From the NCBI GenBank assembly GCA_024276825.1, contig JAJRWI010000077.1:1-64000 (forward strand): DNA of 64,000 bases, read 5' to 3'. The translations under genes were made by a program, and so were the position numbers. Under the pieces are notes generated by a model. It did not search any database. It saw only the letters and a list, made by a program, of their open reading frames with translations, and had not been told where the DNA came from. Numbering within the stretch: the first letter of the stretch is position 1; the number at the start of each line of letters is the position of its first letter. Positions 1 through 64,000 of this stretch are shown piece by piece. This DNA comes from an archaeon. GTDB lineage: Archaea > Asgardarchaeota > Thorarchaeia > Thorarchaeales > Thorarchaeaceae.

Positions 1-2
1 AA

Positions 3-1145
3 GAAGGCATTCTCTCATTGGCATCCTATTCCTTTATCTTTGAGAGAAACACTTGGGCATCGGGTGTCATTCCCCAGATCTCAGCTGTCATGGGCCCATG
101 TGCAGGCGGTGCCGTCTATAGTCCTGCAGTTACTGACTTCATTCTCATGGTCAAGAATACATCTCACATGTTTATCACTGGTCCAGAAGTCATCAAGACA
201 GTGACTGGCGAAGAGGTCACCTTTGAGGAACTCGGCGGTGCTATGACTCATGCTTCAACTAGCGGAGTTGCTCATTTTGCAAGCGAAGATGAGGATGAGT
301 GTTTCAATCAGATTAGACAGCTCCTGAGCTATATTCCAAGTAATAACCTAGAGGATCCCCCACGTGTAGACACGGGGCATGCTCCTGATGATGTTGATGA
401 GTCCATTGATGAATTGGTGCCCGATGATCCCAACAAGCCCTATGACATGCGGGATGTTGTTGCGAAGCTTGTGGACAATGGTGAGTTCTTCGAGGTGCAT
501 GAGCACTGGGCAAAGAACATGATTGTCGGCTTTGCCCGTTTTGATGGGCGTTCGGTGGGAATCGTTGGAAATAATCCTGCACATCTTGCCGGCACTCTTG
601 ACATCAATGCATCAGACAAATGCTCCAGATTCGTAAGATTCTGTGATGCCTTTAATATTCCAATCATCACATTCATGGACGTCCCTGGATATCTGCCTGG
701 GACAGCTCAAGAATGGGGCGGTATAATTCGCCATGGTGCCAAGATTCTGTACGCCTTTGCAGAGGCAACTGTTCCTAAAATCACAATTATCACGAGGAAG
801 GGCTATGGTGGTGCCTACGATGTCATGTCATCTCGCCACATTGGTGCTGATCTTGTATATGCTTGGCCCACTGCGGAGATTGCAGTGATGGGACCCGATG
901 GAGCTATCAACATCATATTCAGAAAAGAGATCGCAGCTGCAAAGGATAAAAATGCTAAGCGCAAAGAGCTTGTAAAGATGTACCGTGAGAAGTTTGCCAA
1001 TCCGTATATAGCAGCAGGTCTCGGATATATTGACAAGGTGATCTTCCCCCATGAAACCCGACCCCTAATCTGCAAGGGGCTTCAAATGCTGGAGAGCAAA
1101 CGGCAGACACGTCCCCCCAAGAAACATGGAAACATTCCACTATAA
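3..1145 (+). CDS. Acyl-CoA carboxyltransferase subunit (PccB / methylmalonyl-CoA carboxyltransferase 12S family), 5'-truncated by the window edge
   Basis: Motifs [39 protein letters not shown] and C-terminal KKHGNIPL; the frame is open back to the window start (EGILSLASY). Confidence 0.93.
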
Positions 1146-1276
1146 ACAAACATTAAAACCTAGGCAGCATTAGTCGAGTACAATTATTTTCGAATTATTG
1201 AAATATTGCTCTCAATCTATTATAATTGACCAAAATGATTAATTACACTCATAATTAACAGTATATAGGAGATATA

Positions 1277-3367
1277 ATGCAAATATTTACGCCACCAATT
1301 ATCATTGCTAATTTTCCTTGGCTGATCATTGTTCCACTCATTATATTCTTTGTAATATCGATATTTATTGCAAAAGGCCTGATAAATATAGAATCACCTT
1401 GGCTATCGCATATTCGTATGTACTGGAAGATCTATTTCCTCTTCCCAATAATTCTGAGTTATATCATACAAATAGCCATAGCATCTCTTGCAATGGCAGA
1501 TATTATTCCACACATGTTCGCAGAGAGTCTTATTCTTGCTTTTGGAACAATATTCTATGGCCTTGTACTAGTCGGACTTGGAATTCTACTTGGACTTGTT
1601 CTATCATTCATTTACATATCAAGAGGAACATCATTTCTTATGCTTACATGGGCTATTCTTCTTCTTCCTGTCTTTTGGCTAATGCATGTTTACAATCCCT
1701 CTTCAATGATTGAGTTTATCCTAGATGAACTAAGCACAATAATCTTCTTCATAATTATAATGGCGGCCTGTGGTCAATCACCGACACTTCTAAGACTCAT
1801 GGGAGTGGACGCATCGATTGATGAGAAACTTCGGAAAGAACTTGTAACTCGGAATGCAATGGCATACACACTAAAAGCTTATGAAAAACTGAAGAAACGT
1901 GTAGAAGTTGATGGGGATCCTATTGCTCAAGAAGCAATTCGTCAATTGCAGATGGTGGGTGGACTATACGGTGAAATAATCAGACGGTCCATCGGTCTCA
2001 AGACTGATGCCTCAGAAATGAAACCGCATGAAACTTCTATAACGGATATTTCTAACGAGATGATGAGAGTTCAAACATCTGGATTATGGACATTGACTCG
2101 ACAAAAATTTGACACAAAACGAAATATTAACCGCATTTTGTATATTGTCCTCTCTGTTGTTTATGTCCTTTTCATTGTACAACTGTATCAGATCTCAACA
2201 TTGTTTCAAATCTGGTCATTTGTACTTCTTGGTGGTATGATGCTTTTTTCAATTCCACTTCTCTTCTATGATCCGTTGTTCATAGGTGGAAGAATGAGTG
2301 CTAATAACATAGTCAGGACAATTCTTCGGTACTTTCGTGGAATGGATGCTATTATTAGTGATCTTGATGAGGTCTTTGAAGCAACCCCTGAAACAGAGTC
2401 CATTAAATATGATGAACAGATCCAAGAGCCTTCCACTGAGACCTTCTCTCTTGTTTCCGAAGTGGTGGACAAGATTGAATCTAAAGAAACAAGGTCTTTT
2501 GTTGAGCGAACTCTGAAGAGAAAAGATGATGTCTATCCTGAAGACTATACTTCCTTCTATCTCTTTATTATCAGTTTTATTGTCGTATTGGCTTCAATCT
2601 TCTTAATCTCTCTGGTTATTGGACTAAGAGCATTGGTGATTGAATTCTTTTGGCTGCTTCCCACACTCATAATTTCAATAGGACTCGGATTGGCCGTCTA
2701 TTGGTATCATTCTTCTATGAAACGATCATTCTTTGGAATGCGGCGAGGGCCATTGAGTCTGGCTATATCATATCTCTCATTAACTGAAGCCGGAGTTGAT
2801 GATTTAGGGCTGGTCGCGTTTCCCCCTCCCCCACAGCCGTTTATCTTTATCAGCGTCGCTGGTCCGCGCCACTTGGCCAAATTTCAGAGCAAGATTGCTT
2901 CATCTCTTGAAATTGAAGAGAATCAAGAAGTATCTGTCAAATCACTGGAAGTCGAATTGAAAACATATAGAGCTATGATACCACTTATTGTTGTACTGAT
3001 CCCTATTTTCCTTCTAACAGTCAATATGTTTGGTATGATAGGCGTAGACTTCATATTTGTAATGATTTTTATCTTGGTGGCTGCTCTCATTCTCTTTGGA
3101 ACCATACCTTTTGCATTGTACAAGTGGTATCAACTAAGAAAAATTAGAGATGCTAAATATAATGCATCTCGAGAGCCCACCATCTCATTGAAGACTGCAC
3201 AAGTGATTAATCTTCTCAGAGAGCAATACAACTATCCTTTGAGACTCTTGCTGGCATTCAAAGTACCAAGATTATTTTACACTGGGAATGAACATTACAG
3301 CACCAAAGGTGTGAAGTTGTATGAGGCTTTATTCATCCCTGAGAAGGACTTGAATCAAAGCAGCTAG
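1277..3367 (+). CDS. Hypothetical polytopic membrane protein
   Basis: 696-aa ORF with many hydrophobic helices alternating with soluble segments; GGAG RBS upstream. Confidence 0.8.
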   Translation: MQIFTPPIIIANFPWLIIVPLIIFFVISIFIAKGLINIESPWLSHIRMYWKIYFLFPIILSYIIQIAIASLAMADIIPHMFAESLILAFGTIFYGLVLVGLGILLGLVLSFIYISRGTSFLMLTWAILLLPVFWLMHVYNPSSMIEFILDELSTIIFFIIIMAACGQSPTLLRLMGVDASIDEKLRKELVTRNAMAYTLKAYEKLKKRVEVDGDPIAQEAIRQLQMVGGLYGEIIRRSIGLKTDASEMKPHETSITDISNEMMRVQTSGLWTLTRQKFDTKRNINRILYIVLSVVYVLFIVQLYQISTLFQIWSFVLLGGMMLFSIPLLFYDPLFIGGRMSANNIVRTILRYFRGMDAIISDLDEVFEATPETESIKYDEQIQEPSTETFSLVSEVVDKIESKETRSFVERTLKRKDDVYPEDYTSFYLFIISFIVVLASIFLISLVIGLRALVIEFFWLLPTLIISIGLGLAVYWYHSSMKRSFFGMRRGPLSLAISYLSLTEAGVDDLGLVAFPPPPQPFIFISVAGPRHLAKFQSKIASSLEIEENQEVSVKSLEVELKTYRAMIPLIVVLIPIFLLTVNMFGMIGVDFIFVMIFILVAALILFGTIPFALYKWYQLRKIRDAKYNASREPTISLKTAQVINLLREQYNYPLRLLLAFKVPRLFYTGNEHYSTKGVKLYEALFIPEKDLNQSS

Positions 3368-3368
3368 A

Positions 3369-4034
3369 TTATGGCGTTGGCGATCTTGCATCATCTTTGA
3401 CATAGTTGATTATCTCAAGTAATTTCTCTCGTGAGAACAACGACTCATCAAATTGAGCACTATACCTGATCTGTTCATAGCAATATGCTATTCCTCCTCC
3501 CTCAACAAACCCATCGTATGATGATGGAAGTCTATACTTTCCTTCAGTCCTGATTAACGGGACATCACCAATTTTCACACGCTTTCCTGATATGGCTTGG
3601 AATCCCGGGCCTTTTACTGATTCGTTTTCAGTCTGCTGAGGCGCTTCTTTGAATGCGATGAAGTAGAGGTAGCCTGCCCTGTTCTTTGCAAGCAGATAGA
3701 CATCATCTATGATTGCATAGATGACCTCGCTTTTCGAATTGAAAATTGGTTCTCCCACTCTGCTGATAATGTCATGGCATCGAACCAGAAAGGCTTGTGA
3801 AACTCGAAAATGAAAGATCATGATGAATCCTGAGATTAAAAGTAGCCCTCCTACGGTAACAAGCAGAAAAGCGAGTATGAGATTTGAATAGCCAAAGAGA
3901 AAAGATGCCACAATGGCAGCTATCGATATTATGAGTAACACAGCTCCAGCACTCTGCTTCCGAATCTTTTGATCTACAAACTCTATAAACTCAGGATTGT
4001 TCATGAGGTCTTGTTCAGTTGACATGGTCAGCAC
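3369..4034 (-). CDS. Hypothetical 2-TM membrane protein, paralog of 4435-5085
   Basis: Two N-terminal TM helices; shares SR(V/L)GEP, (D/E)VY, F(I/V)AF and R.EG..R.PS...VEG motifs with 4435-5085. Confidence 0.8.
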   Translation of the reverse strand: MLTMSTEQDLMNNPEFIEFVDQKIRKQSAGAVLLIISIAAIVASFLFGYSNLILAFLLVTVGGLLLISGFIMIFHFRVSQAFLVRCHDIISRVGEPIFNSKSEVIYAIIDDVYLLAKNRAGYLYFIAFKEAPQQTENESVKGPGFQAISGKRVKIGDVPLIRTEGKYRLPSSYDGFVEGGGIAYCYEQIRYSAQFDESLFSREKLLEIINYVKDDARSPTP

Positions 4035-4065
4035 TTGATTTAACTATCCTCTAATTGCAGTACAC

Positions 4066-4400
4066 CTATGTACAATTCGAAGCGTCTTGGTTGACATAAT
4101 CAATGATTCAAACAAGAAGTTTCAGTTCAAGGTTGAAGATGTCCGCTTCACATCCCAAATTTAGTAATAGATTGAAACAAGTGATTCCTCCTCCTGCTTA
4201 TCATTCCTTTTAGATGACACTCAACACACCCTCAACACGAAATAGGTTGGCACGCTGAAATTTTGCGCTCGGTCATCAAACAAAAAAGTATGCGAAGATC
4301 AAATTACTCTCTATCTAAAACCAATCACATGCCTCTTCAAGACCAACTTAATACTACATTATTGAAATTGTTCTCCCGCTCATAATTTACGTCATGGCGG
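4066..4400 (-). pseudogene. Decayed third copy of the 2-TM paralog family
   Basis: Minus-strand translation of 4260-4066 gives ...LFRVEGVLSVI*KE**AGGGI...KLLV*IIDYVNQDASNCT*, matching LFRREGV, EGGGIAY and KLLEIINYVKDDARSPTP of the flanking genes; several stop codons. Confidence 0.7.
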
Positions 4401-4434
4401 TTTTACTTGCATACAAACAGCAGTCTAGCCATAA

Positions 4435-5085
4435 TCATGCAAAGCGTGTTTCATGCTTTATTTCTTGAATGATTTGATTAAGTTCTTCTTTGCTAAACTT
4501 TGGGACAGTCCACTCAAACTCTGAAGGCTGCAAGCTACGGGCGTATACAATTGCCTCCCCTTCAACATAATCCCCTTCCGCTGAAGGTACTCTAAAGACT
4601 CCCTCTCTCCTGAATAACTTGATCTTTCCAATTTCGACCTTTGGACTCCACTGGAAGTAGTTATTCGGAATGCCTAGAGATTTCTTGTCCGATATCTGGG
4701 GAGTTCCTCTAAATGCAACAAAAGATAATAGTGAGGATTTTCCATTTATTATGATATAGACCTCATCATAAACAATGTATGCAAATCGCTTGTTCCAATT
4801 CACTGTTGGTTCTCCAAGTCTTGAAAGAATCCTGATCCCCCCAAACAGAAATCTACCAACAAATGCAAAGTACATCAATATTGCGAATCCTGCTAAAAGG
4901 AGGATTACGAATAATATGAATGAAACCGTTAACATAAGACCACTTTGAGGCCATAATGTTGTTACGACGTACAAGTAAATGAATGACAGAGCCATCATGC
5001 AAAGGCCATATACAATTTTCCGTCTATTTCTGGTCCGAAATGCAAGATACTCATCACTCTCGAAAATCGCACATTCTTCGGACAT
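4435..5085 (-). CDS. Hypothetical 2-TM membrane protein, paralog of 3369-4034
   Basis: Same architecture and shared motifs as 3369-4034. Confidence 0.8.
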   Translation of the reverse strand: MSEECAIFESDEYLAFRTRNRRKIVYGLCMMALSFIYLYVVTTLWPQSGLMLTVSFILFVILLLAGFAILMYFAFVGRFLFGGIRILSRLGEPTVNWNKRFAYIVYDEVYIIINGKSSLLSFVAFRGTPQISDKKSLGIPNNYFQWSPKVEIGKIKLFRREGVFRVPSAEGDYVEGEAIVYARSLQPSEFEWTVPKFSKEELNQIIQEIKHETRFA

Positions 5086-5286
5086 TGAGGAGAACTCCTT
5101 TGACTTTAGATCATTCTGATGATTGACTTACTGACTCTTTCAGGAAGTCTGTAGTTCTAAATCATTACCTCGACTTAAACTTAATCTTCAATAGTTATAT
5201 GTCGAAAATGGTTGCATGGTCTTTCAGTGATTTTTCAAGATATCAGAACTTCTATATATCTATAAACGATTGTCCATTCGAAGAAT

Positions 5287-6864
5287 ATGACCAAGCTCAA
5301 GATAACCGAAACCGTGCTCCGTGATGCCCATCAATCGCTCATAGCAACAAGGCTTCGTACAGAAGATATGCTTCCAATCTGCGAGAAACTTGACAAGGTT
5401 GGCTATCACTCTCTTGAGATGTTTGGTGGGGCCACCTTTGACTCGATGATGCGTTTTCTTGACGAGGATCCTTGGGAGCGGGTTGAAACCCTACGCGATG
5501 CAATGCCCAAGACGAAATTCCAGATGCTTCTGAGGGCTCAGAATGTTGTTGGCTATCAGCACTATCCTGATGATGTTCTGGAGGCATTTGTTGTCGAAGC
5601 AGTAAAAGTGGGTATTGATATATTTAGAATATTCGATGCTCTGAATGACGTACGCAATATGGAAGCAGCAATGAGATTTGTCAAACGTGAGGGTGGTCAT
5701 GTTCAGGCAAGTTTCTGTTATACTCTGAGTCCGTTTCACACCACAGAGAAGTTTGTAGAAAAGGCAAAGACTCTCTATGAGATGGGTGCAGACTCGATCT
5801 GCATCAAGGACATGGCAGGTCTAATATCCCCCCAAGCGGCTGGCGAACTTGTGAGTCGTTTGAAGGAAGAACTTGACATCCCCATTCAACTTCATAGCCA
5901 CATGACCTCAGGCATGGCCTCGCTTGCGTATCTGAAAGCTGCAGAAGTTGGAGTTGATGTTGTTGACTGTGCCATTTCATCATTCTCAATGGCAACATCA
6001 CAACCTGCCACTGAGTCAATTGTAGAGTCCCTAAAGGGGACCGAAAGGGACACAGGTCTCGACATAAACCTTCTGGCGAAGATTGCAGACTACTTCCGAA
6101 AGGTCCGTAGAAAATATGCAAAGTTCGAGGGAAGTCTAAAGGGCGTCAATCCACAGGTCCTTGTGTTTCAGGTGCCTGGTGGAATGCTTTCAAACCTTGA
6201 TAATCAACTGAGAGAGCAAGGTGCTCTGGATCGATATGATGAGGTATTAGAGGAAGTGCCTCGAGTGAGGGCTGAACTTGGCTATCCTCCTCTTGTGACA
6301 CCATCTAGTCAGATTGTGGGAACACAAGCGACCCTTAATGTCATCACTGGAAAACGATACTCAATTATTCCTCATGAGGTAAAACAGTATATCCGCGGAT
6401 ATTATGGTCGTCCGCCAGCACCGATTGATCCTGAGATAAAGGAGTTGGCCATTGGTGATGAGGACCCAATAGACTGCAGACCCGCCGACCTTCTGGAGCC
6501 TGGTCTCCCGAAGGCAAGAGAGGCATTGGCAGACATTCCTCACCTTCCACGTGATGAGGTGTCATATGCATTGTTTCCGCAGTATGCAAAAGAATTCTTA
6601 ATCAGGCGAAATGCACGCAAGAAACGGGGCGAAATGACTGAAGAACTCGAGGCTGCAATCATCGCATCAGTTCTTCACATGAGTGCCCAAGCAACGATTG
6701 GACCCAGTGATACCATTGCTCATGGTTCCTCATGGGCGCAAATGGCACGTACAAATTCCATAGACTATCTTGTACAATTTGGCTCATGGGAAAAGAGCTC
6801 ATCACTCTGGGCCTTGGCTGGCAGGCGTGAGGCAATGAGAAACGGAAGACTGGGGGTTCCATAA
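5287..6864 (+). CDS. Pyruvate/oxaloacetate carboxyltransferase (PycB/OadA/transcarboxylase 5S family) without a biotinyl domain
   Basis: LRDAHQSL, GGATFD, IFDALND, IKDMAG, HSH, QVPGGMLSNL and VTPSSQIVG motifs; no C-terminal AMKM. Confidence 0.93.
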   Translation: MTKLKITETVLRDAHQSLIATRLRTEDMLPICEKLDKVGYHSLEMFGGATFDSMMRFLDEDPWERVETLRDAMPKTKFQMLLRAQNVVGYQHYPDDVLEAFVVEAVKVGIDIFRIFDALNDVRNMEAAMRFVKREGGHVQASFCYTLSPFHTTEKFVEKAKTLYEMGADSICIKDMAGLISPQAAGELVSRLKEELDIPIQLHSHMTSGMASLAYLKAAEVGVDVVDCAISSFSMATSQPATESIVESLKGTERDTGLDINLLAKIADYFRKVRRKYAKFEGSLKGVNPQVLVFQVPGGMLSNLDNQLREQGALDRYDEVLEEVPRVRAELGYPPLVTPSSQIVGTQATLNVITGKRYSIIPHEVKQYIRGYYGRPPAPIDPEIKELAIGDEDPIDCRPADLLEPGLPKAREALADIPHLPRDEVSYALFPQYAKEFLIRRNARKKRGEMTEELEAAIIASVLHMSAQATIGPSDTIAHGSSWAQMARTNSIDYLVQFGSWEKSSSLWALAGRREAMRNGRLGVP

Positions 6865-7391
6865 TGAGTCCTGAATACACCCTGAAAATTGATAGTAGAA
6901 GTCATCAAGTGAAGATTGAGAGGCTTGATGAGGGCGGTGTGCTGATAGTCAATGTTGGAGATCAGTCATTCACACTCAAAGCATCACAAAATCCCGATGG
7001 GTCTTGGACTGTCAATAGCACGGACACTGACTATTCTGTGAGGGTGAACTCACGAAAGGGCAAGAGATACATAATAGAGATCAATGAAGAGCCACTTGAA
7101 GTCGAATGGGAACGGATCAGGACTTCTGATACCACCACTCATACAGGACCCACTCAGGCGGCCAGTGGTAAACGTGTCAAAGGTGGCGTGTATCCTCCAA
7201 TGCCTGGAAAAATCACTGAAGTCAAAGTCAATGTTGGCGATTCTGTGAGTGCCGGTGATACAGTGTGCATACTGGAAGCCATGAAGATGTTCAATGAGCT
7301 TAAGGCCCCCAACGACGGAGTTGTGAAAGAGATAAATATTGAAGTCGGGTCCTCCGTAACTCCCAACGACCTACTGGTTCTTATTGAATAG
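6864..7391 (+). CDS. Biotin carboxyl carrier protein
   Basis: PMPGKI...LEAMKMFNEL biotinylation motif; overlaps the upstream stop codon. Confidence 0.93.
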   Translation: MSPEYTLKIDSRSHQVKIERLDEGGVLIVNVGDQSFTLKASQNPDGSWTVNSTDTDYSVRVNSRKGKRYIIEINEEPLEVEWERIRTSDTTTHTGPTQAASGKRVKGGVYPPMPGKITEVKVNVGDSVSAGDTVCILEAMKMFNELKAPNDGVVKEINIEVGSSVTPNDLLVLIE

Positions 7392-8565
7392 GTTGATGCC
7401 CATGGATGATGTTTTTGTAGCTGGCGTGGGAATGACCCCCTTTGGGGTTTCTGATAATTCGATAATTGAATTGGCTCGTGATGCTGCAATAGCCGCATTG
7501 AATGATTCTGAAAGCATTAGCGAAAGAATTGACAGGGTGATAATAGGGACCCAGAATCCTGATGAGTTTACAGGCGTCGGTCATCTCTCAACTCTACTGA
7601 CTGATCATCTTGGTCTAGTCCCTGCTGGTGCCTTCAGAGTCGAATCTGGGCCCTCATCTGGATCCAGCGCCTTTGAAGCAGCTGTCGCGCTAGTTTCAGG
7701 GGGTCTTGCAGACATTGTCCTTGTCATTGGCGTCGAGAAAATGTCATCTGTTGATCGCGGAGTAGCATCAAAGATTCTGGCCAAGATGATGTCATATGAG
7801 AATGAGACCCGATATGGGGCGACACCAGCAGCGCTCGCAGCAATGGTAGCAAGACGGTATATGCATGAATATGGTCTCACTCGTGATGAACTCTCCCTAA
7901 TCCCAGTCAAGGCACATAGAAACGGTGCAAAAAATCCGCTCGCTCATTTCAAGAAGGAGATATCAGTCGAAAGAGTGAACAACTCTCGCATCGTGGCAGA
8001 TCCATTGACTCTTTTTGATTGCTGTCCAACAAGCGATGGTGCCGCTTCCGCTGTTGTCATGTCACAATCAAAAGTAAAAGAGCTGGGTCTAAGGGATAGC
8101 TCTGTCAAGGTGATCGGGGTTGGTCATGGCACAGATTATCACGCAGTTCAGCATAGACTCTCTCTCACATCATTGAATGCTACAGTTATAGCAGCTAGAA
8201 CTGCTCTAAGGATGGCACATATCACTCCCGCTGATATTAATGTCTGCGAGCTTCATGATGCATTTTCAATCCTTGAACTTATTGACATGGAAGATATTGG
8301 CCTGTGTGAACGCGGCCACGCAATTTGTCTTGTGAAAAATGGCGAAACCGAAGTGAATGGTTCAATTCCAGTAAATACCACTGGTGGTCTCAAGGCACGT
8401 GGCCATCCCACAGGCGCAACAGGAATCGCTCAGATTCATGACATAATACGGCAGTTGAGATGTGAGGCACCGCATGGACTTCAAGTGGACTCTCCCTCAA
8501 TTGGGCTGACTCATAATATAGGCGGCTTTGGCAATAATATGACCGTCTTTATCTTCGGAATCTAA
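7384..8565 (+). CDS. Thiolase-like protein (SCP2-thiolase/Ltp2 type); true start may be a few codons downstream
   Basis: GVGMTPFG, GVEKM, DCCPTSDGA, ELHDAF and GHPTGATG motifs. Confidence 0.9.
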   Translation: MNRLMPMDDVFVAGVGMTPFGVSDNSIIELARDAAIAALNDSESISERIDRVIIGTQNPDEFTGVGHLSTLLTDHLGLVPAGAFRVESGPSSGSSAFEAAVALVSGGLADIVLVIGVEKMSSVDRGVASKILAKMMSYENETRYGATPAALAAMVARRYMHEYGLTRDELSLIPVKAHRNGAKNPLAHFKKEISVERVNNSRIVADPLTLFDCCPTSDGAASAVVMSQSKVKELGLRDSSVKVIGVGHGTDYHAVQHRLSLTSLNATVIAARTALRMAHITPADINVCELHDAFSILELIDMEDIGLCERGHAICLVKNGETEVNGSIPVNTTGGLKARGHPTGATGIAQIHDIIRQLRCEAPHGLQVDSPSIGLTHNIGGFGNNMTVFIFGI

Positions 8566-8922
8566 CAGATCTTTGACTCCTTACTGAAGTTTGTTCTTCC
8601 AAATAATCACAATTGATAATTTTCCACTTCATTTTTTGATTCAAGTATTTTTAAACTGATTATCAAATCAGATTAAAGAAATATTACATTAGAAATATAA
8701 ATATACAATATATTTTTTAAAAATCATGGATTATCTTATTAGTCACATGCAGTGAATATATCCTATTACTATCAAGCCAGTGGGATTTGAACTCAACCAA
8801 GATGTGTTGCAGTATGGGGACCTATTGCTGCTCACTTTCAATCAACCCAAACGAATACTCCTTGATAGTTATTGGACTTGGGTTCTAATCCCATTGAAGC
8901 ATTTGATGAAGAATCGGACAGG

Positions 8923-10104
8923 ATGCGATATAAAATGCCGAAAGGACTTGCTGTGTTGAAATGGGATGATGAACTTGGACCTGTTGTCACCGCAAAGACT
9001 CCAAGTTCACTAAAGGTTGGACTCGATCCAACAACTAGTATGCGTGTCTATGGAATAGCCACCCTGGGTGAGACTGAGGAGTCTCAGAAGCCAGGATTCA
9101 ATGCTCTGACGTTTGACGAGTTCAGACTAGCTGTGTATTACGGTGGTCTGAATATGCACCTGAAGGGCTTGCCCTCAATGGTCTTCCTTGTTCTTGAACC
9201 TGATGAGGACCCTGATGTGTACAAAGACGCCCTACCGGAGATAGCCACTCAGATCTTTCTTAATGCAGAAAATGATGAATACATCAAAATGGTTCCAAAA
9301 TTATACAAGCAGATTGCACGGTACACCCAGATGTCGCCAGAACAGCGACAGGCGTCAATACTCAACGATCCTGTTAGAAGGGCAATTCTTCAGAAGCTCA
9401 TGCGTGATGGGACGGTGCAATCCACAGATCTTGAGCAGTTGATATTTGAAGAAGTTGGAAAGAAGATTGATGTAGATATTGTACTACGCCCACTGGTAAA
9501 GATGGGAATTATAGCCACCGGTTGGGTTGAGGGTCTGTCTTCTGAAGTCATATACTTGACAAGGGCACTATTCATTCTCAGAACAATCTCACGCGAAACT
9601 GTAAAGGCAGTTCAATCAAAACAGGTTCCTCCTGAAGTGGCCAAGCAGTATATTGATGCCACAAAGAAATATCATCGTGAATACATCGCCCGATTGAGAA
9701 AAGACCTGTCCGAAACAATCTGGGTTGAGGCTGAAACTCTTGCTAAATTCATGCTTGATTTTGATGTCTATGACATCCTGCGAATTCTAAGATCTGGACC
9801 ACAGCAGACCGAACACCTTCCAAGCCTTCTTGAAACCACAAAGGCCAATGTGCGGAAGCATGTCAAAAAGCTTGAGAAGGGCGGCATTGTAATGAGAATA
9901 AATGACGAATCCGGCAGAGAGCATCTTTTATTGAAATGTAATCCTGAGGTAGTCACAGTCTATCCAGAATGGTTGATACAGAGAACCATTGATCTCTACA
10001 ACGATGAAGAGATTGTCAGTCGCCAGGCCATTCATTATCTCGAAGTCCTAAAGGCATCGCATCCAAGTCAATCTCTCTCAGGAAAGATACAGGAGGGTGA
10101 GTAG
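8923..10104 (+). CDS. uDENN/longin-like N-terminal domain plus two winged-helix-like segments
   Basis: N-terminal GLAVLKWDDELGPVV..KTP resembles the uDENN/longin F-D-x3-G-P motif; wHTH-like segments DPVRRAILQKL...LRPLVKMGII and YDILRILRSGP...VRKHVKKLEKGGIV; ATG at 8923 or 8935 preferred over TTG at 8872. Confidence 0.7.
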   Translation: MRYKMPKGLAVLKWDDELGPVVTAKTPSSLKVGLDPTTSMRVYGIATLGETEESQKPGFNALTFDEFRLAVYYGGLNMHLKGLPSMVFLVLEPDEDPDVYKDALPEIATQIFLNAENDEYIKMVPKLYKQIARYTQMSPEQRQASILNDPVRRAILQKLMRDGTVQSTDLEQLIFEEVGKKIDVDIVLRPLVKMGIIATGWVEGLSSEVIYLTRALFILRTISRETVKAVQSKQVPPEVAKQYIDATKKYHREYIARLRKDLSETIWVEAETLAKFMLDFDVYDILRILRSGPQQTEHLPSLLETTKANVRKHVKKLEKGGIVMRINDESGREHLLLKCNPEVVTVYPEWLIQRTIDLYNDEEIVSRQAIHYLEVLKASHPSQSLSGKIQEGE

Positions 10105-13100
10105 ATGAAGCGGGTGGCAAAGCTATCTGTTTTCATCGCACTGACTGTTCTCTTCTTGATTCCATTATCAGGAAATAACACAGTAGCCATTGATACGACC
10201 TTAAATCAAAACAACAATTTCCGGATATATGACGGTGTAACATCAGTAGCGGGCACTCAGGATTTAGCATCTTGGTGGAATTCAAGTTTTATTTATCGGC
10301 GATATTTCAATTTCACAGAACCCAATATAGTGGACCGCACATTGACTCCCGTCCATCCGTTCTTGACTTTTGAGAGTGGGCATTGTTATCGCGACTCGCT
10401 CAGAGTGCTATATTACTCGAATCCCAATTGGATCTCAGTGCCCTTCACTTTATGGAACACTACATATGATGCATCAGGAAACTATATTCTCTCCACAAGA
10501 ATCAGCTTCAAGGTAAATGTGAGTAAGGGTACCACTGAAATGAATTATTATATCTACTACTCAAAGACCTCTATGGGTTCAGTGAGTTATCCAGATTTCT
10601 ATCCATTCGTGTATCGCAGCTACACCTACTCTATGTTGAATCTGATATCATATTATGATAATAACAATTATGTTGTCAAGATGTGGGACACCTCTAATAA
10701 TGTGTGGGATGATCCAAGAAACATCGACACTCAATGGGCATCAGCAACTGGTATCATTCAGTCTGGTGTTGTCACAAATGACCCCACAGGCACTCTAAAT
10801 AGATATCAGGTTGTAAGAATTGAACCAAATGTTGATACATATATCAACACAGCGTTCTTGGGCTTCTATCAGATTGAATCGAATTATCCTTTGGCAGTCA
10901 CAGCAGGAAGTGGTCATAAGAATAGCAACCCTGCTGTTAACGACTGGTATCCAAATGTCAATGAGCTGAGTGATGGCCTTGGAACCAAATTCCTCATTGG
11001 AGGCGTTTCAGGGTTTGATAGCTACTATGAGGGCAAGTATTGGATACAGGCGCACAGCGACAACACTGAAGTATGGGTTTGGACTGTTTCCGAGTCCCTT
11101 GATAGCGGCTGGGTCTTTTACAACAACACTGCAGTCACATCATGGCCTGCAAAACTCTCTGCAGGCGAATATATATCTAAAAGAGATGTGACCTACCAGA
11201 CAGTGTATATGGTCAACTCGACTAAGCCAGTATCCGTCCGAAGCGGAGATGTAGATGCTGCTTATTCGCGTGATGTTATGGGTCCTTATCCATCATTGAC
11301 AGGTTCTCTGGTTGATGAGGAGTTCTATGCAATTGGCATGGGCAATACGGGAGACCGTATCCGTGTCACAAATGTTGGTTCAGATTCTGCTACAATCTCG
11401 GTCTATAGAAATACTGGCTCTGGTTGGACACTAGAAACAAGTCAAATAATAGCCGCTGATGGTTATTATGATATAGCGCCCGGTACTGCCAGTGATACAG
11501 ATCCTGAGGACTTGCTGCATATTGTGGGCACATCTAATGCCAAATTAATGGTAGAAGGTGTTTACAGTCCTACAAGTGCGACCGATTATGGCGATTGGGT
11601 CCCAACAACAAATGGATACCGCTTTGGAACAGACTTCAAACTGTGGGGATTCAGTCAAATGAAGTTCTTCATCTATGCCTGTGAGAATGCACAGGTCTCA
11701 ATCACGGGTGCAAACAGTGGCACTCTTGACATTCCCGCGGGTGGAGCTGATTTCTTTCTACCACTATCATCATCTCCCTCGTTATACACTATCTCATCCA
11801 ATACAACAATCAGCGTGACCAGGGTTGCACGGTTCTATACAAGTGCACCTTATGCCCCATATGGTGACCAGGGCTATGGCTGGATGGTTCCTGCCTATGT
11901 GCCAGATCAGGATGAATATGGGGTCTCTCATATTATCGGAATTGAAAAGCACCTATTCGAGTTTGACATAACCGTTGTCGATCTCGATGGCGAGCCCGTT
12001 CAAGGAGCGTCAGTCAGTATCCATTTCACAAATGGCACACTATGGGTGGACGAGCAGGGCAGGACCAGAACCGGCACAACCGATAGTTCGGGAATGATAG
12101 TCTTTGAGGGTCTCTCGAACCAAACCTATCAGATAAGAACTGGCATCAATGCTGCTTCATGGCTGACCACCTCTGAAACCTACATATGGGTCAATGATAC
12201 CTCAAATCATGCCATAACCTCCTCAGTAACACCAGTTCAGATCACTCTGGATATGGCATCGATTTACATTCACTTGAGTGATTTAGATGGAGTTTCTATG
12301 GATGACACTCCTGATGAAGATGTATTCATGAGGCTCTGCACTGGGGTTGACTTCAACCAATATGTCCATCAGGCTCAAGCCAATGGCACTGGCTGGCTGG
12401 TCTTTCCACGCGTTCCTCAGAACGATTATAACTTGTATGCAAAATACGCTGGTGCTAATGGTTACAATCTGTTTGGATATGAGGTCATTCGAAGGTACGC
12501 CAACTGGACAATCTCTGCCAGTGAGTTTAGTGCAGGATCTATTGTACATAATAATTGGGAATTCCCACTGACCTCTCTTCAGATTCATGTGTACAGCTGG
12601 GACGGAAAGAATGTTCCTAATGCACATGTGGAAATAAACAACACTGCTAATGGTGTGGATTATATTTACATCCTCACAGAAGTGACAAATGGTAGTGGTT
12701 ATGTCACATTCAACAGGATAGTAAATGGCACTTGGAATGTCAATACTTGGAGATATGATGACTTTGGTCAAAAGACTTGGAATAACAGTCAAGTCCTGTC
12801 AAATGTTCAGAGCTTCACCTCTACAGAGATCAATTTACGTCTCACAAGTTTAATTGTTCGTGTAATGACTGGTGGTAATCCCGTTGAAGGCGCAACCGTA
12901 GACCTACTCATTGATAATTCCACATTGCTGGCCACTGGTCAGACAAATGCAAGTGGACACATAACATTTCAATGGATTCGGGGCAATATGACCAGCCCAC
13001 TCAATTATCGCTATTCGGTTAACGTGACAAAGGGCAACTCTTTGAATTGGACTTGGGTGGATGCTGACTACAGCTTAACAACAAACATACTTATACTTCC

Positions 13101-16100
13101 TGAACCGCAATACTCGCAAACATATACTGAACTGTCCTCGACCTCAGGATTTGAGGATGCATTCTGGTATAATAATTTCACATTCTTAATAGAGTATTAC
13201 AACTATACCTCTACACTTGCGACTCCCGAAATGAAAAATATCTCATATGATTTGAGTAGCATATTGACGGTTTCAATTTACACATACGATGGCACCACGT
13301 TAATTGGACAATTCTCATGGACATTAACAACTACTACTTATATTGAGCAGTATCCATCACCGAATCAACGGAAATTCAATGTGACTATTGATCTAGCATA
13401 TTGGAAGCTCAATGCAAGTGGTAACCCGTACAAGGTCATCATCACGGCACATACGGATGGATACGATGATCCCAATGATTTTGTCATATATCTAACAGTA
13501 CATAATGCTCAGACCGCCTTCGGGTCTGACACTGCATTAGCCTTCACAGAACCCTACAGGATGAATGAGGATCATCTCTTCTGGCTTGAAGACTTGTCTA
13601 ATGCGGACTTGGGCAATATCACCGCATTGGATGTCTATTCATATGAGATCTATTCTGGAGGTCTACTCATCCGTTCTGGCAATCTTGTGAACAACACAGA
13701 TGGAACCTTCACACTCCCATCGTCAGCCTTGAATGGCCTGACAGTTGGAAGTTATATTGTTTCAATTAATCTTGATGCATTGAACTATGAGGCAGCTGAA
13801 CAAGGCTTCACACTCACAATTGTGGAAGCCCCCATGAAAATAGCCAACATTGTTGCTCCTGACTACAACTGGGCACCATTACTTGGCACTATTAGTTTTG
13901 AATACCTGCTTAATAATAACAACACTAGTCCAGATCTCGCTGGTGTGAGTTTAACTGTTCGCTGGATCAATCCTACAACCAGCGAAATCGTTGTCACACA
14001 GGAGTTGACTATTAGTCCATTTAGCAGCATATACTATTACAACTTCTCACGAAATATAGTGCCCAGCGGCACATGGGATGTGAATATCACCTGTTCAAAG
14101 TCCAATTATGCAACTGCCACAGCTCTGTATAGTGGAATTGTTGTATCCAATGCTCCTACAACATTAACAGTTGTAGGTAGCAACTCCATCACTGTAGACT
14201 GGGGCGAGTCTGCAGAATTTGAGGTGTATTATGAACGCGTTGAGGACTCTGCATTTTTGGCCTCTGCATCAAGCAGTCATAATTGGACTATATCATCAGT
14301 GCTAATTCGAGATTTGGGTAATGGCCATTACACTATCAGTGTTGAAACCGATATTGAATCAGGAACTTATGCATTGGACCTAACTCTAAGCTACAATAAC
14401 CATGAGAGCAAGTCAATTCTGCTGACAGTTATTGTTCGTGTCCCATTACAGATTGTATCGGAATATAGTTCTGCAGAGAATCCATTGGAAACATACTGGA
14501 CACACAACTTTACTATTGACGTCATAGTATACGACATATCACGAACAAACGTAACTGTTGACGGTGCTGATTTAACATATCAGTGGTATATGCAATATGT
14601 AGTAGATCAAAGTGGTACTCTGACAAACAACGGCAATGGATCATATTCGGTCACTCTCAATGCATATGATGCCCTGCCTTTGAGTCAATTGTATACTGTG
14701 ACAATATCTGCAACCATGGCTGGTTCCACATCATCAAGCATTACTATCTTTGTGCGTATCAACTCCGTACCAAATGAGATAGTCCTAGAACAGAGTTTCT
14801 TTGAGGTATATTATGCAGATGTGTTTGATGTACGATTCTATTGGAACAACACCTTGGATAACCAACCAATAACTTCTGCAGATTCAACAACTTACTATCT
14901 TGCATCACTTGGTACTTATATCACAACAGGTGTAAATGAGGGCGAAGGCTGGTATCACTTTACAGTTGACACCCGGGCTCTGGAAATGAATACTGATGGG
15001 GCAGCAGTTTATGTGATTCAAATAACTCATGCAAAAGATGGATACGCGCCACATGATATCACAACAGTCATCATTCTCGTCAGAGAGACCGATGCATCAC
15101 TTGTAGTGGACCCGATTGACAATGTCAACTGGTCAGACAGCTTCACAATCACCGCAAGTCTATATGATGACAGGCATGGTGACCTAATCTGGATTGGTGC
15201 ACAGGTGACCGTTTCATATGGCACATATTCAGCTGTGATGACCAACAATCTGGATGGCACTTTCACAGTGGCAATAGACTCAGATGCTTGGTTTGCAGCA
15301 TCAGCCATTCCATATAACCTGACATTCACCTATACTATCCCGAATTATGTTGATAGCACCAACTCATCATCAGTCATCATCGACCCGATTCCTGGTGTCA
15401 TAAACAAGGATCCGACAACTGATGATCCAATAGTGGTGATTTGGGGTGATATGGTGACTGTGCGTGTGAGTGTCAATAACATCTATGGTGGTGGAAACAC
15501 GCCGATAGATGACACAGCAGTCTACTATCTATGGAGTGGTTATGATACACTCCATCCAATGACCTTCTTGCCAAGCACCCATGACTACTATGTTGAGTTC
15601 AACTCTAGTGAAGTTCCCTCAGGAAGCTATAACTTGATTGTACGTGTGATCAATGAGAACTTTACGATTCCAGATCTTCTAATCTCCGCAACCGTCAATC
15701 CAGTCAGCACAACTCTGATTGGTGATGTGAACTCCATAGTAGCGATTGTTGGTGTAGACCAGACTGCACGAGTCGTGCTCACATACTCAATGGTTGGTGG
15801 TACACCGCTATCAGGTGCAACAGTCTACTATGACTGGGCTGGACTAACAAGAAATGGAATTCCAAGTGATGGGAACTATGTATGCGACTTTAATCCAAGT
15901 GAAACCACACTTGATGTTCCCGGAGTCTATGTCTTGACCTTCCATGCCGAGCTTCAGAACTATACAGCACAGACCTATAATGTGTCTCTCCATTTGATTG
16001 CACAGACAGAGATTCAGGTCGAGAATCAAGTACTTCAGTCTGACCAGATTCTACGCCTGCACTTCAAGTATTATGATTTGACTAATGATCGCGAGGTGCC

Positions 16101-17280
16101 TGTATCAGCCATCATCAGTCTTACTTTGATTCTCCCGGATGGCAGCACAATGCCTGTAAACCTTGACAACCATGATACAAATGGATACTTTGTAGACATT
16201 GCAGCCACTGCAATTGGTGAAGAGAGCACAGATGCATATCCACTTTACATAATTGCCTTGGCAACTGGCTATCAGAATCACACTCAGACTGAATATCCCG
16301 AGAGCTTCACTGTTCTCATCATCGAACCTCAGATTGAGATTCCAGTACTTTCCAACTTCATTGGTCCCATTCCAAAGTCTTGGTTGATACTGGCAGGTGG
16401 AATCAGCTTCATATTTCTCATTGGAATTGCTGGAGCAGTGGCCATACGCCGCATGAGGATTCCATACCAGATAAAGCAGATCAACAAGGCTCTAAAGGCA
16501 ATTGAGAACCAGAAGCGGGCAGAGGTAGAAGGAATCAAGAGCATGGGTCAGGTGATTGCAGAGCTGCTGGCTCCTGGTCTAGCAGAATTGAATCTACCTG
16601 CCCCAGTGATTGAGGTTGGTCCATCTGAAATATACGAGGAAGTCCTTGATGAGGAGACCGAGGGTCTGCTTGATGAACTAGATGCCCTCGAAGACATTGG
16701 CGAGGCAGAAGGAGCTCCTGAAGAGCCTATTGATTATGAGGCCGAACTTCAGGCTGAACTCGAGGCAGTGGAAGTTCCTGAGGAACCAACTGAGATTAAG
16801 CCAGAGGTTGAGGAAGCGGCAGAAGAGCCAGAGGTGGAAGAGCCCACTGAAGAGGTTGAAGCTGAACCTGAACCTGAGCCTGAAGCAGAGGTTGAAGCTG
16901 AGGCTGAAGAGAAACCCGAACCAGAGGCCAAAGCTGAAGCTGAATTGGAAGGTGAAGAAGCCCCTGTCGAACCTGCCATTGAACCAGAAGCTGAAGAGAG
17001 TGAAGACACAACTACTGAGGAACCTGACTCATTGGAAGAGGAACCAGTTTCTGAAGACTCCGAAGCAGACTCTGAAGAGCCAACTGACGAATCGTTTGAA
17101 GAAGATATGGCCGAGTCGACCGAGTCAACTGATATTGGCGAGTCACTCTCAAAGGAGGAGATCATTGAGCGTTTGCCACCAGAAATCAAGGAATCCATGA
17201 GTGTGGAGGAGTTGAAAGCGCTCACAAAGGAGGAACTCCTTGCCCTTCTCAAGTCACCTAAACAGGGAGGTGAGGAGTGA
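10105..17280 (+). CDS. Giant (2391 aa) single-pass surface glycoprotein A
   Basis: Signal peptide; WWNSSFIYRR DUF2341-like start; prealbumin/Cna-B-like repeats (VVDLDGEPVQGASV, GTTDSSG); Ig-like repeats (DLGNGHY, NNGNGSY); many N-x-S/T sequons; one C-terminal TM followed by an E/P-rich tail. Confidence 0.88.
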   Translation: MKRVAKLSVFIALTVLFLIPLSGNNTVAIDTTLNQNNNFRIYDGVTSVAGTQDLASWWNSSFIYRRYFNFTEPNIVDRTLTPVHPFLTFESGHCYRDSLRVLYYSNPNWISVPFTLWNTTYDASGNYILSTRISFKVNVSKGTTEMNYYIYYSKTSMGSVSYPDFYPFVYRSYTYSMLNLISYYDNNNYVVKMWDTSNNVWDDPRNIDTQWASATGIIQSGVVTNDPTGTLNRYQVVRIEPNVDTYINTAFLGFYQIESNYPLAVTAGSGHKNSNPAVNDWYPNVNELSDGLGTKFLIGGVSGFDSYYEGKYWIQAHSDNTEVWVWTVSESLDSGWVFYNNTAVTSWPAKLSAGEYISKRDVTYQTVYMVNSTKPVSVRSGDVDAAYSRDVMGPYPSLTGSLVDEEFYAIGMGNTGDRIRVTNVGSDSATISVYRNTGSGWTLETSQIIAADGYYDIAPGTASDTDPEDLLHIVGTSNAKLMVEGVYSPTSATDYGDWVPTTNGYRFGTDFKLWGFSQMKFFIYACENAQVSITGANSGTLDIPAGGADFFLPLSSSPSLYTISSNTTISVTRVARFYTSAPYAPYGDQGYGWMVPAYVPDQDEYGVSHIIGIEKHLFEFDITVVDLDGEPVQGASVSIHFTNGTLWVDEQGRTRTGTTDSSGMIVFEGLSNQTYQIRTGINAASWLTTSETYIWVNDTSNHAITSSVTPVQITLDMASIYIHLSDLDGVSMDDTPDEDVFMRLCTGVDFNQYVHQAQANGTGWLVFPRVPQNDYNLYAKYAGANGYNLFGYEVIRRYANWTISASEFSAGSIVHNNWEFPLTSLQIHVYSWDGKNVPNAHVEINNTANGVDYIYILTEVTNGSGYVTFNRIVNGTWNVNTWRYDDFGQKTWNNSQVLSNVQSFTSTEINLRLTSLIVRVMTGGNPVEGATVDLLIDNSTLLATGQTNASGHITFQWIRGNMTSPLNYRYSVNVTKGNSLNWTWVDADYSLTTNILILPEPQYSQTYTELSSTSGFEDAFWYNNFTFLIEYYNYTSTLATPEMKNISYDLSSILTVSIYTYDGTTLIGQFSWTLTTTTYIEQYPSPNQRKFNVTIDLAYWKLNASGNPYKVIITAHTDGYDDPNDFVIYLTVHNAQTAFGSDTALAFTEPYRMNEDHLFWLEDLSNADLGNITALDVYSYEIYSGGLLIRSGNLVNNTDGTFTLPSSALNGLTVGSYIVSINLDALNYEAAEQGFTLTIVEAPMKIANIVAPDYNWAPLLGTISFEYLLNNNNTSPDLAGVSLTVRWINPTTSEIVVTQELTISPFSSIYYYNFSRNIVPSGTWDVNITCSKSNYATATALYSGIVVSNAPTTLTVVGSNSITVDWGESAEFEVYYERVEDSAFLASASSSHNWTISSVLIRDLGNGHYTISVETDIESGTYALDLTLSYNNHESKSILLTVIVRVPLQIVSEYSSAENPLETYWTHNFTIDVIVYDISRTNVTVDGADLTYQWYMQYVVDQSGTLTNNGNGSYSVTLNAYDALPLSQLYTVTISATMAGSTSSSITIFVRINSVPNEIVLEQSFFEVYYADVFDVRFYWNNTLDNQPITSADSTTYYLASLGTYITTGVNEGEGWYHFTVDTRALEMNTDGAAVYVIQITHAKDGYAPHDITTVIILVRETDASLVVDPIDNVNWSDSFTITASLYDDRHGDLIWIGAQVTVSYGTYSAVMTNNLDGTFTVAIDSDAWFAASAIPYNLTFTYTIPNYVDSTNSSSVIIDPIPGVINKDPTTDDPIVVIWGDMVTVRVSVNNIYGGGNTPIDDTAVYYLWSGYDTLHPMTFLPSTHDYYVEFNSSEVPSGSYNLIVRVINENFTIPDLLISATVNPVSTTLIGDVNSIVAIVGVDQTARVVLTYSMVGGTPLSGATVYYDWAGLTRNGIPSDGNYVCDFNPSETTLDVPGVYVLTFHAELQNYTAQTYNVSLHLIAQTEIQVENQVLQSDQILRLHFKYYDLTNDREVPVSAIISLTLILPDGSTMPVNLDNHDTNGYFVDIAATAIGEESTDAYPLYIIALATGYQNHTQTEYPESFTVLIIEPQIEIPVLSNFIGPIPKSWLILAGGISFIFLIGIAGAVAIRRMRIPYQIKQINKALKAIENQKRAEVEGIKSMGQVIAELLAPGLAELNLPAPVIEVGPSEIYEEVLDEETEGLLDELDALEDIGEAEGAPEEPIDYEAELQAELEAVEVPEEPTEIKPEVEEAAEEPEVEEPTEEVEAEPEPEPEAEVEAEAEEKPEPEAKAEAELEGEEAPVEPAIEPEAEESEDTTTEEPDSLEEEPVSEDSEADSEEPTDESFEEDMAESTESTDIGESLSKEEIIERLPPEIKESMSVEELKALTKEELLALLKSPKQGGEE

Positions 17281-17322
17281 ACAGGCTCACTCTTATCCCC
17301 ATTTTCTTATGGAGGCAATGAT

Positions 17323-20300
17323 ATGCTAACGATGCGGAGAAAGATACTACTTCTGTCATTTGTTCTCGTTTTCTTGTTGATTCCAGGATCCAACAATGCT
17401 ATCTTTGATACAGTCAGACAAGACCTTGCAGTGACGAATCACTCCACAATATCAGCAGATATTGAGGAGTCGACGCCTTGGTGGAACACAACATTCCATT
17501 ATAGAATGCATGTAAATCTCACCGACACGAACTCTACCACTCGTGTTGATGTTCCTACTCACGTGTGGCTGACCTTTGAGAACAATACCTGTTACAAGTA
17601 TTCCATCCGTGTTGTTGACAGTAACAATGTCGAGGTCCCATCTCAAGTATACAACTACACATATTGGGAAAACCCCAACTATGTGAAGAGTGCCACAGTC
17701 TTCTGGTACGCCAATATCAGCGCTGACAGCACTTCAGTCTACTGGGTCTATTTTTCAGAACTAACAACAATTGAACAGACAAACTATGACTCAGTCGTCT
17801 GGTTTGCTCGAACTACGGGGGCTCTCTCTGGAAAGTTCGATGTAAATTATTGGAGCTTTCGTGGGGAGTGGTACAATGTCACCATGTACAATGCAGCCGG
17901 TGGAAAGATCACTAATGGTGCCCACAAGAAGGCTGATGGAACTTGGGACTGGAACTGGGGCACCAATCGTGGAAGCATGCACTGGAATCCTGATGGTCTT
18001 GGAGGGCAGGCGACCTCTGCAACTCCTCCCATCTCAGGCACAACTTTTGTAAACATCAATGGTCCCCTCTTCATTAATTATACTACCCAGCTTCCATTTG
18101 GATCTTATGCAAAATTGAATGTGACCTATACATTCTATAAATGGGGCTGGATCACTAGAATATACATCAAATACACTGCTTCTACTGGTGGTTCAGGGCG
18201 TACTGATGAATGGGTGTTCTACCCTTACTTGACTATTGAGGGAATTGAGGTGGCCCCTGATGGAACCCAGACCTATTACAGTAACTGGGCCCCAAGTTCA
18301 AACAAGGGTTTACCTGCAGGCTTTGGCTGGTGGAACAACAACGGCATTTCTCATGGCACTGTCAGAATCTTGCATGAGGCCTACAACATGCCAGCAGGTC
18401 ATGAGGATGACTTCAATAACTACTATTACAGATGGTGGGATACAAGCTCATATGAATTCTGGGACACATATCATCCAAGTGTGACTGTTCAGGCAGGTAC
18501 TGTTCTTAAGGAAGAATGTGCTTTTGCAGTCTGGAACGGTGCAGAGGGCGAGGATGGCTACATGAGAGTGTTCAACGCCACTTCCCGATATCTGCCCATA
18601 TTTCGAGAAATAAGCAATGTGTCATCCTATTCATTCAGAATCAATGTGAAGGATCTTGGTGGAAACAATATCGAGGGAGCAAATGTCACGCTTCTCAATC
18701 CCATTACTGGTGCAAGACTGTACAAGCCAACTGGTGCACCCTATACCGATCTCACGGACTCAGATGGAAACGTCACCTTCATTGGTCTTCTCAATCAGAC
18801 ATACCGAATCGATGTCTGGATTGATACAACAACATGGCTTACTCCTGAAGCTGGTGCTACAGGAATGAACGTGACCTGGAGCGGCACAGCTGTGGCCGAT
18901 GGCCCATTTACACCAGTTTCAATCACGTTGGACCTCGCATCAATCACAATTCATCTGGATGATCTCGCTGGTGACCCCTTGGGCACAGTTGGCGCAGAAA
19001 CAGTCAAAGTCTGGATATACAATGCCAGCGATCCTTCAAGGGCGAACTGGAAGTACATGGACTATGAGACCACAGACTCATCTGGCGATCTCACATTCTA
19101 TAGACTGCCTAAATGCGATTGGTTGTTCAACTTCACCTATAGCAACACCGATACTGGTCATATATACACAAAAGCGGACTTTGGTCTTTACGTGTCGCAT
19201 AACATTGATGAGAGTCTGATAACTGATGATCTCACACGAAGCTGGGTGCTACCTCTCACAACCATTGACTTCTATGTGGAGGCTTATGATGGACAACCTG
19301 TAGAGAATACATATGTCAGAATCTCAAAAGCAGGCACAGCAGATCCCATAGCAACAGGAGTTACGGACTCCTATAACATCACCCATATGACAGATGCCAA
19401 TGGAAATGTCACCTTCTACCGAGTACTAAAGGGCAACTGGACAGTCGTTGTCTACAGAACTGATGACTATGGCCAGACTGCTTACAATACAAGTGAATAT
19501 GTCTATGACACAACAGGTTATGCTTACAAGAAGATATCTATTCCTCTAACTTGGCTACGAATACGAGTTGTGGACAATAATAACAACCGAGTAACTGGCG
19601 CAAAGATCGATCTCTATGCTAATGGCGTTTTTCTTGTGACTGCCTATTCAGACAGTGCGGGTGAGTACAATTTTCATTGGATCAAAGCCAATGATACTTC
19701 AATTGGATGGAGTTATACTGTTACTATTAGTAAGAACACAGCCCAAACTAGTGATTCGGTTTATGCTTCATATGACTATCTCCATTGGAACACTATTACA
19801 TTAACACCACCTGCTTATACTCAGAAATATACCGAACTCAACTGCACAGCCTCCGTATATTCATGGTATTATGCAGATAATGGGACATTCCAAATTGGCT
19901 GGTTCAATCGTACCAGCACAAGCCCATCAACGTGGGAAGACCAATCTTTGAATCAATCTGAGTACTTTGCAGGAACCATGAATTTCACAATATCTCATAA
20001 TGGTGTTGTGATTGGGTTCGGTGTGTGGAATTCTACCCACCATCTATATATCTCGCATTATACATCCGATGGGATATATTTCACAATTGCAATTGATACA
20101 TTACTTTTCAAAATGAATGCGAGCAATATACCCTATATTATAACAATAAAGGCTGAAACTCCCAATTATGATGCTCCTGAAGAATATACTGTGACCGTTG
20201 TTATCTCAGTGGCAAGTACTACTAGAAATGGAGCCACTTCATTGGAGGCATATTACCTTGATGGCTTTGCTGCATTATATTCATTGACAACAAATCCCTC

Positions 20301-23300
20301 TGGACGCGACGCTCTCAATCTGACTGATCTCGACTTTACGAACTATACAATTTATGACTCCGATAACAATATTATTTCAACAGGCAATCTCACCCATCTT
20401 GGCTCCGGCATCTATCGGTTCTCGGACTCCAACCTCAATACATCAGATGTTGGAAGCTATGAGATTGTAATCTGGCTTCATAAACTGAACTATATGAACC
20501 ATACTTTCACTTTAACAGTCACAATCAATGCAGTGCTAACTGAACTTGTCTGGACCACCGACCCATCTGATTATACTTGGGGCACAGGAATAAGTTTTGT
20601 AACCCTTGAGTTTCGAGATACTGTTCATGGGGGAACGATATCTGGTGTGTCAGTGACGTATTCATGGATAGACGTTTCATCAGGGACAACTGTTCTCGTA
20701 GAGTCATCAAGTTCTCTGACATACTTGTATGCAAACAATATTGTTGCAAATGGCACATATCGAATCTATGCCTATGCCACCAAACAAAATTATCTCGCTG
20801 CTGATAGTACATCTGTTTCTTTTCTGGTTTCTCCCGCAAGTACAAGCATCTCGCTGAAATCATCCGACACAATAACTATTGAATGGGGCAGCGAATATGC
20901 AGAGTTTGACTTTGACTATGTTCAGGCACCTTTCACCGTAGCGGGCGCCTCTGTGATTAATATTGATTGGACTGGAGAATACAGTCTTGTTGATTATGAC
21001 AATGGAACTTACACATTGAGAATGCTTGCAGTTCAAGAAGCAGCAAACTATACAGTCACTTTCACGATGTGGATAGAAAATCGTACCAAGGCCTCAGAGA
21101 CCGTATATGTCAATGTGCTGATCCCATTGGATGTTTCATCATCTGAAGGGAAATCACTACAAGACCCAATTCAGGAGTACTGGACACGTTCATTCATGCT
21201 ACAAGTAATCGCTGGAGATCAATCCAATCAATCAGAATATGTTTCTGGAGTAATTGTCACTTACAACTTTCCAGCGGGTGGTATCTCTGGAACTTTCACA
21301 GAGAACGCCACTGGTCAATACTATTGGCTGGAGTTTCCAGCATCACTTGCTCCTGGTCCTGGAGTGTACGAGATTCAAGTGGAAGCAGCAAGAATTGGGT
21401 GCACAGGAACTTCTCTGTCAATTTACATTGAAGTTCTTCCAACTCCAACAAGGATAACCGCTCAGAATCAATTATTGACAGTCTACTATGCAGACTCTTA
21501 CCTACTCAATTTCAGCTGGTCAACAACTATTGATACTCCTGTTGGCATTGAAGGGCCAGATAATGTGCACATTGAACTATGGAAGAGCACGAGTCTTGTC
21601 AATGGAAGTATTGCTGGTATTGTTGAGCTGGGCAATGGTGACTATCAATTCTTGATGGACACACGAATGCTTGGAATGACCGCAGACTCTCCTCTATTTC
21701 CAACTAGTTATTACTTTGTCATCACAATGAACAAACTTGGATACGAGGAGCCTCTTGCCGTCACAATAATCATTCTTGTCTTGCAGACTCCTACAGAGAT
21801 GACAGCAGATCCAATAGAGCCAGTCATCTGGTCGGAAGATTTCACAGTCAGAGTTCACATTCGCGATATAGTTCACAATGAGTATGTCTGGACTGATGCT
21901 TCAGTATACTTCATTTATGAGGACATTAATGTTACAATGACCTCTCTTGGTAATGGGACATTTGTACTGACTGGCGATTCTGCTGACTATTTCTCATCGT
22001 CAGACTTGCCTCACTCAGTTACTATCATCTATACATTACCAAACTACGTTGATGGACAGATTCAGGTGGAAGTGCAGATCAATCCAAAACCTGCCTATAT
22101 TCTTAATCTACCGCTAGATGATACTTATGACTGGACTGACACAATCGATCTTACTCTGGATATTATTATCAATGGCACAACCACAAGACTTGAGGTTGAC
22201 AGTTGCTACTTCTATTGGAAAGAGTACCCTGCAATAAATGGAACACTCGCATATGATTCAATATTCAACAGATATCTTGGTACGGTGAACACAAAACTAG
22301 TTCCAGCAGGTAACCTGACACTTGTGCTTGCAGCAGTCAAGGGCAACTACACAATTCCTGAGATTGAAATCTCACTGGAAATTAAGCCATTGCCTGCCAA
22401 GCTTAATTCAGTATCTGGTGATCTGCTAACTGTGATATATGGTCTTGATCAGTCAGCTCAGATTATTATGGCATATACACACGGAGACAATGATACTGTT
22501 CTGGAAGGTGCGAGAATCACCTTCATTTGGAATGGCCTTGAGCGTGAGGCTCTGTGGAGTGATGGTCAATACATCTTCGAGTTTAATCCATCATCTGACA
22601 CTTCACTTGAAGTTCCTGGTACTCTGGAACTTGTGTTTACTGCAGCACTTCAGAACTACACAACTGAAACTACCACAGTTCTAATGAGACTCGCTGCAAG
22701 AACCGAAATTGTTGGCGGTCCCTATCGAGTCGAGTCTGAACAATATCTCAATCTTATCTTCAAGTATTGGGATGTTGTCAATGACAGACCCGTTGGGTCT
22801 GCAGCCACGGTTCAATACCAGATTGGAAACAACACCCCTGTCACGGTGACTGCAGAGCAGTTTGATGGAACTCAGTACATAATTCGTATACTTGCCGATG
22901 ACATCGGTGAAGTGAGCCCCGATCCCTATCAGATCCGGATATTTGCAAGCGCACCTGGCTATCAGAATTGGACCGTATTGGATGATCCTCAATACATCAC
23001 AGTCTATGTAGACCCACCTACTGTCCAAATACCATTAATAGGCCTATCAATTGAGAGGTCTACGCTGTTTTTGGTTGGCGGAGTCAGTCTGCTGTTCATT
23101 CTTGGTATACTAGGTGCAATCGCAGTTCAACGCATGCGTATACCTTACCAGATTAAGCAGATTAACAAAGCACTGAAAGCTATTGAGAATGACAAGAAGG
23201 CCCGTGTTGAGGGCATCAAATCCATGGGCACTATCATCTGGGAGCTTCTTGAGCCTGGTCTAGCCACACTCAATATCACCCCTGATGTTCTTGGCGCAAT

Positions 23301-23880
23301 CTTGGAAGCTCCCGTAGAAGAAGAGATTGCACTTGAAACTGAGGAACTCCTTGATGAGCTTGAGGCGCTTGAAGATATTGAGGCCGAACCAACTCGGGAA
23401 GATGCTGCTTATGAGGAAGAATTGGTCGCCGAACTGGAAGAAGCAGTTGAAACCGCCGCGCAACCCGTAGAAGTCACAGGGCTGGTGGAAGAGCAGCCCG
23501 AAACCGGAAAGGCAGAGTTGATGCCAGAGGCTGAAGAAGAAACAACAGAAGAATCGGGGCCTGAAGAGGAACTCGAAGAAGATGAAGAAACTGACACTGG
23601 AGAACCTATTACCGAACCAGAACCCCCAGCTGATGAAGAGCCTAGCATGCCAGATGAAGAACCCATTGAAGATCTAAAGGACGACACAATCGAGCCTGAC
23701 ATGGACGAAACTGAAGAGTCAGCGGGAAACATCGACCGGCCAGAAGAAGATGAATCTGTTGAATCCAATGATGAGGCGCCTGAGCCAGAATCGCAACTAG
23801 ATGAAGCCCCCTCTGATGACTCTGATGAATCATCTGGATCAACTGATCTTGTTGATGGAAATGGTGAAGGTGATGAATGA
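17323..23880 (+). CDS. Giant (2185 aa) single-pass surface glycoprotein B, paralog of A
   Basis: Same domain order as 10105-17280 (WWNTTFHYR; VKDLGGNNIEGANV; LGNGDY; TM; acidic tail); GGAGG RBS. Confidence 0.88.
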   Translation: MLTMRRKILLLSFVLVFLLIPGSNNAIFDTVRQDLAVTNHSTISADIEESTPWWNTTFHYRMHVNLTDTNSTTRVDVPTHVWLTFENNTCYKYSIRVVDSNNVEVPSQVYNYTYWENPNYVKSATVFWYANISADSTSVYWVYFSELTTIEQTNYDSVVWFARTTGALSGKFDVNYWSFRGEWYNVTMYNAAGGKITNGAHKKADGTWDWNWGTNRGSMHWNPDGLGGQATSATPPISGTTFVNINGPLFINYTTQLPFGSYAKLNVTYTFYKWGWITRIYIKYTASTGGSGRTDEWVFYPYLTIEGIEVAPDGTQTYYSNWAPSSNKGLPAGFGWWNNNGISHGTVRILHEAYNMPAGHEDDFNNYYYRWWDTSSYEFWDTYHPSVTVQAGTVLKEECAFAVWNGAEGEDGYMRVFNATSRYLPIFREISNVSSYSFRINVKDLGGNNIEGANVTLLNPITGARLYKPTGAPYTDLTDSDGNVTFIGLLNQTYRIDVWIDTTTWLTPEAGATGMNVTWSGTAVADGPFTPVSITLDLASITIHLDDLAGDPLGTVGAETVKVWIYNASDPSRANWKYMDYETTDSSGDLTFYRLPKCDWLFNFTYSNTDTGHIYTKADFGLYVSHNIDESLITDDLTRSWVLPLTTIDFYVEAYDGQPVENTYVRISKAGTADPIATGVTDSYNITHMTDANGNVTFYRVLKGNWTVVVYRTDDYGQTAYNTSEYVYDTTGYAYKKISIPLTWLRIRVVDNNNNRVTGAKIDLYANGVFLVTAYSDSAGEYNFHWIKANDTSIGWSYTVTISKNTAQTSDSVYASYDYLHWNTITLTPPAYTQKYTELNCTASVYSWYYADNGTFQIGWFNRTSTSPSTWEDQSLNQSEYFAGTMNFTISHNGVVIGFGVWNSTHHLYISHYTSDGIYFTIAIDTLLFKMNASNIPYIITIKAETPNYDAPEEYTVTVVISVASTTRNGATSLEAYYLDGFAALYSLTTNPSGRDALNLTDLDFTNYTIYDSDNNIISTGNLTHLGSGIYRFSDSNLNTSDVGSYEIVIWLHKLNYMNHTFTLTVTINAVLTELVWTTDPSDYTWGTGISFVTLEFRDTVHGGTISGVSVTYSWIDVSSGTTVLVESSSSLTYLYANNIVANGTYRIYAYATKQNYLAADSTSVSFLVSPASTSISLKSSDTITIEWGSEYAEFDFDYVQAPFTVAGASVINIDWTGEYSLVDYDNGTYTLRMLAVQEAANYTVTFTMWIENRTKASETVYVNVLIPLDVSSSEGKSLQDPIQEYWTRSFMLQVIAGDQSNQSEYVSGVIVTYNFPAGGISGTFTENATGQYYWLEFPASLAPGPGVYEIQVEAARIGCTGTSLSIYIEVLPTPTRITAQNQLLTVYYADSYLLNFSWSTTIDTPVGIEGPDNVHIELWKSTSLVNGSIAGIVELGNGDYQFLMDTRMLGMTADSPLFPTSYYFVITMNKLGYEEPLAVTIIILVLQTPTEMTADPIEPVIWSEDFTVRVHIRDIVHNEYVWTDASVYFIYEDINVTMTSLGNGTFVLTGDSADYFSSSDLPHSVTIIYTLPNYVDGQIQVEVQINPKPAYILNLPLDDTYDWTDTIDLTLDIIINGTTTRLEVDSCYFYWKEYPAINGTLAYDSIFNRYLGTVNTKLVPAGNLTLVLAAVKGNYTIPEIEISLEIKPLPAKLNSVSGDLLTVIYGLDQSAQIIMAYTHGDNDTVLEGARITFIWNGLEREALWSDGQYIFEFNPSSDTSLEVPGTLELVFTAALQNYTTETTTVLMRLAARTEIVGGPYRVESEQYLNLIFKYWDVVNDRPVGSAATVQYQIGNNTPVTVTAEQFDGTQYIIRILADDIGEVSPDPYQIRIFASAPGYQNWTVLDDPQYITVYVDPPTVQIPLIGLSIERSTLFLVGGVSLLFILGILGAIAVQRMRIPYQIKQINKALKAIENDKKARVEGIKSMGTIIWELLEPGLATLNITPDVLGAILEAPVEEEIALETEELLDELEALEDIEAEPTREDAAYEEELVAELEEAVETAAQPVEVTGLVEEQPETGKAELMPEAEEETTEESGPEEELEEDEETDTGEPITEPEPPADEEPSMPDEEPIEDLKDDTIEPDMDETEESAGNIDRPEEDESVESNDEAPEPESQLDEAPSDDSDESSGSTDLVDGNGEGDE

Positions 23881-23999
23881 TTGAGAAAAGGCGATAGGTC
23901 AACCATAGACAGGCAATGCTCATATTCATTCTGGCATCTGTATATCATGAAGCCATATCGCCAGTTCCCAACCTGCTGGACATTGGACGGTGATCAAAT

Positions 24000-24881
24000 A
24001 TGATTAGAGAGATTCATGTCTTTAAGGATGGCGAGACTCTGTTCGAGGATGTCATTGTGCCCAACAAAGACCTAGACACAAAAGCAGTAATGATGCTTGT
24101 TTCCTCATCCTGCAAGAAACTGCAAGAGTGGAAAATTGACAGCATGGAGATTGAACGCTTTCGATATGTATACATGAACAGTCATGATACACAATTCATC
24201 ATCACTATGGACCGCCAGGCCTCATTAATGAAGGTTCACGAGGCAATGACATCTGCTGTATCAAAATTCATGACTGCCTTTGAGAGTGTTCTGGAAACTG
24301 ATGAATGGAAATCAACTGACTTTTCACCCTTCAAGGATGGCTTTAGAAGGATTGTCAGTAGGATTCCAGTGAAAGTCTGTCTTGCAGGTCATGGTGGTAC
24401 CGGTAAAACAACTCTTCTTGAGCTTGCCACAATGCCATCGCAAGGGCCACCTCAAGAGTATGTGCCAACTTTCTTTGGCGATAAGGCTCTATTAAAGGCA
24501 GACTTTGATCCATATGTGTTCAGCATGTTTGACCTTGGTGGCCAAGACCGTTTCGTACAAGAATGGGGCAAGATAATTCGGGCTGGTTCTCTTGTTGTGA
24601 TTGTGACAGACTCTACTACTGAGAACTTGGCATGGACCAAGAGAGTCGCTTACCCCGTTCTAAAGAACGAGTTACCTTATGCACGGGCAATAGCAATAGC
24701 AAACAAGCAGGATCTTCCTGGAGCTCTATCGCCTCAAGAGGTGAGCAGGAAGCTGGGAGTACCGGCGTACGGCATGCAGGCAAATAAGATGGACTTTAGA
24801 GATCGATGGTTGAAACTGCTAAGAGGGTTGGCTTTTGAAACCCTTGATTTTGCAGTAGTAGGAGAAATAGAGGTGGAATAA
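24000..24881 (+). CDS. Longin-domain / Arf-like small GTPase fusion
   Basis: G1 GHGGTGKTT, G2 YVPT, G3 DLGGQ, G4 NKQDLP; the N-terminal ~120 aa has a longin-like beta-beta-alpha-beta-beta-beta-alpha pattern. Confidence 0.88.
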   Translation: MIREIHVFKDGETLFEDVIVPNKDLDTKAVMMLVSSSCKKLQEWKIDSMEIERFRYVYMNSHDTQFIITMDRQASLMKVHEAMTSAVSKFMTAFESVLETDEWKSTDFSPFKDGFRRIVSRIPVKVCLAGHGGTGKTTLLELATMPSQGPPQEYVPTFFGDKALLKADFDPYVFSMFDLGGQDRFVQEWGKIIRAGSLVVIVTDSTTENLAWTKRVAYPVLKNELPYARAIAIANKQDLPGALSPQEVSRKLGVPAYGMQANKMDFRDRWLKLLRGLAFETLDFAVVGEIEVE

Positions 24882-24882
24882 G

Positions 24883-25443
24883 ATGTCAGATCCAAGTGAA
24901 ACCACAAAGAGTATACTTAGTGAGGAGGAGCGAAAGAGACTCATCACTGAAATTGGGAATATAAAGAATATTCTTGATAGCTTCAAATATGGCCTGAACT
25001 TCGAGCAATTCGCTGATGCTTTGTTCAAGACCATTGACCGCCAGACACTGGCAATCAACAAGCTAGAGGCGCAGATGAGAGAGATCATTGAGAGAATGAA
25101 GAATCTTGAGAAACGATTCGATGAAGGTATTAGAGTCACAGTTTCTGGAGCTGTGAGTGCCGAAGGTGGTATTGAACCAACAGAAGTGATAATTGGCGAC
25201 AAGGCAGAAGAAAAGGCAAAAGAAGAACCAACTACTCCTCCTGATATTGAAGTCATCAAAAAAGAGATAGAAGAGCTGAAAATCAAAATTGCCAAGCTGT
25301 TCGAGAAGGAGAATGAACTCACTGAGATGGCCATGAATGACCCGGCAGCAGCCGATGAGTATGAAGAGAAAGCAAGAGTTGCTCGTGAAATGAGAGTTGA
25401 ACTGGAGGCCAAGAAAAAAGAATTGGAGGACAAACTGCAATAG
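24883..25443 (+). CDS. Coiled-coil hypothetical protein
   Basis: Two E/K-rich heptad segments joined by a short linker; GAGGTG RBS. Confidence 0.8.
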   Translation: MSDPSETTKSILSEEERKRLITEIGNIKNILDSFKYGLNFEQFADALFKTIDRQTLAINKLEAQMREIIERMKNLEKRFDEGIRVTVSGAVSAEGGIEPTEVIIGDKAEEKAKEEPTTPPDIEVIKKEIEELKIKIAKLFEKENELTEMAMNDPAAADEYEEKARVAREMRVELEAKKKELEDKLQ

Positions 25444-25458
25444 CAATTGAGGTGATCA

Positions 25459-25806
25459 ATGAAAATGGGAATTTTCGATAAATGGAGAAGGAAGAAGCAC
25501 AGAGCTGAAATGAGTGGTACTAAAGTGCCTGCACCACGACCAATTTCTGCAAGGGAAATGAGTTCTGAAGTGCAGGCGGAGATAGTCAGTCTTGTTGCTG
25601 AATATGAGCAATTGTACAAGCGACGATCAGAACTTCAAGCTGAAAGAAGCGAATTGACTGAGCGCCTGGACCGCGGTGAATTGACCGCAATTGAATTCAG
25701 GAAACTTCTGATGGAGAAGATTCAGGAAGCCGCACAAGTGGCAGAGAGCTTAAAAGCAACAGCTGCTCGGTTGACAGAACTCGGCTATCGTGGAGTACTT
25801 CGCTGA
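25459..25806 (+). CDS. Small helical-hairpin/coiled-coil protein (steadiness-box-like motif)
   Basis: Heptads flanking LDRGELTAIEFRK; GAGGTGA RBS. Confidence 0.75.
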   Translation: MKMGIFDKWRRKKHRAEMSGTKVPAPRPISAREMSSEVQAEIVSLVAEYEQLYKRRSELQAERSELTERLDRGELTAIEFRKLLMEKIQEAAQVAESLKATAARLTELGYRGVLR

Positions 25807-25807
25807 G

Positions 25808-27196
25808 GTGGGAACGCTGTCCAGGCGTGAAGATGAAGAACCCGAGACCCCCTCTGATATTGAGGAAAGGACTCGTCAGCTAATGGAGAAAGCATTAGGC
25901 ACCTCTGAATCGACAGATGTGCATGATGAAGGAGCCCCATTAGCACCAAGCACATCTCTCGCGGGACAGATATCTGAAACTTTTTTCAGGATTCAGATTC
26001 GCATGGAAGATCTCATCTCATCGATTGAAGACTCGATTAGGTCTATAGAACCTGAGATCAACGAGTCCCTAAAGAGCACGATTGAATCCATTTCTGAGCG
26101 GTTAAGGCGTGAGGCAGGTCTTGGTGTGTTCACAAGCAAGACAGTGAAAATTGTAAGAGAAGAGCTGGAAAAGGCCCTCTCCGTAGAGGCAGTTCATAAG
26201 GGCCTATTTGCTGCTCTTGCTGAAAGCCGTGAACAGGTGCGTGACATAATTCAAAAAACCAGCCGCGGTTCAATTCGTGAAATTGACAGACGCATTAGCA
26301 CATTACAATCGAAAATTGTTCATGTTTATGCCAGACTGAACGAGCGAGAGCAAGAGATTGACAAGTTAAGATCAACAATAACCGAGCTTCGCAGCAAGAT
26401 TTCCGAGATGAATGACATAATCGCACGTAAGGACAAAGAGATGGCTGAATATGTTAAACGACTTGACTCATTATTAGCAACCAGAGACCAATTGGCTGCA
26501 AAACTTGTCGAACAAGACTCCACCATATCCTCATTAACTGGACAGCTCAAGCAAGCAAGCTCTGAGATATTGCAATTGAAGACAATGATTGAGAAGATGG
26601 ACTCTGCTGAGGAGCTTGTTGTCGAATATGAAAACATGACAAAGACACTATCTGAATTGCAGGGACGCTTGGCTGAACTTCAGGAAACCCTCAAGCAGAA
26701 AGACATGACTATTGACGAGCTAAGCGAAACAATTAAGGAGTTCAATGCCGAGAGATCTGAACTTCAGTCACGTGTGCAAGAATTGGATGAAGAGGTCTCA
26801 CAGCTTCGTGGTGCCAAAGAGGGCTTGCTGTTAGAGATCGAAACCCTCAGGCGAAAGATTGCTGAACTTCAGGCACGTTGGGAACTATTATATCAAGTGG
26901 CTGAGGAAAGCCCTGCTTTCAGAGCATATTTTGTGGTCGCTGATAAGGAACACTGGTTTCCCCTATCTCACCTGTCTTCAGCACTGGGCATTCCTGTTGT
27001 GCGACTGAAACAACAATTAGAACGATTCATAGAAGTTGGTCTCTTAGAGATTGATGGCGACCGCATCCGCCCGAAAAAGCTCACTGAGGTTGTCAAAGAG
27101 GTCTTGGACCAGGATGAAAGGGTCCTTTCAGAGGCGAGGGGGGACTTGGGCATGGGGGATGACACCAATAATGAACAATCAGACAACGATACATGA
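25808..27196 (+). CDS. Long coiled-coil protein with C-terminal winged-helix-like domain (start uncertain, 25790-25817)
   Basis: About 200 aa of continuous heptads, no Walker motifs; C-terminal LSHLSSALGIPVVRLKQQLERFIEVGLLEI wHTH-like segment. Confidence 0.8.
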   Translation: MGTLSRREDEEPETPSDIEERTRQLMEKALGTSESTDVHDEGAPLAPSTSLAGQISETFFRIQIRMEDLISSIEDSIRSIEPEINESLKSTIESISERLRREAGLGVFTSKTVKIVREELEKALSVEAVHKGLFAALAESREQVRDIIQKTSRGSIREIDRRISTLQSKIVHVYARLNEREQEIDKLRSTITELRSKISEMNDIIARKDKEMAEYVKRLDSLLATRDQLAAKLVEQDSTISSLTGQLKQASSEILQLKTMIEKMDSAEELVVEYENMTKTLSELQGRLAELQETLKQKDMTIDELSETIKEFNAERSELQSRVQELDEEVSQLRGAKEGLLLEIETLRRKIAELQARWELLYQVAEESPAFRAYFVVADKEHWFPLSHLSSALGIPVVRLKQQLERFIEVGLLEIDGDRIRPKKLTEVVKEVLDQDERVLSEARGDLGMGDDTNNEQSDNDT

Positions 27197-27221
27197 ATAA
27201 CTAACTGGTAGGTGCATTGAA

Positions 27222-27563
27222 TTGGCAAGATCACTTGACGAAGTAATGAGGTTCCTAGAAAACTATACACTGGCTTGGCATCATTGGCTAATGATTCTAG
27301 CTTTGTTGAAATTGGGGGGTGCAGCGACCAAGGCGCAGATCTTCCCGGTGTACAAGAAGGAGGGCTTTTCTCCTCATGCAATTGAGGATGTGTTTCGCAG
27401 AGATTTGATAGAGCTTGGCGAAGCAATAGATATTGATGGCGACATAGACACTCTTCAAGACTCAACAATGATTTATCTTAGTGATAATCCCAAGTTTCAA
27501 CGGTTCATAAAGAAACATCTGAAGTCGGTGGTCCGAACTCTAAAGATGCAGAGACCGAACTGA
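27222..27563 (+). CDS. Small hypothetical protein, possible winged helix
   Basis: 113-aa ORF, TTG start after a GGTG RBS, last gene of the co-oriented cluster. Confidence 0.7.
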   Translation: MARSLDEVMRFLENYTLAWHHWLMILALLKLGGAATKAQIFPVYKKEGFSPHAIEDVFRRDLIELGEAIDIDGDIDTLQDSTMIYLSDNPKFQRFIKKHLKSVVRTLKMQRPN

Positions 27564-27609
27564 GTCCTGTTCGTAAATCTTTTGAACACATCTATCCTGA
27601 TACGCATGG

Positions 27610-27948
27610 TTGAGCATATTGAGCGTTAGAGCATCAGTTTGCAGTTCATGTGATCGGGCCATTGTGCCCCCTCGAAAAATATGTCCCTACTGCGGGCCTT
27701 CTGTTGAACCAATGAGAACAATAACCCTGGATGGTAAAGGTAAAGTCCTTAGTCATACTACTCTACATATGCCACCCGCTGGCTTTAAGGCCCCACTCCA
27801 TCTTGCTCTTGTTGTTCTAGAACACAATGCAATTGTCTTATGCCATGCTCTAAACGAGTCTGATGCCATGATTAAGATTGGTGACCGCGTTCAAGTTACA
27901 ACAGGCGAAAAGGAACTTCTCTACTATACGAAGATCAGACCTCTTTGA
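27610..27948 (+). CDS. DUF35-type Zn-ribbon/OB-fold protein
   Basis: CSSC...PPRKICPYC, GKGKVLSHT, P.GFKAP and IKIGDRV motifs. Confidence 0.88.
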   Translation: MSILSVRASVCSSCDRAIVPPRKICPYCGPSVEPMRTITLDGKGKVLSHTTLHMPPAGFKAPLHLALVVLEHNAIVLCHALNESDAMIKIGDRVQVTTGEKELLYYTKIRPL

Positions 27949-28010
27949 ATCGCAACTATAAGCAACTGTTTCATGAGCTACTAATTTAAGGTAGAATTTC
28001 TGAGGATGAG

Positions 28011-29195
28011 TTGGTGTCAGATCAAATGGACTACTTGTCAACGGTTCTTTGGACGGATGAAGAGTTAGAGTTTAGAAATGAAGTTCGTGCCTTCTGCGAG
28101 AAAGAGATTGCTCCGATTGCTGACGAACTTGATAAAGGCCCCTATCCCCGTGAACTGATCCGCAAGATTGGACAGGCTGGATATATGGGGGTTCATCACT
28201 CAAAAGAGGCAGGTGGCTCTCAGAAAGGCCTCTCCTATGAGATTATTGTGGCTGAAGAGATATCTGCCGTGAATCCCGGACTGGACATGGCCAGAATGGC
28301 ATCCACAACTCTCTATGGTATGCCAATAAGCAAGTTCGGGACCGAGGAGCAGAAAAAGAAATACCTTCTTCCCATCGTGAACGGAGAAAAGATAGGGTGT
28401 ATTGGCATCACCGAGCCAGATGTTGGTTCGGACACCGCTGGAATGAAGACCCGTGCTGAGAAGGATGGCGATGAATGGGTCATCAATGGAGAGAAACGGT
28501 TTATCACAAATGGCAGTCAGGCTGATTACATGTGCTGCTTTGCTATCACTGATCCTACGGTGAAATCGAAGCAGGGGATGACCGCATTCATTGTGGATAC
28601 AAAGACTGATGGGTTCAGTGTGGTCAAGGATCATGACCTTATGGGTATGAAGTCCGCAAGGGTTTCATGGCTGAAACTTGAGAATGTCAGGGTGCCACCT
28701 GGAATGGTCTTGGGCGAGCCTGGTCAGGGGTTTCAAATCCTCATGGATGAACTTGATAGTGAGAGGACGGCAATTGCCGCCGAGGCTATTGGATATGGCC
28801 GCACACCATTTGAAGTTGCTGTAAAGTATTCAAATGAACGGGTTCAATTTGGAAGACCCATAAGAGCGTTTGAGGGTGTCAGTTTCAAGATTGCTGATAT
28901 GTACATGAAGCTTGAAGCTGCTCGCGCACTGACCCTAACTGCCGCAAGAATGTATGATAAGGGATTGAAGATCACCAAACAGGCTTCTATTGCCAAACTC
29001 TATGCCACCGAGGCTGCCATTCAGATCACCAATGATGCTCTTCAAGTACTTGGAGGTATGGGCTACACCACAGAATATCCCGTTGAACGCTTTCTAAGGG
29101 ATGCCCGCCTAATGACAATTGGTGGTGGGACCGCTGAGATTTTGCGGTTCTTGATTCAGAGAGAGATCTTCAAGGAATTCTTCCCTAAAAAATAG
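28011..29195 (+). CDS. Acyl-CoA dehydrogenase (start possibly ATG 28026)
   Basis: ITEPDVGSD, NGEKRFITNG, ERVQFGRPI, GGMGY and IGGGTAEI motifs. Confidence 0.95.
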   Translation: MVSDQMDYLSTVLWTDEELEFRNEVRAFCEKEIAPIADELDKGPYPRELIRKIGQAGYMGVHHSKEAGGSQKGLSYEIIVAEEISAVNPGLDMARMASTTLYGMPISKFGTEEQKKKYLLPIVNGEKIGCIGITEPDVGSDTAGMKTRAEKDGDEWVINGEKRFITNGSQADYMCCFAITDPTVKSKQGMTAFIVDTKTDGFSVVKDHDLMGMKSARVSWLKLENVRVPPGMVLGEPGQGFQILMDELDSERTAIAAEAIGYGRTPFEVAVKYSNERVQFGRPIRAFEGVSFKIADMYMKLEAARALTLTAARMYDKGLKITKQASIAKLYATEAAIQITNDALQVLGGMGYTTEYPVERFLRDARLMTIGGGTAEILRFLIQREIFKEFFPKK

Positions 29196-29201
29196 AGGGT
29201 G

Positions 29202-29225
29202 ATGAGGAGGAAACTCCCTCCTCAT
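29202..29225. terminator. Hairpin between convergent genes
   Basis: ATGAGGAGG-AAACTC-CCTCCTCAT, a 9-bp perfect stem followed by a T-run. Confidence 0.6.
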
Positions 29226-29226
29226 T

Positions 29227-31029
29227 TTAGTCTATTGAGAAAGCTATTATTCTATATACATCTCCTACAATCTGGATTGTAGCTGTAAACGAGTCTCCCA
29301 CGCTAGCATTTAGCAGCTCATACCAGTCATTCACATCCATCCAGGCTTGAGCTCCCTCTATCCATTCATAGGTCGAATTATCTGTGCGGATGACGATGTG
29401 AGTGTTTCCATCTGACACATAGGATGCTTTGTTCAGAATTGTTGCATTCAATTGAATTGTATCTGTTGGTTCTTCCACTTCAATACCAAGCGCATTTCTT
29501 ACTTCTTGGATGTATGCCTCACGTACAGCCTGAACAAGACTTGCACCCACAAGGTTTCCCTGAGCCTGTAGAGCTGCATTAATGGTCACATCCTTTGCAT
29601 CTGCAATGCCTAACGAATAGAGTCGAATGTCTGTGATGTACCACTCCTCGGTGTCTGAGTTATATTGTGTGTTCCACCAGTAGATTGGGCAATACCATGC
29701 CATACGCGTGTATGTCGAATTGATCTGCACTGGATATATCAATGGCATGGCTCCAAAATAGCTGCCCTCAACAGGATCTGGATATTCCTTGATCACCTGA
29801 TTGATAGCAGCCTCTCCACTTGCATAGCCCAGATCGCTGAGGTCGTGGAAATAGACCCCATCTTTCGTTCCTCTTAGCATTCCACTTAGAGTGAGACTCG
29901 AAGCGCCAGGCGGATGCACTGCTATCATCGCCTCCACACGATTTGTGTCAGGGTTGACGATGTATCTTGTGTCCTCTGTCATTATCAATCGATCATTTGA
30001 GGGAGGAATCATCCAGAGGAATCCACCTGCAAACAGGTCAAAACCATCATCGCGGCGGTATCCGCCCCATCGATTGACCTGGCGCTCAAGCCATTCCTCG
30101 CTATATGCCTGAGTGATCCAGTTCGGGGTTTCTTCAATTGTGGCATAGGTCCTTATAGTACCATTTTGGCAGTACACCTTGGGACCAATAGGTCTCTCTA
30201 CAAAGTCCCAGCCAAGAACTGTTCTTGTTTGCACATACACAAGATTGCCTATAGGGTCCCATGTTGGGTATGCATACTCATAGGCGCTTGTCATGTCTTC
30301 AAGATAATTGCCAAACTGGATGTTCTTATCCCACCAGAGCCCTTCACCCACAGGTATCTGAATGTCGGTGATCACTTCAACCTGAGTCGGATCATTGGCA
30401 TCAACCACAATGAGTGCTTTGATGAAGTTCTCTGAGAGTACATTTGTTGAAACCACTACGCAGACCCATACTAATCGCCCATTTCGTGTTGTAATATGTG
30501 CTGCTGCAATATCGATATTGGACCCAATACTGGCAAAATGGCTTCTAGCAACAAACATGGCATACTCGCTGGTCACCAGCCTGACCATGTTGTCTGGAAT
30601 TGGCGTGTTGAATAATGGATCGTCAGTTTGAATCACAAATGAATCAAAGGTTTCAGCGTTTGATAGATCGGATGTCCATGTTATAAGGCCCGAGAGTGTC
30701 GGCATAACAAGGATGATTAAGAGTCCAATGCACATGGCTGGTGTGCGAATTCCCTGCCTGATACTATCAAGGTCGTGTGGTCTGATGCCACCCCCGAATA
30801 GTAATAGCAGACCAAAGCTTGTGATAAGTGAGATTATTGCCCATGGCAGCACCTGCATTGTAAAAATACAGATAAACAACCATGTTGCAGTTCCCCAAAC
30901 AAGTCTTAATGGCAACCACTTGAACAGTCTTTTGAACTTGAACATCTCTGTATTGAAAGGAATGGGTATTGCGAAAAATACCAGGGTAACTAGTAGGAAC
31001 AGTATCACATTCAATCCTATGGTCTCCAC
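29227..31029 (-). CDS. Hypothetical membrane-anchored protein
   Basis: 600 aa; N-terminal TM bundle followed by a beta-rich soluble region. Confidence 0.8.
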   Translation of the reverse strand: METIGLNVILFLLVTLVFFAIPIPFNTEMFKFKRLFKWLPLRLVWGTATWLFICIFTMQVLPWAIISLITSFGLLLLFGGGIRPHDLDSIRQGIRTPAMCIGLLIILVMPTLSGLITWTSDLSNAETFDSFVIQTDDPLFNTPIPDNMVRLVTSEYAMFVARSHFASIGSNIDIAAAHITTRNGRLVWVCVVVSTNVLSENFIKALIVVDANDPTQVEVITDIQIPVGEGLWWDKNIQFGNYLEDMTSAYEYAYPTWDPIGNLVYVQTRTVLGWDFVERPIGPKVYCQNGTIRTYATIEETPNWITQAYSEEWLERQVNRWGGYRRDDGFDLFAGGFLWMIPPSNDRLIMTEDTRYIVNPDTNRVEAMIAVHPPGASSLTLSGMLRGTKDGVYFHDLSDLGYASGEAAINQVIKEYPDPVEGSYFGAMPLIYPVQINSTYTRMAWYCPIYWWNTQYNSDTEEWYITDIRLYSLGIADAKDVTINAALQAQGNLVGASLVQAVREAYIQEVRNALGIEVEEPTDTIQLNATILNKASYVSDGNTHIVIRTDNSTYEWIEGAQAWMDVNDWYELLNASVGDSFTATIQIVGDVYRIIAFSID

Positions 31030-31091
31030 AAATTATTATTCTAAAATCTCTTCATGTGCTTTTATCATTTTGCCAAACAGTCTGCTTAAGA

Positions 31092-31601
31092 TTAATTGAC
31101 TCGATGGTTTTTATAATATTGAATGGCCCCTCCTGCTCTTAGAATGTCCATCATGAACGCTGGAATTGGCATAAACTTGATGAGTTCTCCTGTGTCCGTA
31201 ATTTTGACTTGACCATCTTTTAGGAACACAGTTAACTGTTGACCATCAACTATCCTCTCTGTCGCGTTCTTTATCTCAATGACAGGTAGTCCAACATTGA
31301 TGGCATTCCTGTAGAAAATCCTTGCAAATGACTCAGCAGCAATGCATCCCACTCCCAAAATGGTGAGGATCATTGGTGCCTCCTCTCTTGAAGAGCCTCC
31401 TCCAAAGTTCCTTCCTGCGATAATAATATCATTCTCCTTCACATTCTGGGCAAACTCGGGCCTTGGTATTTCTAGAGCATGCTTGGCCATCTCCTCATAA
31501 TCCAGTAGATTAAGATGTTGACCCTGAATGATTTGATCGGTGTCAATGTTATCGCCCAACACCCAGGCCCGGCCAGTAATTATTTCAGAGAATGCTCGCA
31601 T
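31092..31601 (-). CDS. Isopropylmalate dehydratase/homoaconitase small subunit (LeuD/HacB family)
   Basis: GDNIDTDQII, GRNFGGGSSRE.A and SFARIFYRNAIN.GLP motifs. Confidence 0.93.
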   Translation of the reverse strand: MRAFSEIITGRAWVLGDNIDTDQIIQGQHLNLLDYEEMAKHALEIPRPEFAQNVKENDIIIAGRNFGGGSSREEAPMILTILGVGCIAAESFARIFYRNAINVGLPVIEIKNATERIVDGQQLTVFLKDGQVKITDTGELIKFMPIPAFMMDILRAGGAIQYYKNHRVN

Positions 31602-31605
31602 AAGA

Positions 31606-32868
31606 CTAGAACCCCCTCGGATCCGTGATTCTCCCCATTATTGCACTTGCTGCGACAGTTGCTGGTGATGATAGATAAATCCTCGAGTCCGGATGACCCA
31701 TTCGACCCCTGAAGTTCCTGTTGGTACTTGTAATAGCGACCTCATTGGGACCTAGTATTCCCAGGTGCCCACCCACGCAGGCCCCACATGTGGGATTAGT
31801 GACAATTGCTCCGGCTTGGATAAAAGTCTCAATAAAGCCCATATTAAGAGCAGCTTTGTAGGTTTCCATGCTGGCAGGGGTGATGATAAAGCGTACTCCC
31901 TCCTTGACTTTATGTCCCTTCATTATCATTGCAGCAATCTGGAGGTCCTCAAATCTCCCGTTTGTGCAAGAGCCCAAGAATGCTTGGTCAATCTCAACAT
32001 CAACCTCAGTCACTGGTCTTCCATTTGCAGGGCTGTGTGGTGTTGCAATCATGGGTTCTACAGGGTCCGTATCCAGATCATAGGTTATCATCTCTACGTA
32101 CTCGGCAGTTGGATCTGGGTCAACCCGGGTCCAATGAGCCTCCCGTGCTCTGAGGCTTAGCCAGTCTTCCACCTGCTTGTTTACAGTCATGAGACCTGCC
32201 TTGGCACCTGCTTCAACAGACATATTGCACATTGTTGCCCTTGAGGCCACAGTCATCTTATCAACCACTGGCCCATGAAACTCAATGGCTTTGTAGTTCG
32301 CTCCATCCGGGCCAAGGTCTGCAATAATCTTGAGAATTAGATCTTTGCTCATTACCATCTCTGCAAGCTCGCCATCAATGTTGATTCTCATTGACTCAGG
32401 CACTTTGAACCAATTCTTGCCTGTGGCAAGAACTATTGCACTATCCGTAGCCGCAAGTCCTGTTGAAAATGCATTCATGGCACCATAACTAGTTGTATGG
32501 CTGTCAGAGCCAATTATCAGGTCACCAGGCTTTGCAAGCCCCCATTCGATCAAGACCTGATGAGACACGCCGCAATTCACATCGCAAAAGTACTTGATAC
32601 CATGCCTCTTGACAAACTCTCTGTTTCTTTGATGGATTATTGCACTCTGTATGTTGGGTGCAGGCGCCCAATGATCATTGACGACCATAATTCTATTGGG
32701 GTCCCATACAGAATCTGTTTCCATCTCCTGCAATATATCAATGATTCTTGAGCCAAGCACCTCGTGGACCATAATAAAGTCAACAGATGCTTGAACGATC
32801 TCTCCAGCATCTGCCCTACCATTCTCCGTATGTCTGGCAAGAATTTTCTCAGCCATTGTCTTGCTCAT
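31606..32868 (-). CDS. Isopropylmalate dehydratase/homoaconitase large subunit (LeuC/HacA family)
   Basis: DSHT, GSCTNGR, CGAC Fe-S ligands and TNRNFRGRMG. Confidence 0.95.
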   Translation of the reverse strand: MSKTMAEKILARHTENGRADAGEIVQASVDFIMVHEVLGSRIIDILQEMETDSVWDPNRIMVVNDHWAPAPNIQSAIIHQRNREFVKRHGIKYFCDVNCGVSHQVLIEWGLAKPGDLIIGSDSHTTSYGAMNAFSTGLAATDSAIVLATGKNWFKVPESMRINIDGELAEMVMSKDLILKIIADLGPDGANYKAIEFHGPVVDKMTVASRATMCNMSVEAGAKAGLMTVNKQVEDWLSLRAREAHWTRVDPDPTAEYVEMITYDLDTDPVEPMIATPHSPANGRPVTEVDVEIDQAFLGSCTNGRFEDLQIAAMIMKGHKVKEGVRFIITPASMETYKAALNMGFIETFIQAGAIVTNPTCGACVGGHLGILGPNEVAITSTNRNFRGRMGHPDSRIYLSSPATVAASAIMGRITDPRGF

Positions 32869-32871
32869 GTC

Positions 32872-34035
32872 CTAGCTCTCCTGACTTTCTATCACTTTGA
32901 TGATCTCATCAGTGACCTCTACTGTTGTGGACGGCTCAATCCTACTCCACTGCTGTATGCACAAGTCGTATGTTCGCACTCTACTCTCACGTAAGACCTC
33001 TGCAACAGCGTTCTGTATGACATTCGAAATTGCAATTGCCTTTTTATCGTCATGCCTTATTCCTAACCAGTCCATCATCATGCTTCCTGCTAAAATTGCA
33101 GCAATTGGATTTGCCCTGTTCTGACCATAATGCTTTGGTGCCGACCCATGCACTGGTTCGAACACACCATGATGGTCTCCTATGTTTCCCGCAGGGGCCA
33201 TGCCCAATCCTCCCTGAATTGCACCACCAAGGTCCGTTATTATGTCTCCAAACTCATTGGGTGCGACAACAACATCATAGAACTCTGGCTTCTTTAAGGC
33301 CCACTGAGTCCAAGCGTCCACGTATGCATAATCTCTCTCTATTTTCGGATACTCATTGCCAAGTTCATCAAACACGTCACGGAACAACTGACATCCTGCC
33401 AATAGATTGCTCTTATCAACACAGGTCACTCTTCTCTTACCATCCACAGGTGCTCCATCCCTCTTCAGTGCGGTTTCATAGGCATATCTTATGACTCGAG
33501 TAGCCCCTTTTCTTGTGATAACTCTCAGGTCAACAGCAGTGTCCTTTACACCCTCTCTAATCAGAGTGCCCCGAGCAGGAGTATAGAGCCCCTCCGTATT
33601 CTCTCTGATGATCACCATATCGATATCCTTGTGAGTCTTGTCCGCGAGAGGTGTGGGCACTCCCTCATATAACTTGACAGGTCTCACATTGGCATAGAGC
33701 TCCAGTGATAGCCTTAATCCGATGACCACATTATATCCTGCTAGATTATTGTCTGGAAGCCGAACATCCCTTCCATCAGAATCAACGGCACCAATTGCCC
33801 CCAAGAGCACTGCATCTGCCTCTTCCTTTGCAAATTGCTCGGCCTCTTTTGACCATTCTCTACCAGTCTTGAGATAGTATTCTCCGCCACATTCAAACTC
33901 AATGATCTCAAACTCAATGCCTCCAACTTGGCTGGCTGCACTCTTTAAGACCCTTATTGCCTCAGGCACAACCTCTCTACCTATTCCATCACCTGGAAGG
34001 ACCGAGATCTTATACTTGCGGGCCATCATCTTCAC
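32872..34035 (-). CDS. Beta-decarboxylating dehydrogenase (LeuB/isocitrate/tartrate family)
   Basis: GDGIG.EV, RENTEGLY, DKSN, FGDIITD and FEPVHGSAP motifs. Confidence 0.93.
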   Translation of the reverse strand: MKMMARKYKISVLPGDGIGREVVPEAIRVLKSAASQVGGIEFEIIEFECGGEYYLKTGREWSKEAEQFAKEEADAVLLGAIGAVDSDGRDVRLPDNNLAGYNVVIGLRLSLELYANVRPVKLYEGVPTPLADKTHKDIDMVIIRENTEGLYTPARGTLIREGVKDTAVDLRVITRKGATRVIRYAYETALKRDGAPVDGKRRVTCVDKSNLLAGCQLFRDVFDELGNEYPKIERDYAYVDAWTQWALKKPEFYDVVVAPNEFGDIITDLGGAIQGGLGMAPAGNIGDHHGVFEPVHGSAPKHYGQNRANPIAAILAGSMMMDWLGIRHDDKKAIAISNVIQNAVAEVLRESRVRTYDLCIQQWSRIEPSTTVEVTDEIIKVIESQES

Positions 34036-34374
34036 CTAATAGCTTCCCAGCCAACCCAAGTCATTGCCCTTGTCATCAATAATACTGACCATGGTGTCAT
34101 ATCGTTTGCCATCTACATATCTCACTCGTTGACGAATGGTGAATTGTCTATGGCACTTGTTGCACTTGACCAGCCAGTATTCAACAACAACCTCCAGACT
34201 CTTGCCCTTGATTCTCGGAGGTTCCTTCTTCACACTAATCAGAGTCAATTCTTTCCCATCACAAGCATAAGTGCACTCCTTTAGCGGAATTCCCTCCATT
34301 CCCCTCCGTCCGAGAGCCACGAAAACATTATCGGGCAAATCGTCGAGTGTTAGTTCATTATCCATTAACAACAC
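34036..34374 (-). CDS. Small putative Zn-binding hypothetical protein
   Basis: CTYAC and CNKC cysteine pairs; directly abuts the dehydrogenase gene. Confidence 0.7.
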   Translation of the reverse strand: MLLMDNELTLDDLPDNVFVALGRRGMEGIPLKECTYACDGKELTLISVKKEPPRIKGKSLEVVVEYWLVKCNKCHRQFTIRQRVRYVDGKRYDTMVSIIDDKGNDLGWLGSY

Positions 34375-34429
34375 CTAATTTGCATTCTACACCACTACGA
34401 ATAAATGAGTTGGTTGGACGAAATTACTC

Positions 34430-35332
34430 ATGCGACTAGTCAGCTATTCCAATGGCAATGGAACATCTTTTGGCGTTGAGATTGGGTCAGGAATACTAGA
34501 CATCCCTGAGGCCTTAAGTGTATATCATATTTTAAATGACAGACCCGGCCAGCCTCTTCCGAGAACTATGATTGACCTCTTGCGTATGGACTCGGGAATT
34601 AATGCTATAGAGGAAATGATTAAACAGTACTTGGAGATTACTGATGAGATGCGACCCCCACTGGTCCCTCTTGATGAAGTCCGTATTATGGCACCAATTG
34701 AGCGACCAGGGAAGATTATTGCCTTGGGTTTGAATTATGTTGATCATATCAAAGAAACTGGTCGCGATGTTCCAAAGTTTCCTGTCATATTCGCAAAATT
34801 CCCATCTAGCGTTGTTGGACCCGATGCTGACATTAAGTACCCAAAGCTCACAGAACAGTTGGACTGGGAAGTAGAACTAGGTGTAGTCATTGGAAAGCGC
34901 TGCAAGGATGTATCCGAAGATAAGGCATTAGATTATGTTGCTGGTTATACAGTCATCAATGACCTCACTGCACGAGACCTTCAGAGAGGTGATGGTCAAT
35001 GGGTGAGAGGCAAGTCTTTAGATGGTCTATGTCCCATGGGACCCTGCATAGTCACAAGGAATGAACTCGGCGATGGATCTGGTCTTAAGATGCATTCGAA
35101 GGTCAATGGTGAGATTAAGCAGGACTCAACCACATCTAATTTGCTATATAATGTTCCTCAGATTGTTTCATACCTCTCGGAGGCCTTCACTCTCGAGCCT
35201 GGTGATGTCATTGCTACCGGAACTCCCTCTGGCGTCGGCTTTGTAAGAGACCCCCCTGAGTTTCTTAAACCGGGTGACGAGGTTGAGGCCTATATCGAAA
35301 AGATAGGCACAGTACGAAACAGAATAGTCTAG
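34430..35332 (+). CDS. Fumarylacetoacetate hydrolase family protein
   Basis: KIIALGLNY.DH, LDWEVELG, NDLTARD.Q and TLEPGDVIATGTP.GVG motifs. Confidence 0.95.
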   Translation: MRLVSYSNGNGTSFGVEIGSGILDIPEALSVYHILNDRPGQPLPRTMIDLLRMDSGINAIEEMIKQYLEITDEMRPPLVPLDEVRIMAPIERPGKIIALGLNYVDHIKETGRDVPKFPVIFAKFPSSVVGPDADIKYPKLTEQLDWEVELGVVIGKRCKDVSEDKALDYVAGYTVINDLTARDLQRGDGQWVRGKSLDGLCPMGPCIVTRNELGDGSGLKMHSKVNGEIKQDSTTSNLLYNVPQIVSYLSEAFTLEPGDVIATGTPSGVGFVRDPPEFLKPGDEVEAYIEKIGTVRNRIV

Positions 35333-37611
35333 ACTGATTGAAAACTGATGATGACGCGATCTCTCTTCCTAAACTGGTGGATCACAGACACGACACCATG
35401 TGCTGGAGTTCTGAACTCCATTGAATTCCCGTTTATCATCACTGATACGGGACTGTAATTCTCGGGATATGAAACATGAATTTCCTCAACATGTCGTAGG
35501 TCCCTTGCAATTGACAATGTCAGCTTATTGGAGGACTCGTCCCAGTTTACATCTTCAATTTCCATAGCTCCTTGTGTGAAGTGTGCTGATGTGCCTAGAA
35601 GATCAGGTCTTTCCAATACAGGCCTTAGACCTAACAGCCTGCATGAGTGTGATGGTAACTGTAAGACCTTAATCATCTCATGAACCCCCAAGTATTCCTG
35701 CCCCCAAAACTCGAATATGTGGGCTCTATCATCAACAAGCCCTACTCTTGACAGTGGTATTCTGAGGTCAATGGGTTCCGAAGTGAGATTGACCACTGCT
35801 AGAATGACCCATACTCCAAAACCGGTCTTAATCGGCAGGGCAAACAACCTTGGCTCTGGCTCATCCAGATAGTCAAGAGATATTGCACCCTGGTGGTAGA
35901 CTGGTAAAATCCGGTCGATGATATGAAGACGTTCATCAGAAACATCCATCATTCTATCACTCAACATTACAATTCCACCACTCATGGCAACAACGGTCGC
36001 CCAGAGGATGACCTCATCGATTGTCAGTTCATTGTCATCCTGACGAACCAGTATACAATCTGGATCATTTATCCAAAGCCTGTTATGCATTACAGCGCGA
36101 GTCATTGTGTTAATTGAACACTCGTAAACTCCACCGCCCCAGTCATACCTCCATGCTGTAGCGATATCAGTGCCAATCCTCATGGCATTTACGAAACCAA
36201 CGCATGGCACTATTGGAGCGCCGCAGCCAAGAATTATCGAGTCACCCACCGCCCGTCTAATCACATCAAGCCCCTTACGGAACAACGCTGCTCTGGTTGT
36301 TCTATCATCTAGTCTTTGACCTTCAACAACCGCATGATATAGAAAGTCAATCTTAAAGTAATCAAAGCCTACCCTCTTCAATTCTTTGAAGACTGACTCG
36401 ATGTATGCAAGCACTTCCATTTGTGTCAAATCAAATGCATAGTAGTTTCCAAGCCAAAGAGGGTTTTGATCCACGACAAGAGGATTACCATCATCATCCT
36501 TGACAAACCAGTCTGGGTGCCTCTTGAACACATCGGATGGCTCAGTGGCGATGAAAGGCGCCACCCAAATCCCTGCCTTGAAACCCATTGACTCTATTGT
36601 TCTTACTAGTCGTTCAAGCCCATTAGCAAATCGCTCGTTTGTAGTCCAATCGCCAACAGTCTTCTGGTATCCATCGTCCAGCTGGATCCATCTGATATGC
36701 TCTGGCAATCTTCGCTGCAGAAAGCGCGCATTCTCAATAACTTCCCCCTCATCAGGCTGCGTGAGATAGAAGTACCAGCTACACCAACCAACAGGCACCT
36801 CGGAGCAGCTGATTGCCTGCATCTGCATCATCATTCTCTTAACATATTCGTTCAACAACTGATAAGCATCCCTGCCGGCAAGAACGAGTAGTTCCTCTGT
36901 AGTCACAGAACTATCGACATCTAAGACAATGTCATCGAGATGACAGCGGTTCTTTATTCCTGTAAGTCTGCCATTGACATTATCATCTCCAATAATTCTG
37001 ATTGTGGTCATCTGATTTGTTGCAGTAGTATACCCAAACACAAGGGCATCACGGCTTCTAATGTTGTGCAACACCGTGTAGAAGTGACTAATGTTCTCAC
37101 CCGCGTCGATATCCTGAATCTGACTCAATATCCATGAATGCAGCCCATTCTTGAAGTATTTTACATCACTACCTTTAATGCCCGTGATGATGCTATACTC
37201 GTCTAAATCAATCACAAGCTGATCAATGTGCTGCAATCTGATGGGCTCGCGCGACTGATTTCTTAGCTGTGTGATGCATGTGAATCCCCTCAATCCCTCA
37301 ACAATACTGATTCTCACTCCTAGCTCGATTTCACCACTCCTCGCCCGCAACTTGATTGCAATGACTTTTCCCCTTGGATCATCAATGTCAATCGTTGCAA
37401 ATGACTGATACTCCATCTGACGTGAGTCTATAATACCAACATTTGTCTCAATCTGGATGTGAGCCCCCTCAAAGTATGTCATAGAATCATTTTTGGAATA
37501 GAACGATAGGGTCCCCCCATTGATGCTATATGACACTCTCACAAATCTATTCGAGAGAACCAGTTCATCATCTGAAACATCCAGACTGCAGGCATTTTTT
37601 TCATCACTCAC
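35329..37611 (-). CDS. Glycoside hydrolase family 36 alpha-galactosidase
   Basis: GWCSWY, QLDDGYQ, FKIDFL, MRIGTD and NDPDC motifs. Confidence 0.9.
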   Translation of the reverse strand: MSDEKNACSLDVSDDELVLSNRFVRVSYSINGGTLSFYSKNDSMTYFEGAHIQIETNVGIIDSRQMEYQSFATIDIDDPRGKVIAIKLRARSGEIELGVRISIVEGLRGFTCITQLRNQSREPIRLQHIDQLVIDLDEYSIITGIKGSDVKYFKNGLHSWILSQIQDIDAGENISHFYTVLHNIRSRDALVFGYTTATNQMTTIRIIGDDNVNGRLTGIKNRCHLDDIVLDVDSSVTTEELLVLAGRDAYQLLNEYVKRMMMQMQAISCSEVPVGWCSWYFYLTQPDEGEVIENARFLQRRLPEHIRWIQLDDGYQKTVGDWTTNERFANGLERLVRTIESMGFKAGIWVAPFIATEPSDVFKRHPDWFVKDDDGNPLVVDQNPLWLGNYYAFDLTQMEVLAYIESVFKELKRVGFDYFKIDFLYHAVVEGQRLDDRTTRAALFRKGLDVIRRAVGDSIILGCGAPIVPCVGFVNAMRIGTDIATAWRYDWGGGVYECSINTMTRAVMHNRLWINDPDCILVRQDDNELTIDEVILWATVVAMSGGIVMLSDRMMDVSDERLHIIDRILPVYHQGAISLDYLDEPEPRLFALPIKTGFGVWVILAVVNLTSEPIDLRIPLSRVGLVDDRAHIFEFWGQEYLGVHEMIKVLQLPSHSCRLLGLRPVLERPDLLGTSAHFTQGAMEIEDVNWDESSNKLTLSIARDLRHVEEIHVSYPENYSPVSVMINGNSMEFRTPAHGVVSVIHQFRKRDRVIISFQSV

Positions 37612-37671
37612 GAAAATACCTCGCCATATTAGGAATATAGTCTTGTATAAATCTAATCTGCTGACCTATTT

Positions 37672-38205
37672 CTACTTTAATTCTGATGCTTTTTGCATGG
37701 CATGTTCTGCCTCTTCATACTCAAACAGGTGCTTATGTGCCCTTGCTAGCATCTCCCAGACCTCTTTGTCTTTGGGAACGAGGTCCAGATATCTGAGACA
37801 GAACCGTTTCATGTCTTCCCAGCGTCCAAGTTCCTCATAGCATCTTGCACCATAATACAGTGCCCTCCTATGGTCAATATCGGGGTCTAAAAGTCTGTTA
37901 AAGAGTTCCAAAGCATCCTCCCATTCTTCCAGATCATAAAGCTCCTTGCCTTCTCTAAACAGTCTTTCCTCAGCCTCATAGGTGCCCAGTTTGCTGGATA
38001 ATGTTCCAACTGAGGATGATGCCACGCAGCAGATGATCAATGTGTCCAATAGGATTGTGAATCCGATTGTGGCGCTCACGGGTCCCAAAAAAGTGATTAT
38101 TTCAGCTATCTGAAGTATTGCAATAGTCATGCCCACTATAAAGATCACTATGACTATTTTTGCAGCTTTCAAATACCCTGAATCCTGCTTCTTTTGTTTA
38201 CTCAT
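37672..38205 (-). CDS. Membrane-anchored TPR protein (likely start MSKQKK)
   Basis: Two TM helices followed by TPR-like repeats (ALYYGARCYEELG, VWEMLARAHKHL). Confidence 0.78.
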   Translation of the reverse strand: MSKQKKQDSGYLKAAKIVIVIFIVGMTIAILQIAEIITFLGPVSATIGFTILLDTLIICCVASSSVGTLSSKLGTYEAEERLFREGKELYDLEEWEDALELFNRLLDPDIDHRRALYYGARCYEELGRWEDMKRFCLRYLDLVPKDKEVWEMLARAHKHLFEYEEAEHAMQKASELK

Positions 38206-38259
38206 GAGAACTCGTGGTGTGTGTGTGAACGGTGGCTTTTTAGTTTGTGGAATCAAGAA

Positions 38260-38904
38260 TCAATCAATGCCAGGCTCATCACCAACTTCTAGTTCCTTAG
38301 GTACCCCCTTCTTTTCTCGATATTCTCGATCAATCTCTTTGGATGCAAGTCTTGCCTTAGCAATGTGAATCCATTGTTCAACTCTCTCAGCTAAGGAGGG
38401 GTCTAGTTGGATTGCGAGTTCAGCATAAGCCACAGCTCGCTCATCATCTTCTTCAATGAAGTGCGCATTCGCCTTGTTGTAGAATGCTGCTGCATAATCG
38501 GGTTTCAGAGCAACGGCCCTTGTATATGCTTCAATTGCCTTCTGCCCCTCTCCCATGCGCGAATAGCAGTTTCCCATATTGTTCCAGAGTTCTGCATCGT
38601 CGGGCATTAGTTCTGCCGCTGCCTTATAGCATTTCAAGGATCCTTGAAAGTCTGCCATCTCATAGAGCAGGTTGCCCTTGTTGAACCAAATCTCAAATAT
38701 CTGATTGTCAATGGCCAGAGCCTCATCATATGCTCTGATTGCCTCCTCTTCATGACCACTCTCTGCGAGGGCAATAGCAAGGTTGTACCAGCCCTCCACT
38801 GAATCTGGATTCTCTCTGACGAATTGCCTGAGGTCTACTACTGCCTGTTCATAAAGCCCCGCCTCTATTTTTCTAATAGCTCGGGCCATTAACTCTTCGC
38901 TCAT
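38260..38904 (-). CDS. TPR repeat protein
   Basis: Repeats WYNLA, WFNKG, WNNMG and FYNKA. Confidence 0.9.
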   Translation of the reverse strand: MSEELMARAIRKIEAGLYEQAVVDLRQFVRENPDSVEGWYNLAIALAESGHEEEAIRAYDEALAIDNQIFEIWFNKGNLLYEMADFQGSLKCYKAAAELMPDDAELWNNMGNCYSRMGEGQKAIEAYTRAVALKPDYAAAFYNKANAHFIEEDDERAVAYAELAIQLDPSLAERVEQWIHIAKARLASKEIDREYREKKGVPKELEVGDEPGID

Positions 38905-38955
38905 TTCATTGTTGAAACGACTACTCTATAGATAAAATTTCTGAAAGGTCGATGC

Positions 38956-39381
38956 TCATTTAGCCTTTCTTCGTGCAAAGATTGACAGAACTATCGCAAT
39001 CCATCCTGCAAATGAGGCCTCAAAGAGGAACATGTCATAGACTCCTGTAATGCCTCCAAGCCACACTGCCGTGATCAAGTTGATTATGATACCAATTAAT
39101 GACACTCCTGCAGCAAGCCCAATCACGAACTTACCTGTGCCAACCTTGTCCCTTGTAAGCATTAGCCCACTTATAATGACACCAATTCCACCAAGGGCCT
39201 CTATGAACGCAAGGATATGCAGCGTAATGTTAATCGCTCCCTCAAATGGTGCTAGTTCGGGAAACAATGTGGTAATGTTTCCCAGATATTGAAATATTCC
39301 AATACTGCCAGTTCAAGATATATGAATGAATATTAAGCCTGCTAGCAATGCCAGAATAAATGATATGCGATTCTCTATCAT
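38956..39381 (-). pseudogene. Small membrane protein gene interrupted by an in-frame TGA at 39313-39315
   Basis: ATG at 39381 reads MIENRISFILALLAGLIFIHIS*TGSIGIFQYLGNITTLFPELAPFEG..., in frame with the 103-aa ORF. Confidence 0.65.
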
Positions 39382-39448
39382 ATCACTAAAATATGCAACT
39401 CATCGTCCTCTTAATTCTTGTTGATCGTTTAATACATTTAACATAGTT

Positions 39449-40261
39449 CTAAAACCGAGCTGGCTCATTAATGCCATATTCTTTCAGTATATTATAGGCA
39501 TCAGTCAATCGATATCCAACATCTCTGGGACAGTGAGCATCAGAGCCAATTGTGATGGTTTTTATGCCTCTGTCAATAAGCGCCTTGATTATCTTTTTAC
39601 TTGGCATTGGTTCATTCTGTCCTTTTCTCCAAGATGATGTGTTGATCTCAAAACCCACATTATTTTTTATCATCTTCCTTCCAAGCTCATCAATATATTC
39701 TCTCCACAAGTCATTGACCTCACCACCATATATGTCCTCACCAAATCTTCTGTAGATATCAATGTGTCCCAATACATTCACAAACGACATAGAAGTGGCA
39801 TCAATTAACTTTGAATAATATAATTCGCCCATCTCTTCCAGAGTGTGTTTCTTAAATATGACATCCGCATGTTCTCTGATTGATATTGCAAGATGATCAA
39901 TCAAATGAACCGATCCAATAACAAGGTCAAAATCTGTGTTAAAGAACTGTTCTGGCAAGTTCTCTAATACTTCTGGATAGATGTCGACTTCTACTCCAAG
40001 TAGAACTCGCAGCCCCTTTTCATTATACTTGTCGCCAATTACTCTAATTGAATGCTCATAATGTTCTAGCCATTCGCCCTGACGAATGTCCTTTTTTATT
40101 CCATCAATTATTACATAAAAGTCGTCACCCTTGGGATCAGTATCGAGGTGTGTTGTGAATGCAATCGCTTGAAGTCTTCTATTCAATGCGGCTTCACAAA
40201 ACTCATCAAGAGTTCCTTTGGCATCAATGGAATACGATGGGTGAATGTGATAATCTATCAT
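39449..40261 (-). CDS. PHP-family phosphatase (histidinol-phosphatase HisJ/HisK-like)
   Basis: DYHIH, GSVH, GHID, FEINTS and GSDAH motifs. Confidence 0.88.
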   Translation of the reverse strand: MIDYHIHPSYSIDAKGTLDEFCEAALNRRLQAIAFTTHLDTDPKGDDFYVIIDGIKKDIRQGEWLEHYEHSIRVIGDKYNEKGLRVLLGVEVDIYPEVLENLPEQFFNTDFDLVIGSVHLIDHLAISIREHADVIFKKHTLEEMGELYYSKLIDATSMSFVNVLGHIDIYRRFGEDIYGGEVNDLWREYIDELGRKMIKNNVGFEINTSSWRKGQNEPMPSKKIIKALIDRGIKTITIGSDAHCPRDVGYRLTDAYNILKEYGINEPARF

Positions 40262-41469
40262 GGTGACTCTTCCAAATCTAACACTATTGCATTCTTGTCC
40301 TTCTCATCAATAAATAGTGCGGCGATTGTTGCAAGTAGAGAGGTGCCAACCAAGAAGAGTATTGATGCACCAAGTCCAAAAGCGTCTCCTATTGCTCCGA
40401 AGATAATAGGGGCTACTGCGCCCGGAACTGCACCAATTGAGAACAATATACCGAATGCGAGACCTCGCGCATGCTTTGGACTGATCTCGGTTTCAAAGGC
40501 CTGGTTTGGAGGAACACCGAAGAAGTAAAAGAATCCAATTGCCATCAGCACCATTATCAAGGCAAAATTATCAAGCGAGTAATTCAACATTAATAGAAAT
40601 GGTGCCATAAGGCCAGTTGATATTATTATGAATGGTTTTCTTTTTCCAACCCTGTCAGATAATGGTGCAGATACGAACTGCCCAAAGAGACCTGTGACTA
40701 ACATTAATGTTGTGAGTGATCCTGCCCATATTGGCTCATAGCCGTAGCTCATAACTAGATACAATGGCATTAGTAGTGTGGTACATCTGAAAGGCATTCC
40801 CCGAAGTCCTGATACGACTAGAGCGACAACGAAGTTCTTTGTCCAACCATCAGGGCCATCCTGCTCGATCTCTTCCTCCTTAACTCTCTCGGTCTTAAGG
40901 TTCGCATAAATCATTAGCAATGCTATCGGAGCAAAAACAAGAAATCCGACACCTGCTAGAATTGTCAATGAGACTCGCCATAGCCCATATCGTAGCAGTA
41001 GGCCAACGCCAAGGATTGGGATCAGTGCCATGCCAATCAGGCCACCAGCCGCCTGGATCCCTGTTGCTTTTGCTCTATAATTCGTGGGAAATCTCTCAGT
41101 CAATGCAGGAAACGCACTAGGGTGATAGGGTGCAGCACCAAAACCCAACAGTGCCATGCTTACAGCAAGAAACAGAAATGATGTGGCAAGACTTGAGATG
41201 AGAATAATCAATGCGGTGATCAAGACACTTAATGGAATGAAGATGTCTTTCCAACCCTTATCAACTAGATGCCCGACAAACAGATGTGATATAGTCATAG
41301 TGACAATTGCGGCACTCGTCACAGCTCCTGCTTCAGTCAGAGTGAGATTCAACTCATTCTTTATCGCTGGCAAAAATGGTGCAAGTGCCCCTGTGTACAT
41401 GTGATTCATAAAATGTGCGAGAACGCATGCAAGAAGTACTGCATAAGATGCTCTTGTCACTTTACTCAA
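40258..41469 (-). CDS. MFS transporter
   Basis: About 12 TM helices; LSDRVGKRK motif; YHP. Confidence 0.9.
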   Translation of the reverse strand: MSKVTRASYAVLLACVLAHFMNHMYTGALAPFLPAIKNELNLTLTEAGAVTSAAIVTMTISHLFVGHLVDKGWKDIFIPLSVLITALIILISSLATSFLFLAVSMALLGFGAAPYHPSAFPALTERFPTNYRAKATGIQAAGGLIGMALIPILGVGLLLRYGLWRVSLTILAGVGFLVFAPIALLMIYANLKTERVKEEEIEQDGPDGWTKNFVVALVVSGLRGMPFRCTTLLMPLYLVMSYGYEPIWAGSLTTLMLVTGLFGQFVSAPLSDRVGKRKPFIIISTGLMAPFLLMLNYSLDNFALIMVLMAIGFFYFFGVPPNQAFETEISPKHARGLAFGILFSIGAVPGAVAPIIFGAIGDAFGLGASILFLVGTSLLATIAALFIDEKDKNAIVLDLEESP

Positions 41470-41717
41470 TGCCTAGTTCACTCCGCCATGGAGTGGCAGG
41501 CCATCCTTTAGTTAAAGATGATGATTTACGTCATTTTTTTTTTAAAAAAGCAGTGTGGTTGGATTTTGACTGATGATCCGAGAAGTCCCAGATCATCAGT
41601 CGGCATCCGTTCGACTCGGTTTTTTATTGCAATAGACATATGAAAATCCTCCTTTTAAAGCTCCGAAACAGCGCAAGTTAGGTGTATCTAAATACACTTA
41701 GACAACCATTTCATCTT

Positions 41718-43685
41718 TCATAGCATGCCTGCAATCCATTGGACGATCTGATATGCTAGAATGTCATCTTCAATACTGATGTATCGGCCATTGAGTCCCC
41801 AATTGTCAATAAAATAATTTGTTCCAGTGACTACAATACGTCCATTATTGGCACCCTCTAAGATTCCAAGAACTGGCAATCCCATATATGAAGCAACAAC
41901 AATTCCTTCTGAGGGGACCACGATAGGGGCTCCAAGGTAATCGAAGGATGTGACACCATCTGTTATTGAGTGAGCTGCTATATCCTCAATGCCTACAGGA
42001 TTATCATTCATATCAATGCGTGAATAATCCAAAGAAAAGTTACTCCATGCAAGGAACTCGTTCAATGAATTAACATCAAGAGTGTCATTCGATAATCCGA
42101 CCACAAAAATTCCTCCCCCAGCATCATAATATTCATGATATGCCTGTATCTCAGAATCATTGTATGTTAATGAAAACAAAACTGGATTCAAAGGGTCGGT
42201 TTCATTCACATCCCAAACACATGGATCCAGAACAACCACTGCATCAAACTGCTGAAGCAGGTCAAGGGTGATGTTTGTCCTGTAACGTATCTCGGTCACT
42301 GAAATATTATTATGAGTGAGTAATAAATAGAACTCCCTAAATTGACCGTATATCGAATCAATCGCCCATAGTGTATGTGAAATATCAAATGCAATCTTGG
42401 CTCTTGGTTCGGCTAACATGAACTCAAAAGTTGTTTTGACTTCTCCATATTCATCTGATGTGAAATGTACTGAACCCAGATGGCTTAAGATAAGAGGATC
42501 AACCTCGTCTGGTAGATGCAGAGTGATCTGTACAAGTCCAGTCTGATTAATCGTGATTGTTTCAGGAAAGTCATAGATGTCCATGTCCGAAATATCACTG
42601 ATTTCAAAAGTTGTGTATCCCGATGAGAAGAGATGAATATTGAATGTATAATTAGTTCCATAGAACAATCTATCAGTGATGACGGGGAGTGTTTCCGGCA
42701 AGACATATGACATTTTGACCCTGCTATCTTCACCAATACTCGATTGCAGAAGGCTTAACGCACTATTCACATTTAATTTACCTGCACCAACAAAGTATGA
42801 TGGGGCTGATAACGGAGTGGCACTCTTCAAAAGCAATGTCATGATTGTGCCGGCGTTGTAGATTACATCATTATCCTTACAATAGGCAATCAACTGGGCT
42901 GCAGCTGCAGATACTCTTGGTGCAGCAAAACTTGTGCCATAGTAGATATGAGTCAGGTCCCGTGCCTCTCCAGTGGTTGAGATGTCAGGCTTTATGACTC
43001 CATCATATGTTGGTCCAATGCTTGTATAGTATGCTGGTGAATCAGTAGAATCTAAGGCCCCCACACTAAGTGCATACACCGAGATTCCTGGTGTGTTTAT
43101 GCTACTTCCTCCAAATCCGCTATCCCCCTCATTTCCTGCAGCTGCTACAACAATCACTCCTTTTGAGAAGGCATATTTCACAGCCTTTTCTAATGGGTCG
43201 CCCACTGACGGAGTTCCACCAAGACTGAGATTGATCACATCACTGTTCTCTTCAACAGCCCAGTAGATTGCGGCGCTGATTCCTGCAGTTGTTGCCATTC
43301 CATCATTGCCCAGAACTCTGGCATTAATAATCAATGCGTTGGCATAGTTCTCAGCAATAGTCTTTGCCACCAATGATCCATGAGGAGTCCCATCTGGTTT
43401 GCTATCATTTGGACTGGAATCATCTACATCATAACCATATTGCTTGAGGACAAAGCTCTTTTCTGATACAATGTTGATACGACTGGAAAAAGTTGCATCA
43501 ACCCCCGAGTCAATGACTGCGATTCGAATACCCTGACCCGAACTGAAGGTGTTTGGCGTGATTAGTATTGATCCAGTCCCGATGACGATCATTATAACAA
43601 AAATTGCTGCGATGATCTTAATACTACCTGAAGAACCCTTTTTCCTAGGCGCGGTTTCCCATACTAAAGCCATAACTTGCACCAA
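41718..43685 (-). CDS. S8 subtilisin-like serine protease with N-terminal anchor and C-terminal GATase-like domain
   Basis: Catalytic motifs IDSG, HGS.VA, AAGNEG and GTSFAAP. Confidence 0.92.
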   Translation of the reverse strand: MVQVMALVWETAPRKKGSSGSIKIIAAIFVIMIVIGTGSILITPNTFSSGQGIRIAVIDSGVDATFSSRINIVSEKSFVLKQYGYDVDDSSPNDSKPDGTPHGSLVAKTIAENYANALIINARVLGNDGMATTAGISAAIYWAVEENSDVINLSLGGTPSVGDPLEKAVKYAFSKGVIVVAAAGNEGDSGFGGSSINTPGISVYALSVGALDSTDSPAYYTSIGPTYDGVIKPDISTTGEARDLTHIYYGTSFAAPRVSAAAAQLIAYCKDNDVIYNAGTIMTLLLKSATPLSAPSYFVGAGKLNVNSALSLLQSSIGEDSRVKMSYVLPETLPVITDRLFYGTNYTFNIHLFSSGYTTFEISDISDMDIYDFPETITINQTGLVQITLHLPDEVDPLILSHLGSVHFTSDEYGEVKTTFEFMLAEPRAKIAFDISHTLWAIDSIYGQFREFYLLLTHNNISVTEIRYRTNITLDLLQQFDAVVVLDPCVWDVNETDPLNPVLFSLTYNDSEIQAYHEYYDAGGGIFVVGLSNDTLDVNSLNEFLAWSNFSLDYSRIDMNDNPVGIEDIAAHSITDGVTSFDYLGAPIVVPSEGIVVASYMGLPVLGILEGANNGRIVVTGTNYFIDNWGLNGRYISIEDDILAYQIVQWIAGML

Positions 43686-43890
43686 TCTGACTCTGGTCTG
43701 ATGTTCTCAACGTAAGAGCAAGTATACATGAACTTACCGCTTACATCATAATTGGCATGTTGAATCTTACTATACTGGAAACTTTGAAAAGGCATTCTTC
43801 ATTATGTCAAAATACTTGGGCTTATCGATGACAACTTAATTTATCTATGAGAAATACAAACAACAATAAGCCGATAGAGAGGGACAAACA

Positions 43891-46833
43891 GTGTCTATGA
43901 GCGAAGCCATCCAACCAACTGAATCGTCCGAACCTTCTTTTCACGCCATCCCCCTAGAAGAAATCTATAGGATTCTTGAAGTCGACCCTTCTACAGGACT
44001 GTCTAAAACTGAGGCAGTCAAGCGCATCGAGAAATATGGACCAAACACAATTCGAAAGGTCAAGGGCTCAATCTGGCAAGTGTACATTGCACCAATATTG
44101 AACTGGTTGATCACAATTTATCTCATCAGCTCCTTTGCGCTTGTTGCATTAGCCTATTTTTTCCCTGAGGCTTACAGCAATGAGAATCCTCTTGCTCAAG
44201 CAACCCTGTGGCTTGGTGTTGTCTTCATCAACTGTATTGTTGCAATATTTCAACAGATTCGTGCACAGAAAAAACTGGAGGCACTTGAAAAGCTGTCTGC
44301 TGGTGAGGCGCGAGTAATAAGGAATGGCGTTGAAGTCAAGGTAAGCCCTGATGAGATAGTCCCTGGTGATATAATAAAGCTGGAACAGGGTGATAAAATT
44401 CCTGCGGATGGCAGAATTATCAACTGCAGCAATTTTGCCACAAATGAGGCCTCACTTACTGGTGAGAGTGTTCCTGTCACCAAATTTGCTGATGCTAAGG
44501 TGAACGAAGATGCCCCCCTCACTGATATGGCCAACACAGTGTTTCTTGGAACATATGTTGCAACTGGCAATGCACTAGTCATTGTCACTAAGACTGGAAG
44601 CGATACTGAGATTGGCAAGATTCAGGGTGAACTTGAACAATTGAACACTGGGGACATCCCCCTTCGGAAAAAAGTCAATATGTTGGCAAAGTATCTAGCA
44701 ATCACAGCAGTAGCTCTTATGACCCTTTCAATTTTCTGGCCCATGTATGGGCTACCACTCTTTGGATATGCTTTCGATATGACGATACCTGAGGCACTGA
44801 GTGTTGCTATCATTAAAGCAATGACAATCATGCCAATAAACATCCCCCTCCTGACGACCATTGTGCTTCTTACAGGAGTTCTTGCTATGGCCAAGAAGGG
44901 TGTTATCATAAGGGATCTCTCCGCTGTTGAGAGCCTTGGCCGTGTCAGCATTATCTGTTCCGACAAGACTGGAACAATGACAAAGAATGAGATGACAGTC
45001 AAGTACATCTGGGATCTAGAAAACCTCTATTATGTGACTGGAGATGGCTACTCACCTAGAGGTGACATCTTCAGATTACAGGACGAGCAGCAGGTGGACC
45101 CACTAAATCTTGATAATGCAGTCAAGGTGACTGATGTTCTTGGATGGCGTGGGCTTTACAGGATTATAGTCAATGGCGGTATAAATAATGACTCTGCAAT
45201 CGAGAAGCGAGAGCTTCCCGATCAGGGTACGGTCTGGCTACCAATGGGTGATCCCACTGACGCAGCACTCCTGACTCTATTTAGAAAGAGCGGTCTGAAT
45301 GAAGATGCTCTGCATGAGAAATATCGGGTTGTGAAAGAATTCCCATTTGACTCTGAGCTCAAGAGGATGTCAAAGATATGTGTTGATGAAGATAAGTTCA
45401 TTGTGTTCACAAAGGGTGCAACCGAGATAATTCTTCCTCGCTGCACTATGATTAACGGAAGCAAAGAGCCCTCTTACATGACTGAGAATGATGTGAAGAG
45501 AATTCGCGAGCTAGCGGACAGCTTTGCATCAAGGGGTTATCGTGTAATTTCACTCGCCTATCGCCGAATGGAAACACTCCCTCTATCTGAAGATGCAAGA
45601 GAACAAGCTGAAACCAACCTCATATACTTGGGATTTGTCTGCATTGTTGATCCACCAAGAGAGGGTGTAAAAGAGGCTGTTGAAGCGTGCCATAATGCAG
45701 GCATAAATGTAGTAATGATCACTGGTGACTCAGCACCTACTGCAAAGACCATCGCTGAAGAACTTGGCATCTATCAGGCCAACTCCCTTGTTGTTGAGGG
45801 TAGTGATATTGAACTACTGTCTGATGATAACTTTGTGCGAGTGAATGTCTTTGCGAGAGTCAATCCTGCTCACAAGCAAGTCATTGTCGAACGCTATCAG
45901 AATGAGAAGAAAGTAGTAGGTATGACTGGTGATGGTGTCAATGACGCTCTTGCACTTGCGATGAGTGATGTGGGCATTGCTATGGGGATAACTGGTACAG
46001 ATGTAGCAAAAGAGGCCGCAGATCTTGTCATCACAGATGACAGCTTTGCATCCATTGTCAAAGGTGTAGAACAAGGCCGTGGTCTTATCTCGAAGATTCG
46101 AATGATGATTTACTTCTACATCGCTATTAATCTGTTTGAGAGCATCATCTTCTTCGGCGCAATGTTCGTTCTTCCCGAAGTTATGAGTCTGCTGACCAAT
46201 TGGCAGGCCCTCTATCTTGTTGTCACTACACACTCATTTCCTGGACTTGCTCTCGTCTTTGATAAAACGTCGCCTGGTGTTATGAAAGAGAAGCCCCGTG
46301 ACAGCGAAGAAATCATTACTCGCTCACTGGCGAAATTCATGGCATTGCATGTTGCACTCATGGCACTAGGTGCAGCACTAATCTATGCGATAACCTATAC
46401 ACAATGGTTGGGCCTAATCCCAATTAATCCTACAAATCTAAGTGGGTATTACCCAATGTTTGCACCATTTGAGGATGGTAGCCCGACTGTTCAACCAATA
46501 CACAAGGCTGCAATGATGATGCTTACAGTGTTTCTGATCGTTGAGAGCACTGTGGTGTTGATAGTCCGAAGGATAAACATGCCAATTACAAAAGGCATCA
46601 GAGAACCCGGAATACTACGTTTTGCTGTACTTCTTGGACTGATTTATCTTGCTCATCTATTGTTGATGTACAATGTTGCTGTGCAGGAGATTCTTGCGAT
46701 CTACAACCTCAATTTTTACTTCATTCCGCTCTCACTGTGGGATTGGGTGATCTGCATCTTGTTCTCATTGCCGGCCATAATTGGAATGGAACTGTACAAG
46801 TCACATTTGAGATCTAGGGGAGTAACTCTATGA
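43891..46833 (+). CDS. P2-type cation-transporting P-type ATPase
   Basis: TGES, DKTGT, KGA, MITGD and TGDGVND motifs; about 10 TM helices. Confidence 0.95.
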   Translation: MSMSEAIQPTESSEPSFHAIPLEEIYRILEVDPSTGLSKTEAVKRIEKYGPNTIRKVKGSIWQVYIAPILNWLITIYLISSFALVALAYFFPEAYSNENPLAQATLWLGVVFINCIVAIFQQIRAQKKLEALEKLSAGEARVIRNGVEVKVSPDEIVPGDIIKLEQGDKIPADGRIINCSNFATNEASLTGESVPVTKFADAKVNEDAPLTDMANTVFLGTYVATGNALVIVTKTGSDTEIGKIQGELEQLNTGDIPLRKKVNMLAKYLAITAVALMTLSIFWPMYGLPLFGYAFDMTIPEALSVAIIKAMTIMPINIPLLTTIVLLTGVLAMAKKGVIIRDLSAVESLGRVSIICSDKTGTMTKNEMTVKYIWDLENLYYVTGDGYSPRGDIFRLQDEQQVDPLNLDNAVKVTDVLGWRGLYRIIVNGGINNDSAIEKRELPDQGTVWLPMGDPTDAALLTLFRKSGLNEDALHEKYRVVKEFPFDSELKRMSKICVDEDKFIVFTKGATEIILPRCTMINGSKEPSYMTENDVKRIRELADSFASRGYRVISLAYRRMETLPLSEDAREQAETNLIYLGFVCIVDPPREGVKEAVEACHNAGINVVMITGDSAPTAKTIAEELGIYQANSLVVEGSDIELLSDDNFVRVNVFARVNPAHKQVIVERYQNEKKVVGMTGDGVNDALALAMSDVGIAMGITGTDVAKEAADLVITDDSFASIVKGVEQGRGLISKIRMMIYFYIAINLFESIIFFGAMFVLPEVMSLLTNWQALYLVVTTHSFPGLALVFDKTSPGVMKEKPRDSEEIITRSLAKFMALHVALMALGAALIYAITYTQWLGLIPINPTNLSGYYPMFAPFEDGSPTVQPIHKAAMMMLTVFLIVESTVVLIVRRINMPITKGIREPGILRFAVLLGLIYLAHLLLMYNVAVQEILAIYNLNFYFIPLSLWDWVICILFSLPAIIGMELYKSHLRSRGVTL

Positions 46834-46964
46834 TTAAGTATCCCAGAATCACATCTTGCATATGAAGAGCAATTCATGCAAAGTATATACATTATATAAA
46901 ACGCAAGAAAATATGTGGAACTCTATAAATAGCGCTTTCTATCCATTTATCATGGGCAATTTCA

Positions 46965-47804
46965 ATGGCACGTGTTACAACACACAAGATCAAACAGATG
47001 AAAGCAAAGGGCAAAAAGATTGTCATGCTCACCGCCTATGATACTCCCACAGCCAAGATTCTCAGTGATTGTGGTATTGACATCATCCTTGTGGGCGACT
47101 CTGTGGGCAACTCTCTGCTAGGCTACGAGAGCACAATTCCTGTGACCCTCAATGACATCATCCATCACTGTGCCGCGGTTTCAAGAGCGCATCCCAAAAG
47201 CCTTATCGTTGGAGACATGCCCTTTATGACCTACAAGGTCAGCATTGAACAGGCTTTAGAAAACTGTGGGAGGATGCTTCAAGAGGGTGGTGCAGAAGCA
47301 GTCAAGATTGAAGGTGGCGGTAAGGTAATAGAAAAGATCGAGGCTGTTGTCGATGCTGGGATACCGGTAATGGGACATATAGGCCTTACACCACAGTCTA
47401 TCTATGAACTTGGCGGCTATAGGGTGCAGGGCAGGACCGCAGAAACTGCGAAGGCGCTTGTAGAAACCGCAAAAAAGATTGAAGCCGCAGGGGCATTCTC
47501 TCTTGTGATAGAGCTTGTGCCCTCAGATACTGCCAAGTTAATCACAGAATCAATCAATATTCCGACAATAGGTATTGGGGCAGGTCCTTACTGCGATGGG
47601 CAGGTCCTTGTTCTATGGGACATGCTGGGGCTCTTTGATGAGTTTAACCCAAAGTTCTTGAAGAAATATGCCAATATTCGCAGTGTGATAACTGAGGCTG
47701 TAAATCAGTATTCTGATGAGGTCAGGGAGGGTATATTTCCCGACAAAGAACATAGCTTTGAACTCTCAGAAGAGGAGTCTGGTCGGCTCTACGGTCGCAC
47801 CTAG
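46965..47804 (+). CDS. panB: 3-methyl-2-oxobutanoate hydroxymethyltransferase
   Basis: MLTAYD, LVGDS, DMPF, VKIEGG, MGHIGLTPQS and IGIGAG..CDGQVLV motifs. Confidence 0.97.
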   Translation: MARVTTHKIKQMKAKGKKIVMLTAYDTPTAKILSDCGIDIILVGDSVGNSLLGYESTIPVTLNDIIHHCAAVSRAHPKSLIVGDMPFMTYKVSIEQALENCGRMLQEGGAEAVKIEGGGKVIEKIEAVVDAGIPVMGHIGLTPQSIYELGGYRVQGRTAETAKALVETAKKIEAAGAFSLVIELVPSDTAKLITESINIPTIGIGAGPYCDGQVLVLWDMLGLFDEFNPKFLKKYANIRSVITEAVNQYSDEVREGIFPDKEHSFELSEEESGRLYGRT

Positions 47805-47822
47805 CCGACCTTCAACATTCTT

Positions 47823-48044
47823 CTACTCTTTCTTTATCGTTTCATTAAGTGCTTTAACTAAGGCATCTGGATCAATTCCATGAGCTATGGCACCCTGTTC
47901 GATGTTCTCAAACCTCGCTACAGCACAGCCATAGCAATGCAATCCCCACTCTAGAAAAGTTCCCGCAGTTTCAGGCCATCGGACAACTACTTCTCCAATT
48001 GTCATCTCTTTTGTAATCTCTTCATCAGTCATCTTTTTCTTCAC
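47823..48044 (-). CDS. DUF1858-family small protein
   Basis: ITKEMTIGEVV..WPE...GLHC.GC....FENIEQGA.AHGID pattern. Confidence 0.85.
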   Translation of the reverse strand: MKKKMTDEEITKEMTIGEVVVRWPETAGTFLEWGLHCYGCAVARFENIEQGAIAHGIDPDALVKALNETIKKE

Positions 48045-48145
48045 CGATTCAATTAACTATGATTAATTTTTATTAATTACTTAAATATATGTTGTCGGCG
48101 GCATGACTCTGTTCGAAACTAATATTGGCTTATCAAGGTGGCATT

Positions 48146-48430
48146 CTACTCAGTACTAACAATCTCATTCACAAGTTTGATTAATCGTGGGATCTTTTTG
48201 TTTGCAATCTTATAGAGACGCTTTTGTCCCTCTTTGCGGGAAACCAGAATCCCCGATTTTACTAGCTGTGTGAGATATGATGACACTGTTGATTGTGACA
48301 CACGAATGCTGGGATGAATCTCACACTGACAGAGCTCGCCATCCAGCAACATCTGGATGATCTGCAACCTGACAGGATTGGCAAGTGCTCTGTAGAACTC
48401 TGCAGTTCTTTCAAATGTGTTCTCTGTCAT
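48146..48430 (-). CDS. ArsR/SmtB family transcriptional regulator
   Basis: ALANPVRLQI, ELCQCEI and SQSTVS.YL motifs. Confidence 0.92.
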   Translation of the reverse strand: MTENTFERTAEFYRALANPVRLQIIQMLLDGELCQCEIHPSIRVSQSTVSSYLTQLVKSGILVSRKEGQKRLYKIANKKIPRLIKLVNEIVSTE

Positions 48431-48460
48431 ATAAACACCTCATTCATACTATAAATCTTG

Positions 48461-48477
48461 AATATTCGAATATTGAG
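48461..48477. promoter_or_regulatory. Putative ArsR operator
   Basis: Perfect palindrome AATATTCGAATATT (48461-48474) upstream of arsR; TCGAATATTGAG recurs at 48525-48536. Confidence 0.5.
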
Positions 48478-48668
48478 ATATTATTTCATCACTTCTATAA
48501 GAATCCCTTGGTTTGAAAACTCACTCGAATATTGAGGACTTATTGAAGACAACGATAATCTTCAGATATGGAAATGCTCAAGTGAATTTTTGCTGCTTTC
48601 AAAGATAATATTTAATATCTCGGAACGAGTTTCAATTTGAGTCTCATGAAACTAATGGAGGAATTCAC

Positions 48669-49511
48669 GTGGGGATAATAGAATTCGACGATTCGGATTT
48701 TGGCGAATTGAAAAAAGATCAGCTGACTTGGTTTCTGCCCACAAGCATATTATTTGGAATTGGATATCTGGGGTTGATCTTTGTCTACTTGCTCATGATA
48801 CCAATTTCATATGAAATGGCAATGTCTGCTCCATTCATTGCATTAACGACAGCTATGCATGTTCTTGTGCTCGCTCGCTTTTTTGGACTTCTGGGGCTCT
48901 ATGGCAAATACAAGAATAGTCTATGCCTTCTTGCATCAATTCTTATTTATCTTGATATACTCCTTTTAGCTCCAATTCAAGTAGGCCTTGCCACTCTTGC
49001 CAATTTGATTGGTGATCCCTCATTGTTTTTTTCCATGAATACAATCTTCAATTTTGCAATGTCGTTTGTGATATTCATTGTTATTGCACAATCTCTGATA
49101 CAACTTCGCCCACGATTGAAATCTCCTCAATTAGTCAATCTATTCATAATTGTTGGACTCATTTTCATGGCATATACTATATTGGACATTTCGGCTTTCA
49201 CTCTCAATCTATTCTTTGAATATCGACTATTATCCAGCTTGATTGGAGTGGTATTATTTGGCTCGTTCTTTCTCACTCTTCTTGGAATCTTTTACACTGA
49301 ATATGATGAGAGTGTTGTCCCACTATCAGAACCCTTAACTTCATCTATCGAGATTCTGATGGGATCCATTCTTCCTGTTATCGGTATGTCTTTCATTGGC
49401 TATTCGCCAATTGTGGCTTTGGTGTTGATTGTGGTCGGAATAATTCTATTGCACCTCATCTATTCTGAGAGAAAACATAGTTTAGAATCATTTACAAGTA
49501 TCGAAGATTGA
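48669..49511 (+). CDS. Hypothetical polytopic membrane protein
   Basis: 280 aa, mostly hydrophobic helices; GGAGG RBS. Confidence 0.78.
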   Translation: MGIIEFDDSDFGELKKDQLTWFLPTSILFGIGYLGLIFVYLLMIPISYEMAMSAPFIALTTAMHVLVLARFFGLLGLYGKYKNSLCLLASILIYLDILLLAPIQVGLATLANLIGDPSLFFSMNTIFNFAMSFVIFIVIAQSLIQLRPRLKSPQLVNLFIIVGLIFMAYTILDISAFTLNLFFEYRLLSSLIGVVLFGSFFLTLLGIFYTEYDESVVPLSEPLTSSIEILMGSILPVIGMSFIGYSPIVALVLIVVGIILLHLIYSERKHSLESFTSIED

Positions 49512-49658
49512 ATGTGAATGATATTAATTCATCGGACCAGTTGACCACTTTGAGAAGATTTGAAACAGGATTACTTTGCATTATAGTTGCTTATATAGCA
49601 TTATAAAAATATTCCAATATAGCGATATTCCTATTTGACGAATAATTGAATTTGTAGT

Positions 49659-50630
49659 CTAACCGTTATAGATAAACCTGTATAGATTTCCCACTCCATT
49701 ACTGATGAATGAATTGCCAAACTCTCTGGCCATTGAGCATTGTGCTCTCCAGCCTGTGCAATGACATGGTACAATCAAATTCGGATTATACTTCTTGAGG
49801 TCTCGAATTGTCCGCTTGATTCTCAGTTCATTACTTCTTCCGGCCAGATGAAGCCCCCCTATGATTGCAGTGATTTTTGAAACCCCAGAAATCCTTGTTG
49901 CTTCTTTGATAATATTGATGATTCCTGAGTGACTACAGCCTGTCAGAATTACAATTCCCTTGCCCTTCACATGAACCACCGCAAATCTATCATCCACAAC
50001 CTTTTGATCATCATACCACTTTTCGCCCTCTTGAATCTCATGACCAATGAATCCTCCCTCATATTCAGTAATTCTGGGAACCTCTCCACTCAGAAGCATT
50101 GTGTTGTTTGCAATGAATGTGGGACTATTAGTGAGAACAAGTTCTCCACCACGCCTCGTAATCTCATCAAATGTGAATAGTGGTTTCATCTCTCTATATC
50201 TGGTGCCTGCATCAGTTTCATATCTAACACGACGCTTGTTTGCAGACTTAGGGTGCATGAAAACCCTCACTGATTCCTCCATGTTCTCAAGCAATGATAA
50301 AAGGCCACCTGCGTGATCCCCATGTCCGTGTGAGATTGCAATGGCTTCGATCTCTTTTGGGCTGACATTCAGTATCTCTGCATTATTCAGCAGCACTTGG
50401 CCTGAGCTTCCTGTGTCATATATTATGGTCTGAACATCCCTATCAACATAGATTCTGACCAGTAGCGACAGTCCATGAGTGGCCATCAACTTATGAGGAT
50501 CAAAACTGGGACCAGAAACCCAATGCCTTGCTCGTATAACCTCCTTTCTTTCAACACTGGTCATCTGGTCTATGATGTTGTCTACAAGAGATATGATCTC
50601 TACTCTATCTACAGGCCGAATTTTGGGCAA
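49659..50630 (-). CDS. MBL-fold metallo-hydrolase
   Basis: HGLS, YDTG, SHGHGDHAGG, GCSHSG, GGLHL and PCHCTG motifs. Confidence 0.9.
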   Translation of the reverse strand: MPKIRPVDRVEIISLVDNIIDQMTSVERKEVIRARHWVSGPSFDPHKLMATHGLSLLVRIYVDRDVQTIIYDTGSSGQVLLNNAEILNVSPKEIEAIAISHGHGDHAGGLLSLLENMEESVRVFMHPKSANKRRVRYETDAGTRYREMKPLFTFDEITRRGGELVLTNSPTFIANNTMLLSGEVPRITEYEGGFIGHEIQEGEKWYDDQKVVDDRFAVVHVKGKGIVILTGCSHSGIINIIKEATRISGVSKITAIIGGLHLAGRSNELRIKRTIRDLKKYNPNLIVPCHCTGWRAQCSMAREFGNSFISNGVGNLYRFIYNG

Positions 50631-50642
50631 AATGGCGGCCTC

Positions 50643-51065
50643 TTATAGAATCATGTGTTCTAGACCTTTCTCTCTTAGGACTTCAGGATAGATCTTGTAG
50701 AGTGGTTTGATCTTTGACAGAAGACCCAAAGCCTTGGCTACTGACCCCTGAAGTTTGACCTGCCCTCTGGCCATTGCAATTGTTGTGTTCAGCTTGCCCT
50801 GCCAGAACTTGTTAGTGGTTTCAGATGTACTCCATACTGCAATCTCTGGCTCGACATCTGAATCAAAAGTAAGTGTTCCAATCTCTCCACCCGGACCAGG
50901 GTCCCTAAAGTTTATCGTCATGTGAATCTCTGGCTGCTCGATGTCGAACCTGACTACGATTTTTGATTTTTTGAGTTTCTCCATGACTTCGGTCTGCTGG
51001 GTGGCCAGTTCCCAGAATCTATTGAATACTTCCTTAAATTGCTCAGCGCTCTCAAAGAATGGCAT
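50643..51065 (-). CDS. SCP2 sterol/lipid-binding domain protein
   Basis: C-terminal GKLN...AMARGQVKLQGS SCP2 signature. Confidence 0.82.
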   Translation of the reverse strand: MPFFESAEQFKEVFNRFWELATQQTEVMEKLKKSKIVVRFDIEQPEIHMTINFRDPGPGGEIGTLTFDSDVEPEIAVWSTSETTNKFWQGKLNTTIAMARGQVKLQGSVAKALGLLSKIKPLYKIYPEVLREKGLEHMIL

Positions 51066-51200
51066 TATATCTCACCTGTAATTATGTCCTGCGTTCCAAC
51101 TGAAAACTTTTGGGATTCTTGTTATCTGGCATAAATTAGCGAAATTTGAAATATTCAACTACCTTCTAATACATTGACTGATTGAGAATTTTGAACTCAA

Positions 51201-52871
51201 TTAACCGCGATAGCCATTAACAATGGGCATTTTCCATCCTATTCCAAAGGCCTTTTTAGTTATCTTGATGCACGGGGGTGCCTGCCATCGCTTATACTCA
51301 GCCCTCCTGATACGTGAATATACATCCTCGACCACATCCGGGGGATAGCCCATTTCAATCAGTTCTTTCTTACTACGTCGGTTCTCCACTATCTCATCAA
51401 CCATTGGACTAACAATATCAAAGTCAAAAGGGTCATATTGGTCTGGCCTTAATTCGGCCGAAGGGCGCTTCTCAATACTCCCACGCGGAATGATATGACA
51501 TCCTGCCCTTCTGTTCACATACTCGGCAAGTCTGTATACTTCAAGCTTGCTGACATCACCGATGACTCCGACCCCTCCTGTCATGTCACCATAAAGTGTG
51601 CAATAGCCAAGAGCGAGCTCTGTCTTGTTTCCTGTGTTGAGGACGAGTATTCGAAGGTCTCTCAAGCGGTTTGAGATGTCCATCAAGATGTTGCCTCTGA
51701 CACGAGGCTGAATGTTTTCATCAGCGACTGGGTCATCATGTTCCTTACTGACACCAAATAATAATCTCAAGTCTTCTAATGGGGCATCAAGCGTACAATG
51801 ATATTGATCAACAATCTCTTGTATGGGTATTGTAAGATACTTTATCCCCAAATTCTCTGCGAGAAGTTCTGCATCGGACTTGCTGTGATCGCTTGAGAAC
51901 CTTGATGGCATAGAGATACCAATCACATTCTCGGGACCAAGTGCTTCAACAGCAATAGCAGCTGTCACGGATGAATCGATACCCCCACTTAGCCCAAGAA
52001 CGGCCCTCTTAAAGCCAGTCTTTCTAAAATAGTCACGAATGCCCAGCGCCAGAGCCTTGAATATCTCAGCATCTTGATCATACGGGGGAAAGTCCACTTT
52101 ATTTGCAGTACCCTTGATCACATCCAAATCAACAACAATTAGCTCCTCTTCAAATGCAGTCCCATAGGCTATTAGATCACCATCACAATCACAACCCAAA
52201 CTCTGACCATCAAATACAAGTTCGTCCTGACCTCCGATTAGATTGGCAAGAAACATGGGTACTCCATTTTCTCTGGCCTTGTTTTGAATGAGTTCGAATC
52301 TCTCTTTACACTTGCCCACATGAAATGGGGATGCTGAGATAATGATGATGAGTTGGGCCCCCCTTTCACACAGAATCTTTGAAACCTTAATGTCATATGA
52401 GTCATCCCAAAGGTCTTCACAGATCTCAATGCCAACTTTAAGTGGTTCTCCTAGCAGATTAATGTCTACTGGCTGTATCTCATCAATTGTAGCAGGTTTG
52501 AAATATCTGACCTCATCAAAGACATCGTAGGTGGGCAAAAGTGTCTTGTGAATGATTCCCTCAATTCTCTTATTGCTGATGACAGCAGCTGCATTTCTAA
52601 TAACCCATGAGTCGTCAAAGTCAGCAAACCCAACAATGATTGTGATACCCTCTGAATGATCAATGATTCTGTTCAAAGCAGCCTTGTTCAAACGCAAGAA
52701 CTCATGATCAAAGAGCAGGTCAAGTGGTGGATAGCCTGTGATTGAAAGCTCTGGAAACGCAATCAGGTCAACCTCTTGCTCCTTGGCCTTCTTCACCCAA
52801 TCAATAATCAACTCCGTGTTGCCATCAATGTCACCGACTGTTGTGTTGATCTGAGCAAGCCCGATTCGCAA
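51201..52871 (-). CDS. nadE: Glutamine-dependent NAD+ synthetase
   Basis: Nitrilase domain (FPEL, ICEDLW) plus SGGIDS, ENIQPR.R, GNKTE and AEYKR.Q motifs. Confidence 0.96.
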   Translation of the reverse strand: MRIGLAQINTTVGDIDGNTELIIDWVKKAKEQEVDLIAFPELSITGYPPLDLLFDHEFLRLNKAALNRIIDHSEGITIIVGFADFDDSWVIRNAAAVISNKRIEGIIHKTLLPTYDVFDEVRYFKPATIDEIQPVDINLLGEPLKVGIEICEDLWDDSYDIKVSKILCERGAQLIIIISASPFHVGKCKERFELIQNKARENGVPMFLANLIGGQDELVFDGQSLGCDCDGDLIAYGTAFEEELIVVDLDVIKGTANKVDFPPYDQDAEIFKALALGIRDYFRKTGFKRAVLGLSGGIDSSVTAAIAVEALGPENVIGISMPSRFSSDHSKSDAELLAENLGIKYLTIPIQEIVDQYHCTLDAPLEDLRLLFGVSKEHDDPVADENIQPRVRGNILMDISNRLRDLRILVLNTGNKTELALGYCTLYGDMTGGVGVIGDVSKLEVYRLAEYVNRRAGCHIIPRGSIEKRPSAELRPDQYDPFDFDIVSPMVDEIVENRRSKKELIEMGYPPDVVEDVYSRIRRAEYKRWQAPPCIKITKKAFGIGWKMPIVNGYRG

Positions 52872-52949
52872 CTAATCTCACCATCAATCATTGGATGGTT
52901 CTATGATGCTGTTCTATGTTTTGAGTCTTGTCAATTGGTCGGTGTTTAC

Positions 52950-53603
52950 TTAGAAATCAAATGTGAGGGCCCTGACCTTCCCCTTGGATTCGACCAGTTC
53001 CTTCAACATCTTTGATGCAGTTTCATAGTGTTCAATTGCCAAATTGATTGATGCTTCAGACTCGGGGTCATATTCAATCCCAATATGGGCGAAGATATCC
53101 TCGAATTGATCGATTGAGTCTTCTATACCATAGATATGAAGAATGGAGTCACATACATGATATCGCACAAGATACTCAGGATCAATCACTGCTCTGAATA
53201 ACGCGTCAATTACTTCTGGAATGGGGAAATGTTTCAAACTCAATGCGGCCTCTAGCCTGAAATACTCGCTATCATTTTCTAGAACCTCTATTATATTGCC
53301 CACATATTCAGTTGACTCTTCTATGACACAGAGTGCGATCGCAACATGTATCTTCAGCATTTCTGTGGCTTGTGGCAACATCTCTTTCAGGTGTGGAACT
53401 GCCTTTTCTGATCGTAATTCACGGAGTCCAATTGCCCCCCAATAACTCCCTGATTTCATCGCTCCTATAAGCATGCCCTCTGCCTTCGTACGTTCTTCTC
53501 CTTTCAAGCGAATGACCGATTTTGTATCAATCCCATCATGCCACATCATATACGGATCGCCAAAGTAGTTCTCCATGAAATACTCCCAATCTTTGCTTGA
53601 CAT
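52950..53603 (-). CDS. HEAT-repeat-like protein
   Basis: Repeats KAVPHL..ML, FRLEAALSL and D.EYLVRYH. Confidence 0.75.
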   Translation of the reverse strand: MSSKDWEYFMENYFGDPYMMWHDGIDTKSVIRLKGEERTKAEGMLIGAMKSGSYWGAIGLRELRSEKAVPHLKEMLPQATEMLKIHVAIALCVIEESTEYVGNIIEVLENDSEYFRLEAALSLKHFPIPEVIDALFRAVIDPEYLVRYHVCDSILHIYGIEDSIDQFEDIFAHIGIEYDPESEASINLAIEHYETASKMLKELVESKGKVRALTFDF

Positions 53604-53688
53604 TCTGCATCACTCTTGAGTTGCACATCATTTCAAGTTTTAATTTCTGTATTGTCATATGATAAACAATGGACCAAAAAGAGAGAGA

Positions 53689-53712
53689 TTGCTGAGGTCT
53701 GAACCTCAGCAA
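53689..53712 (-). terminator. Terminator-like hairpin after the thiolase-DUF35 pair
   Basis: TTGCTGAGGT-CTGA-ACCTCAGCAA, a 10-bp stem followed by a pyrimidine/T-run on the minus strand. Confidence 0.65.
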
Positions 53713-53719
53713 GGATATT

Positions 53720-54376
53720 CTATTTCAGGGTGGCAACCCACTCATAGACTGGCTTGCAGAGTTCTTTCATTCGCTCTTTCTCGGGTGTCATCGGACCGGG
53801 TTTCCAACCGTCAGCGGGCTCAAACCAGAAGTCGGTGATTGTTCCACGACGGTCCCCATCAGGTGCCCAGACAACTTTCACTGGCATACCAAACTCTGCA
53901 TCCCATGGGTCGATGCCACGCAACTCATTTGCCACTGCAGTCTTGCAACCGTCAACGACAACATATGCAAGAACAAATGGAAGTCGCTTGAGGGATGACT
54001 TACCGCTCCAGCCTGCAATCGTGAAGGTATGAACATAGCCCTCTGGCTTGAGTTTGATCCACTCTGCCTTCTCGAGGTTGCAGTCTAAGTTCCAGCAGTT
54101 CACTCTGGGTGGGAAGAACTTATCGCCGCATTTCGGACATTGTGTGCCCCAGAGTTCCTTATCGAGGAGACCCTTACCCATCTTAGACAATTCAGCATAT
54201 TTCCAGTAATAGAGCTGATCATAGTGAAGATAGACTTTGAATTGCTCCTCCTTCTCATCCCAATCATAGCCACAGAAATGGAAGCCATGTTCTCGCACAT
54301 CGCCACGGAAGTCGTTTGAATGCTTGTCGTTAAACTCTACTTTATCGGGAATGCGGTGTAGTCTTTTATCAGTCAT
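53720..54376 (-). CDS. DUF35 Zn-ribbon/OB-fold protein with N-terminal extension (start MTDKRL)
   Basis: CPKC...PPRVNC...C, GYVHTFT and FGMPVKVVW motifs; GGAGG RBS overlapping the thiolase end. Confidence 0.88.
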   Translation of the reverse strand: MTDKRLHRIPDKVEFNDKHSNDFRGDVREHGFHFCGYDWDEKEEQFKVYLHYDQLYYWKYAELSKMGKGLLDKELWGTQCPKCGDKFFPPRVNCWNLDCNLEKAEWIKLKPEGYVHTFTIAGWSGKSSLKRLPFVLAYVVVDGCKTAVANELRGIDPWDAEFGMPVKVVWAPDGDRRGTITDFWFEPADGWKPGPMTPEKERMKELCKPVYEWVATLK

Positions 54377-54378
54377 TT

Positions 54379-55641
54379 TTACGGCCTCCTTAAAATGAAG
54401 TTTGAGATACTTGTTCCTGTACCAGCATGACTGTTCACAAGACCCGTCTGCGCATCTTTCACATATGTCTTTGAACTCAGATGTTTCTTTGGAATCTGGT
54501 CGGTCAGCTGATAGTAGCACTCAATTGCAGACATGATACCTGTGGCTCCAACGGGATGACCAAAGCCCATGAGACCTCCACCAGGATTAGTGGGAACATC
54601 ACCCTCCATGAAGGTGCGTTTCTCACGGACAAACTCCTTGATATTGTCCTTATCACACCAGTAGAGAGCCTTATAGATCTGGGTCTCAGAAGAACTGAAT
54701 GCATCATGAATCTCTGCGACATCAATTTCCTTTGCCGCTCGCTTGTACTCAATTCCAGCCATGTCGTAGGCCATCTCTCCAGAACGTCTGCATGCTGCAA
54801 ACTCTGTCATGTCTGGATAGCCTTCACCATAGAGCTTTGTCCAGCCTGGGAAGTGAAGACGATCTCCCGCTCGGATTGTGCAGCTACTTAGGCCTGCACC
54901 GTCAATAACAACATACTTGTCATCAGCATATTTCTTGGCCCACTCCTCTGTTGTAATGAGGGCGAATGCTCCTCCTCGACTCATCAGACAACAGTCGTAT
55001 CGCTTCAATGGATAACTGATCAATCTGCTGTGCAAAATATCATCGACAGTGAGGTCTCGTTTGTACTTTTGATATTCACCACGATACCACTGAGTCTTGG
55101 GGTTGTCAGCAGCATAGTTCCTGTTCTTTAGAGCAGCCAAGGCAAAGTCTTCTTCTGTAAGATCATGTTCTTTCATGAACTTGTATGCCATTGCTGCATA
55201 GTAGATTGGATAGATTCCCCCAGCCAGTGCCTCATATCGGGTGTCTGAGGCAAGAGCAATGAATTCAGAGCCTTGGGACTGCGTAACATTGTCCATTGTT
55301 TCCCAGCCAGCAACCCCCACAACGTCAAACATGCCTGATTTCACAGCCATGAATGCGGCGTAAAGGGCCGAACCTCCAGTATTTCCTCCGTTCTCAACTC
55401 TAAAATGCGGTAGACCCACCAACCCCAGATGATCATGCACAATCCACTCGGGGCAGAGTTGTTTGCCAAAGTGTACTGAGAAATGCGAGTAGACCATGAA
55501 TTGCAGGTCTTTCAGATGAAAGTCTGGAATGTCTTGTTGCGTTTCTACAATACAGTTGGCAATCATAGCCTCTGGTGTGATATGCATTGGATAATCAAAA
55601 GGAGTCGTGGCACCACCTACTAAACAGACCTTACGACTCAT
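54379..55641 (-). CDS. Thiolase-like protein
   Basis: DCCLMS.GGA, EIHDAF and GHPVGATG motifs. Confidence 0.9.
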   Translation of the reverse strand: MSRKVCLVGGATTPFDYPMHITPEAMIANCIVETQQDIPDFHLKDLQFMVYSHFSVHFGKQLCPEWIVHDHLGLVGLPHFRVENGGNTGGSALYAAFMAVKSGMFDVVGVAGWETMDNVTQSQGSEFIALASDTRYEALAGGIYPIYYAAMAYKFMKEHDLTEEDFALAALKNRNYAADNPKTQWYRGEYQKYKRDLTVDDILHSRLISYPLKRYDCCLMSRGGAFALITTEEWAKKYADDKYVVIDGAGLSSCTIRAGDRLHFPGWTKLYGEGYPDMTEFAACRRSGEMAYDMAGIEYKRAAKEIDVAEIHDAFSSSETQIYKALYWCDKDNIKEFVREKRTFMEGDVPTNPGGGLMGFGHPVGATGIMSAIECYYQLTDQIPKKHLSSKTYVKDAQTGLVNSHAGTGTSISNFILRRP

Positions 55642-55673
55642 TTTTATTCACTTGTAAATTTTTTCGCCAAAAA

Positions 55674-55722
55674 TGGCATTGATCGCTGTGCCAAAACCAT
55701 GCGACATCCTACTTAATAGCTT
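55674..55722 (+). repeat. 49-bp imperfect direct repeat, copy 1
   Basis: TGGCATTGATCGCTGTGCCAAAACCATGCGACATCCTACTTAATAGCTT; 44/49 identical to 57212-57260. Confidence 0.9.
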
Positions 55723-55828
55723 CGGCAGGCTAACTCACATTAAACGTAATGACTGAAGATTGCAGAACCATACTGTTTGAATCTTGCTAAACTCCAAGGC
55801 TGTCTGCAGACATGTGGAAGTTATTGTA

Positions 55829-55858
55829 TTTAGCGAACAAATCAAGATGTTCGCTAAA
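55829..55858. promoter_or_regulatory. Inverted repeat, putative operator upstream of the SatD islet
   Basis: TTTAGCGAACA-N8-TGTTCGCTAAA, perfect 11-bp arms. Confidence 0.55.
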
Positions 55859-55931
55859 ATAATAAACATTAATCAATATTCATTAAATCAGTAAACTTAT
55901 ATTGAAATTTGATAGATGTAAATTGATAAGG

Positions 55932-56414
55932 ATGAATGCACGAAACAGAGAGTTCAGTTTGGTGGGAATTATTATCAGCCTTGTGTTCCTAATACTCAGT
56001 TCCTCTCTTCTTCAGAATATGCAACTGGGCAGCCTGATAGTCATAATTTTTGGCCTGATTCTAAATATAGCATTGCCCGGCCTAATTATTGATTTCCTCT
56101 CAGATCGGCTTGATGTTGCAAAGTGTGGAGGTCTTCCAAATGGTGGGTTCCTTATCGGTTGTACAGAAAGAACTATGATTTTTCTTGCTTTCCTAATTAG
56201 TTATTATGATGGTAATTTCTCCTATGCATCAATTCTAAGCTTTCTCTCAATAATAATAGCAGGAAAAGCAATTTTCCGATATTCTGGTCATGAAACAAAC
56301 AGTCGCAACTGTGCTGATTGGCATATTCTTGGTACATTTCTTAGCATAACTATGGCTCTAGCATTGACATGGCTAATATTCAAGTTTCTTCTAGTTGGAT
56401 GGACACCCCCATGA
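55932..56414 (+). CDS. Small membrane protein (DUF3307/SatE-like)
   Basis: G..IG..ER, AGKAIFRY and ILGTFLS motifs typical of SatD-associated membrane proteins. Confidence 0.72.
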   Translation: MNARNREFSLVGIIISLVFLILSSSLLQNMQLGSLIVIIFGLILNIALPGLIIDFLSDRLDVAKCGGLPNGGFLIGCTERTMIFLAFLISYYDGNFSYASILSFLSIIIAGKAIFRYSGHETNSRNCADWHILGTFLSITMALALTWLIFKFLLVGWTPP

Positions 56415-57019
56415 TTGCGGTCATTATAGATCTTATAGAATCAAGAAAAATGTCACAATCAAGAAGGCGAACAACCGACAAATTGATTCGCAAGTTATTG
56501 AATAATACCTATGTACGGTTCGAAAAATATTGTCAGGCCATACCCTCTCTGACTCAAGGTGATAGTATAGAGCTGCTCGTAAACCATTGGACTCCAATTA
56601 TTTTTATTTTTCATAGTCTTCTTAAAAATGGCTTGAAGTTTAATGTCGGTTTTGGAACAGGAAAAATCATCATCAAGAAGAAAAATGCAGATGACTGTGA
56701 TGGTCCTGCTTTTTGGAATGCACGTGAAGCAATTAATATTGTGAAGAATAGGAAACAACTTCGTAGAGGAGCAGAAGTAGTACTTGACAAGAACACTCCC
56801 CCCGAAGAAAAATGCACAATCTCAAACTCAATACTTTTCTTGACAAGCCTTCTGAACCTCTCCCCCAAGCAACTTCAATATAGCTACTACTACATCTGGG
56901 AAGAAAAACAAATCACGAAAATAGCTAAGATTGTTAAAAGCACAAAGGGCAATGTCAGTATGGTCCTAAATAGATCTTCATGTTTTCTCCTTGATAGAAT
57001 GGTTTCATTTTATGAATGA
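56411..57019 (+). CDS. SatD-family protein
   Basis: AVIIDLIESRKM, TQGDSIE, GFGTG, DGPAFWNAREA and a C-terminal HTH; ATG overlaps the upstream stop. Confidence 0.85.
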   Translation: MIAVIIDLIESRKMSQSRRRTTDKLIRKLLNNTYVRFEKYCQAIPSLTQGDSIELLVNHWTPIIFIFHSLLKNGLKFNVGFGTGKIIIKKKNADDCDGPAFWNAREAINIVKNRKQLRRGAEVVLDKNTPPEEKCTISNSILFLTSLLNLSPKQLQYSYYYIWEEKQITKIAKIVKSTKGNVSMVLNRSSCFLLDRMVSFYE

Positions 57020-57211
57020 GTATTACCTAATTTGGGTTGCGCGTAGATGCATAGAGCTAGGACAAACTTGAGGGTGGTCTAAATAGTCTCATCAGAGATC
57101 AAAGTCTGAAATGTGCCCAGTGCCGTTCCTGGGCGGACGGGACTAAGATGTCCAAGAATGTCCAATTTACAATGAACGGTAAATTTGTACTCGAACTTTA
57201 TTACTCATAAT

Positions 57212-57260
57212 TGGCATTGATTGCTGTGCCAAAACCATGCGATGTCCTACTTGATAACTT
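57212..57260 (+). repeat. 49-bp imperfect direct repeat, copy 2
   Basis: TGGCATTGATTGCTGTGCCAAAACCATGCGATGTCCTACTTGATAACTT. Confidence 0.9.
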
Positions 57261-57332
57261 AGCCAAGTTGTTGGAGAACACACCACTTGCTTTATCAGGA
57301 TACTAGGCAAGGTAAGAATCAGGGAGGCCAAA

Positions 57333-60300
57333 TTGTGTTCAAGAAAGCTGTTAATATTCGGACTGATAATGCTGATTACGCTCTTTCCGACATACTCAAC
57401 AAATCCTAATTCAATATCAGTTAAACCTCTTATAGAGATTCAACTCACGCAAGAGCACTCGCAAGAGTTTACAGAATCAGACCCCATATACATTTGGAGT
57501 GATGATGATTTTTTAACCAATGGCTTCTCTGGATCGGGTACTATTGACGACCCATATACTCTTGAAAGCAAAGAGATATTCTCAGATTACAGTGCAATAC
57601 TAATTCAAGATACCTATGCACACTTTGTCATCCGAAATTGCATTCTAGGAGCAAATGGACCATATTCAGTTCCTGTTAGAATTATAGATGCAGCAAATGG
57701 GCGTATTGAGAATTGTACAATAATCTCTGGTGATTGCGGAGCCGTTCTAAGCTATTCAAAGTCGATTGAGTTTATCAATAACAAAGTTCATGCAAAATCA
57801 TATGGACTTATGATTCGAAACTCAAAAGACAGTCTGGTCAGCAAGAATAGTTTCTATAATTGTGGAATTGATATTTACGGTGAAAAGATAGAGTATTGGA
57901 CAAATGAGATATATGACAACGATATTAATGGTCGGCCGATTAGAATAATAAAAGACAAAGTCAATGTGACAGTTGGTTCAGAAGACTTTGGTCAATTAAT
58001 TCTAATTAACTGCACAAATGTCATTTCTGAAGATATCAGTATTGTCAATAATTCTACTGGACTCGTTATGGGATTCTGTAGTAATATAACAATAAACAGG
58101 ACTACTTTTACTAATAATTATAGAGATCTCTCCTTTATTGCCTGTCAGGACATTGCAATTACAAATTCAATAATGACTAACATCACAGATGGAATTAACG
58201 CGGACTATTGTACGAACCTCGTATTGGACAATGTTACAGCTATTTATTCATCAAGTGATCATAGAGTCTATCTATATTTGTATGATTGTCAAAACATCAC
58301 CATGACAAACTGCATCTTGAATTTCACTGGAAATGGGGTTATAATCAGCTCAAGTGATAACATGCTGATTTCAAACTGCATTTTCATCGGCATTAATAAT
58401 GCAATCACACTTCAACAGGGTGAAACTATAATTGCTAGCAATAATACCTTTGTTGACGCATATTATGTATGTGCATTATATTCTTCTTCCAATTTTAGGT
58501 TCTCTAACAATACCGTTGAGAATTGCCGATACGCTTTTGCTCAGATCTTTGATTGCACGGATATATATGTTAGCGATAACACAATCGCTACATATGGCCT
58601 CTTTTATTGGGGATTTTCAAGGAATTCCAGTTTTAGAAGAAATCATATAACAATAACAGGAAGCGGTGAGTCAGATCTTTCTATGCTGAGTGATTCATTT
58701 ATCGAGAATAATACAATTATAGCTATTAATCCATCATCTGTTGTAATACAGAATTGTGATAATCTCAAAGTTTCTAATAACAAGTTCATCAATGCAGGGA
58801 TTGTAATATCAGGGGAATATCAGATTGGCTCTATCACCTTCTCTGGGAATACTGTGAACAGCCTTCCGATGATTGTTGTCATAAATCAAAATGGACTGAC
58901 ATTTCAAGACTCGCAGATTGGCCAACTGATCATTATCAACTCAAATAATATTGATGTGAAAAATTGCACCTTTACTAATAGTGCGGTTGGAGTTCAGTTT
59001 CTGAATTCAACGGATATCCTTGTATCAGATTCTACATTCTTAAATCTGCGAAAAGCTGGAGTCTTAGTACAAGGCTTTGATATTAATGTTGAAAACTGCT
59101 ATTTTGAAAATGCGACTGTTTCAGGCAGATTGTCTACCAATTTAAGAATAAGCAATTGTTACTTTGTCAATGCGGCGGCTGAGTTTGATAGTTGTCAGCT
59201 GGTCCAAATTAGTTTATCCACATTCATCAATCATCGTATGGAGTGGCAGAAATCGAATAATATTACGTTTGCAAAGTGGAAGATGATTGGAGAACAAACT
59301 AGTTTACGGTTTGTTTGGTGTAATGACATATATCTTAGTTACGTTCAAATCGTTCAAGGAGAAGGAATTGAATTTTCATCTTGCAGCCTAGTGGCTTTGG
59401 TAGACTGTGATCTCGAAATATCTTACCTCCATTTTTGGGATAATTTGAATGAAGGATTGCCTCTTACAGTGTCTAATGTAACCATTAATGGAAAGGAACT
59501 GGGATACTTTGTAGAAATCAATAATGGAAGACTATTTTGTGATAATTATGGTCTAATTATTCTAATAAGATGTTCGAATATCTCAATTTCAGCATCATCT
59601 GGTGAACCTATCCTAGGAATCATGTTATATCGCTCACTGAATTGTACAATTAATGAAGTCACTCTAGAGAGTGAGAAAGTATCAACAGTTCAAATAATAG
59701 AAAGTGAGGATTGCATTGTACAGAATATCCGTCTTATAGGTGGGGGAATTGAGATTTTGGCATCATCAGGAACACTCATTAAAAATGGCACATTTGACTC
59801 TGTTGAAAAGTCATTTAAGATAGTTGACTCATCAGCAGTCACAATTCAAAACATCAGTGTTAATAATTCTGGAGGGATTTTAGAGAGCCATGAATCAAAT
59901 AATCTAGTTGTCAATGGGTCTCGTTGGTACAATACCACCTATTCTCTGTTTATTCATGGTGGAAAAAATTCAAGCTTTAATGGATGTAATTTTACCTATG
60001 TAAACAACTCACTATTATTTATTGAACTGCATGAACTGACTCTCAGTTTTATTGATGTAATTAATAATTCCGATGATGGAATTGTACTAACTAGTGTGAG
60101 CAACTTCACCCTATCCAATTCAAGGGTCATCTCAGCTAATGGGTACGGAATAGTTTTGATGAATTGCAATATTGGTAATATCACTAAAAATCGCGTATAT
60201 TTCTGTGAGAATTATGGCATATACATGGGTTTTGCAAATAACATCACAGTCAAAAACAATGCAATCGGATGGAACAATTTAGGAAATGCAAAGACAGATA

Positions 60301-60812
60301 AAACAAGCGCTATTTGGGATAGTAATTGTTGGTCTGATTATGATGGTGGAGGGGTGTATATCATTGATGAAAAAGATGATCAAATAGACTATTCGCCCAG
60401 AATTCTAGCGCAGCCTGATTACGAACCCCCTAAAATCGATCATCCCCAAGATGTTATCATTTCTGCGGGTGATGCCAGTAACATAGTCTGGCATCCAAGA
60501 GATGAAAATCCATTCAGATATGAGATATTTCTTGATGGACAGATCATAGAGAATTCGGAGTGGGATGGACAAAACATAGAGTTTACCATCTCCATAACAT
60601 CGCTTGGTGAACACATTCTTGTGATAAGAGTGTATGATGTCCTAGATGATTTTACAGAAGATATAGTGTTAGTAATAGTCAATAACAACAATGAACAGCT
60701 ATATTTGATGTTTTGGAGCGGAATAATCGTTGTTGAAGTTGTCATCTGGATCTATCTATTTCACCAACGGGGTCGTATATTGGAAAGACGGCAGCCTCCT
60801 GATAGCGTCTAA
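57333..60812 (+). CDS. Right-handed parallel beta-helix (NosD-like) surface protein with C-terminal TM anchor
   Basis: Signal peptide, GSGTIDDPY, many N-rich beta-helix rungs, an Ig-like domain and a C-terminal TM. Confidence 0.88.
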   Translation: MCSRKLLIFGLIMLITLFPTYSTNPNSISVKPLIEIQLTQEHSQEFTESDPIYIWSDDDFLTNGFSGSGTIDDPYTLESKEIFSDYSAILIQDTYAHFVIRNCILGANGPYSVPVRIIDAANGRIENCTIISGDCGAVLSYSKSIEFINNKVHAKSYGLMIRNSKDSLVSKNSFYNCGIDIYGEKIEYWTNEIYDNDINGRPIRIIKDKVNVTVGSEDFGQLILINCTNVISEDISIVNNSTGLVMGFCSNITINRTTFTNNYRDLSFIACQDIAITNSIMTNITDGINADYCTNLVLDNVTAIYSSSDHRVYLYLYDCQNITMTNCILNFTGNGVIISSSDNMLISNCIFIGINNAITLQQGETIIASNNTFVDAYYVCALYSSSNFRFSNNTVENCRYAFAQIFDCTDIYVSDNTIATYGLFYWGFSRNSSFRRNHITITGSGESDLSMLSDSFIENNTIIAINPSSVVIQNCDNLKVSNNKFINAGIVISGEYQIGSITFSGNTVNSLPMIVVINQNGLTFQDSQIGQLIIINSNNIDVKNCTFTNSAVGVQFLNSTDILVSDSTFLNLRKAGVLVQGFDINVENCYFENATVSGRLSTNLRISNCYFVNAAAEFDSCQLVQISLSTFINHRMEWQKSNNITFAKWKMIGEQTSLRFVWCNDIYLSYVQIVQGEGIEFSSCSLVALVDCDLEISYLHFWDNLNEGLPLTVSNVTINGKELGYFVEINNGRLFCDNYGLIILIRCSNISISASSGEPILGIMLYRSLNCTINEVTLESEKVSTVQIIESEDCIVQNIRLIGGGIEILASSGTLIKNGTFDSVEKSFKIVDSSAVTIQNISVNNSGGILESHESNNLVVNGSRWYNTTYSLFIHGGKNSSFNGCNFTYVNNSLLFIELHELTLSFIDVINNSDDGIVLTSVSNFTLSNSRVISANGYGIVLMNCNIGNITKNRVYFCENYGIYMGFANNITVKNNAIGWNNLGNAKTDKTSAIWDSNCWSDYDGGGVYIIDEKDDQIDYSPRILAQPDYEPPKIDHPQDVIISAGDASNIVWHPRDENPFRYEIFLDGQIIENSEWDGQNIEFTISITSLGEHILVIRVYDVLDDFTEDIVLVIVNNNNEQLYLMFWSGIIVVEVVIWIYLFHQRGRILERRQPPDSV

Positions 60813-62073
60813 CTGTTAATTCTTCATATGTCTGTGATGTCATATTCCAATGAAACCAGGCATTAACAGCATAATGGTCTGATGCAGTCTGAGCAGGAGG
60901 TGCAGTATAAACGCTGGAATTAATCAACATGCTATCGAAAAACGAGTTTACAATTATATAGTCAATTCGAAATGCATCAGTGGTTGTCTGATGCCCGTAT
61001 GTAAAGCCTGGATCATCAGGATTAAGGGTCCTGTATACATCAGTGAAATTATGCACTTTTGAAGAGTAATGGCCATAGGTCTCATCAGAAGGGTCAAGAA
61101 GCATGGTCATTGGGCCATAGCCAAGATCCATATCACTCTGGGGGGCAAGCGTGCCATTGTCATAGGGCGAATACGAGTTCTGATCACTCAAGTAGATTAT
61201 CGGAACATTCCCAAGATCGTCCATGTAATTGATTAGGCCCTCCATCTCACGTTCTCTACGATATTGATTCTGCTGCCCATCGGACGCTTTTAGATGGCCG
61301 CCAAAGACGTGAACATCGGTGCCATTAAAGTCGACAATGGCCTCAAGGAAGTCATGTGTGACTTTGTATGTGGAATTATCATCAAGCCGCACATTGGCAA
61401 TTTGATTGAACTGCTTGATTGGAAGACGACTCACAATCGCCTCGCCCGACGTGGAGTAATCAACATATTTTGTACAATAGCCGACATATAATGCCTCATT
61501 AGCGAAATATGAGTTAAACTCACTGACATAACGATTGAGCTTTTCATTTGCATTATCGTCCCAGGTGCCGGTTTCAACAAACACCACAAGATCTGGGTTC
61601 ACAGCCTTTACAACATCTTTCCATCCACTGTTGACTCCGGACTCCTTGATGTTATAGACCATTATGTTGATGTCGCCATCGAACTGATAACTGCGGTTCA
61701 TACCATTATCAATATTGACCTCAATTGCTTGACGGTCTCTCTTGCCCTCACTGTCAATCGCATCTGCCCTGATTGTGTGTTTTCCATCAGGGAGTAGCGT
61801 GGTATTCCATTCGTATGTATTCGCAGTGGCTATCAGTGATCCATCGATGTAGACATTTGCCACAAGGTCTTCCTCATCGACAATCGAGATATTGATGGTC
61901 ACTGTCCCTGACAACTTCGAGCCTGGCGATGGGCTGAGAATTGTGAGTTCAGGGGTCAAGTTAATGTGGTTGTCTTGAGGTTCCTCTTGAGGTTGCGATA
62001 GGAATAAGAACAGGAATCCTGATGATACTATCACTATCAGGACTATGACAATTACAAGAAGACGGCTACTCAT
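60742..62073 (-). CDS. Membrane-anchored Ig-like + endonuclease/exonuclease/phosphatase (EEP) protein
   Basis: N-terminal TM; Ig-like WNTTLLPDGKHTI; EEP motifs YNI, HLKA, D.N, RIDYI and SDH. Confidence 0.85.
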   Translation of the reverse strand: MSSRLLVIVIVLIVIVSSGFLFLFLSQPQEEPQDNHINLTPELTILSPSPGSKLSGTVTINISIVDEEDLVANVYIDGSLIATANTYEWNTTLLPDGKHTIRADAIDSEGKRDRQAIEVNIDNGMNRSYQFDGDINIMVYNIKESGVNSGWKDVVKAVNPDLVVFVETGTWDDNANEKLNRYVSEFNSYFANEALYVGYCTKYVDYSTSGEAIVSRLPIKQFNQIANVRLDDNSTYKVTHDFLEAIVDFNGTDVHVFGGHLKASDGQQNQYRREREMEGLINYMDDLGNVPIIYLSDQNSYSPYDNGTLAPQSDMDLGYGPMTMLLDPSDETYGHYSSKVHNFTDVYRTLNPDDPGFTYGHQTTTDAFRIDYIIVNSFFDSMLINSSVYTAPPAQTASDHYAVNAWFHWNMTSQTYEELTVRRYQEAAVFPIYDPVGEIDRSR

Positions 62074-62152
62074 TTTATCATTCACATCTTGCAAGGACTG
62101 TACATTTATTGCTTCAACCAGAATTAACCTCTTTCGGTGAAGCAGTTTTCAA

Positions 62153-62698
62153 TCAATCTCGTGGATTGTATCTTATGTTCAGATCATTGTTGTTCATAGT
62201 CTTGCTAAGGGCTCGCAGTTCCAATGTGTCCAGATAAGTGTCCATTGCGAACATGGTCAATGTTCTTTCAACGGCAGGGATGTTTCTGAGAAAATCAACT
62301 ATGAATCGGTTCAACTCATCGATGTCCCTTGTCCTTGTCTTGAGTAGCACATCATACTCTCCACTTAGCACATGAACCTCCTGAACTAGTGGGTGTTGAG
62401 CAATCTCCTGACAGAACTCTCGCTGAGACAGTACCGTCTTTCGCCCCGGAATCCGGTACCTAATTGTAATTAGAATGAATGCCACAGTGGTTCGTCCCAA
62501 CTTTGATGGGTCCAATACCGCCGTATATTTCTGAATGATACCCAACTCCTTCAGATTCTGAATGCGCGAATGAACAGTGGAGATTCCTTTTCCCACCTTC
62601 TTTGCAATCTGCGCAACAGTGAGTTTCGCATTCTCCTGCAATAACTCAAGAATCATGATATCGGTCTTATCCAAATCCACCGAATTTTTTCCTGTCAT
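62153..62698 (-). CDS. Lrp/AsnC family transcriptional regulator
   Basis: LDKTD..ILELLQ.NA HTH and SGEYD RAM-domain motif. Confidence 0.93.
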   Translation of the reverse strand: MTGKNSVDLDKTDIMILELLQENAKLTVAQIAKKVGKGISTVHSRIQNLKELGIIQKYTAVLDPSKLGRTTVAFILITIRYRIPGRKTVLSQREFCQEIAQHPLVQEVHVLSGEYDVLLKTRTRDIDELNRFIVDFLRNIPAVERTLTMFAMDTYLDTLELRALSKTMNNNDLNIRYNPRD

Positions 62699-62716
62699 GA
62701 GATAATTATATCGAAT

Positions 62717-62739
62717 AAAACAGAAATACTTTCGGTTTT
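62717..62739. promoter_or_regulatory. Putative Lrp/FFRP operator between lrp and glnA
   Basis: AAAACAGAAA-TAC-TTTCGGTTTT, a 9/10 inverted repeat with a GAAA-N3-TTTC core. Confidence 0.45.
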
Positions 62740-62897
62740 TTGCGGGATAATCTTATAGTTAATTGTTTAGTGATATGACAAGACAGAGGTCTGCAATGAT
62801 AAGTTGTCTTGTTGTCCAATAAGACTAACAATCCTAGCCCTGCATATTTCCCCCCAATTATCATTGCACCTCTGTCATTCTCACGGTGGAATTAGCA

Positions 62898-64000
62898 ATG
62901 TCAGACATAGAAAGCCCAGAATTCATTCGATTGATCTTTAGTACGCTCAAAGGTAGGATCAAATGTGTGGAAGTGGACTCTGCTGAGATTGAATCAATTG
63001 CCAGAATTGGCTACTCGTTTGATGGATCATCAGTTCCCGGGTATGCCAAGGTCAATGACAGTGATCTAATCTTGCGTCCTGTTCCATCAGCACCCATTAT
63101 TCAAGGATGGGACACGAGCACAGCAATACTACTGTGTTCTGTCTATGAAATTAATGGCAAGCCACACGATAATGATCCAAGAAACATCTTGACAAGAATG
63201 ACCAAGCAAGCTGAGGAAAAGGGCATTCGTTTGAAAGTGGGCGCAGAGTTGGAGTTTTTCATGTTGAAAGCAAATGGTGATAATACCTTCTCTCCCGCTG
63301 ACATGGGCGGCTATTATGATATGATGCCATTGGACAGGGGTGCCAAGGTCAGAAGAGAAATAATTCATCATCTGAAGAATCTTGGAATTGGTGTAGTTGC
63401 CCATCATCATGAAGTTGCTAATGGTCAACATGAGATATGCATCCGATATGATGACGCCCAAACGGTAGCTGACTCCATAATGCTGGCACGGATTGTGATA
63501 ACAGAGGTCGTCAGTCAATATGGAATGCAAGCAACATTCATGCCAAAGCCCTTTGCATATTGCAATGGGAGTGGACTGCATTTGCATCAGAGTCTCTGGT
63601 CAGTTGATTCTGGAACAAATCTGTTTGCAAGTGATGCAAGTGGTGAGGTTTCGCAGCTGGCTCGACACTATATCGCTGGGGTTCTTGAACATGCAAGAGC
63701 CCTCACTGCTGTCGTCGCATCAACAGTCAATTCGTACAAGCGGTTGACACCGGGCTTTGAGGCTCCCACAAAGATTGCATGGGGACGACGGAATAGAAGT
63801 GTGATGGTCAGAGTTCCTCACTTTTCCACAAACTCTTCAGCAAGAATTGAGATCAGATGTCCTGATCCTCTATGCAGTCCTCACTTGGCAATGGCTGCAA
63901 TTCTTGCTGCGGGTCTCGATGGAATTGATAGGGCCCTTGAACCACCTGATGAACTGAGCGAGAACTTGTTTGAATCAGGGTTAGAAATAGCCTCACTTCC
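62898..64000 (+). CDS. glnA: Glutamine synthetase (type I family), 3'-truncated by the window edge; absent from the ORF track
   Basis: Manual translation from ATG 62898: FDGSSVPGY, ELEFF, HHEVANGQHEI, ATFMPKP...NGSGLHLHQSL, NSYKRLTPGFEAP, RIEIRCPDP. Confidence 0.93.
   Translation, partial: MSDIESPEFIRLIFSTLKGRIKCVEVDSAEIESIARIGYSFDGSSVPGYAKVNDSDLILRPVPSAPIIQGWDTSTAILLCSVYEINGKPHDNDPRNILTRMTKQAEEKGIRLKVGAELEFFMLKANGDNTFSPADMGGYYDMMPLDRGAKVRREIIHHLKNLGIGVVAHHHEVANGQHEICIRYDDAQTVADSIMLARIVITEVVSQYGMQATFMPKPFAYCNGSGLHLHQSLWSVDSGTNLFASDASGEVSQLARHYIAGVLEHARALTAVVASTVNSYKRLTPGFEAPTKIAWGRRNRSVMVRVPHFSTNSSARIEIRCPDPLCSPHLAMAAILAAGLDGIDRALEPPDELSENLFESGLEIASL

Follow-up and report, generated by a model that had tools for sequence, protein, structure and literature searches.

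Longin-domain regulators paired with small GTPases are known from several systems. In the eukaryotic GATOR1/SEACIT complex the pair NPRL2-NPRL3 (Npr2-Npr3), which acts on Rag/Gtr at a membrane surface, combines N-terminal longin domains with winged-helix-containing C-terminal parts, and its client GTPases bear a longin- or roadblock-type domain of their own. In Myxococcus the small GTPase MglA and its regulator MglB, a member of the roadblock/longin superfamily, form a polarity switch which, together with the long coiled-coil protein AglZ, controls the gliding focal-adhesion complexes at the surface; MglB is a roadblock homodimer, MglA is not Arf-like and has no fused longin domain, the system is without a giant single-pass glycoprotein bearing a tail motif, and its homology to the genes described here is at superfamily level at most. 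The C9orf72-SMCR8-WDR41 complex is a longin-DENN GAP complex for Arf GTPases, in which human C9orf72 carries the motif W33-D34/G38-P39 (PMC12290439). From Asgard archaea, Liu et al. (bioRxiv 10.1101/2020.10.19.343400) and Tran et al. (PMC10933270) describe longin proteins termed 'NPRL2-like' and GTPases fused to longin domains, and the Asgard ArfR GTPases are published too (bioRxiv 10.1101/2024.02.28.582541); Tran et al. place the GTPase genes of MK-D1 generally outside operons with longin or roadblock genes.

We report the analysis of an eight-gene block, at 8923-27563, in the window, by which we mean the whole stretch of DNA analysed, positions 1 to 64,000 of contig JAJRWI010000077.1 in the Thorarchaeaceae assembly GCA_024276825.1. 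With moderate confidence we read the block as a conserved Asgard cassette whose function is most likely that of a membrane-proximal longin/GTPase switch, situated at the inner membrane face and coupled to the giant surface glycoproteins above it. Such a cassette would bring together receptor, regulator and GTPase as a matched set open to experimental test, in archaea closely related to eukaryotes. The protein families are known, the NPRL2-like family and the longin-GTPase fusions having been published. An earlier, preliminary description knew of no archaeal operon of such composition, and it is only the cassette itself that appears to be undescribed. No description of it as a whole was found in the literature searched, and the available parts of the Liu, Tran and ArfR papers describe neither the cassette nor its juxtamembrane motif, the giant-adaptor fusions or the division into core and accessory genes. 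New here are the states of the chromosomal slot, the tracking of the giant by a 186-aa and a 468-aa protein, the Promethearchaeota fusions and two further adaptor-GTPase pairs in the genome of GCA_024276825.1.

An ORF check returns the eight genes at the coordinates first proposed, all on the plus strand (Table 1), with spacers of 0, 42, 119, 1, 15, -17 and 25 bp, the negative value becoming +1 if the 468-aa gene starts at the GTG at 25808. GGAGG, GAGGTG or GGTGAT motifs lie upstream of six starts, in keeping with the internal ribosome-binding sites noted previously, and the promoter-like gap ahead of the block is indeed AT-rich, with 31% GC overall and 19% in 8600-8760, against 44% in the block.

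Table 1. Features of the block and its borders; residue numbers refer to the protein concerned
Feature	Residues	Position	Strand	Basis
AT-rich intergenic region, predicted promoter of the block		8566..8922 (357 bp)	.	base composition
NPRL2/C9orf72-like adaptor, 393 aa		8923..10104	+	AlphaFold2, VIA, Foldseek, Pfam
Adaptor, longin domain	1-135	8923-9327	+	AlphaFold2
Adaptor, winged helix 1, then helical linker	139-221		+	AlphaFold2
Adaptor, ArsR-like winged helix 2	280-346	9760-9960	+	AlphaFold2, Pfam
Giant surface glycoprotein 1, 2391 aa		10105..17280	+	signal peptide, TM helix, sequons, orthologues
Giant 1, TM helix	about 2092-2114	16378-16446	+	
Giant 1, juxtamembrane motif around R-I-P-Y-Q-I-K-Q		16447-16602	+	
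Giant 1, polyacidic tail		16603-17277	+	
Giant 1, tail-end motif L-P-P-E-I-K / E-L-K-x-L-T-K-x-E-L		17146-17256	+	
Giant surface glycoprotein 2, 2185 aa, paralogue of giant 1		17323..23880	+	alignment, sequons, orthologues
Giant 2, TM helix		about 23059-23127	+	
Giant 2, juxtamembrane motif, same as giant 1		23128-23283	+	
Giant 2, polyacidic tail		23284-23877	+	
Longin-Arf-like GTPase, 293 aa		24000..24881	+	Pfam Arf, motifs, model
GTPase, longin-order domain, then linker helices	1-98	24000-24293	+	model
GTPase, G domain	122-280	24363-24839	+	Pfam, motifs, model
186-aa coiled-coil protein, accessory		24883..25443	+	co-occurrence with giant
115-aa coiled-coil protein, core		25459..25806	+	present in short and long forms
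468-aa coiled-coil protein, accessory		25790..27196	+	weak coiled-coil family matches, orthologue coordinates
113-aa protein, core within Thorarchaeia		27222..27563	+	present in short and long forms
Hairpin and T-rich run, end of block, overlapping the last stop codon		27556..27582	+	consensus scan

The adaptor, whose true start is likely to be Met5 at 8935, where its relatives begin, is modelled by AlphaFold2 (pLDDT 93.6) as a longin domain followed by two winged helices. The longin domain has the topology beta-beta-alpha-beta-beta-beta-alpha-alpha (strands 8-15, 19-26, 58-63, 68-73 and 83-91; helices 36-48, 97-113 and 120-132), and VIA matches it to Asgard, NPRL2, Ykt6, VAMP7, Lst4, FLCN and DENND1 longin domains with Z of 12.3 down to 9.8, the Loki longin domain 8yqg_A being the top match (Z 12.3). 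Chain 7t3b_B, which by its length we take to be NPRL2, gives Z 11.1 (rmsd 2.6 Å, 120 residues), and SEAC chains, presumably Npr2, give Z 10.8. The top Foldseek matches are GATOR1 chains (145-445 columns, E 1.6e-4 to 1e-3), with an rmsd of 13-23 Å in the alignments of 299-445 columns, while the longin part alone superposes well. The first protein had been described as uDENN/longin-like; of this the longin assignment stands and the DENN assignment is rejected, residues 139-346 being two winged helices and a helical linker with no DENN core. DENND1A and DENND10 align over the longin part only (Foldseek, VIA), and Pfam contains no match to DENN families in the adaptor even at E up to 1. Because the part behind the longin domain consists of two winged helices, the nearest eukaryotic architecture is probably that of NPRL2/NPRL3; the C9orf72 complex differs in its DENN core. 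The winged helices are near neutral, in which typical DNA binders differ from them.

In its first beta hairpin the adaptor carries the C9orf72-type longin motif W-D-x3-G-P (W14-D15, G19-P20), with the same spacing as C9orf72 (PMC12290439). Across a 59-sequence alignment of the adaptor family W14 and G19 are each conserved in 56 members, D15 in 47 and P20 in 13. No arginine in the longin part is conserved at 90% in this alignment (28 of the 59 relatives have Arg at position 17, where the adaptor of the block has Glu), and a GAP role like that of NPRL2, FLCN or SMCR8 is therefore without support. The family appears to differ from NPRL2 in having no conserved equivalent of the arginine finger (Arg78), and the cassette differs from C9orf72-SMCR8-WDR41 in that no arginine-finger partner was identified for it.

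The two giants are single-pass proteins with a conserved cytoplasmic motif, as had been observed: each has a signal peptide and one C-terminal TM helix, and the juxtamembrane segments are, by eye, about 80% identical. N-x-S/T sequons number 46 in the ectodomain of giant 1 and 53 in that of giant 2, with none or one in the cytoplasmic part (none in giant 1), and Asp and Glu make up 41% and 42% of the respective tails. Giant 1 is built of a signal peptide, a variable head, an Ig-like stalk, the TM helix, the juxtamembrane motif and the polyacidic tail; giant 2 aligns with it at 33% identity over stalk, TM and motif, and the heads fail to align. Orthologues of giant 1, with 40-57% identity, occupy the same position in other Thorarchaeia, while giant 2 forms a separate orthologous group (e.g. 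in genomes G003, G009 and G013). Within the genome of GCA_024276825.1 the juxtamembrane motif is found only in the two giants of the block.

Adaptor, GTPase and giant recur, adjacent or fused, in other Asgard lineages. In dozens of species-representative genomes of Promethearchaeota the full adaptor module forms the C-terminus, at the cytoplasmic end, of single-pass giants of 1300-2660 aa; behind the TM helix these carry K-I-P-x-F-V-K-K-V-R-x-M-K-K-A-I, which aligns with R-I-P-Y-Q-I-K-Q-I-N-K-A-L-K-A-I in both giants of the block. An Arf-like GTPase gene lies within about 3 kb in about 24 of the about 33 fused loci with enough flank, as read from the locus listing, usually on the opposite strand and without a shared operon. 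Giants also stand directly upstream of the adaptor gene in two other genomic contexts, adaptor and GTPase are adjacent in one Jordarchaeaceae contig and one unassigned contig, and the genome of GCA_024276825.1 holds two more adaptor-like and Arf-like pairs (contigs C33 and C81).

These fusions bear on the question of whether the adaptor is a transcription factor. Its second winged helix has an ArsR/SmtB profile and so may bind DNA: at residues 283-324 both HTH_20 (32.4 bits against a cut-off of 27) and HTH_5 (22.9 bits against 22) of Pfam exceed their thresholds. It resembles the ArsR-family repressors SqrR and HlyU (VIA Z 8.8, 21% identity, rmsd 1.6-2.3 Å); its gene comes first in the block, behind the promoter-like gap, its relatives are labelled ArsR, HxlR or MarR regulators in public annotation, and published work on Asgard archaea knows of NPRL2-like longin domains in fusion with domains of two-component signalling. 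The block could on these grounds be a regulator together with the surface-protein genes that it regulates, the longin domain of an ArsR-type DNA-binding protein sensing the GTPase or a ligand and no membrane complex being formed. We regard this as unlikely, since the whole adaptor module is membrane-tethered in the Promethearchaeota fusions, the family has a median net charge of -1 in the winged helices and in the presumed recognition helix, which makes them neutral to acidic, and the tandem winged-helix layout also fits NPRL2/3 and ESCRT-II, where such domains bind proteins.

The GTPase had been proposed to be a longin-fused Arf-like protein, and this is upheld for an Arf-like G domain behind a domain of longin strand order. 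Its G domain belongs to the Arf family by profile (Pfam Arf, 47.7 bits, cut-off 22.3, residues 124-255), by the conserved G1 GxxxxGKT, switch-I Thr157, G3 D-L-G-G-Q-D-R-x-x-x-x-W and G4 N-K-Q-D, and by its closest structures, which are the Asgard ArfR1 (8oum), the best match, followed by Arf1, Arl8b and Arl6 in a whole-protein search whose listing was filled by G domains. In the model (pLDDT 85) the N-terminal domain follows the order beta-beta-alpha-beta-beta-beta-alpha, strand first, which is longin-like and unlike roadblock; this 98-residue domain takes the place of the Arf-type N-terminal amphipathic helix, which is absent from the modelled N-terminus. Profile comparison with the adaptor longin domain gives a probability of 11%, homology thus being undetected. 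Over its whole length the protein has matches in Thorarchaeota and Promethearchaeota clusters (TM 0.82-0.84). A short helix containing F-x-x-F (residues 111-118) lies just ahead of the G domain.

As in GATOR1/SEACIT, a longin regulator is found with a small GTPase bearing a longin-like domain of its own, and the complex would again act at a membrane surface; unlike in that system, the GTPase is Arf-like with its extra domain N-terminal, where Rag has it C-terminal, and the tether would be a giant surface protein and not Ragulator. An Arf-family client would also match the C9orf72 complex. Complex prediction for adaptor and GTPase gives a median score of 0.37 (runs 0.37, 0.00 and 0.46) against 0.01 for the best control, with at least 11% of contacts agreeing between runs and a partner pLDDT of at least 79; 58 of 80 solved complexes passed the mark applied, as did 2 of 110 mismatched pairs, and among those that passed, both mismatches and only 7 of the 80 solved complexes scored 0.60 or under. 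With one run of the three at 0.00, the predicted complex backs the pairing weakly.

In the mechanism that we envisage, the adaptor would dock on the juxtamembrane helix of the giants, in trans in the block and in cis in the fused forms, and its longin domain, of C9orf72 type but with no family-wide arginine, would pair with the GTPase, perhaps by longin-longin contact in the manner of NPRL2-NPRL3 or C9orf72-SMCR8. It could thereby control which nucleotide the attached Arf-like G domain carries, as a candidate GAP partner, GEF or platform, and the GTP-bound GTPase might recruit the coiled-coil proteins, through which the giants would be clustered, anchored or delivered, with information flowing either outside-in, as sensing, or inside-out, as control of adhesion or placement. 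The analogy with integrin adhesion or receptor sorting and the GEF role offered in the preliminary description may apply here; its observations are confirmed and its interpretation is partly supported.

In Thorarchaeia the block occupies a slot in a syntenic neighbourhood of metabolic genes (carboxyltransferase, biotin carrier, thiolase, slot, ChsH2-like gene, acyl-CoA dehydrogenase). The slot may be empty (G043, G021), reduced to a relic with only the 115-aa gene (G010), filled by a four-gene core of adaptor, GTPase, 115-aa coiled coil and 113-aa protein (the short form), or taken up by a long form, in which one or two giants are present. The full gene order is found in all 14 Thorarchaeia loci examined that hold a giant, and of 87 Thorarchaeia genomes about half have orthologues of the adaptor and about the same half those of the GTPase, the two nearly always sharing a contig. 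Co-conservation is thus as predicted, within Thorarchaeia and in the other Asgard lineages; the idea of one complete module gives way, however, to that of a core joined by an accessory set (the giants and the 186-aa and 468-aa coiled coils) whose presence at the one chromosomal slot varies between genomes. The short form shows that the core does not need a giant next to it in order to work.

Gene order inside Thorarchaeia alone is weak evidence, because the flanking metabolic genes are equally syntenic, and it reflects kinship as well as selection. Moreover, giant genes are drawn to the slot as such, since genomes G052 and G082 have slot giants of 3349 and 3638 aa with neither the motif nor a neighbouring adaptor or GTPase; and in short-form genomes motif-like proteins are encoded elsewhere, or none were found. 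With the slot also able to stand empty or to hold the core only, the giants might be mere cargo of a hot spot shared with an independent cytoplasmic adaptor-GTPase switch, their adjacency in Thorarchaeia having no functional meaning. We think this distinctly unlikely: it sits poorly with the fusions of giant, motif and adaptor, with the giants placed directly 5' of the adaptor in two other contexts, with the absence of the motif from the unrelated slot giants and with the loss of the 186-aa coiled coil along with the giant. That the Arf-like GTPase and its partners serve the giants in membrane insertion, in export or in delivery by vesicles or tubules, as Sar1, Arf or SR-beta do in eukaryotes, with no signalling from the giants, is very unlikely despite the weak SR-beta match of the G domain (E 0.0083), clients that are glycoproteins of 2200-2400 aa and coiled-coil partners that co-vary with the giant, for the block lacks genes for coats, translocons and glycosylation, the core is maintained where no giant is adjacent, and the permanent fusion of the adaptor in Promethearchaeota is more in keeping with a stable complex than with a delivery step of short duration.

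The remaining proteins fit the division of the preferred cassette into core and accessory genes. The 113-aa protein, which matches no Pfam or NCBIfam family, is present in short and long forms with 55-77% identity. The three coiled-coil proteins were recognised as such in the preliminary description, and many weak coiled-coil family matches agree. The 115-aa protein, which from the alignment of its relatives likely starts at Met3 (25465), has conserved ends, N-terminal M-G-[LI]-F-D-x-W-R-R-K-K and C-terminal L-G-Y-R-G-V-L-H; weak homologues of about 105 aa lie 3' of the GTPase gene in a Jordarchaeaceae contig (L015) and in L016, and 3' of the adaptor gene in Hodarchaeota. The 186-aa coiled coil tracks the giant, being present in the 14 examined loci with a giant and in G015, where the giant is internally deleted (15/15), and in none of five examined loci without one. 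The 468-aa protein does so nearly, its orthologues, identified by coordinates, occurring in 19 of the 21 loci where a giant lies between adaptor and GTPase, against 1 of the 13 that have none there; its C-terminal domain, residues about 375-445 (26912-27124), is possibly winged-helix-like, with matches to HemN_C (21.6 bits) and a wHTH family (15.4 bits) that both lie below cut-off.

Asgard archaea encode many small GTPases as well as longin or roadblock proteins, and we know of no established partners or cellular roles for either group. In the cultured Lokiarchaeon MK-D1, according to published work (PMC10933270), the GTPase and longin/roadblock genes generally lie outside operons, so that GTPases cannot be matched to their regulators from the layout of the genome. 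The cassette analysed here gives such a match, bringing together a single adaptor and a single GTPase with small helical partners and a membrane protein that bears a putative docking motif. Gene fusions found in a sister lineage speak for this match, as does the presence of three parallel adaptor-GTPase pairs in one genome. The domain families of the cassette are already published; in those parts of the literature covered by our search we found no description of the cassette itself, of its juxtamembrane motif, of the fusions or of the division into core and accessory genes.

The window comes from a Thorarchaeia genome of 2.9 Mb with 98% completeness. The ORF listing confirms the eight co-oriented genes of the preliminary description, which encode, in order, the adaptor (393 aa), two giant surface proteins, a longin-Arf-like GTPase (293 aa) and proteins of 186, 115, 468 and 113 aa. 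The spacers between them measure 0, 42, 119, 1, 15, -17 and 25 bp, six of the starts are preceded by a Shine-Dalgarno-like GGAGG, GAGGTG or GGTGAT, and a terminator-like element, made up of a hairpin and a T-rich stretch, overlaps the final stop codon. The 357-bp gap to the 5'-side of the block has a GC content of 31%; a scan of sigma-70-type promoters returned 46 sites against 40.8 expected, which is background for a consensus that is not meaningful in an archaeon. The flanks together form a conserved neighbourhood of acyl-CoA metabolism, including a 600-aa ORF that is kept across Thorarchaeia and has no Pfam match.

Coordinates of the cassette, its flanks and the compared loci
Feature	Sequence	Position	Strand
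Carboxyltransferase 5S-like subunit, biotin carrier, thiolase (upstream flank)	window	5287-8565	
Slot between thiolase and ChsH2-like gene	window (same place in L020-L048)	8565-27610	
Part of the 5' gap with 19% GC	window	8600-8760	
Eight-gene cassette	window	8923-27563	+
Extreme C-terminus of giant 1	window	17146-17256	
F-x-x-F helix of GTPase (residues ~101-121)	window	24300-24362	
N-terminus of 115-aa protein	window	25459-25500	
ChsH2-like OB-fold protein, acyl-CoA dehydrogenase (downstream flank)	window	27610-31029	
600-aa ORF	window	29227-31029	-
Second adaptor-GTPase pair	same genome, contig C33 (L009)	17536-20250	
Third adaptor-GTPase pair	same genome, contig C81 (L010)	26784-30278	
275-286-aa gene	Promethearchaeota, L011	12594-13421	-
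275-286-aa gene	Promethearchaeota, L012	15555-16415	-
Type-2 'mini-giant'	G015, L046	5065-7450	
Unrelated giant in slot, 3349 aa	G052, L041	3225-13274	-
Unrelated giant in slot, 3638 aa	G082, L042	353-11269	+

Among sequence families, including Pfam, the adaptor matches an ArsR-type helix-turn-helix alone (HTH_20, residues 283-324, 32.4 bits against a cut-off of 27). Its AlphaFold2 model (pLDDT 93.6) displays, at residues 8-132, the beta-beta-alpha-beta-beta-beta-alpha-alpha topology of a longin domain, followed by a winged helix (139-221), a helical linker and a second winged helix (280-346). The preliminary description had proposed a uDENN/longin-like protein; the longin part is borne out by this topology and by the VIA-align scores, while the DENN core is absent, its place after the longin domain being taken by the two winged helices. 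All four Foldseek matches with E < 1e-3 are GATOR1 chains of the size of NPRL2/NPRL3. VIA-align gives Z 12.3 against 8yqg_A, a longin domain from a Roadblock-Longin protein of Lokiarchaeota. For 7t3b_B, which we take from its chain length to be NPRL2, Z is 11.1 (120 residues, rmsd 2.6 A), for SEAC chains, presumably Npr2, it is 10.8, and for the longin domains of Ykt6, VAMP7, Lst4, DENND1A and FLCN it is about 10. Because Z varies so little among the longin families, the term 'NPRL2-like' fits the architecture of the adaptor better than it proves descent. The protein is very probably a member of the published Asgard 'NPRL2-like' longin family. The second winged helix scores Z 8.8 against ArsR-family repressors. 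An ESCRT-II-like reading of the winged helices was discarded, the Foldseek matches to Vps22/Vps25-type chains (E ~4e-3) being too weak.

The first hairpin of the adaptor carries W14-D15-x3-G19-P20, with the same spacing as the W33-D34 and G38-P39 motif of C9orf72, as given in a study that also finds G-P in the longins of Asgard archaea (PMC12290439). Among 1.84 billion representatives searched, 196 relatives of the adaptor came up, and in the 59 taken into the alignment the W is conserved in 56, the D in 47, the G in 56 and the P in only 13; the same alignment holds no conserved arginine in the longin part. Judged from these residues, a C9orf72-type motif without a conserved arginine would be easier to reconcile with a platform, or with the member of a longin pair that is not catalytic, than with a GAP of the NPRL2 type.

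The GTPase matches Pfam Arf (residues 124-255, 47.7 bits, cut-off 22.3) and conserves the P-loop, the switch-I Thr157, D-L-G-G-Q-D-R-x-x-x-x-W and N-K-Q-D; the closest solved structures to its G domain are Asgard ArfR1 (8oum), Arf1, Arl8b and Arl6. In the model (pLDDT 85) the N-terminal domain (2-98) is formed by two strands, a helix, three strands and a long helix, which is the longin order as modelled and not that of roadblock, a reading that we set aside since the domain opens with two strands rather than a helix. Full-length matches in the ESM Atlas (269-274 residues, TM 0.82-0.84) fall in Thorarchaeota and Promethearchaeota clusters. Profile comparison aligns this domain in register with the adaptor longin at a probability of only 11%, which is not significant, and we therefore claim no homology between the two. 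The longin-order domain is linked to the first strand of the G domain through a short helix with a conserved F-x-x-F pattern, at the site of the Arf amphipathic helix.

Each giant (2391 and 2185 aa) has a signal peptide and a single TM helix, with 46 and 53 N-x-S/T sequons, respectively, outside and 0 and 1 inside. The two heads do not align with each other and, searched alone in Pfam, gave a single sub-threshold match (RamC_N, 19.5 bits); the stalks gave Ig-like or carboxypeptidase-regulatory-like matches, from sub-threshold to threshold. The juxtamembrane segment, in the R-I-P-Y-Q-I-K-Q region, is about 80% identical by eye between the giants, against 33% over stalk, TM helix and motif, and within this genome is carried by these two proteins only. 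It is followed by tails of ~200-225 residues, 41-42% Asp+Glu.

The adaptor has orthologues (67-79% identity) in about half of 87 genomes of the class, and those of the GTPase (74-90%) occur in about the same half, nearly always on one contig. Twenty Thorarchaeia loci were fetched, and they take two forms. The long form, in all 14 giant-bearing loci, bears out co-conservation of the genes: the adaptor comes first, then one giant or two, the GTPase, the coiled coils of 186, 115 and 468 aa and the 113-aa protein; the short form, in four of four loci and in G038, is limited to the core of adaptor, GTPase, 115-aa and 113-aa proteins. By coordinates, the adaptor gene adjoins the GTPase gene in 13 genomes, 12 of which lack the 468-aa gene, the exception (G030) having kept it while the giant and 186-aa genes are absent. 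Thus, in the fetched loci, the 186-aa coiled coil tracks the giant strictly and the 468-aa coiled coil nearly so; as the genomes are related and all short forms lie within two genera, this represents few evolutionary events rather than many. The giants fall into two orthologous groups, arranged in G003 as adaptor, type-2 giant, second adaptor, type-1 giant and GTPase. In G015 an internal deletion joining residues ~1-117 to ~1590-2081 leaves a type-2 'mini-giant' of ~790 aa, which retains the signal peptide, the last part of the stalk, the TM helix, motif and tail, with every partner gene intact.

The cassette occupies a single slot and acts there as a unit. This slot is empty in G043 and G021, where the thiolase gene abuts the ChsH2-like gene; in G010, of the same genus, it holds the 115-aa gene alone, and in G052 and G082 it holds one unrelated giant that lacks the juxtamembrane motif. 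Synteny of the flanking metabolic genes extends to every locus, and gene order within the class is therefore partly inherited and no proof of an operon. Amid this synteny the slot is a hot spot of insertion and deletion, found empty, with the 115-aa gene only, with a short, long or duplicated cassette, or with an unrelated giant.

The pairing recurs elsewhere. On contig C33 of the same genome the genes for a 379-aa adaptor-like protein and a 287-aa longin-Arf protein overlap by 19 nt, followed by a 203-aa coiled coil. On C81 some 800 bp separate the gene for a 378-aa adaptor-like protein from that for a 515-aa Arf-like protein, whose G domain (residues ~51-188) precedes a C-terminal extension of ~300 residues lacking a family assignment. 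A contig from Jordarchaeaceae encodes an adaptor and a 282-aa Arf-like GTPase together with a protein of 107 aa; a further contig encodes a 1770-aa giant, an adaptor, a 282-aa GTPase and proteins of 105 and 234 aa; and in a second Thorarchaeia family the adaptor directly follows a 2040-aa giant. Both of these giants bear the motif, and the proteins of ~105 aa show weak homology to the 115-aa protein of the window. In Promethearchaeota the whole adaptor forms the C-terminal part of single-pass giants, starting ~110 residues past the TM helix, and the segment right after that helix aligns with the motif of the window giants. Scanning species-representative genomes for this fused module yielded 190 relatives; 76 loci were kept, about half of them fused, and by our reading an Arf-like GTPase gene, often of 327 aa with an N-terminal extension and usually on the opposite strand, lies within ~3 kb in about 24 of the roughly 33 fused loci with enough flank. 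A conserved gene for a 275-286-aa protein, without a Pfam match, adjoins the N-extended GTPase gene beside the fused giant in two of the Promethearchaeota loci and may encode a further partner. A standalone 367-aa adaptor-like protein on DATKTW010000037.1, a record titled 'Candidatus Nanopelagicaceae bacterium', probably comes from a mis-binned Asgard contig rather than from a bacterium.

From the fusions and the shared motif, the adaptor would be seated on the juxtamembrane part of the giants, on the cytoplasmic side; from the repeated pairing, it would work together with the GTPase. An interaction of these two proteins drew weak support from complex prediction: the median was 0.37, from runs of 0.37, 0.00 and 0.46, against 0.01 for the best control, with at least 11% of contacts agreeing between runs and partner pLDDT of at least 79. 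Of 80 solved complexes 58 attained that mark, as did 2 of 110 mismatched pairs; at 0.60 or below it was attained by only 7 of the 80 and by both passing mismatches. We count the prediction as a modest gain over a prior already favourable from gene context.

A bolder reading, less likely than not, is of a transmembrane coupling device, in which the state of a giant adhesin ectodomain would be passed through the juxtamembrane helix and the C9orf72/NPRL2-like adaptor to the GTP state of the tethered Arf-like GTPase and on to a coiled-coil scaffold, or along the reverse chain. That the adaptor is instead a DNA-binding regulator of transcription is unlikely; the second winged helix of the window protein is ArsR-like and slightly basic, but across the family the winged helices are neutral in charge, and membrane-tethered fusions exist. 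It is slightly more doubtful that giants and core are together by chance at a hot spot, and service of the GTPase and its partners in delivery of the giants is the least probable explanation. If the coupling device is the true reading, the cassette would foreshadow, in a prokaryote, both the longin GAP complexes of eukaryotes and the signalling of small GTPases coupled to receptors. With soluble proteins and a peptide of ~50 residues, two questions become testable at the bench, namely what the targets of Asgard Arf-like GTPases are and whether longin GAP complexes are older than eukaryotes; the cassette also hints at which of the many Asgard surface proteins may connect to the cytoplasm.

The 113-aa protein matched nothing in Pfam or NCBIfam, and its ESM Atlas feature search gave scores of at most 0.87 to clusters without names. 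The 115-aa family begins with a strictly conserved M-G-[LI]-F-D-x-W-R-R-K-K, and distant homologues with M-G-L-I-N-K-V-V-S-F-F-K-G-L-L and M-G-I-W-G-R-I-K-S-W-F-G-S-L-F-K-R, the latter two starts resembling the amphipathic helix at the N-terminus of Arf proteins; this N-terminus could be a membrane anchor given in trans. The C-terminus of giant 1 ends in a ~37-residue motif, L-x-K-x-E-I-x-x-R-L-P-P-E-I-K ... E-L-K-x-L-T-K-x-E-L, which is absent from giant 2 and also closes the acidic tails of the unrelated G052 giant, where it occurs twice, and of the G082 giant. It may represent a second docking element, of wider use among the surface giants of Thorarchaeia.

Follow-up and report, generated by a model that had tools for sequence, protein, structure and literature searches.

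A two-helix juxtamembrane module of giant Thorarchaeota surface glycoproteins and its predicted longin/winged-helix partner

Why do two very large surface proteins, encoded one behind the other in a Thorarchaeaceae genome and only 33% identical over most of their length, carry the same 20 residues immediately behind their membrane helices? Our results show that the 20-mer forms the first of two helices, joined by a connector, in a module of about 48 residues beginning at the inner membrane face, and that this two-helix module characterises a single family of giant type-I surface glycoproteins in Thorarchaeota. We propose, with a probability that we put at roughly 0.58, that the module docks the cytoplasmic longin plus double winged-helix protein encoded at 8923-10104, which would couple the giant to the GTPase gene set. 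As the best explanation, this rests on observed conservation, on silent-site saturation, on synteny and on a gene fusion in another family, the contact itself being predicted. The features concerned lie as follows in the window, by which we mean the whole stretch of 64,000 nucleotides analysed.

8923-10104, + strand: longin plus two winged-helix protein, here wHTH410, 393 aa, candidate docking partner (AF2 model, Pfam HTH_20 match)
10105-17280, + strand: giant A, type-I surface glycoprotein, 2,391 aa (signal peptide, sequons, domain matches, one C-terminal membrane helix)
16375-16446, + strand: membrane helix of giant A (hydropathy scan)
16447-16590, + strand: juxtamembrane module of A, residues 2115-2162, with helix 1 (20-mer at 16450-16509), connector and helix 2 IKSMGQVIAELLAPGLAEL (AF2 tail model)
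16651-16698, + strand: acidic helix 3 of A, ...ETEGLLDELDALEDIG (LL.EL.AL motif kept family-wide)
16699-17145, + strand: polyacidic, proline-containing distal tail of A (composition)
17146-17256, + strand: C-terminal motif LSKEEIIERLPPEIKESMSVEELKALTKEELLALLKS, of the two giants in A only
17323-23880, + strand: giant B, paralog of A, 2,185 aa (A/B alignment, sequons)
23056-23127, + strand: membrane helix of giant B (hydropathy scan)
23128-23271, + strand: juxtamembrane module of B, residues 1936-1983, with the 20-mer at 23131-23190
23335-23379, + strand: acidic helix 3 of B, ETEELLDELEALEDI
24000-24881, + strand: Arf-like small GTPase, here ArfL293 or ArfL, with a 120-residue N-terminal extension (Pfam Arf match, residues 124-255)
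24883-27563, + strand: cc186, cc115, cc468 and p113, coiled-coil and small proteins packed tightly after the GTPase

The giants and their shared tail module

Giant A has a signal peptide, 46 N-glycosylation sequons, matches to Ig-like, CarboxypepD_reg and bMG3 domains and a single C-terminal membrane helix; giant B has 53 sequons. An earlier, sequence-only reading of this DNA had held that the ectodomains align only patchily, and this was wrong: they are collinear, with 33% identity across 1,591 aligned residues, and diverge strongly only in the N-terminal heads. By region, identity is 0.75 in the juxtamembrane segment, 0.48 in the membrane helix, 0.33 in the stalk and 0.29 in the heads. What that reading had reported of the tails is borne out. 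The identical 20-mer RMRIPYQIKQINKALKAIEN occupies residues 2116-2135 of A (16450-16509) and 1937-1956 of B (23131-23190), immediately behind the membrane helix; A and B use different codons at 11 of the 20 positions, through 12 nucleotide changes that are all silent, and the continuations VEGIKSMG..I.ELL.PGLA and ETE.LLDEL.ALEDI are found in both giants. These 20 residues are the longest identical run between A and B by a factor of 2.5, the next being 8 residues long and also within the module, followed by one of 5.

When the tail alone is modelled with AF2, a first helix of 14 residues (tail residues 7-20), a connector of 12 (21-32) and a second helix of 15 (33-47) are obtained at pLDDT 86-93, and the acidic helix 3 is modelled at 69-84 with low confidence. 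Helix 1 is amphipathic; its hydrophobic residues form a heptad-like stripe, and its hydrophobic moment is 0.56. Both A and B match the signature [RK].[RK].P[YFH].IKQI[NDE].A directly after the single C-terminal membrane helix, both have the second helix ..MG.[VI]I.ELL.PGLA.L followed by the acidic LL.EL.AL, and P6, I9, K10, Q11, I12, A15 and L16 are invariant across 13 tails. Beyond its first 100 residues, the tail of giant A consists of D+E to 41% and of K+R to 6%.

Scans of both tails against Pfam and NCBIfam returned no family (Pfam: none at E<=1), and when PDB sequences were searched with the tail profile there was no hit below E 0.1. Foldseek and VIA-align found no match for the tail model (best E 0.28; best Z 3.0, rmsd 5.8, 46 aligned), the unit being so small that its fold is not assignable from structure comparison. 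The best score of an ESM Atlas feature search with the tail, 0.82, was within noise, and our literature searches found no account of these giant-protein tails.

Selection on the tail and its distribution

Within the 20-mer, 9 codons are identical between A and B against 8.4±2.0 expected, so that the silent sites are fully randomised, and over a 53-codon stretch of the two tails the count is 17 against 15.7±2.9. Because silent sites are at the random expectation, the identity of the 20-mer reflects purifying selection and not recent conversion in this genome, as had been claimed from the codon differences. For the family as a whole this contrast is overdrawn, since relatives homogenise their tails: in the giant pair of genome G021, 47 of 51 codons are identical (18.9±3.2 expected), and the fresh conversion tract begins exactly at the membrane/juxtamembrane boundary. 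Tails also cluster by genome, not by ectodomain type, in G021 and G027. It could be argued from such cases that the identical 20-mer is a by-product of conversion between tandem paralogs, devoid of special function, as conversion of exactly this tail segment is visible in G021; given the randomised silent sites here, and the invariance of the same residues in genomes with a single giant, we consider this extremely improbable.

A profile of the 96-residue tail, which scores A and B in their own genome at E 9.8e-44 and 1.2e-38, respectively, has 23 matches at E<=1e-3 among 1.84 billion representative proteins, and those that bear a source name are all from Thorarchaeota. At the same threshold the profile matches in 28 of the 36 genomes of the same family, and 24 genomes, this one included, have a strong match (E<1e-25). 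The host proteins are type-I surface proteins of more than 2,000 aa adjoining an ortholog of wHTH410. In nine relatives the locus holds only one tail-bearing giant, and because of these single-giant loci an A/B heterodimer clasp, the second role that had been suggested for the motif, is set aside as unlikely to be the conserved role.

The other giants of this genome, on contigs C38 and C8, carry a looser helix 1, [IV]P..[IVL][KR]..N..[IL]..[IL].KGK, and no wHTH or GTPase gene adjoins them. Their helical tails of about 185 residues resemble those of A and B in starting with this pattern after the membrane helix, and share with the window-type tail a C-terminal ending of the L[ST]K..L..LL type; they differ in the middle, where the LLAPGLAEL helix 2 and the polyacidic stretch are missing, and reach only about E 2e-4 with the tail profile in a search within one genome. 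Since the looser helix 1 is also found in giants away from GTPase genes, the helix 1 motif is in part generic to the giant superfamily. Part of it may accordingly have a general function, a point against the docking reading.

The candidate partner and the GTPase gene row

The AF2 model of wHTH410 (pLDDT 86) has a longin fold in residues 1-139, as indicated by comparison with 8yqg_B (Z 11.0, rmsd 3.5, 129 aligned), with GATOR1 8fw5_B (Z 10.6, rmsd 2.9, 122 aligned) and with the SEA complex 8adl_S (Z 10.5), the Foldseek matches for the longin reaching E values of 7e-3 to 9e-3 only. Residues 260-346 form an ArsR-type winged helix (Z 9.2), and the protein has a Pfam HTH_20 match. Paralogs of wHTH410 lie at C81:29142-30281 and C33:17515-18672. 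A longin-fold protein and an Arf-family protein are encoded within one tightly spaced gene row: the stop codon of wHTH410 directly abuts the start of giant A (gap 0), and the gaps among the cc186, cc115, cc468 and p113 genes behind the GTPase are 1 to 25 nt, with one 17-nt overlap. A profile comparison of wHTH410 with ArfL for a common longin signal gave a probability of 1.2%, from alignments too shallow for this value to count for or against such a signal.

In every arrangement seen, wHTH410 adjoins a giant. It lies upstream of the giant with a spacing of 0-4 nt in family f1, where the synteny evidence comes from relatives sharing the whole neighbourhood, metabolic genes included; in G021 a second copy precedes the second giant, the two having been duplicated together; and in G037 and on the P0030 contig the order is giant then wHTH410, with the GTPase genes not nearby. 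In 14 related loci ArfL comes immediately after the giant or giants, and the row of cc186, cc115, cc468 and p113 is syntenic in 14 loci. The genes cc186 and cc468 are absent exactly where in-locus giants are absent, as in genus g3, where the giants are gone from the locus. Among genomes with a strong tail, 22 of 24 have cc186, the two exceptions having the tail at a contig end, and among genomes lacking one, none of 13 has it.

Further evidence comes from another Asgard family, f9, whose genomes G150, G167 and G170, found by scanning genomes, encode giants in which the membrane helix and then an IP..V[KR]K.R....I...K helix are followed by a full longin-wHTH module. In one fused protein of 2,663 aa, the membrane helix spans residues 2190-2215 and the longin-wHTH module residues 2298-2656 (E 1e-36). 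The f9 juxtamembrane helix is not detected by the tail profile, its likeness being at the level of the pattern only. In G150 the fused giant is followed on the same strand by a fusion of an ArfL-like GTPase with a coiled coil, in G170 an ArfL-like gene adjoins it on the opposite strand, and no such gene was seen beside the fused giants on the two G167 contigs. A search for wHTH410 fusions among the proteins of 689-2,000 aa in a word-indexed database returned none.

Contact between the tail and wHTH410 is predicted by a complex model of three chains (wHTH410, ArfL and the tail of A), calculated in three runs with 3 controls. The ipSAE was 0.81 (0.80, 0.82 and 0.81 in the runs) and that of the best control 0.00; 58 of 80 solved complexes and 2 of 110 mismatched pairs attain this mark, in a calibration made on pairs, whereas the model has three chains and user-made alignments. 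At least 62% of contacts agree between the runs, and partner pLDDT is at least 61. In the confident modelled contacts, residues 6-48 of the tail meet residues 160, 215-266 and 344-382 of wHTH410; 15 of 20 invariant tail residues fall in this modelled interface, and the conserved basic residues R4, K10 and K17 lie outside it and might, as a guess, face the membrane. No confident contact of the tail with the ArfL GTPase appeared in the three-chain model, and the score fell to 0.00 when wHTH410 was replaced and ArfL kept. On the side of wHTH410, the interface columns show no excess of conservation (0.77, versus 0.79 over the whole protein and 0.72 in the remainder of the C-terminal half). A patch VYEW..YNSA.LELKH is invariant in the 13 f1 orthologs that are paired with an A-type giant or lie in tandem loci, shows single-position changes in two B-type-linked copies and in G037, and is still recognisable in the fused longin-wHTH modules; it is also kept in G004, a 92% complete assembly in which no strong-tail giant was found.

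In the mechanism that we propose, both tail helices would pack with their hydrophobic sides against the helices flanking the second winged helix of wHTH410, and this adaptor would couple the giant to the Arf-like GTPase and the coiled-coil proteins encoded downstream; we infer this coupling, as well as any direction of signalling. Both paralogs may keep the same helix because one adaptor gene is common to them. Of the suggestion that the motif is a docking site for a partner from the same operon, what stands in silico concerns the product of 8923, through synteny, the f9 fusions and a complex model with clean controls; for ArfL at 24000, also named as a candidate, the model gave no confident contact.

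Alternative readings and related systems

Could the module be a self-contained structural or oligomerisation element, pairing with itself in homo-oligomers in a membrane-proximal, HAMP-like geometry and transmitting or stabilising the position of the membrane helix with no separate partner? The helix-connector-helix that follows the membrane helix at pLDDT 86-93, the heptad-like stripe of helix 1 and the looser version in giants devoid of wHTH neighbours are all consistent with it. HAMP domains, which form a parallel four-helix homodimer feeding an output domain, likewise come directly after a membrane helix and consist of a proline start, a helix, a connector of about 12 residues and a helix, about 45-50 residues in all. 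At the sequence level a relation to HAMP (PF00672) was rejected: Pfam had none at E<=1, a PF00672 scan of this genome gave 0 matches, and hhalign to an alignment of the relatives' HAMP domains gave a probability of 0.5%, versus 3.4% for a reversed-sequence control. Moreover, in HAMP proteins an output domain follows, whereas here a disordered, polyacidic tail follows the module, and self-pairing leaves unexplained the strict adjacency to, and the fusion with, the longin-wHTH protein. We therefore regard it as unlikely. The self-pairing and docking readings are not mutually exclusive.

It is distinctly unlikely, in our judgement, that the module docks another partner, be it ArfL, cc186, cc468 or a cytoskeletal protein, and that wHTH410 binds elsewhere or is a DNA-binding regulator of the locus. 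The ArsR-type winged helix of wHTH410 would suit such a regulator, and the presence of cc186 and cc468 coincides exactly with that of in-locus giants, both genes being missing in genus g3; against this, the modelled tail has no confident contact with ArfL and loses its score once wHTH410 alone is replaced, and giant and wHTH410 remain neighbours in loci away from the GTPase and coiled-coil genes. A chiefly topogenic role, in which a positive-inside amphipathic helix on the inner leaflet fixes how a very large exported protein is oriented, would agree with the RRMR cluster at the membrane boundary, with the amphipathic helix 1 and with the position of K10 and K17 outside the modelled protein interface. 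Positive-inside signals, however, require charge and not sequence, and in these tails positions with Q, N, I, A, L, P and G do not vary between genera, the non-basic second helix (LLAPGLAEL) is equally conserved and the pattern is limited to 23 of 1.84 billion proteins, so that we hold this role to be improbable.

Docking of wHTH410 is thus the reading that we prefer, and a wider one may be built on it. The locus might be an archaeal transmembrane receptor-to-GTPase pathway, in which the giant would sense an outside contact or ligand, the tail module would hold the NPRL2-like longin/winged-helix adaptor at the membrane, and the adaptor would control the Arf-like GTPase and the coiled-coil effectors. 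It would then be an Asgard forerunner of the coupling of eukaryotic receptors and adhesion proteins to small GTPases, with the fused and split gene forms across Asgard families as its evolutionary trace. We put this forward tentatively and consider it rather doubtful as a whole.

The tails of integrin beta (talin/kindlin) and the juxtamembrane domain of classical cadherins (p120-catenin) offer a parallel: there, too, a large glycosylated ectodomain and one membrane helix are followed by a short conserved membrane-proximal segment, which engages GTPase-linked machinery by way of a recruited soluble adaptor, and paralogs retain the tail as ectodomains diverge; here, recruitment is predicted only. 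In the A and B tails we found no Pfam family at E<=1, no NPxY and no catenin-binding motif. Unlike in those systems, a longin/winged-helix protein is the candidate adaptor, the module is followed by a polyacidic tail about 150-175 residues long, and A/B heterodimerisation is not the conserved state of these giants.

Actinobacterial conservons, CvnA-D, consist of a membrane sensor, a roadblock protein, a DUF742 protein and a Ras-like GTPase. The same operon logic is seen here, in that a membrane protein, a member of the roadblock/longin superfamily, a part resembling a winged helix and a small GTPase are encoded together; the differences are that the membrane component is a giant single-pass glycoprotein, that longin and winged helices share one polypeptide and that coiled-coil proteins are added. 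The histidine-kinase-like ATPase domain of the conservon sensor is absent, the giants giving only Ig-like, CarboxypepD_reg and bMG3 matches and the tails none. 'NPRL2-like longin' proteins have been reported in most Thor MAGs (Liu et al., bioRxiv 10.1101/2020.10.19.343400), in a work that covers the longin family with no link to surface proteins or tails. With NPRL2 and NPRL3 of GATOR1, wHTH410 has in common an N-terminal longin followed by winged-helix domains, and its gene lies beside that of a small GTPase; unlike theirs, its C-terminal winged helix is ArsR-like.

What would such a contact mean? Asgard archaea have many eukaryotic-type small GTPases and longin/roadblock proteins, the connections of which are almost wholly unknown. 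A testable link is offered here, in that a 48-residue peptide of a surface protein is predicted to bind a longin/winged-helix protein encoded beside an Arf-like GTPase, and the f9 gene fusions lend it independent support from a second Asgard family. If true, the contact would give a first handle (peptide, partner and mutable residues) on the question of a connection between Asgard GTPase modules and the cell surface, which bears on the pre-eukaryotic origin of receptor-driven membrane and cytoskeleton control. Even if it is false, the module is a domain under strong constraint, not described before, by which one family of giant archaeal surface proteins can be recognised. The C-terminal motif of giant A is found in some relatives and missing in others, independently of the A or B type of the ectodomain.

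The juxtamembrane module of the two giants

The window carries two giant type-I surface glycoprotein genes in tandem, both on the forward strand:

10105-17280, + strand, giant A, 2,391 aa
17323-23880, + strand, giant B, 2,185 aa

Each giant has a signal peptide, a long ectodomain with Ig-like, CarboxypepD_reg and bMG3 matches (46 N-glycosylation sequons in A, 53 in B), and a single C-terminal membrane helix followed by a cytoplasmic tail of 276 (A) or 249 (B) residues, of which 35-36% are Asp or Glu. Directly past the membrane helix both carry RMRIPYQIKQINKALKAIEN (16450-16509 in A, 23131-23190 in B), as the sequence-only reading had reported, and its count of 11 codons out of 20 that differ between the genes is also correct, the 12 nucleotide changes being all silent. 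This 20-mer is the longest identical run of the full A/B alignment; the second longest, VEGIKSMG (8 residues), lies in the same juxtamembrane module, and the remaining runs do not exceed 5 residues. Between the giants, fractional identity is 0.75 across the juxtamembrane stretch of 53 residues and drops to 0.48 for the membrane helix, 0.33 for the stalk and 0.29 for the heads. The ectodomains had been described as aligning patchily; instead, they are collinear, with 33% identity across ~1,590 residues.

Folded alone, the tail piece forms a helix at residues 7-20, a 12-residue connector and a second helix at 33-47 (pLDDT 86-93), followed by a weaker acidic helix at 69-84. The tail model matched no solved fold, Pfam, NCBIfam and PDB sequence searches with the tails gave no match, and no description of these giant-protein tails was found in the literature searched. 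Searched against 1.84 billion cluster representatives, a 96-residue tail profile retrieved only 23 proteins (E<=1e-3). Protein-database hits whose source is named all come from Thorarchaeota. Within the same family, 28 of 36 genomes match at E<=1e-3; a strong match (E<1e-25) occurs in 24 genomes, our own included, in open frames that, unless the contig is incomplete, mostly span 2,000-2,500 aa. P[YFH].IKQIN and L.PGL.EL are retained even in the most distant members.

A looser version of helix 1, [IV]P..[IVL][KR]..N..[IL]..[IL].KGK, opens the tails of the other giants on contigs C38 and C8 of this genome; these tails differ beyond it, and no GTPase or wHTH genes adjoin the giants. The three giants there (C38:1-12332 and C8:10534-19287) have a common tail, different from that of A and B, with the start [IV]PK..R..N......KGK[VT]P.P, a helical middle and the end ..E.A.[ND]L[SP][KR].[DEL][LIV].[AE]L[LI]..LG. 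In the window, the acidic helix (16651-16698 in A, 23335-23379 in B) reads E-x-x-x-L-L (ETEGLL and ETEELL; DTEDLL in relatives), as acidic dileucine sorting signals do in eukaryotes, a likeness that may be coincidental. Giant A also bears a C-terminal motif of two similar L[ST]K.E[LI]...L units (17146-17256), absent from giant B.

Purifying selection and gene conversion in the tail

Gene conversion as the sole cause of the 20-mer identity is contradicted in this window by a silent-site test, which takes the positions where the two proteins agree and sets the count of codons that agree too against the expectation from random draws on local codon usage. The 20-mer has 9 identical codons (8.4±2.0 expected) and the 53 codons of the juxtamembrane region have 17 (15.7±2.9 expected). 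Because these counts equal the random expectation, purifying selection holds the A/B protein identity in this genome, which bears out the earlier preference for selection over recent conversion; a conversion old enough for its silent sites to have decayed since may have taken place here.

A recent conversion tract is present in a relative, G021 (G021:C1:1225556-1240773, loci L036/L016), where 47 of 51 codons of the tail pair are identical vs 18.9±3.2 expected. From the first juxtamembrane codon onward these tails differ at 6 nt in 159, whereas the membrane helices just upstream are identical at merely 10 of 25 positions and differ at 41 of 75 nt, so that the boundary falls sharply and exactly at the membrane/juxtamembrane junction. 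Juxtamembrane identity between A and B within a genome is 0.77 in this genome, 0.96 in G021 and 0.74 in G027, vs 0.61 (A-A) and 0.64 (B-B) between genomes. On the tail tree, A and B labels clustered no better than shuffled ones (6 changes vs a shuffled mean of 5.2), and the supported clades join G021_A+B (94/93) and G027_A+B with G013_A (97/93). The C-terminal motif LSK..ELIE.LP..IKE...EL.KLSK.EL..LL is present among relatives independently of ectodomain type. Taken together, the within-genome identities, the tree labels and the distribution of this motif indicate that the tail evolves as one unit, swapped between paralogs.

Gene neighbourhood and its natural variants

The gene order is thiolase, wHTH410 (a longin and two-winged-helix protein, 8923-10104), giant A, giant B, the Arf-like small GTPase ArfL (24000), and the coiled-coil and small proteins cc186, cc115, cc468 and p113. 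The gaps are 0 nt between wHTH410 and giant A, 42 nt between A and B and 119 nt between giant B and ArfL, and the genes downstream of ArfL are spaced by 1 to 25 nt, except for one overlap of 17 nt. The row from thiolase to p113 was found again in at least 14 related genomes. In nine relatives the locus holds a single tail-bearing giant (eight A-type, one B-type), and several of them have just one strong tail match genome-wide, and the proposal that the motif is a heterodimerisation clasp of A and B is therefore ruled out as its conserved function. In one relative (G008:C18:11278-18530, L049) a frameshift or an assembly error divides the A-type giant between two overlapping open frames of 1,147 and 1,339 aa.

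wHTH410 goes along with the giant in every arrangement seen. G021 has one copy ahead of each giant, and in G037, from another family, and on the metagenomic contig of P0030 (gap of 2 nt) the giant precedes wHTH410 and no GTPase genes lie nearby. In genus g3 (L055 G019:C83, L056 G028:C38, L057 G004:C17) the in-locus giants, cc186 and cc468 are absent and wHTH410 stands immediately ahead of ArfL, cc115 and p113; two of these three genomes, G019 and G028, have a diverged-tail giant (VP.EIKQIN...LLEPGL) just upstream of the thiolase. This joint loss suggests a giant-related function for cc186 and cc468. Moreover, cc186 occurs in 22 of 24 strong-tail genomes, the tail lying at a contig end in both exceptions, and in 0 of 13 genomes without a strong tail. 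Since both proteins track the giants, they are candidates for binding the distal acidic tail.

Fused forms exist in family f9 (loci L051-L054). G150 encodes a 2,663-aa protein (L051, G150:C61:18000-34658) with a signal peptide, a membrane helix at 2190-2215, the juxtamembrane helix YAKIPAFVRKVREMKKSIKKGK and, behind it, the entire longin-wHTH module (2298-2656, E 1e-36); another fused giant, cut by the contig end, lies upstream in tandem, and downstream is a 633-aa ArfL-like GTPase whose C-terminal part is a coiled coil. The same fusion occurs in G167 (two proteins) and G170, where an ArfL-like gene adjoins the fused giant on the opposite strand. The f9 juxtamembrane helix was missed by the tail profile and resembles the 20-mer motif at the pattern level only. 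Giant, longin-wHTH, Arf-like GTPase and coiled coil thus recur together, split or fused.

wHTH410 as the predicted partner of the tails

The wHTH410 model (pLDDT 86) comprises a longin domain (residues 1-139), closest to the Lokiarchaeota longin 8yqg_B (Z 11.0, rmsd 3.5, 129 aligned) and near GATOR1 8fw5_B (Z 10.6), a winged helix (149-217) and an ArsR-type winged helix (260-346, Z 9.2); Foldseek alone gave weak matches. The family, present in 134 of 201 sampled Asgard genomes, is probably the one that Liu et al. reported as 'NPRL2-like longin' from most Thor MAGs, drawing no link to surface proteins (10.1101/2020.10.19.343400).

A three-chain model of wHTH410, ArfL and the 96-residue tail reached an ipSAE of 0.81 (runs 0.80, 0.82, 0.81), with 0.00 for the best of three controls; the calibration, whose mark was attained by 58 of 80 solved complexes vs 2 of 110 mismatched pairs, is only rough for three chains and user-made alignments. 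Contact agreement among runs was at least 62%, and tail pLDDT at least 61. The confident contacts join tail residues 6-48, exactly the conserved juxtamembrane module, to wHTH410 residues 160, 215-266 and 344-382. No ArfL residue is among them, and with ArfL retained but wHTH410 replaced the score was 0.00. The suggested docking site for a partner from the same operon is thus predicted for wHTH410 and not for ArfL.

In the modelled interface lie 15 of the 20 invariant tail residues, R4, Y7, K10, K17 and A46 falling outside. On the other side, the patch VYEW..YNSA.LELKH is invariant in the 13 family-f1 orthologs that are A-type-paired or in tandem loci, varies at single positions in G037 and two B-type-linked copies, and is kept in the f9 fusions as [VI][YF].[WY]..Y....L.L. 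It is intact in G004, although no strong-tail giant was found there, and the wHTH410 interface columns collectively are not more conserved than the whole protein (0.77 vs 0.79).

The best-supported reading is that the 20-mer would make up half of a module next to the membrane that docks the adjoining-gene adaptor wHTH410, and that both paralogs would retain the module because they share this one adaptor. The geometry of the module agrees with a self-pairing HAMP-like unit, but no sequence relation was detected, and a plain topogenic helix leaves such high sequence specificity unexplained; docking of a different partner is a further alternative to wHTH410. From gene order and fusion only, we infer that giant and adaptor are coupled to ArfL and the coiled-coil proteins. 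New here are the silent-site test, the G021 conversion tract, the natural deletions in g3, the verified giant/longin-wHTH fusions and a controlled complex model naming a predicted partner and interface.

This genome encodes other wHTH410 paralogs. One (C33:17515-20247, E 8.5e-19) is followed by ORFs of 292 and 205 aa, with no adjoining giant; by layout the set echoes wHTH, ArfL and coiled coil, and may represent another copy of the module that lacks a receptor. Another (C81:16537-30281, - strand, E 8.6e-34) lies a few genes from two others on its strand: a P-loop ORF resembling a small GTPase (233 aa, GPFESGKST), and the gene of a 1,275-aa protein that has a signal peptide and a short basic tail.
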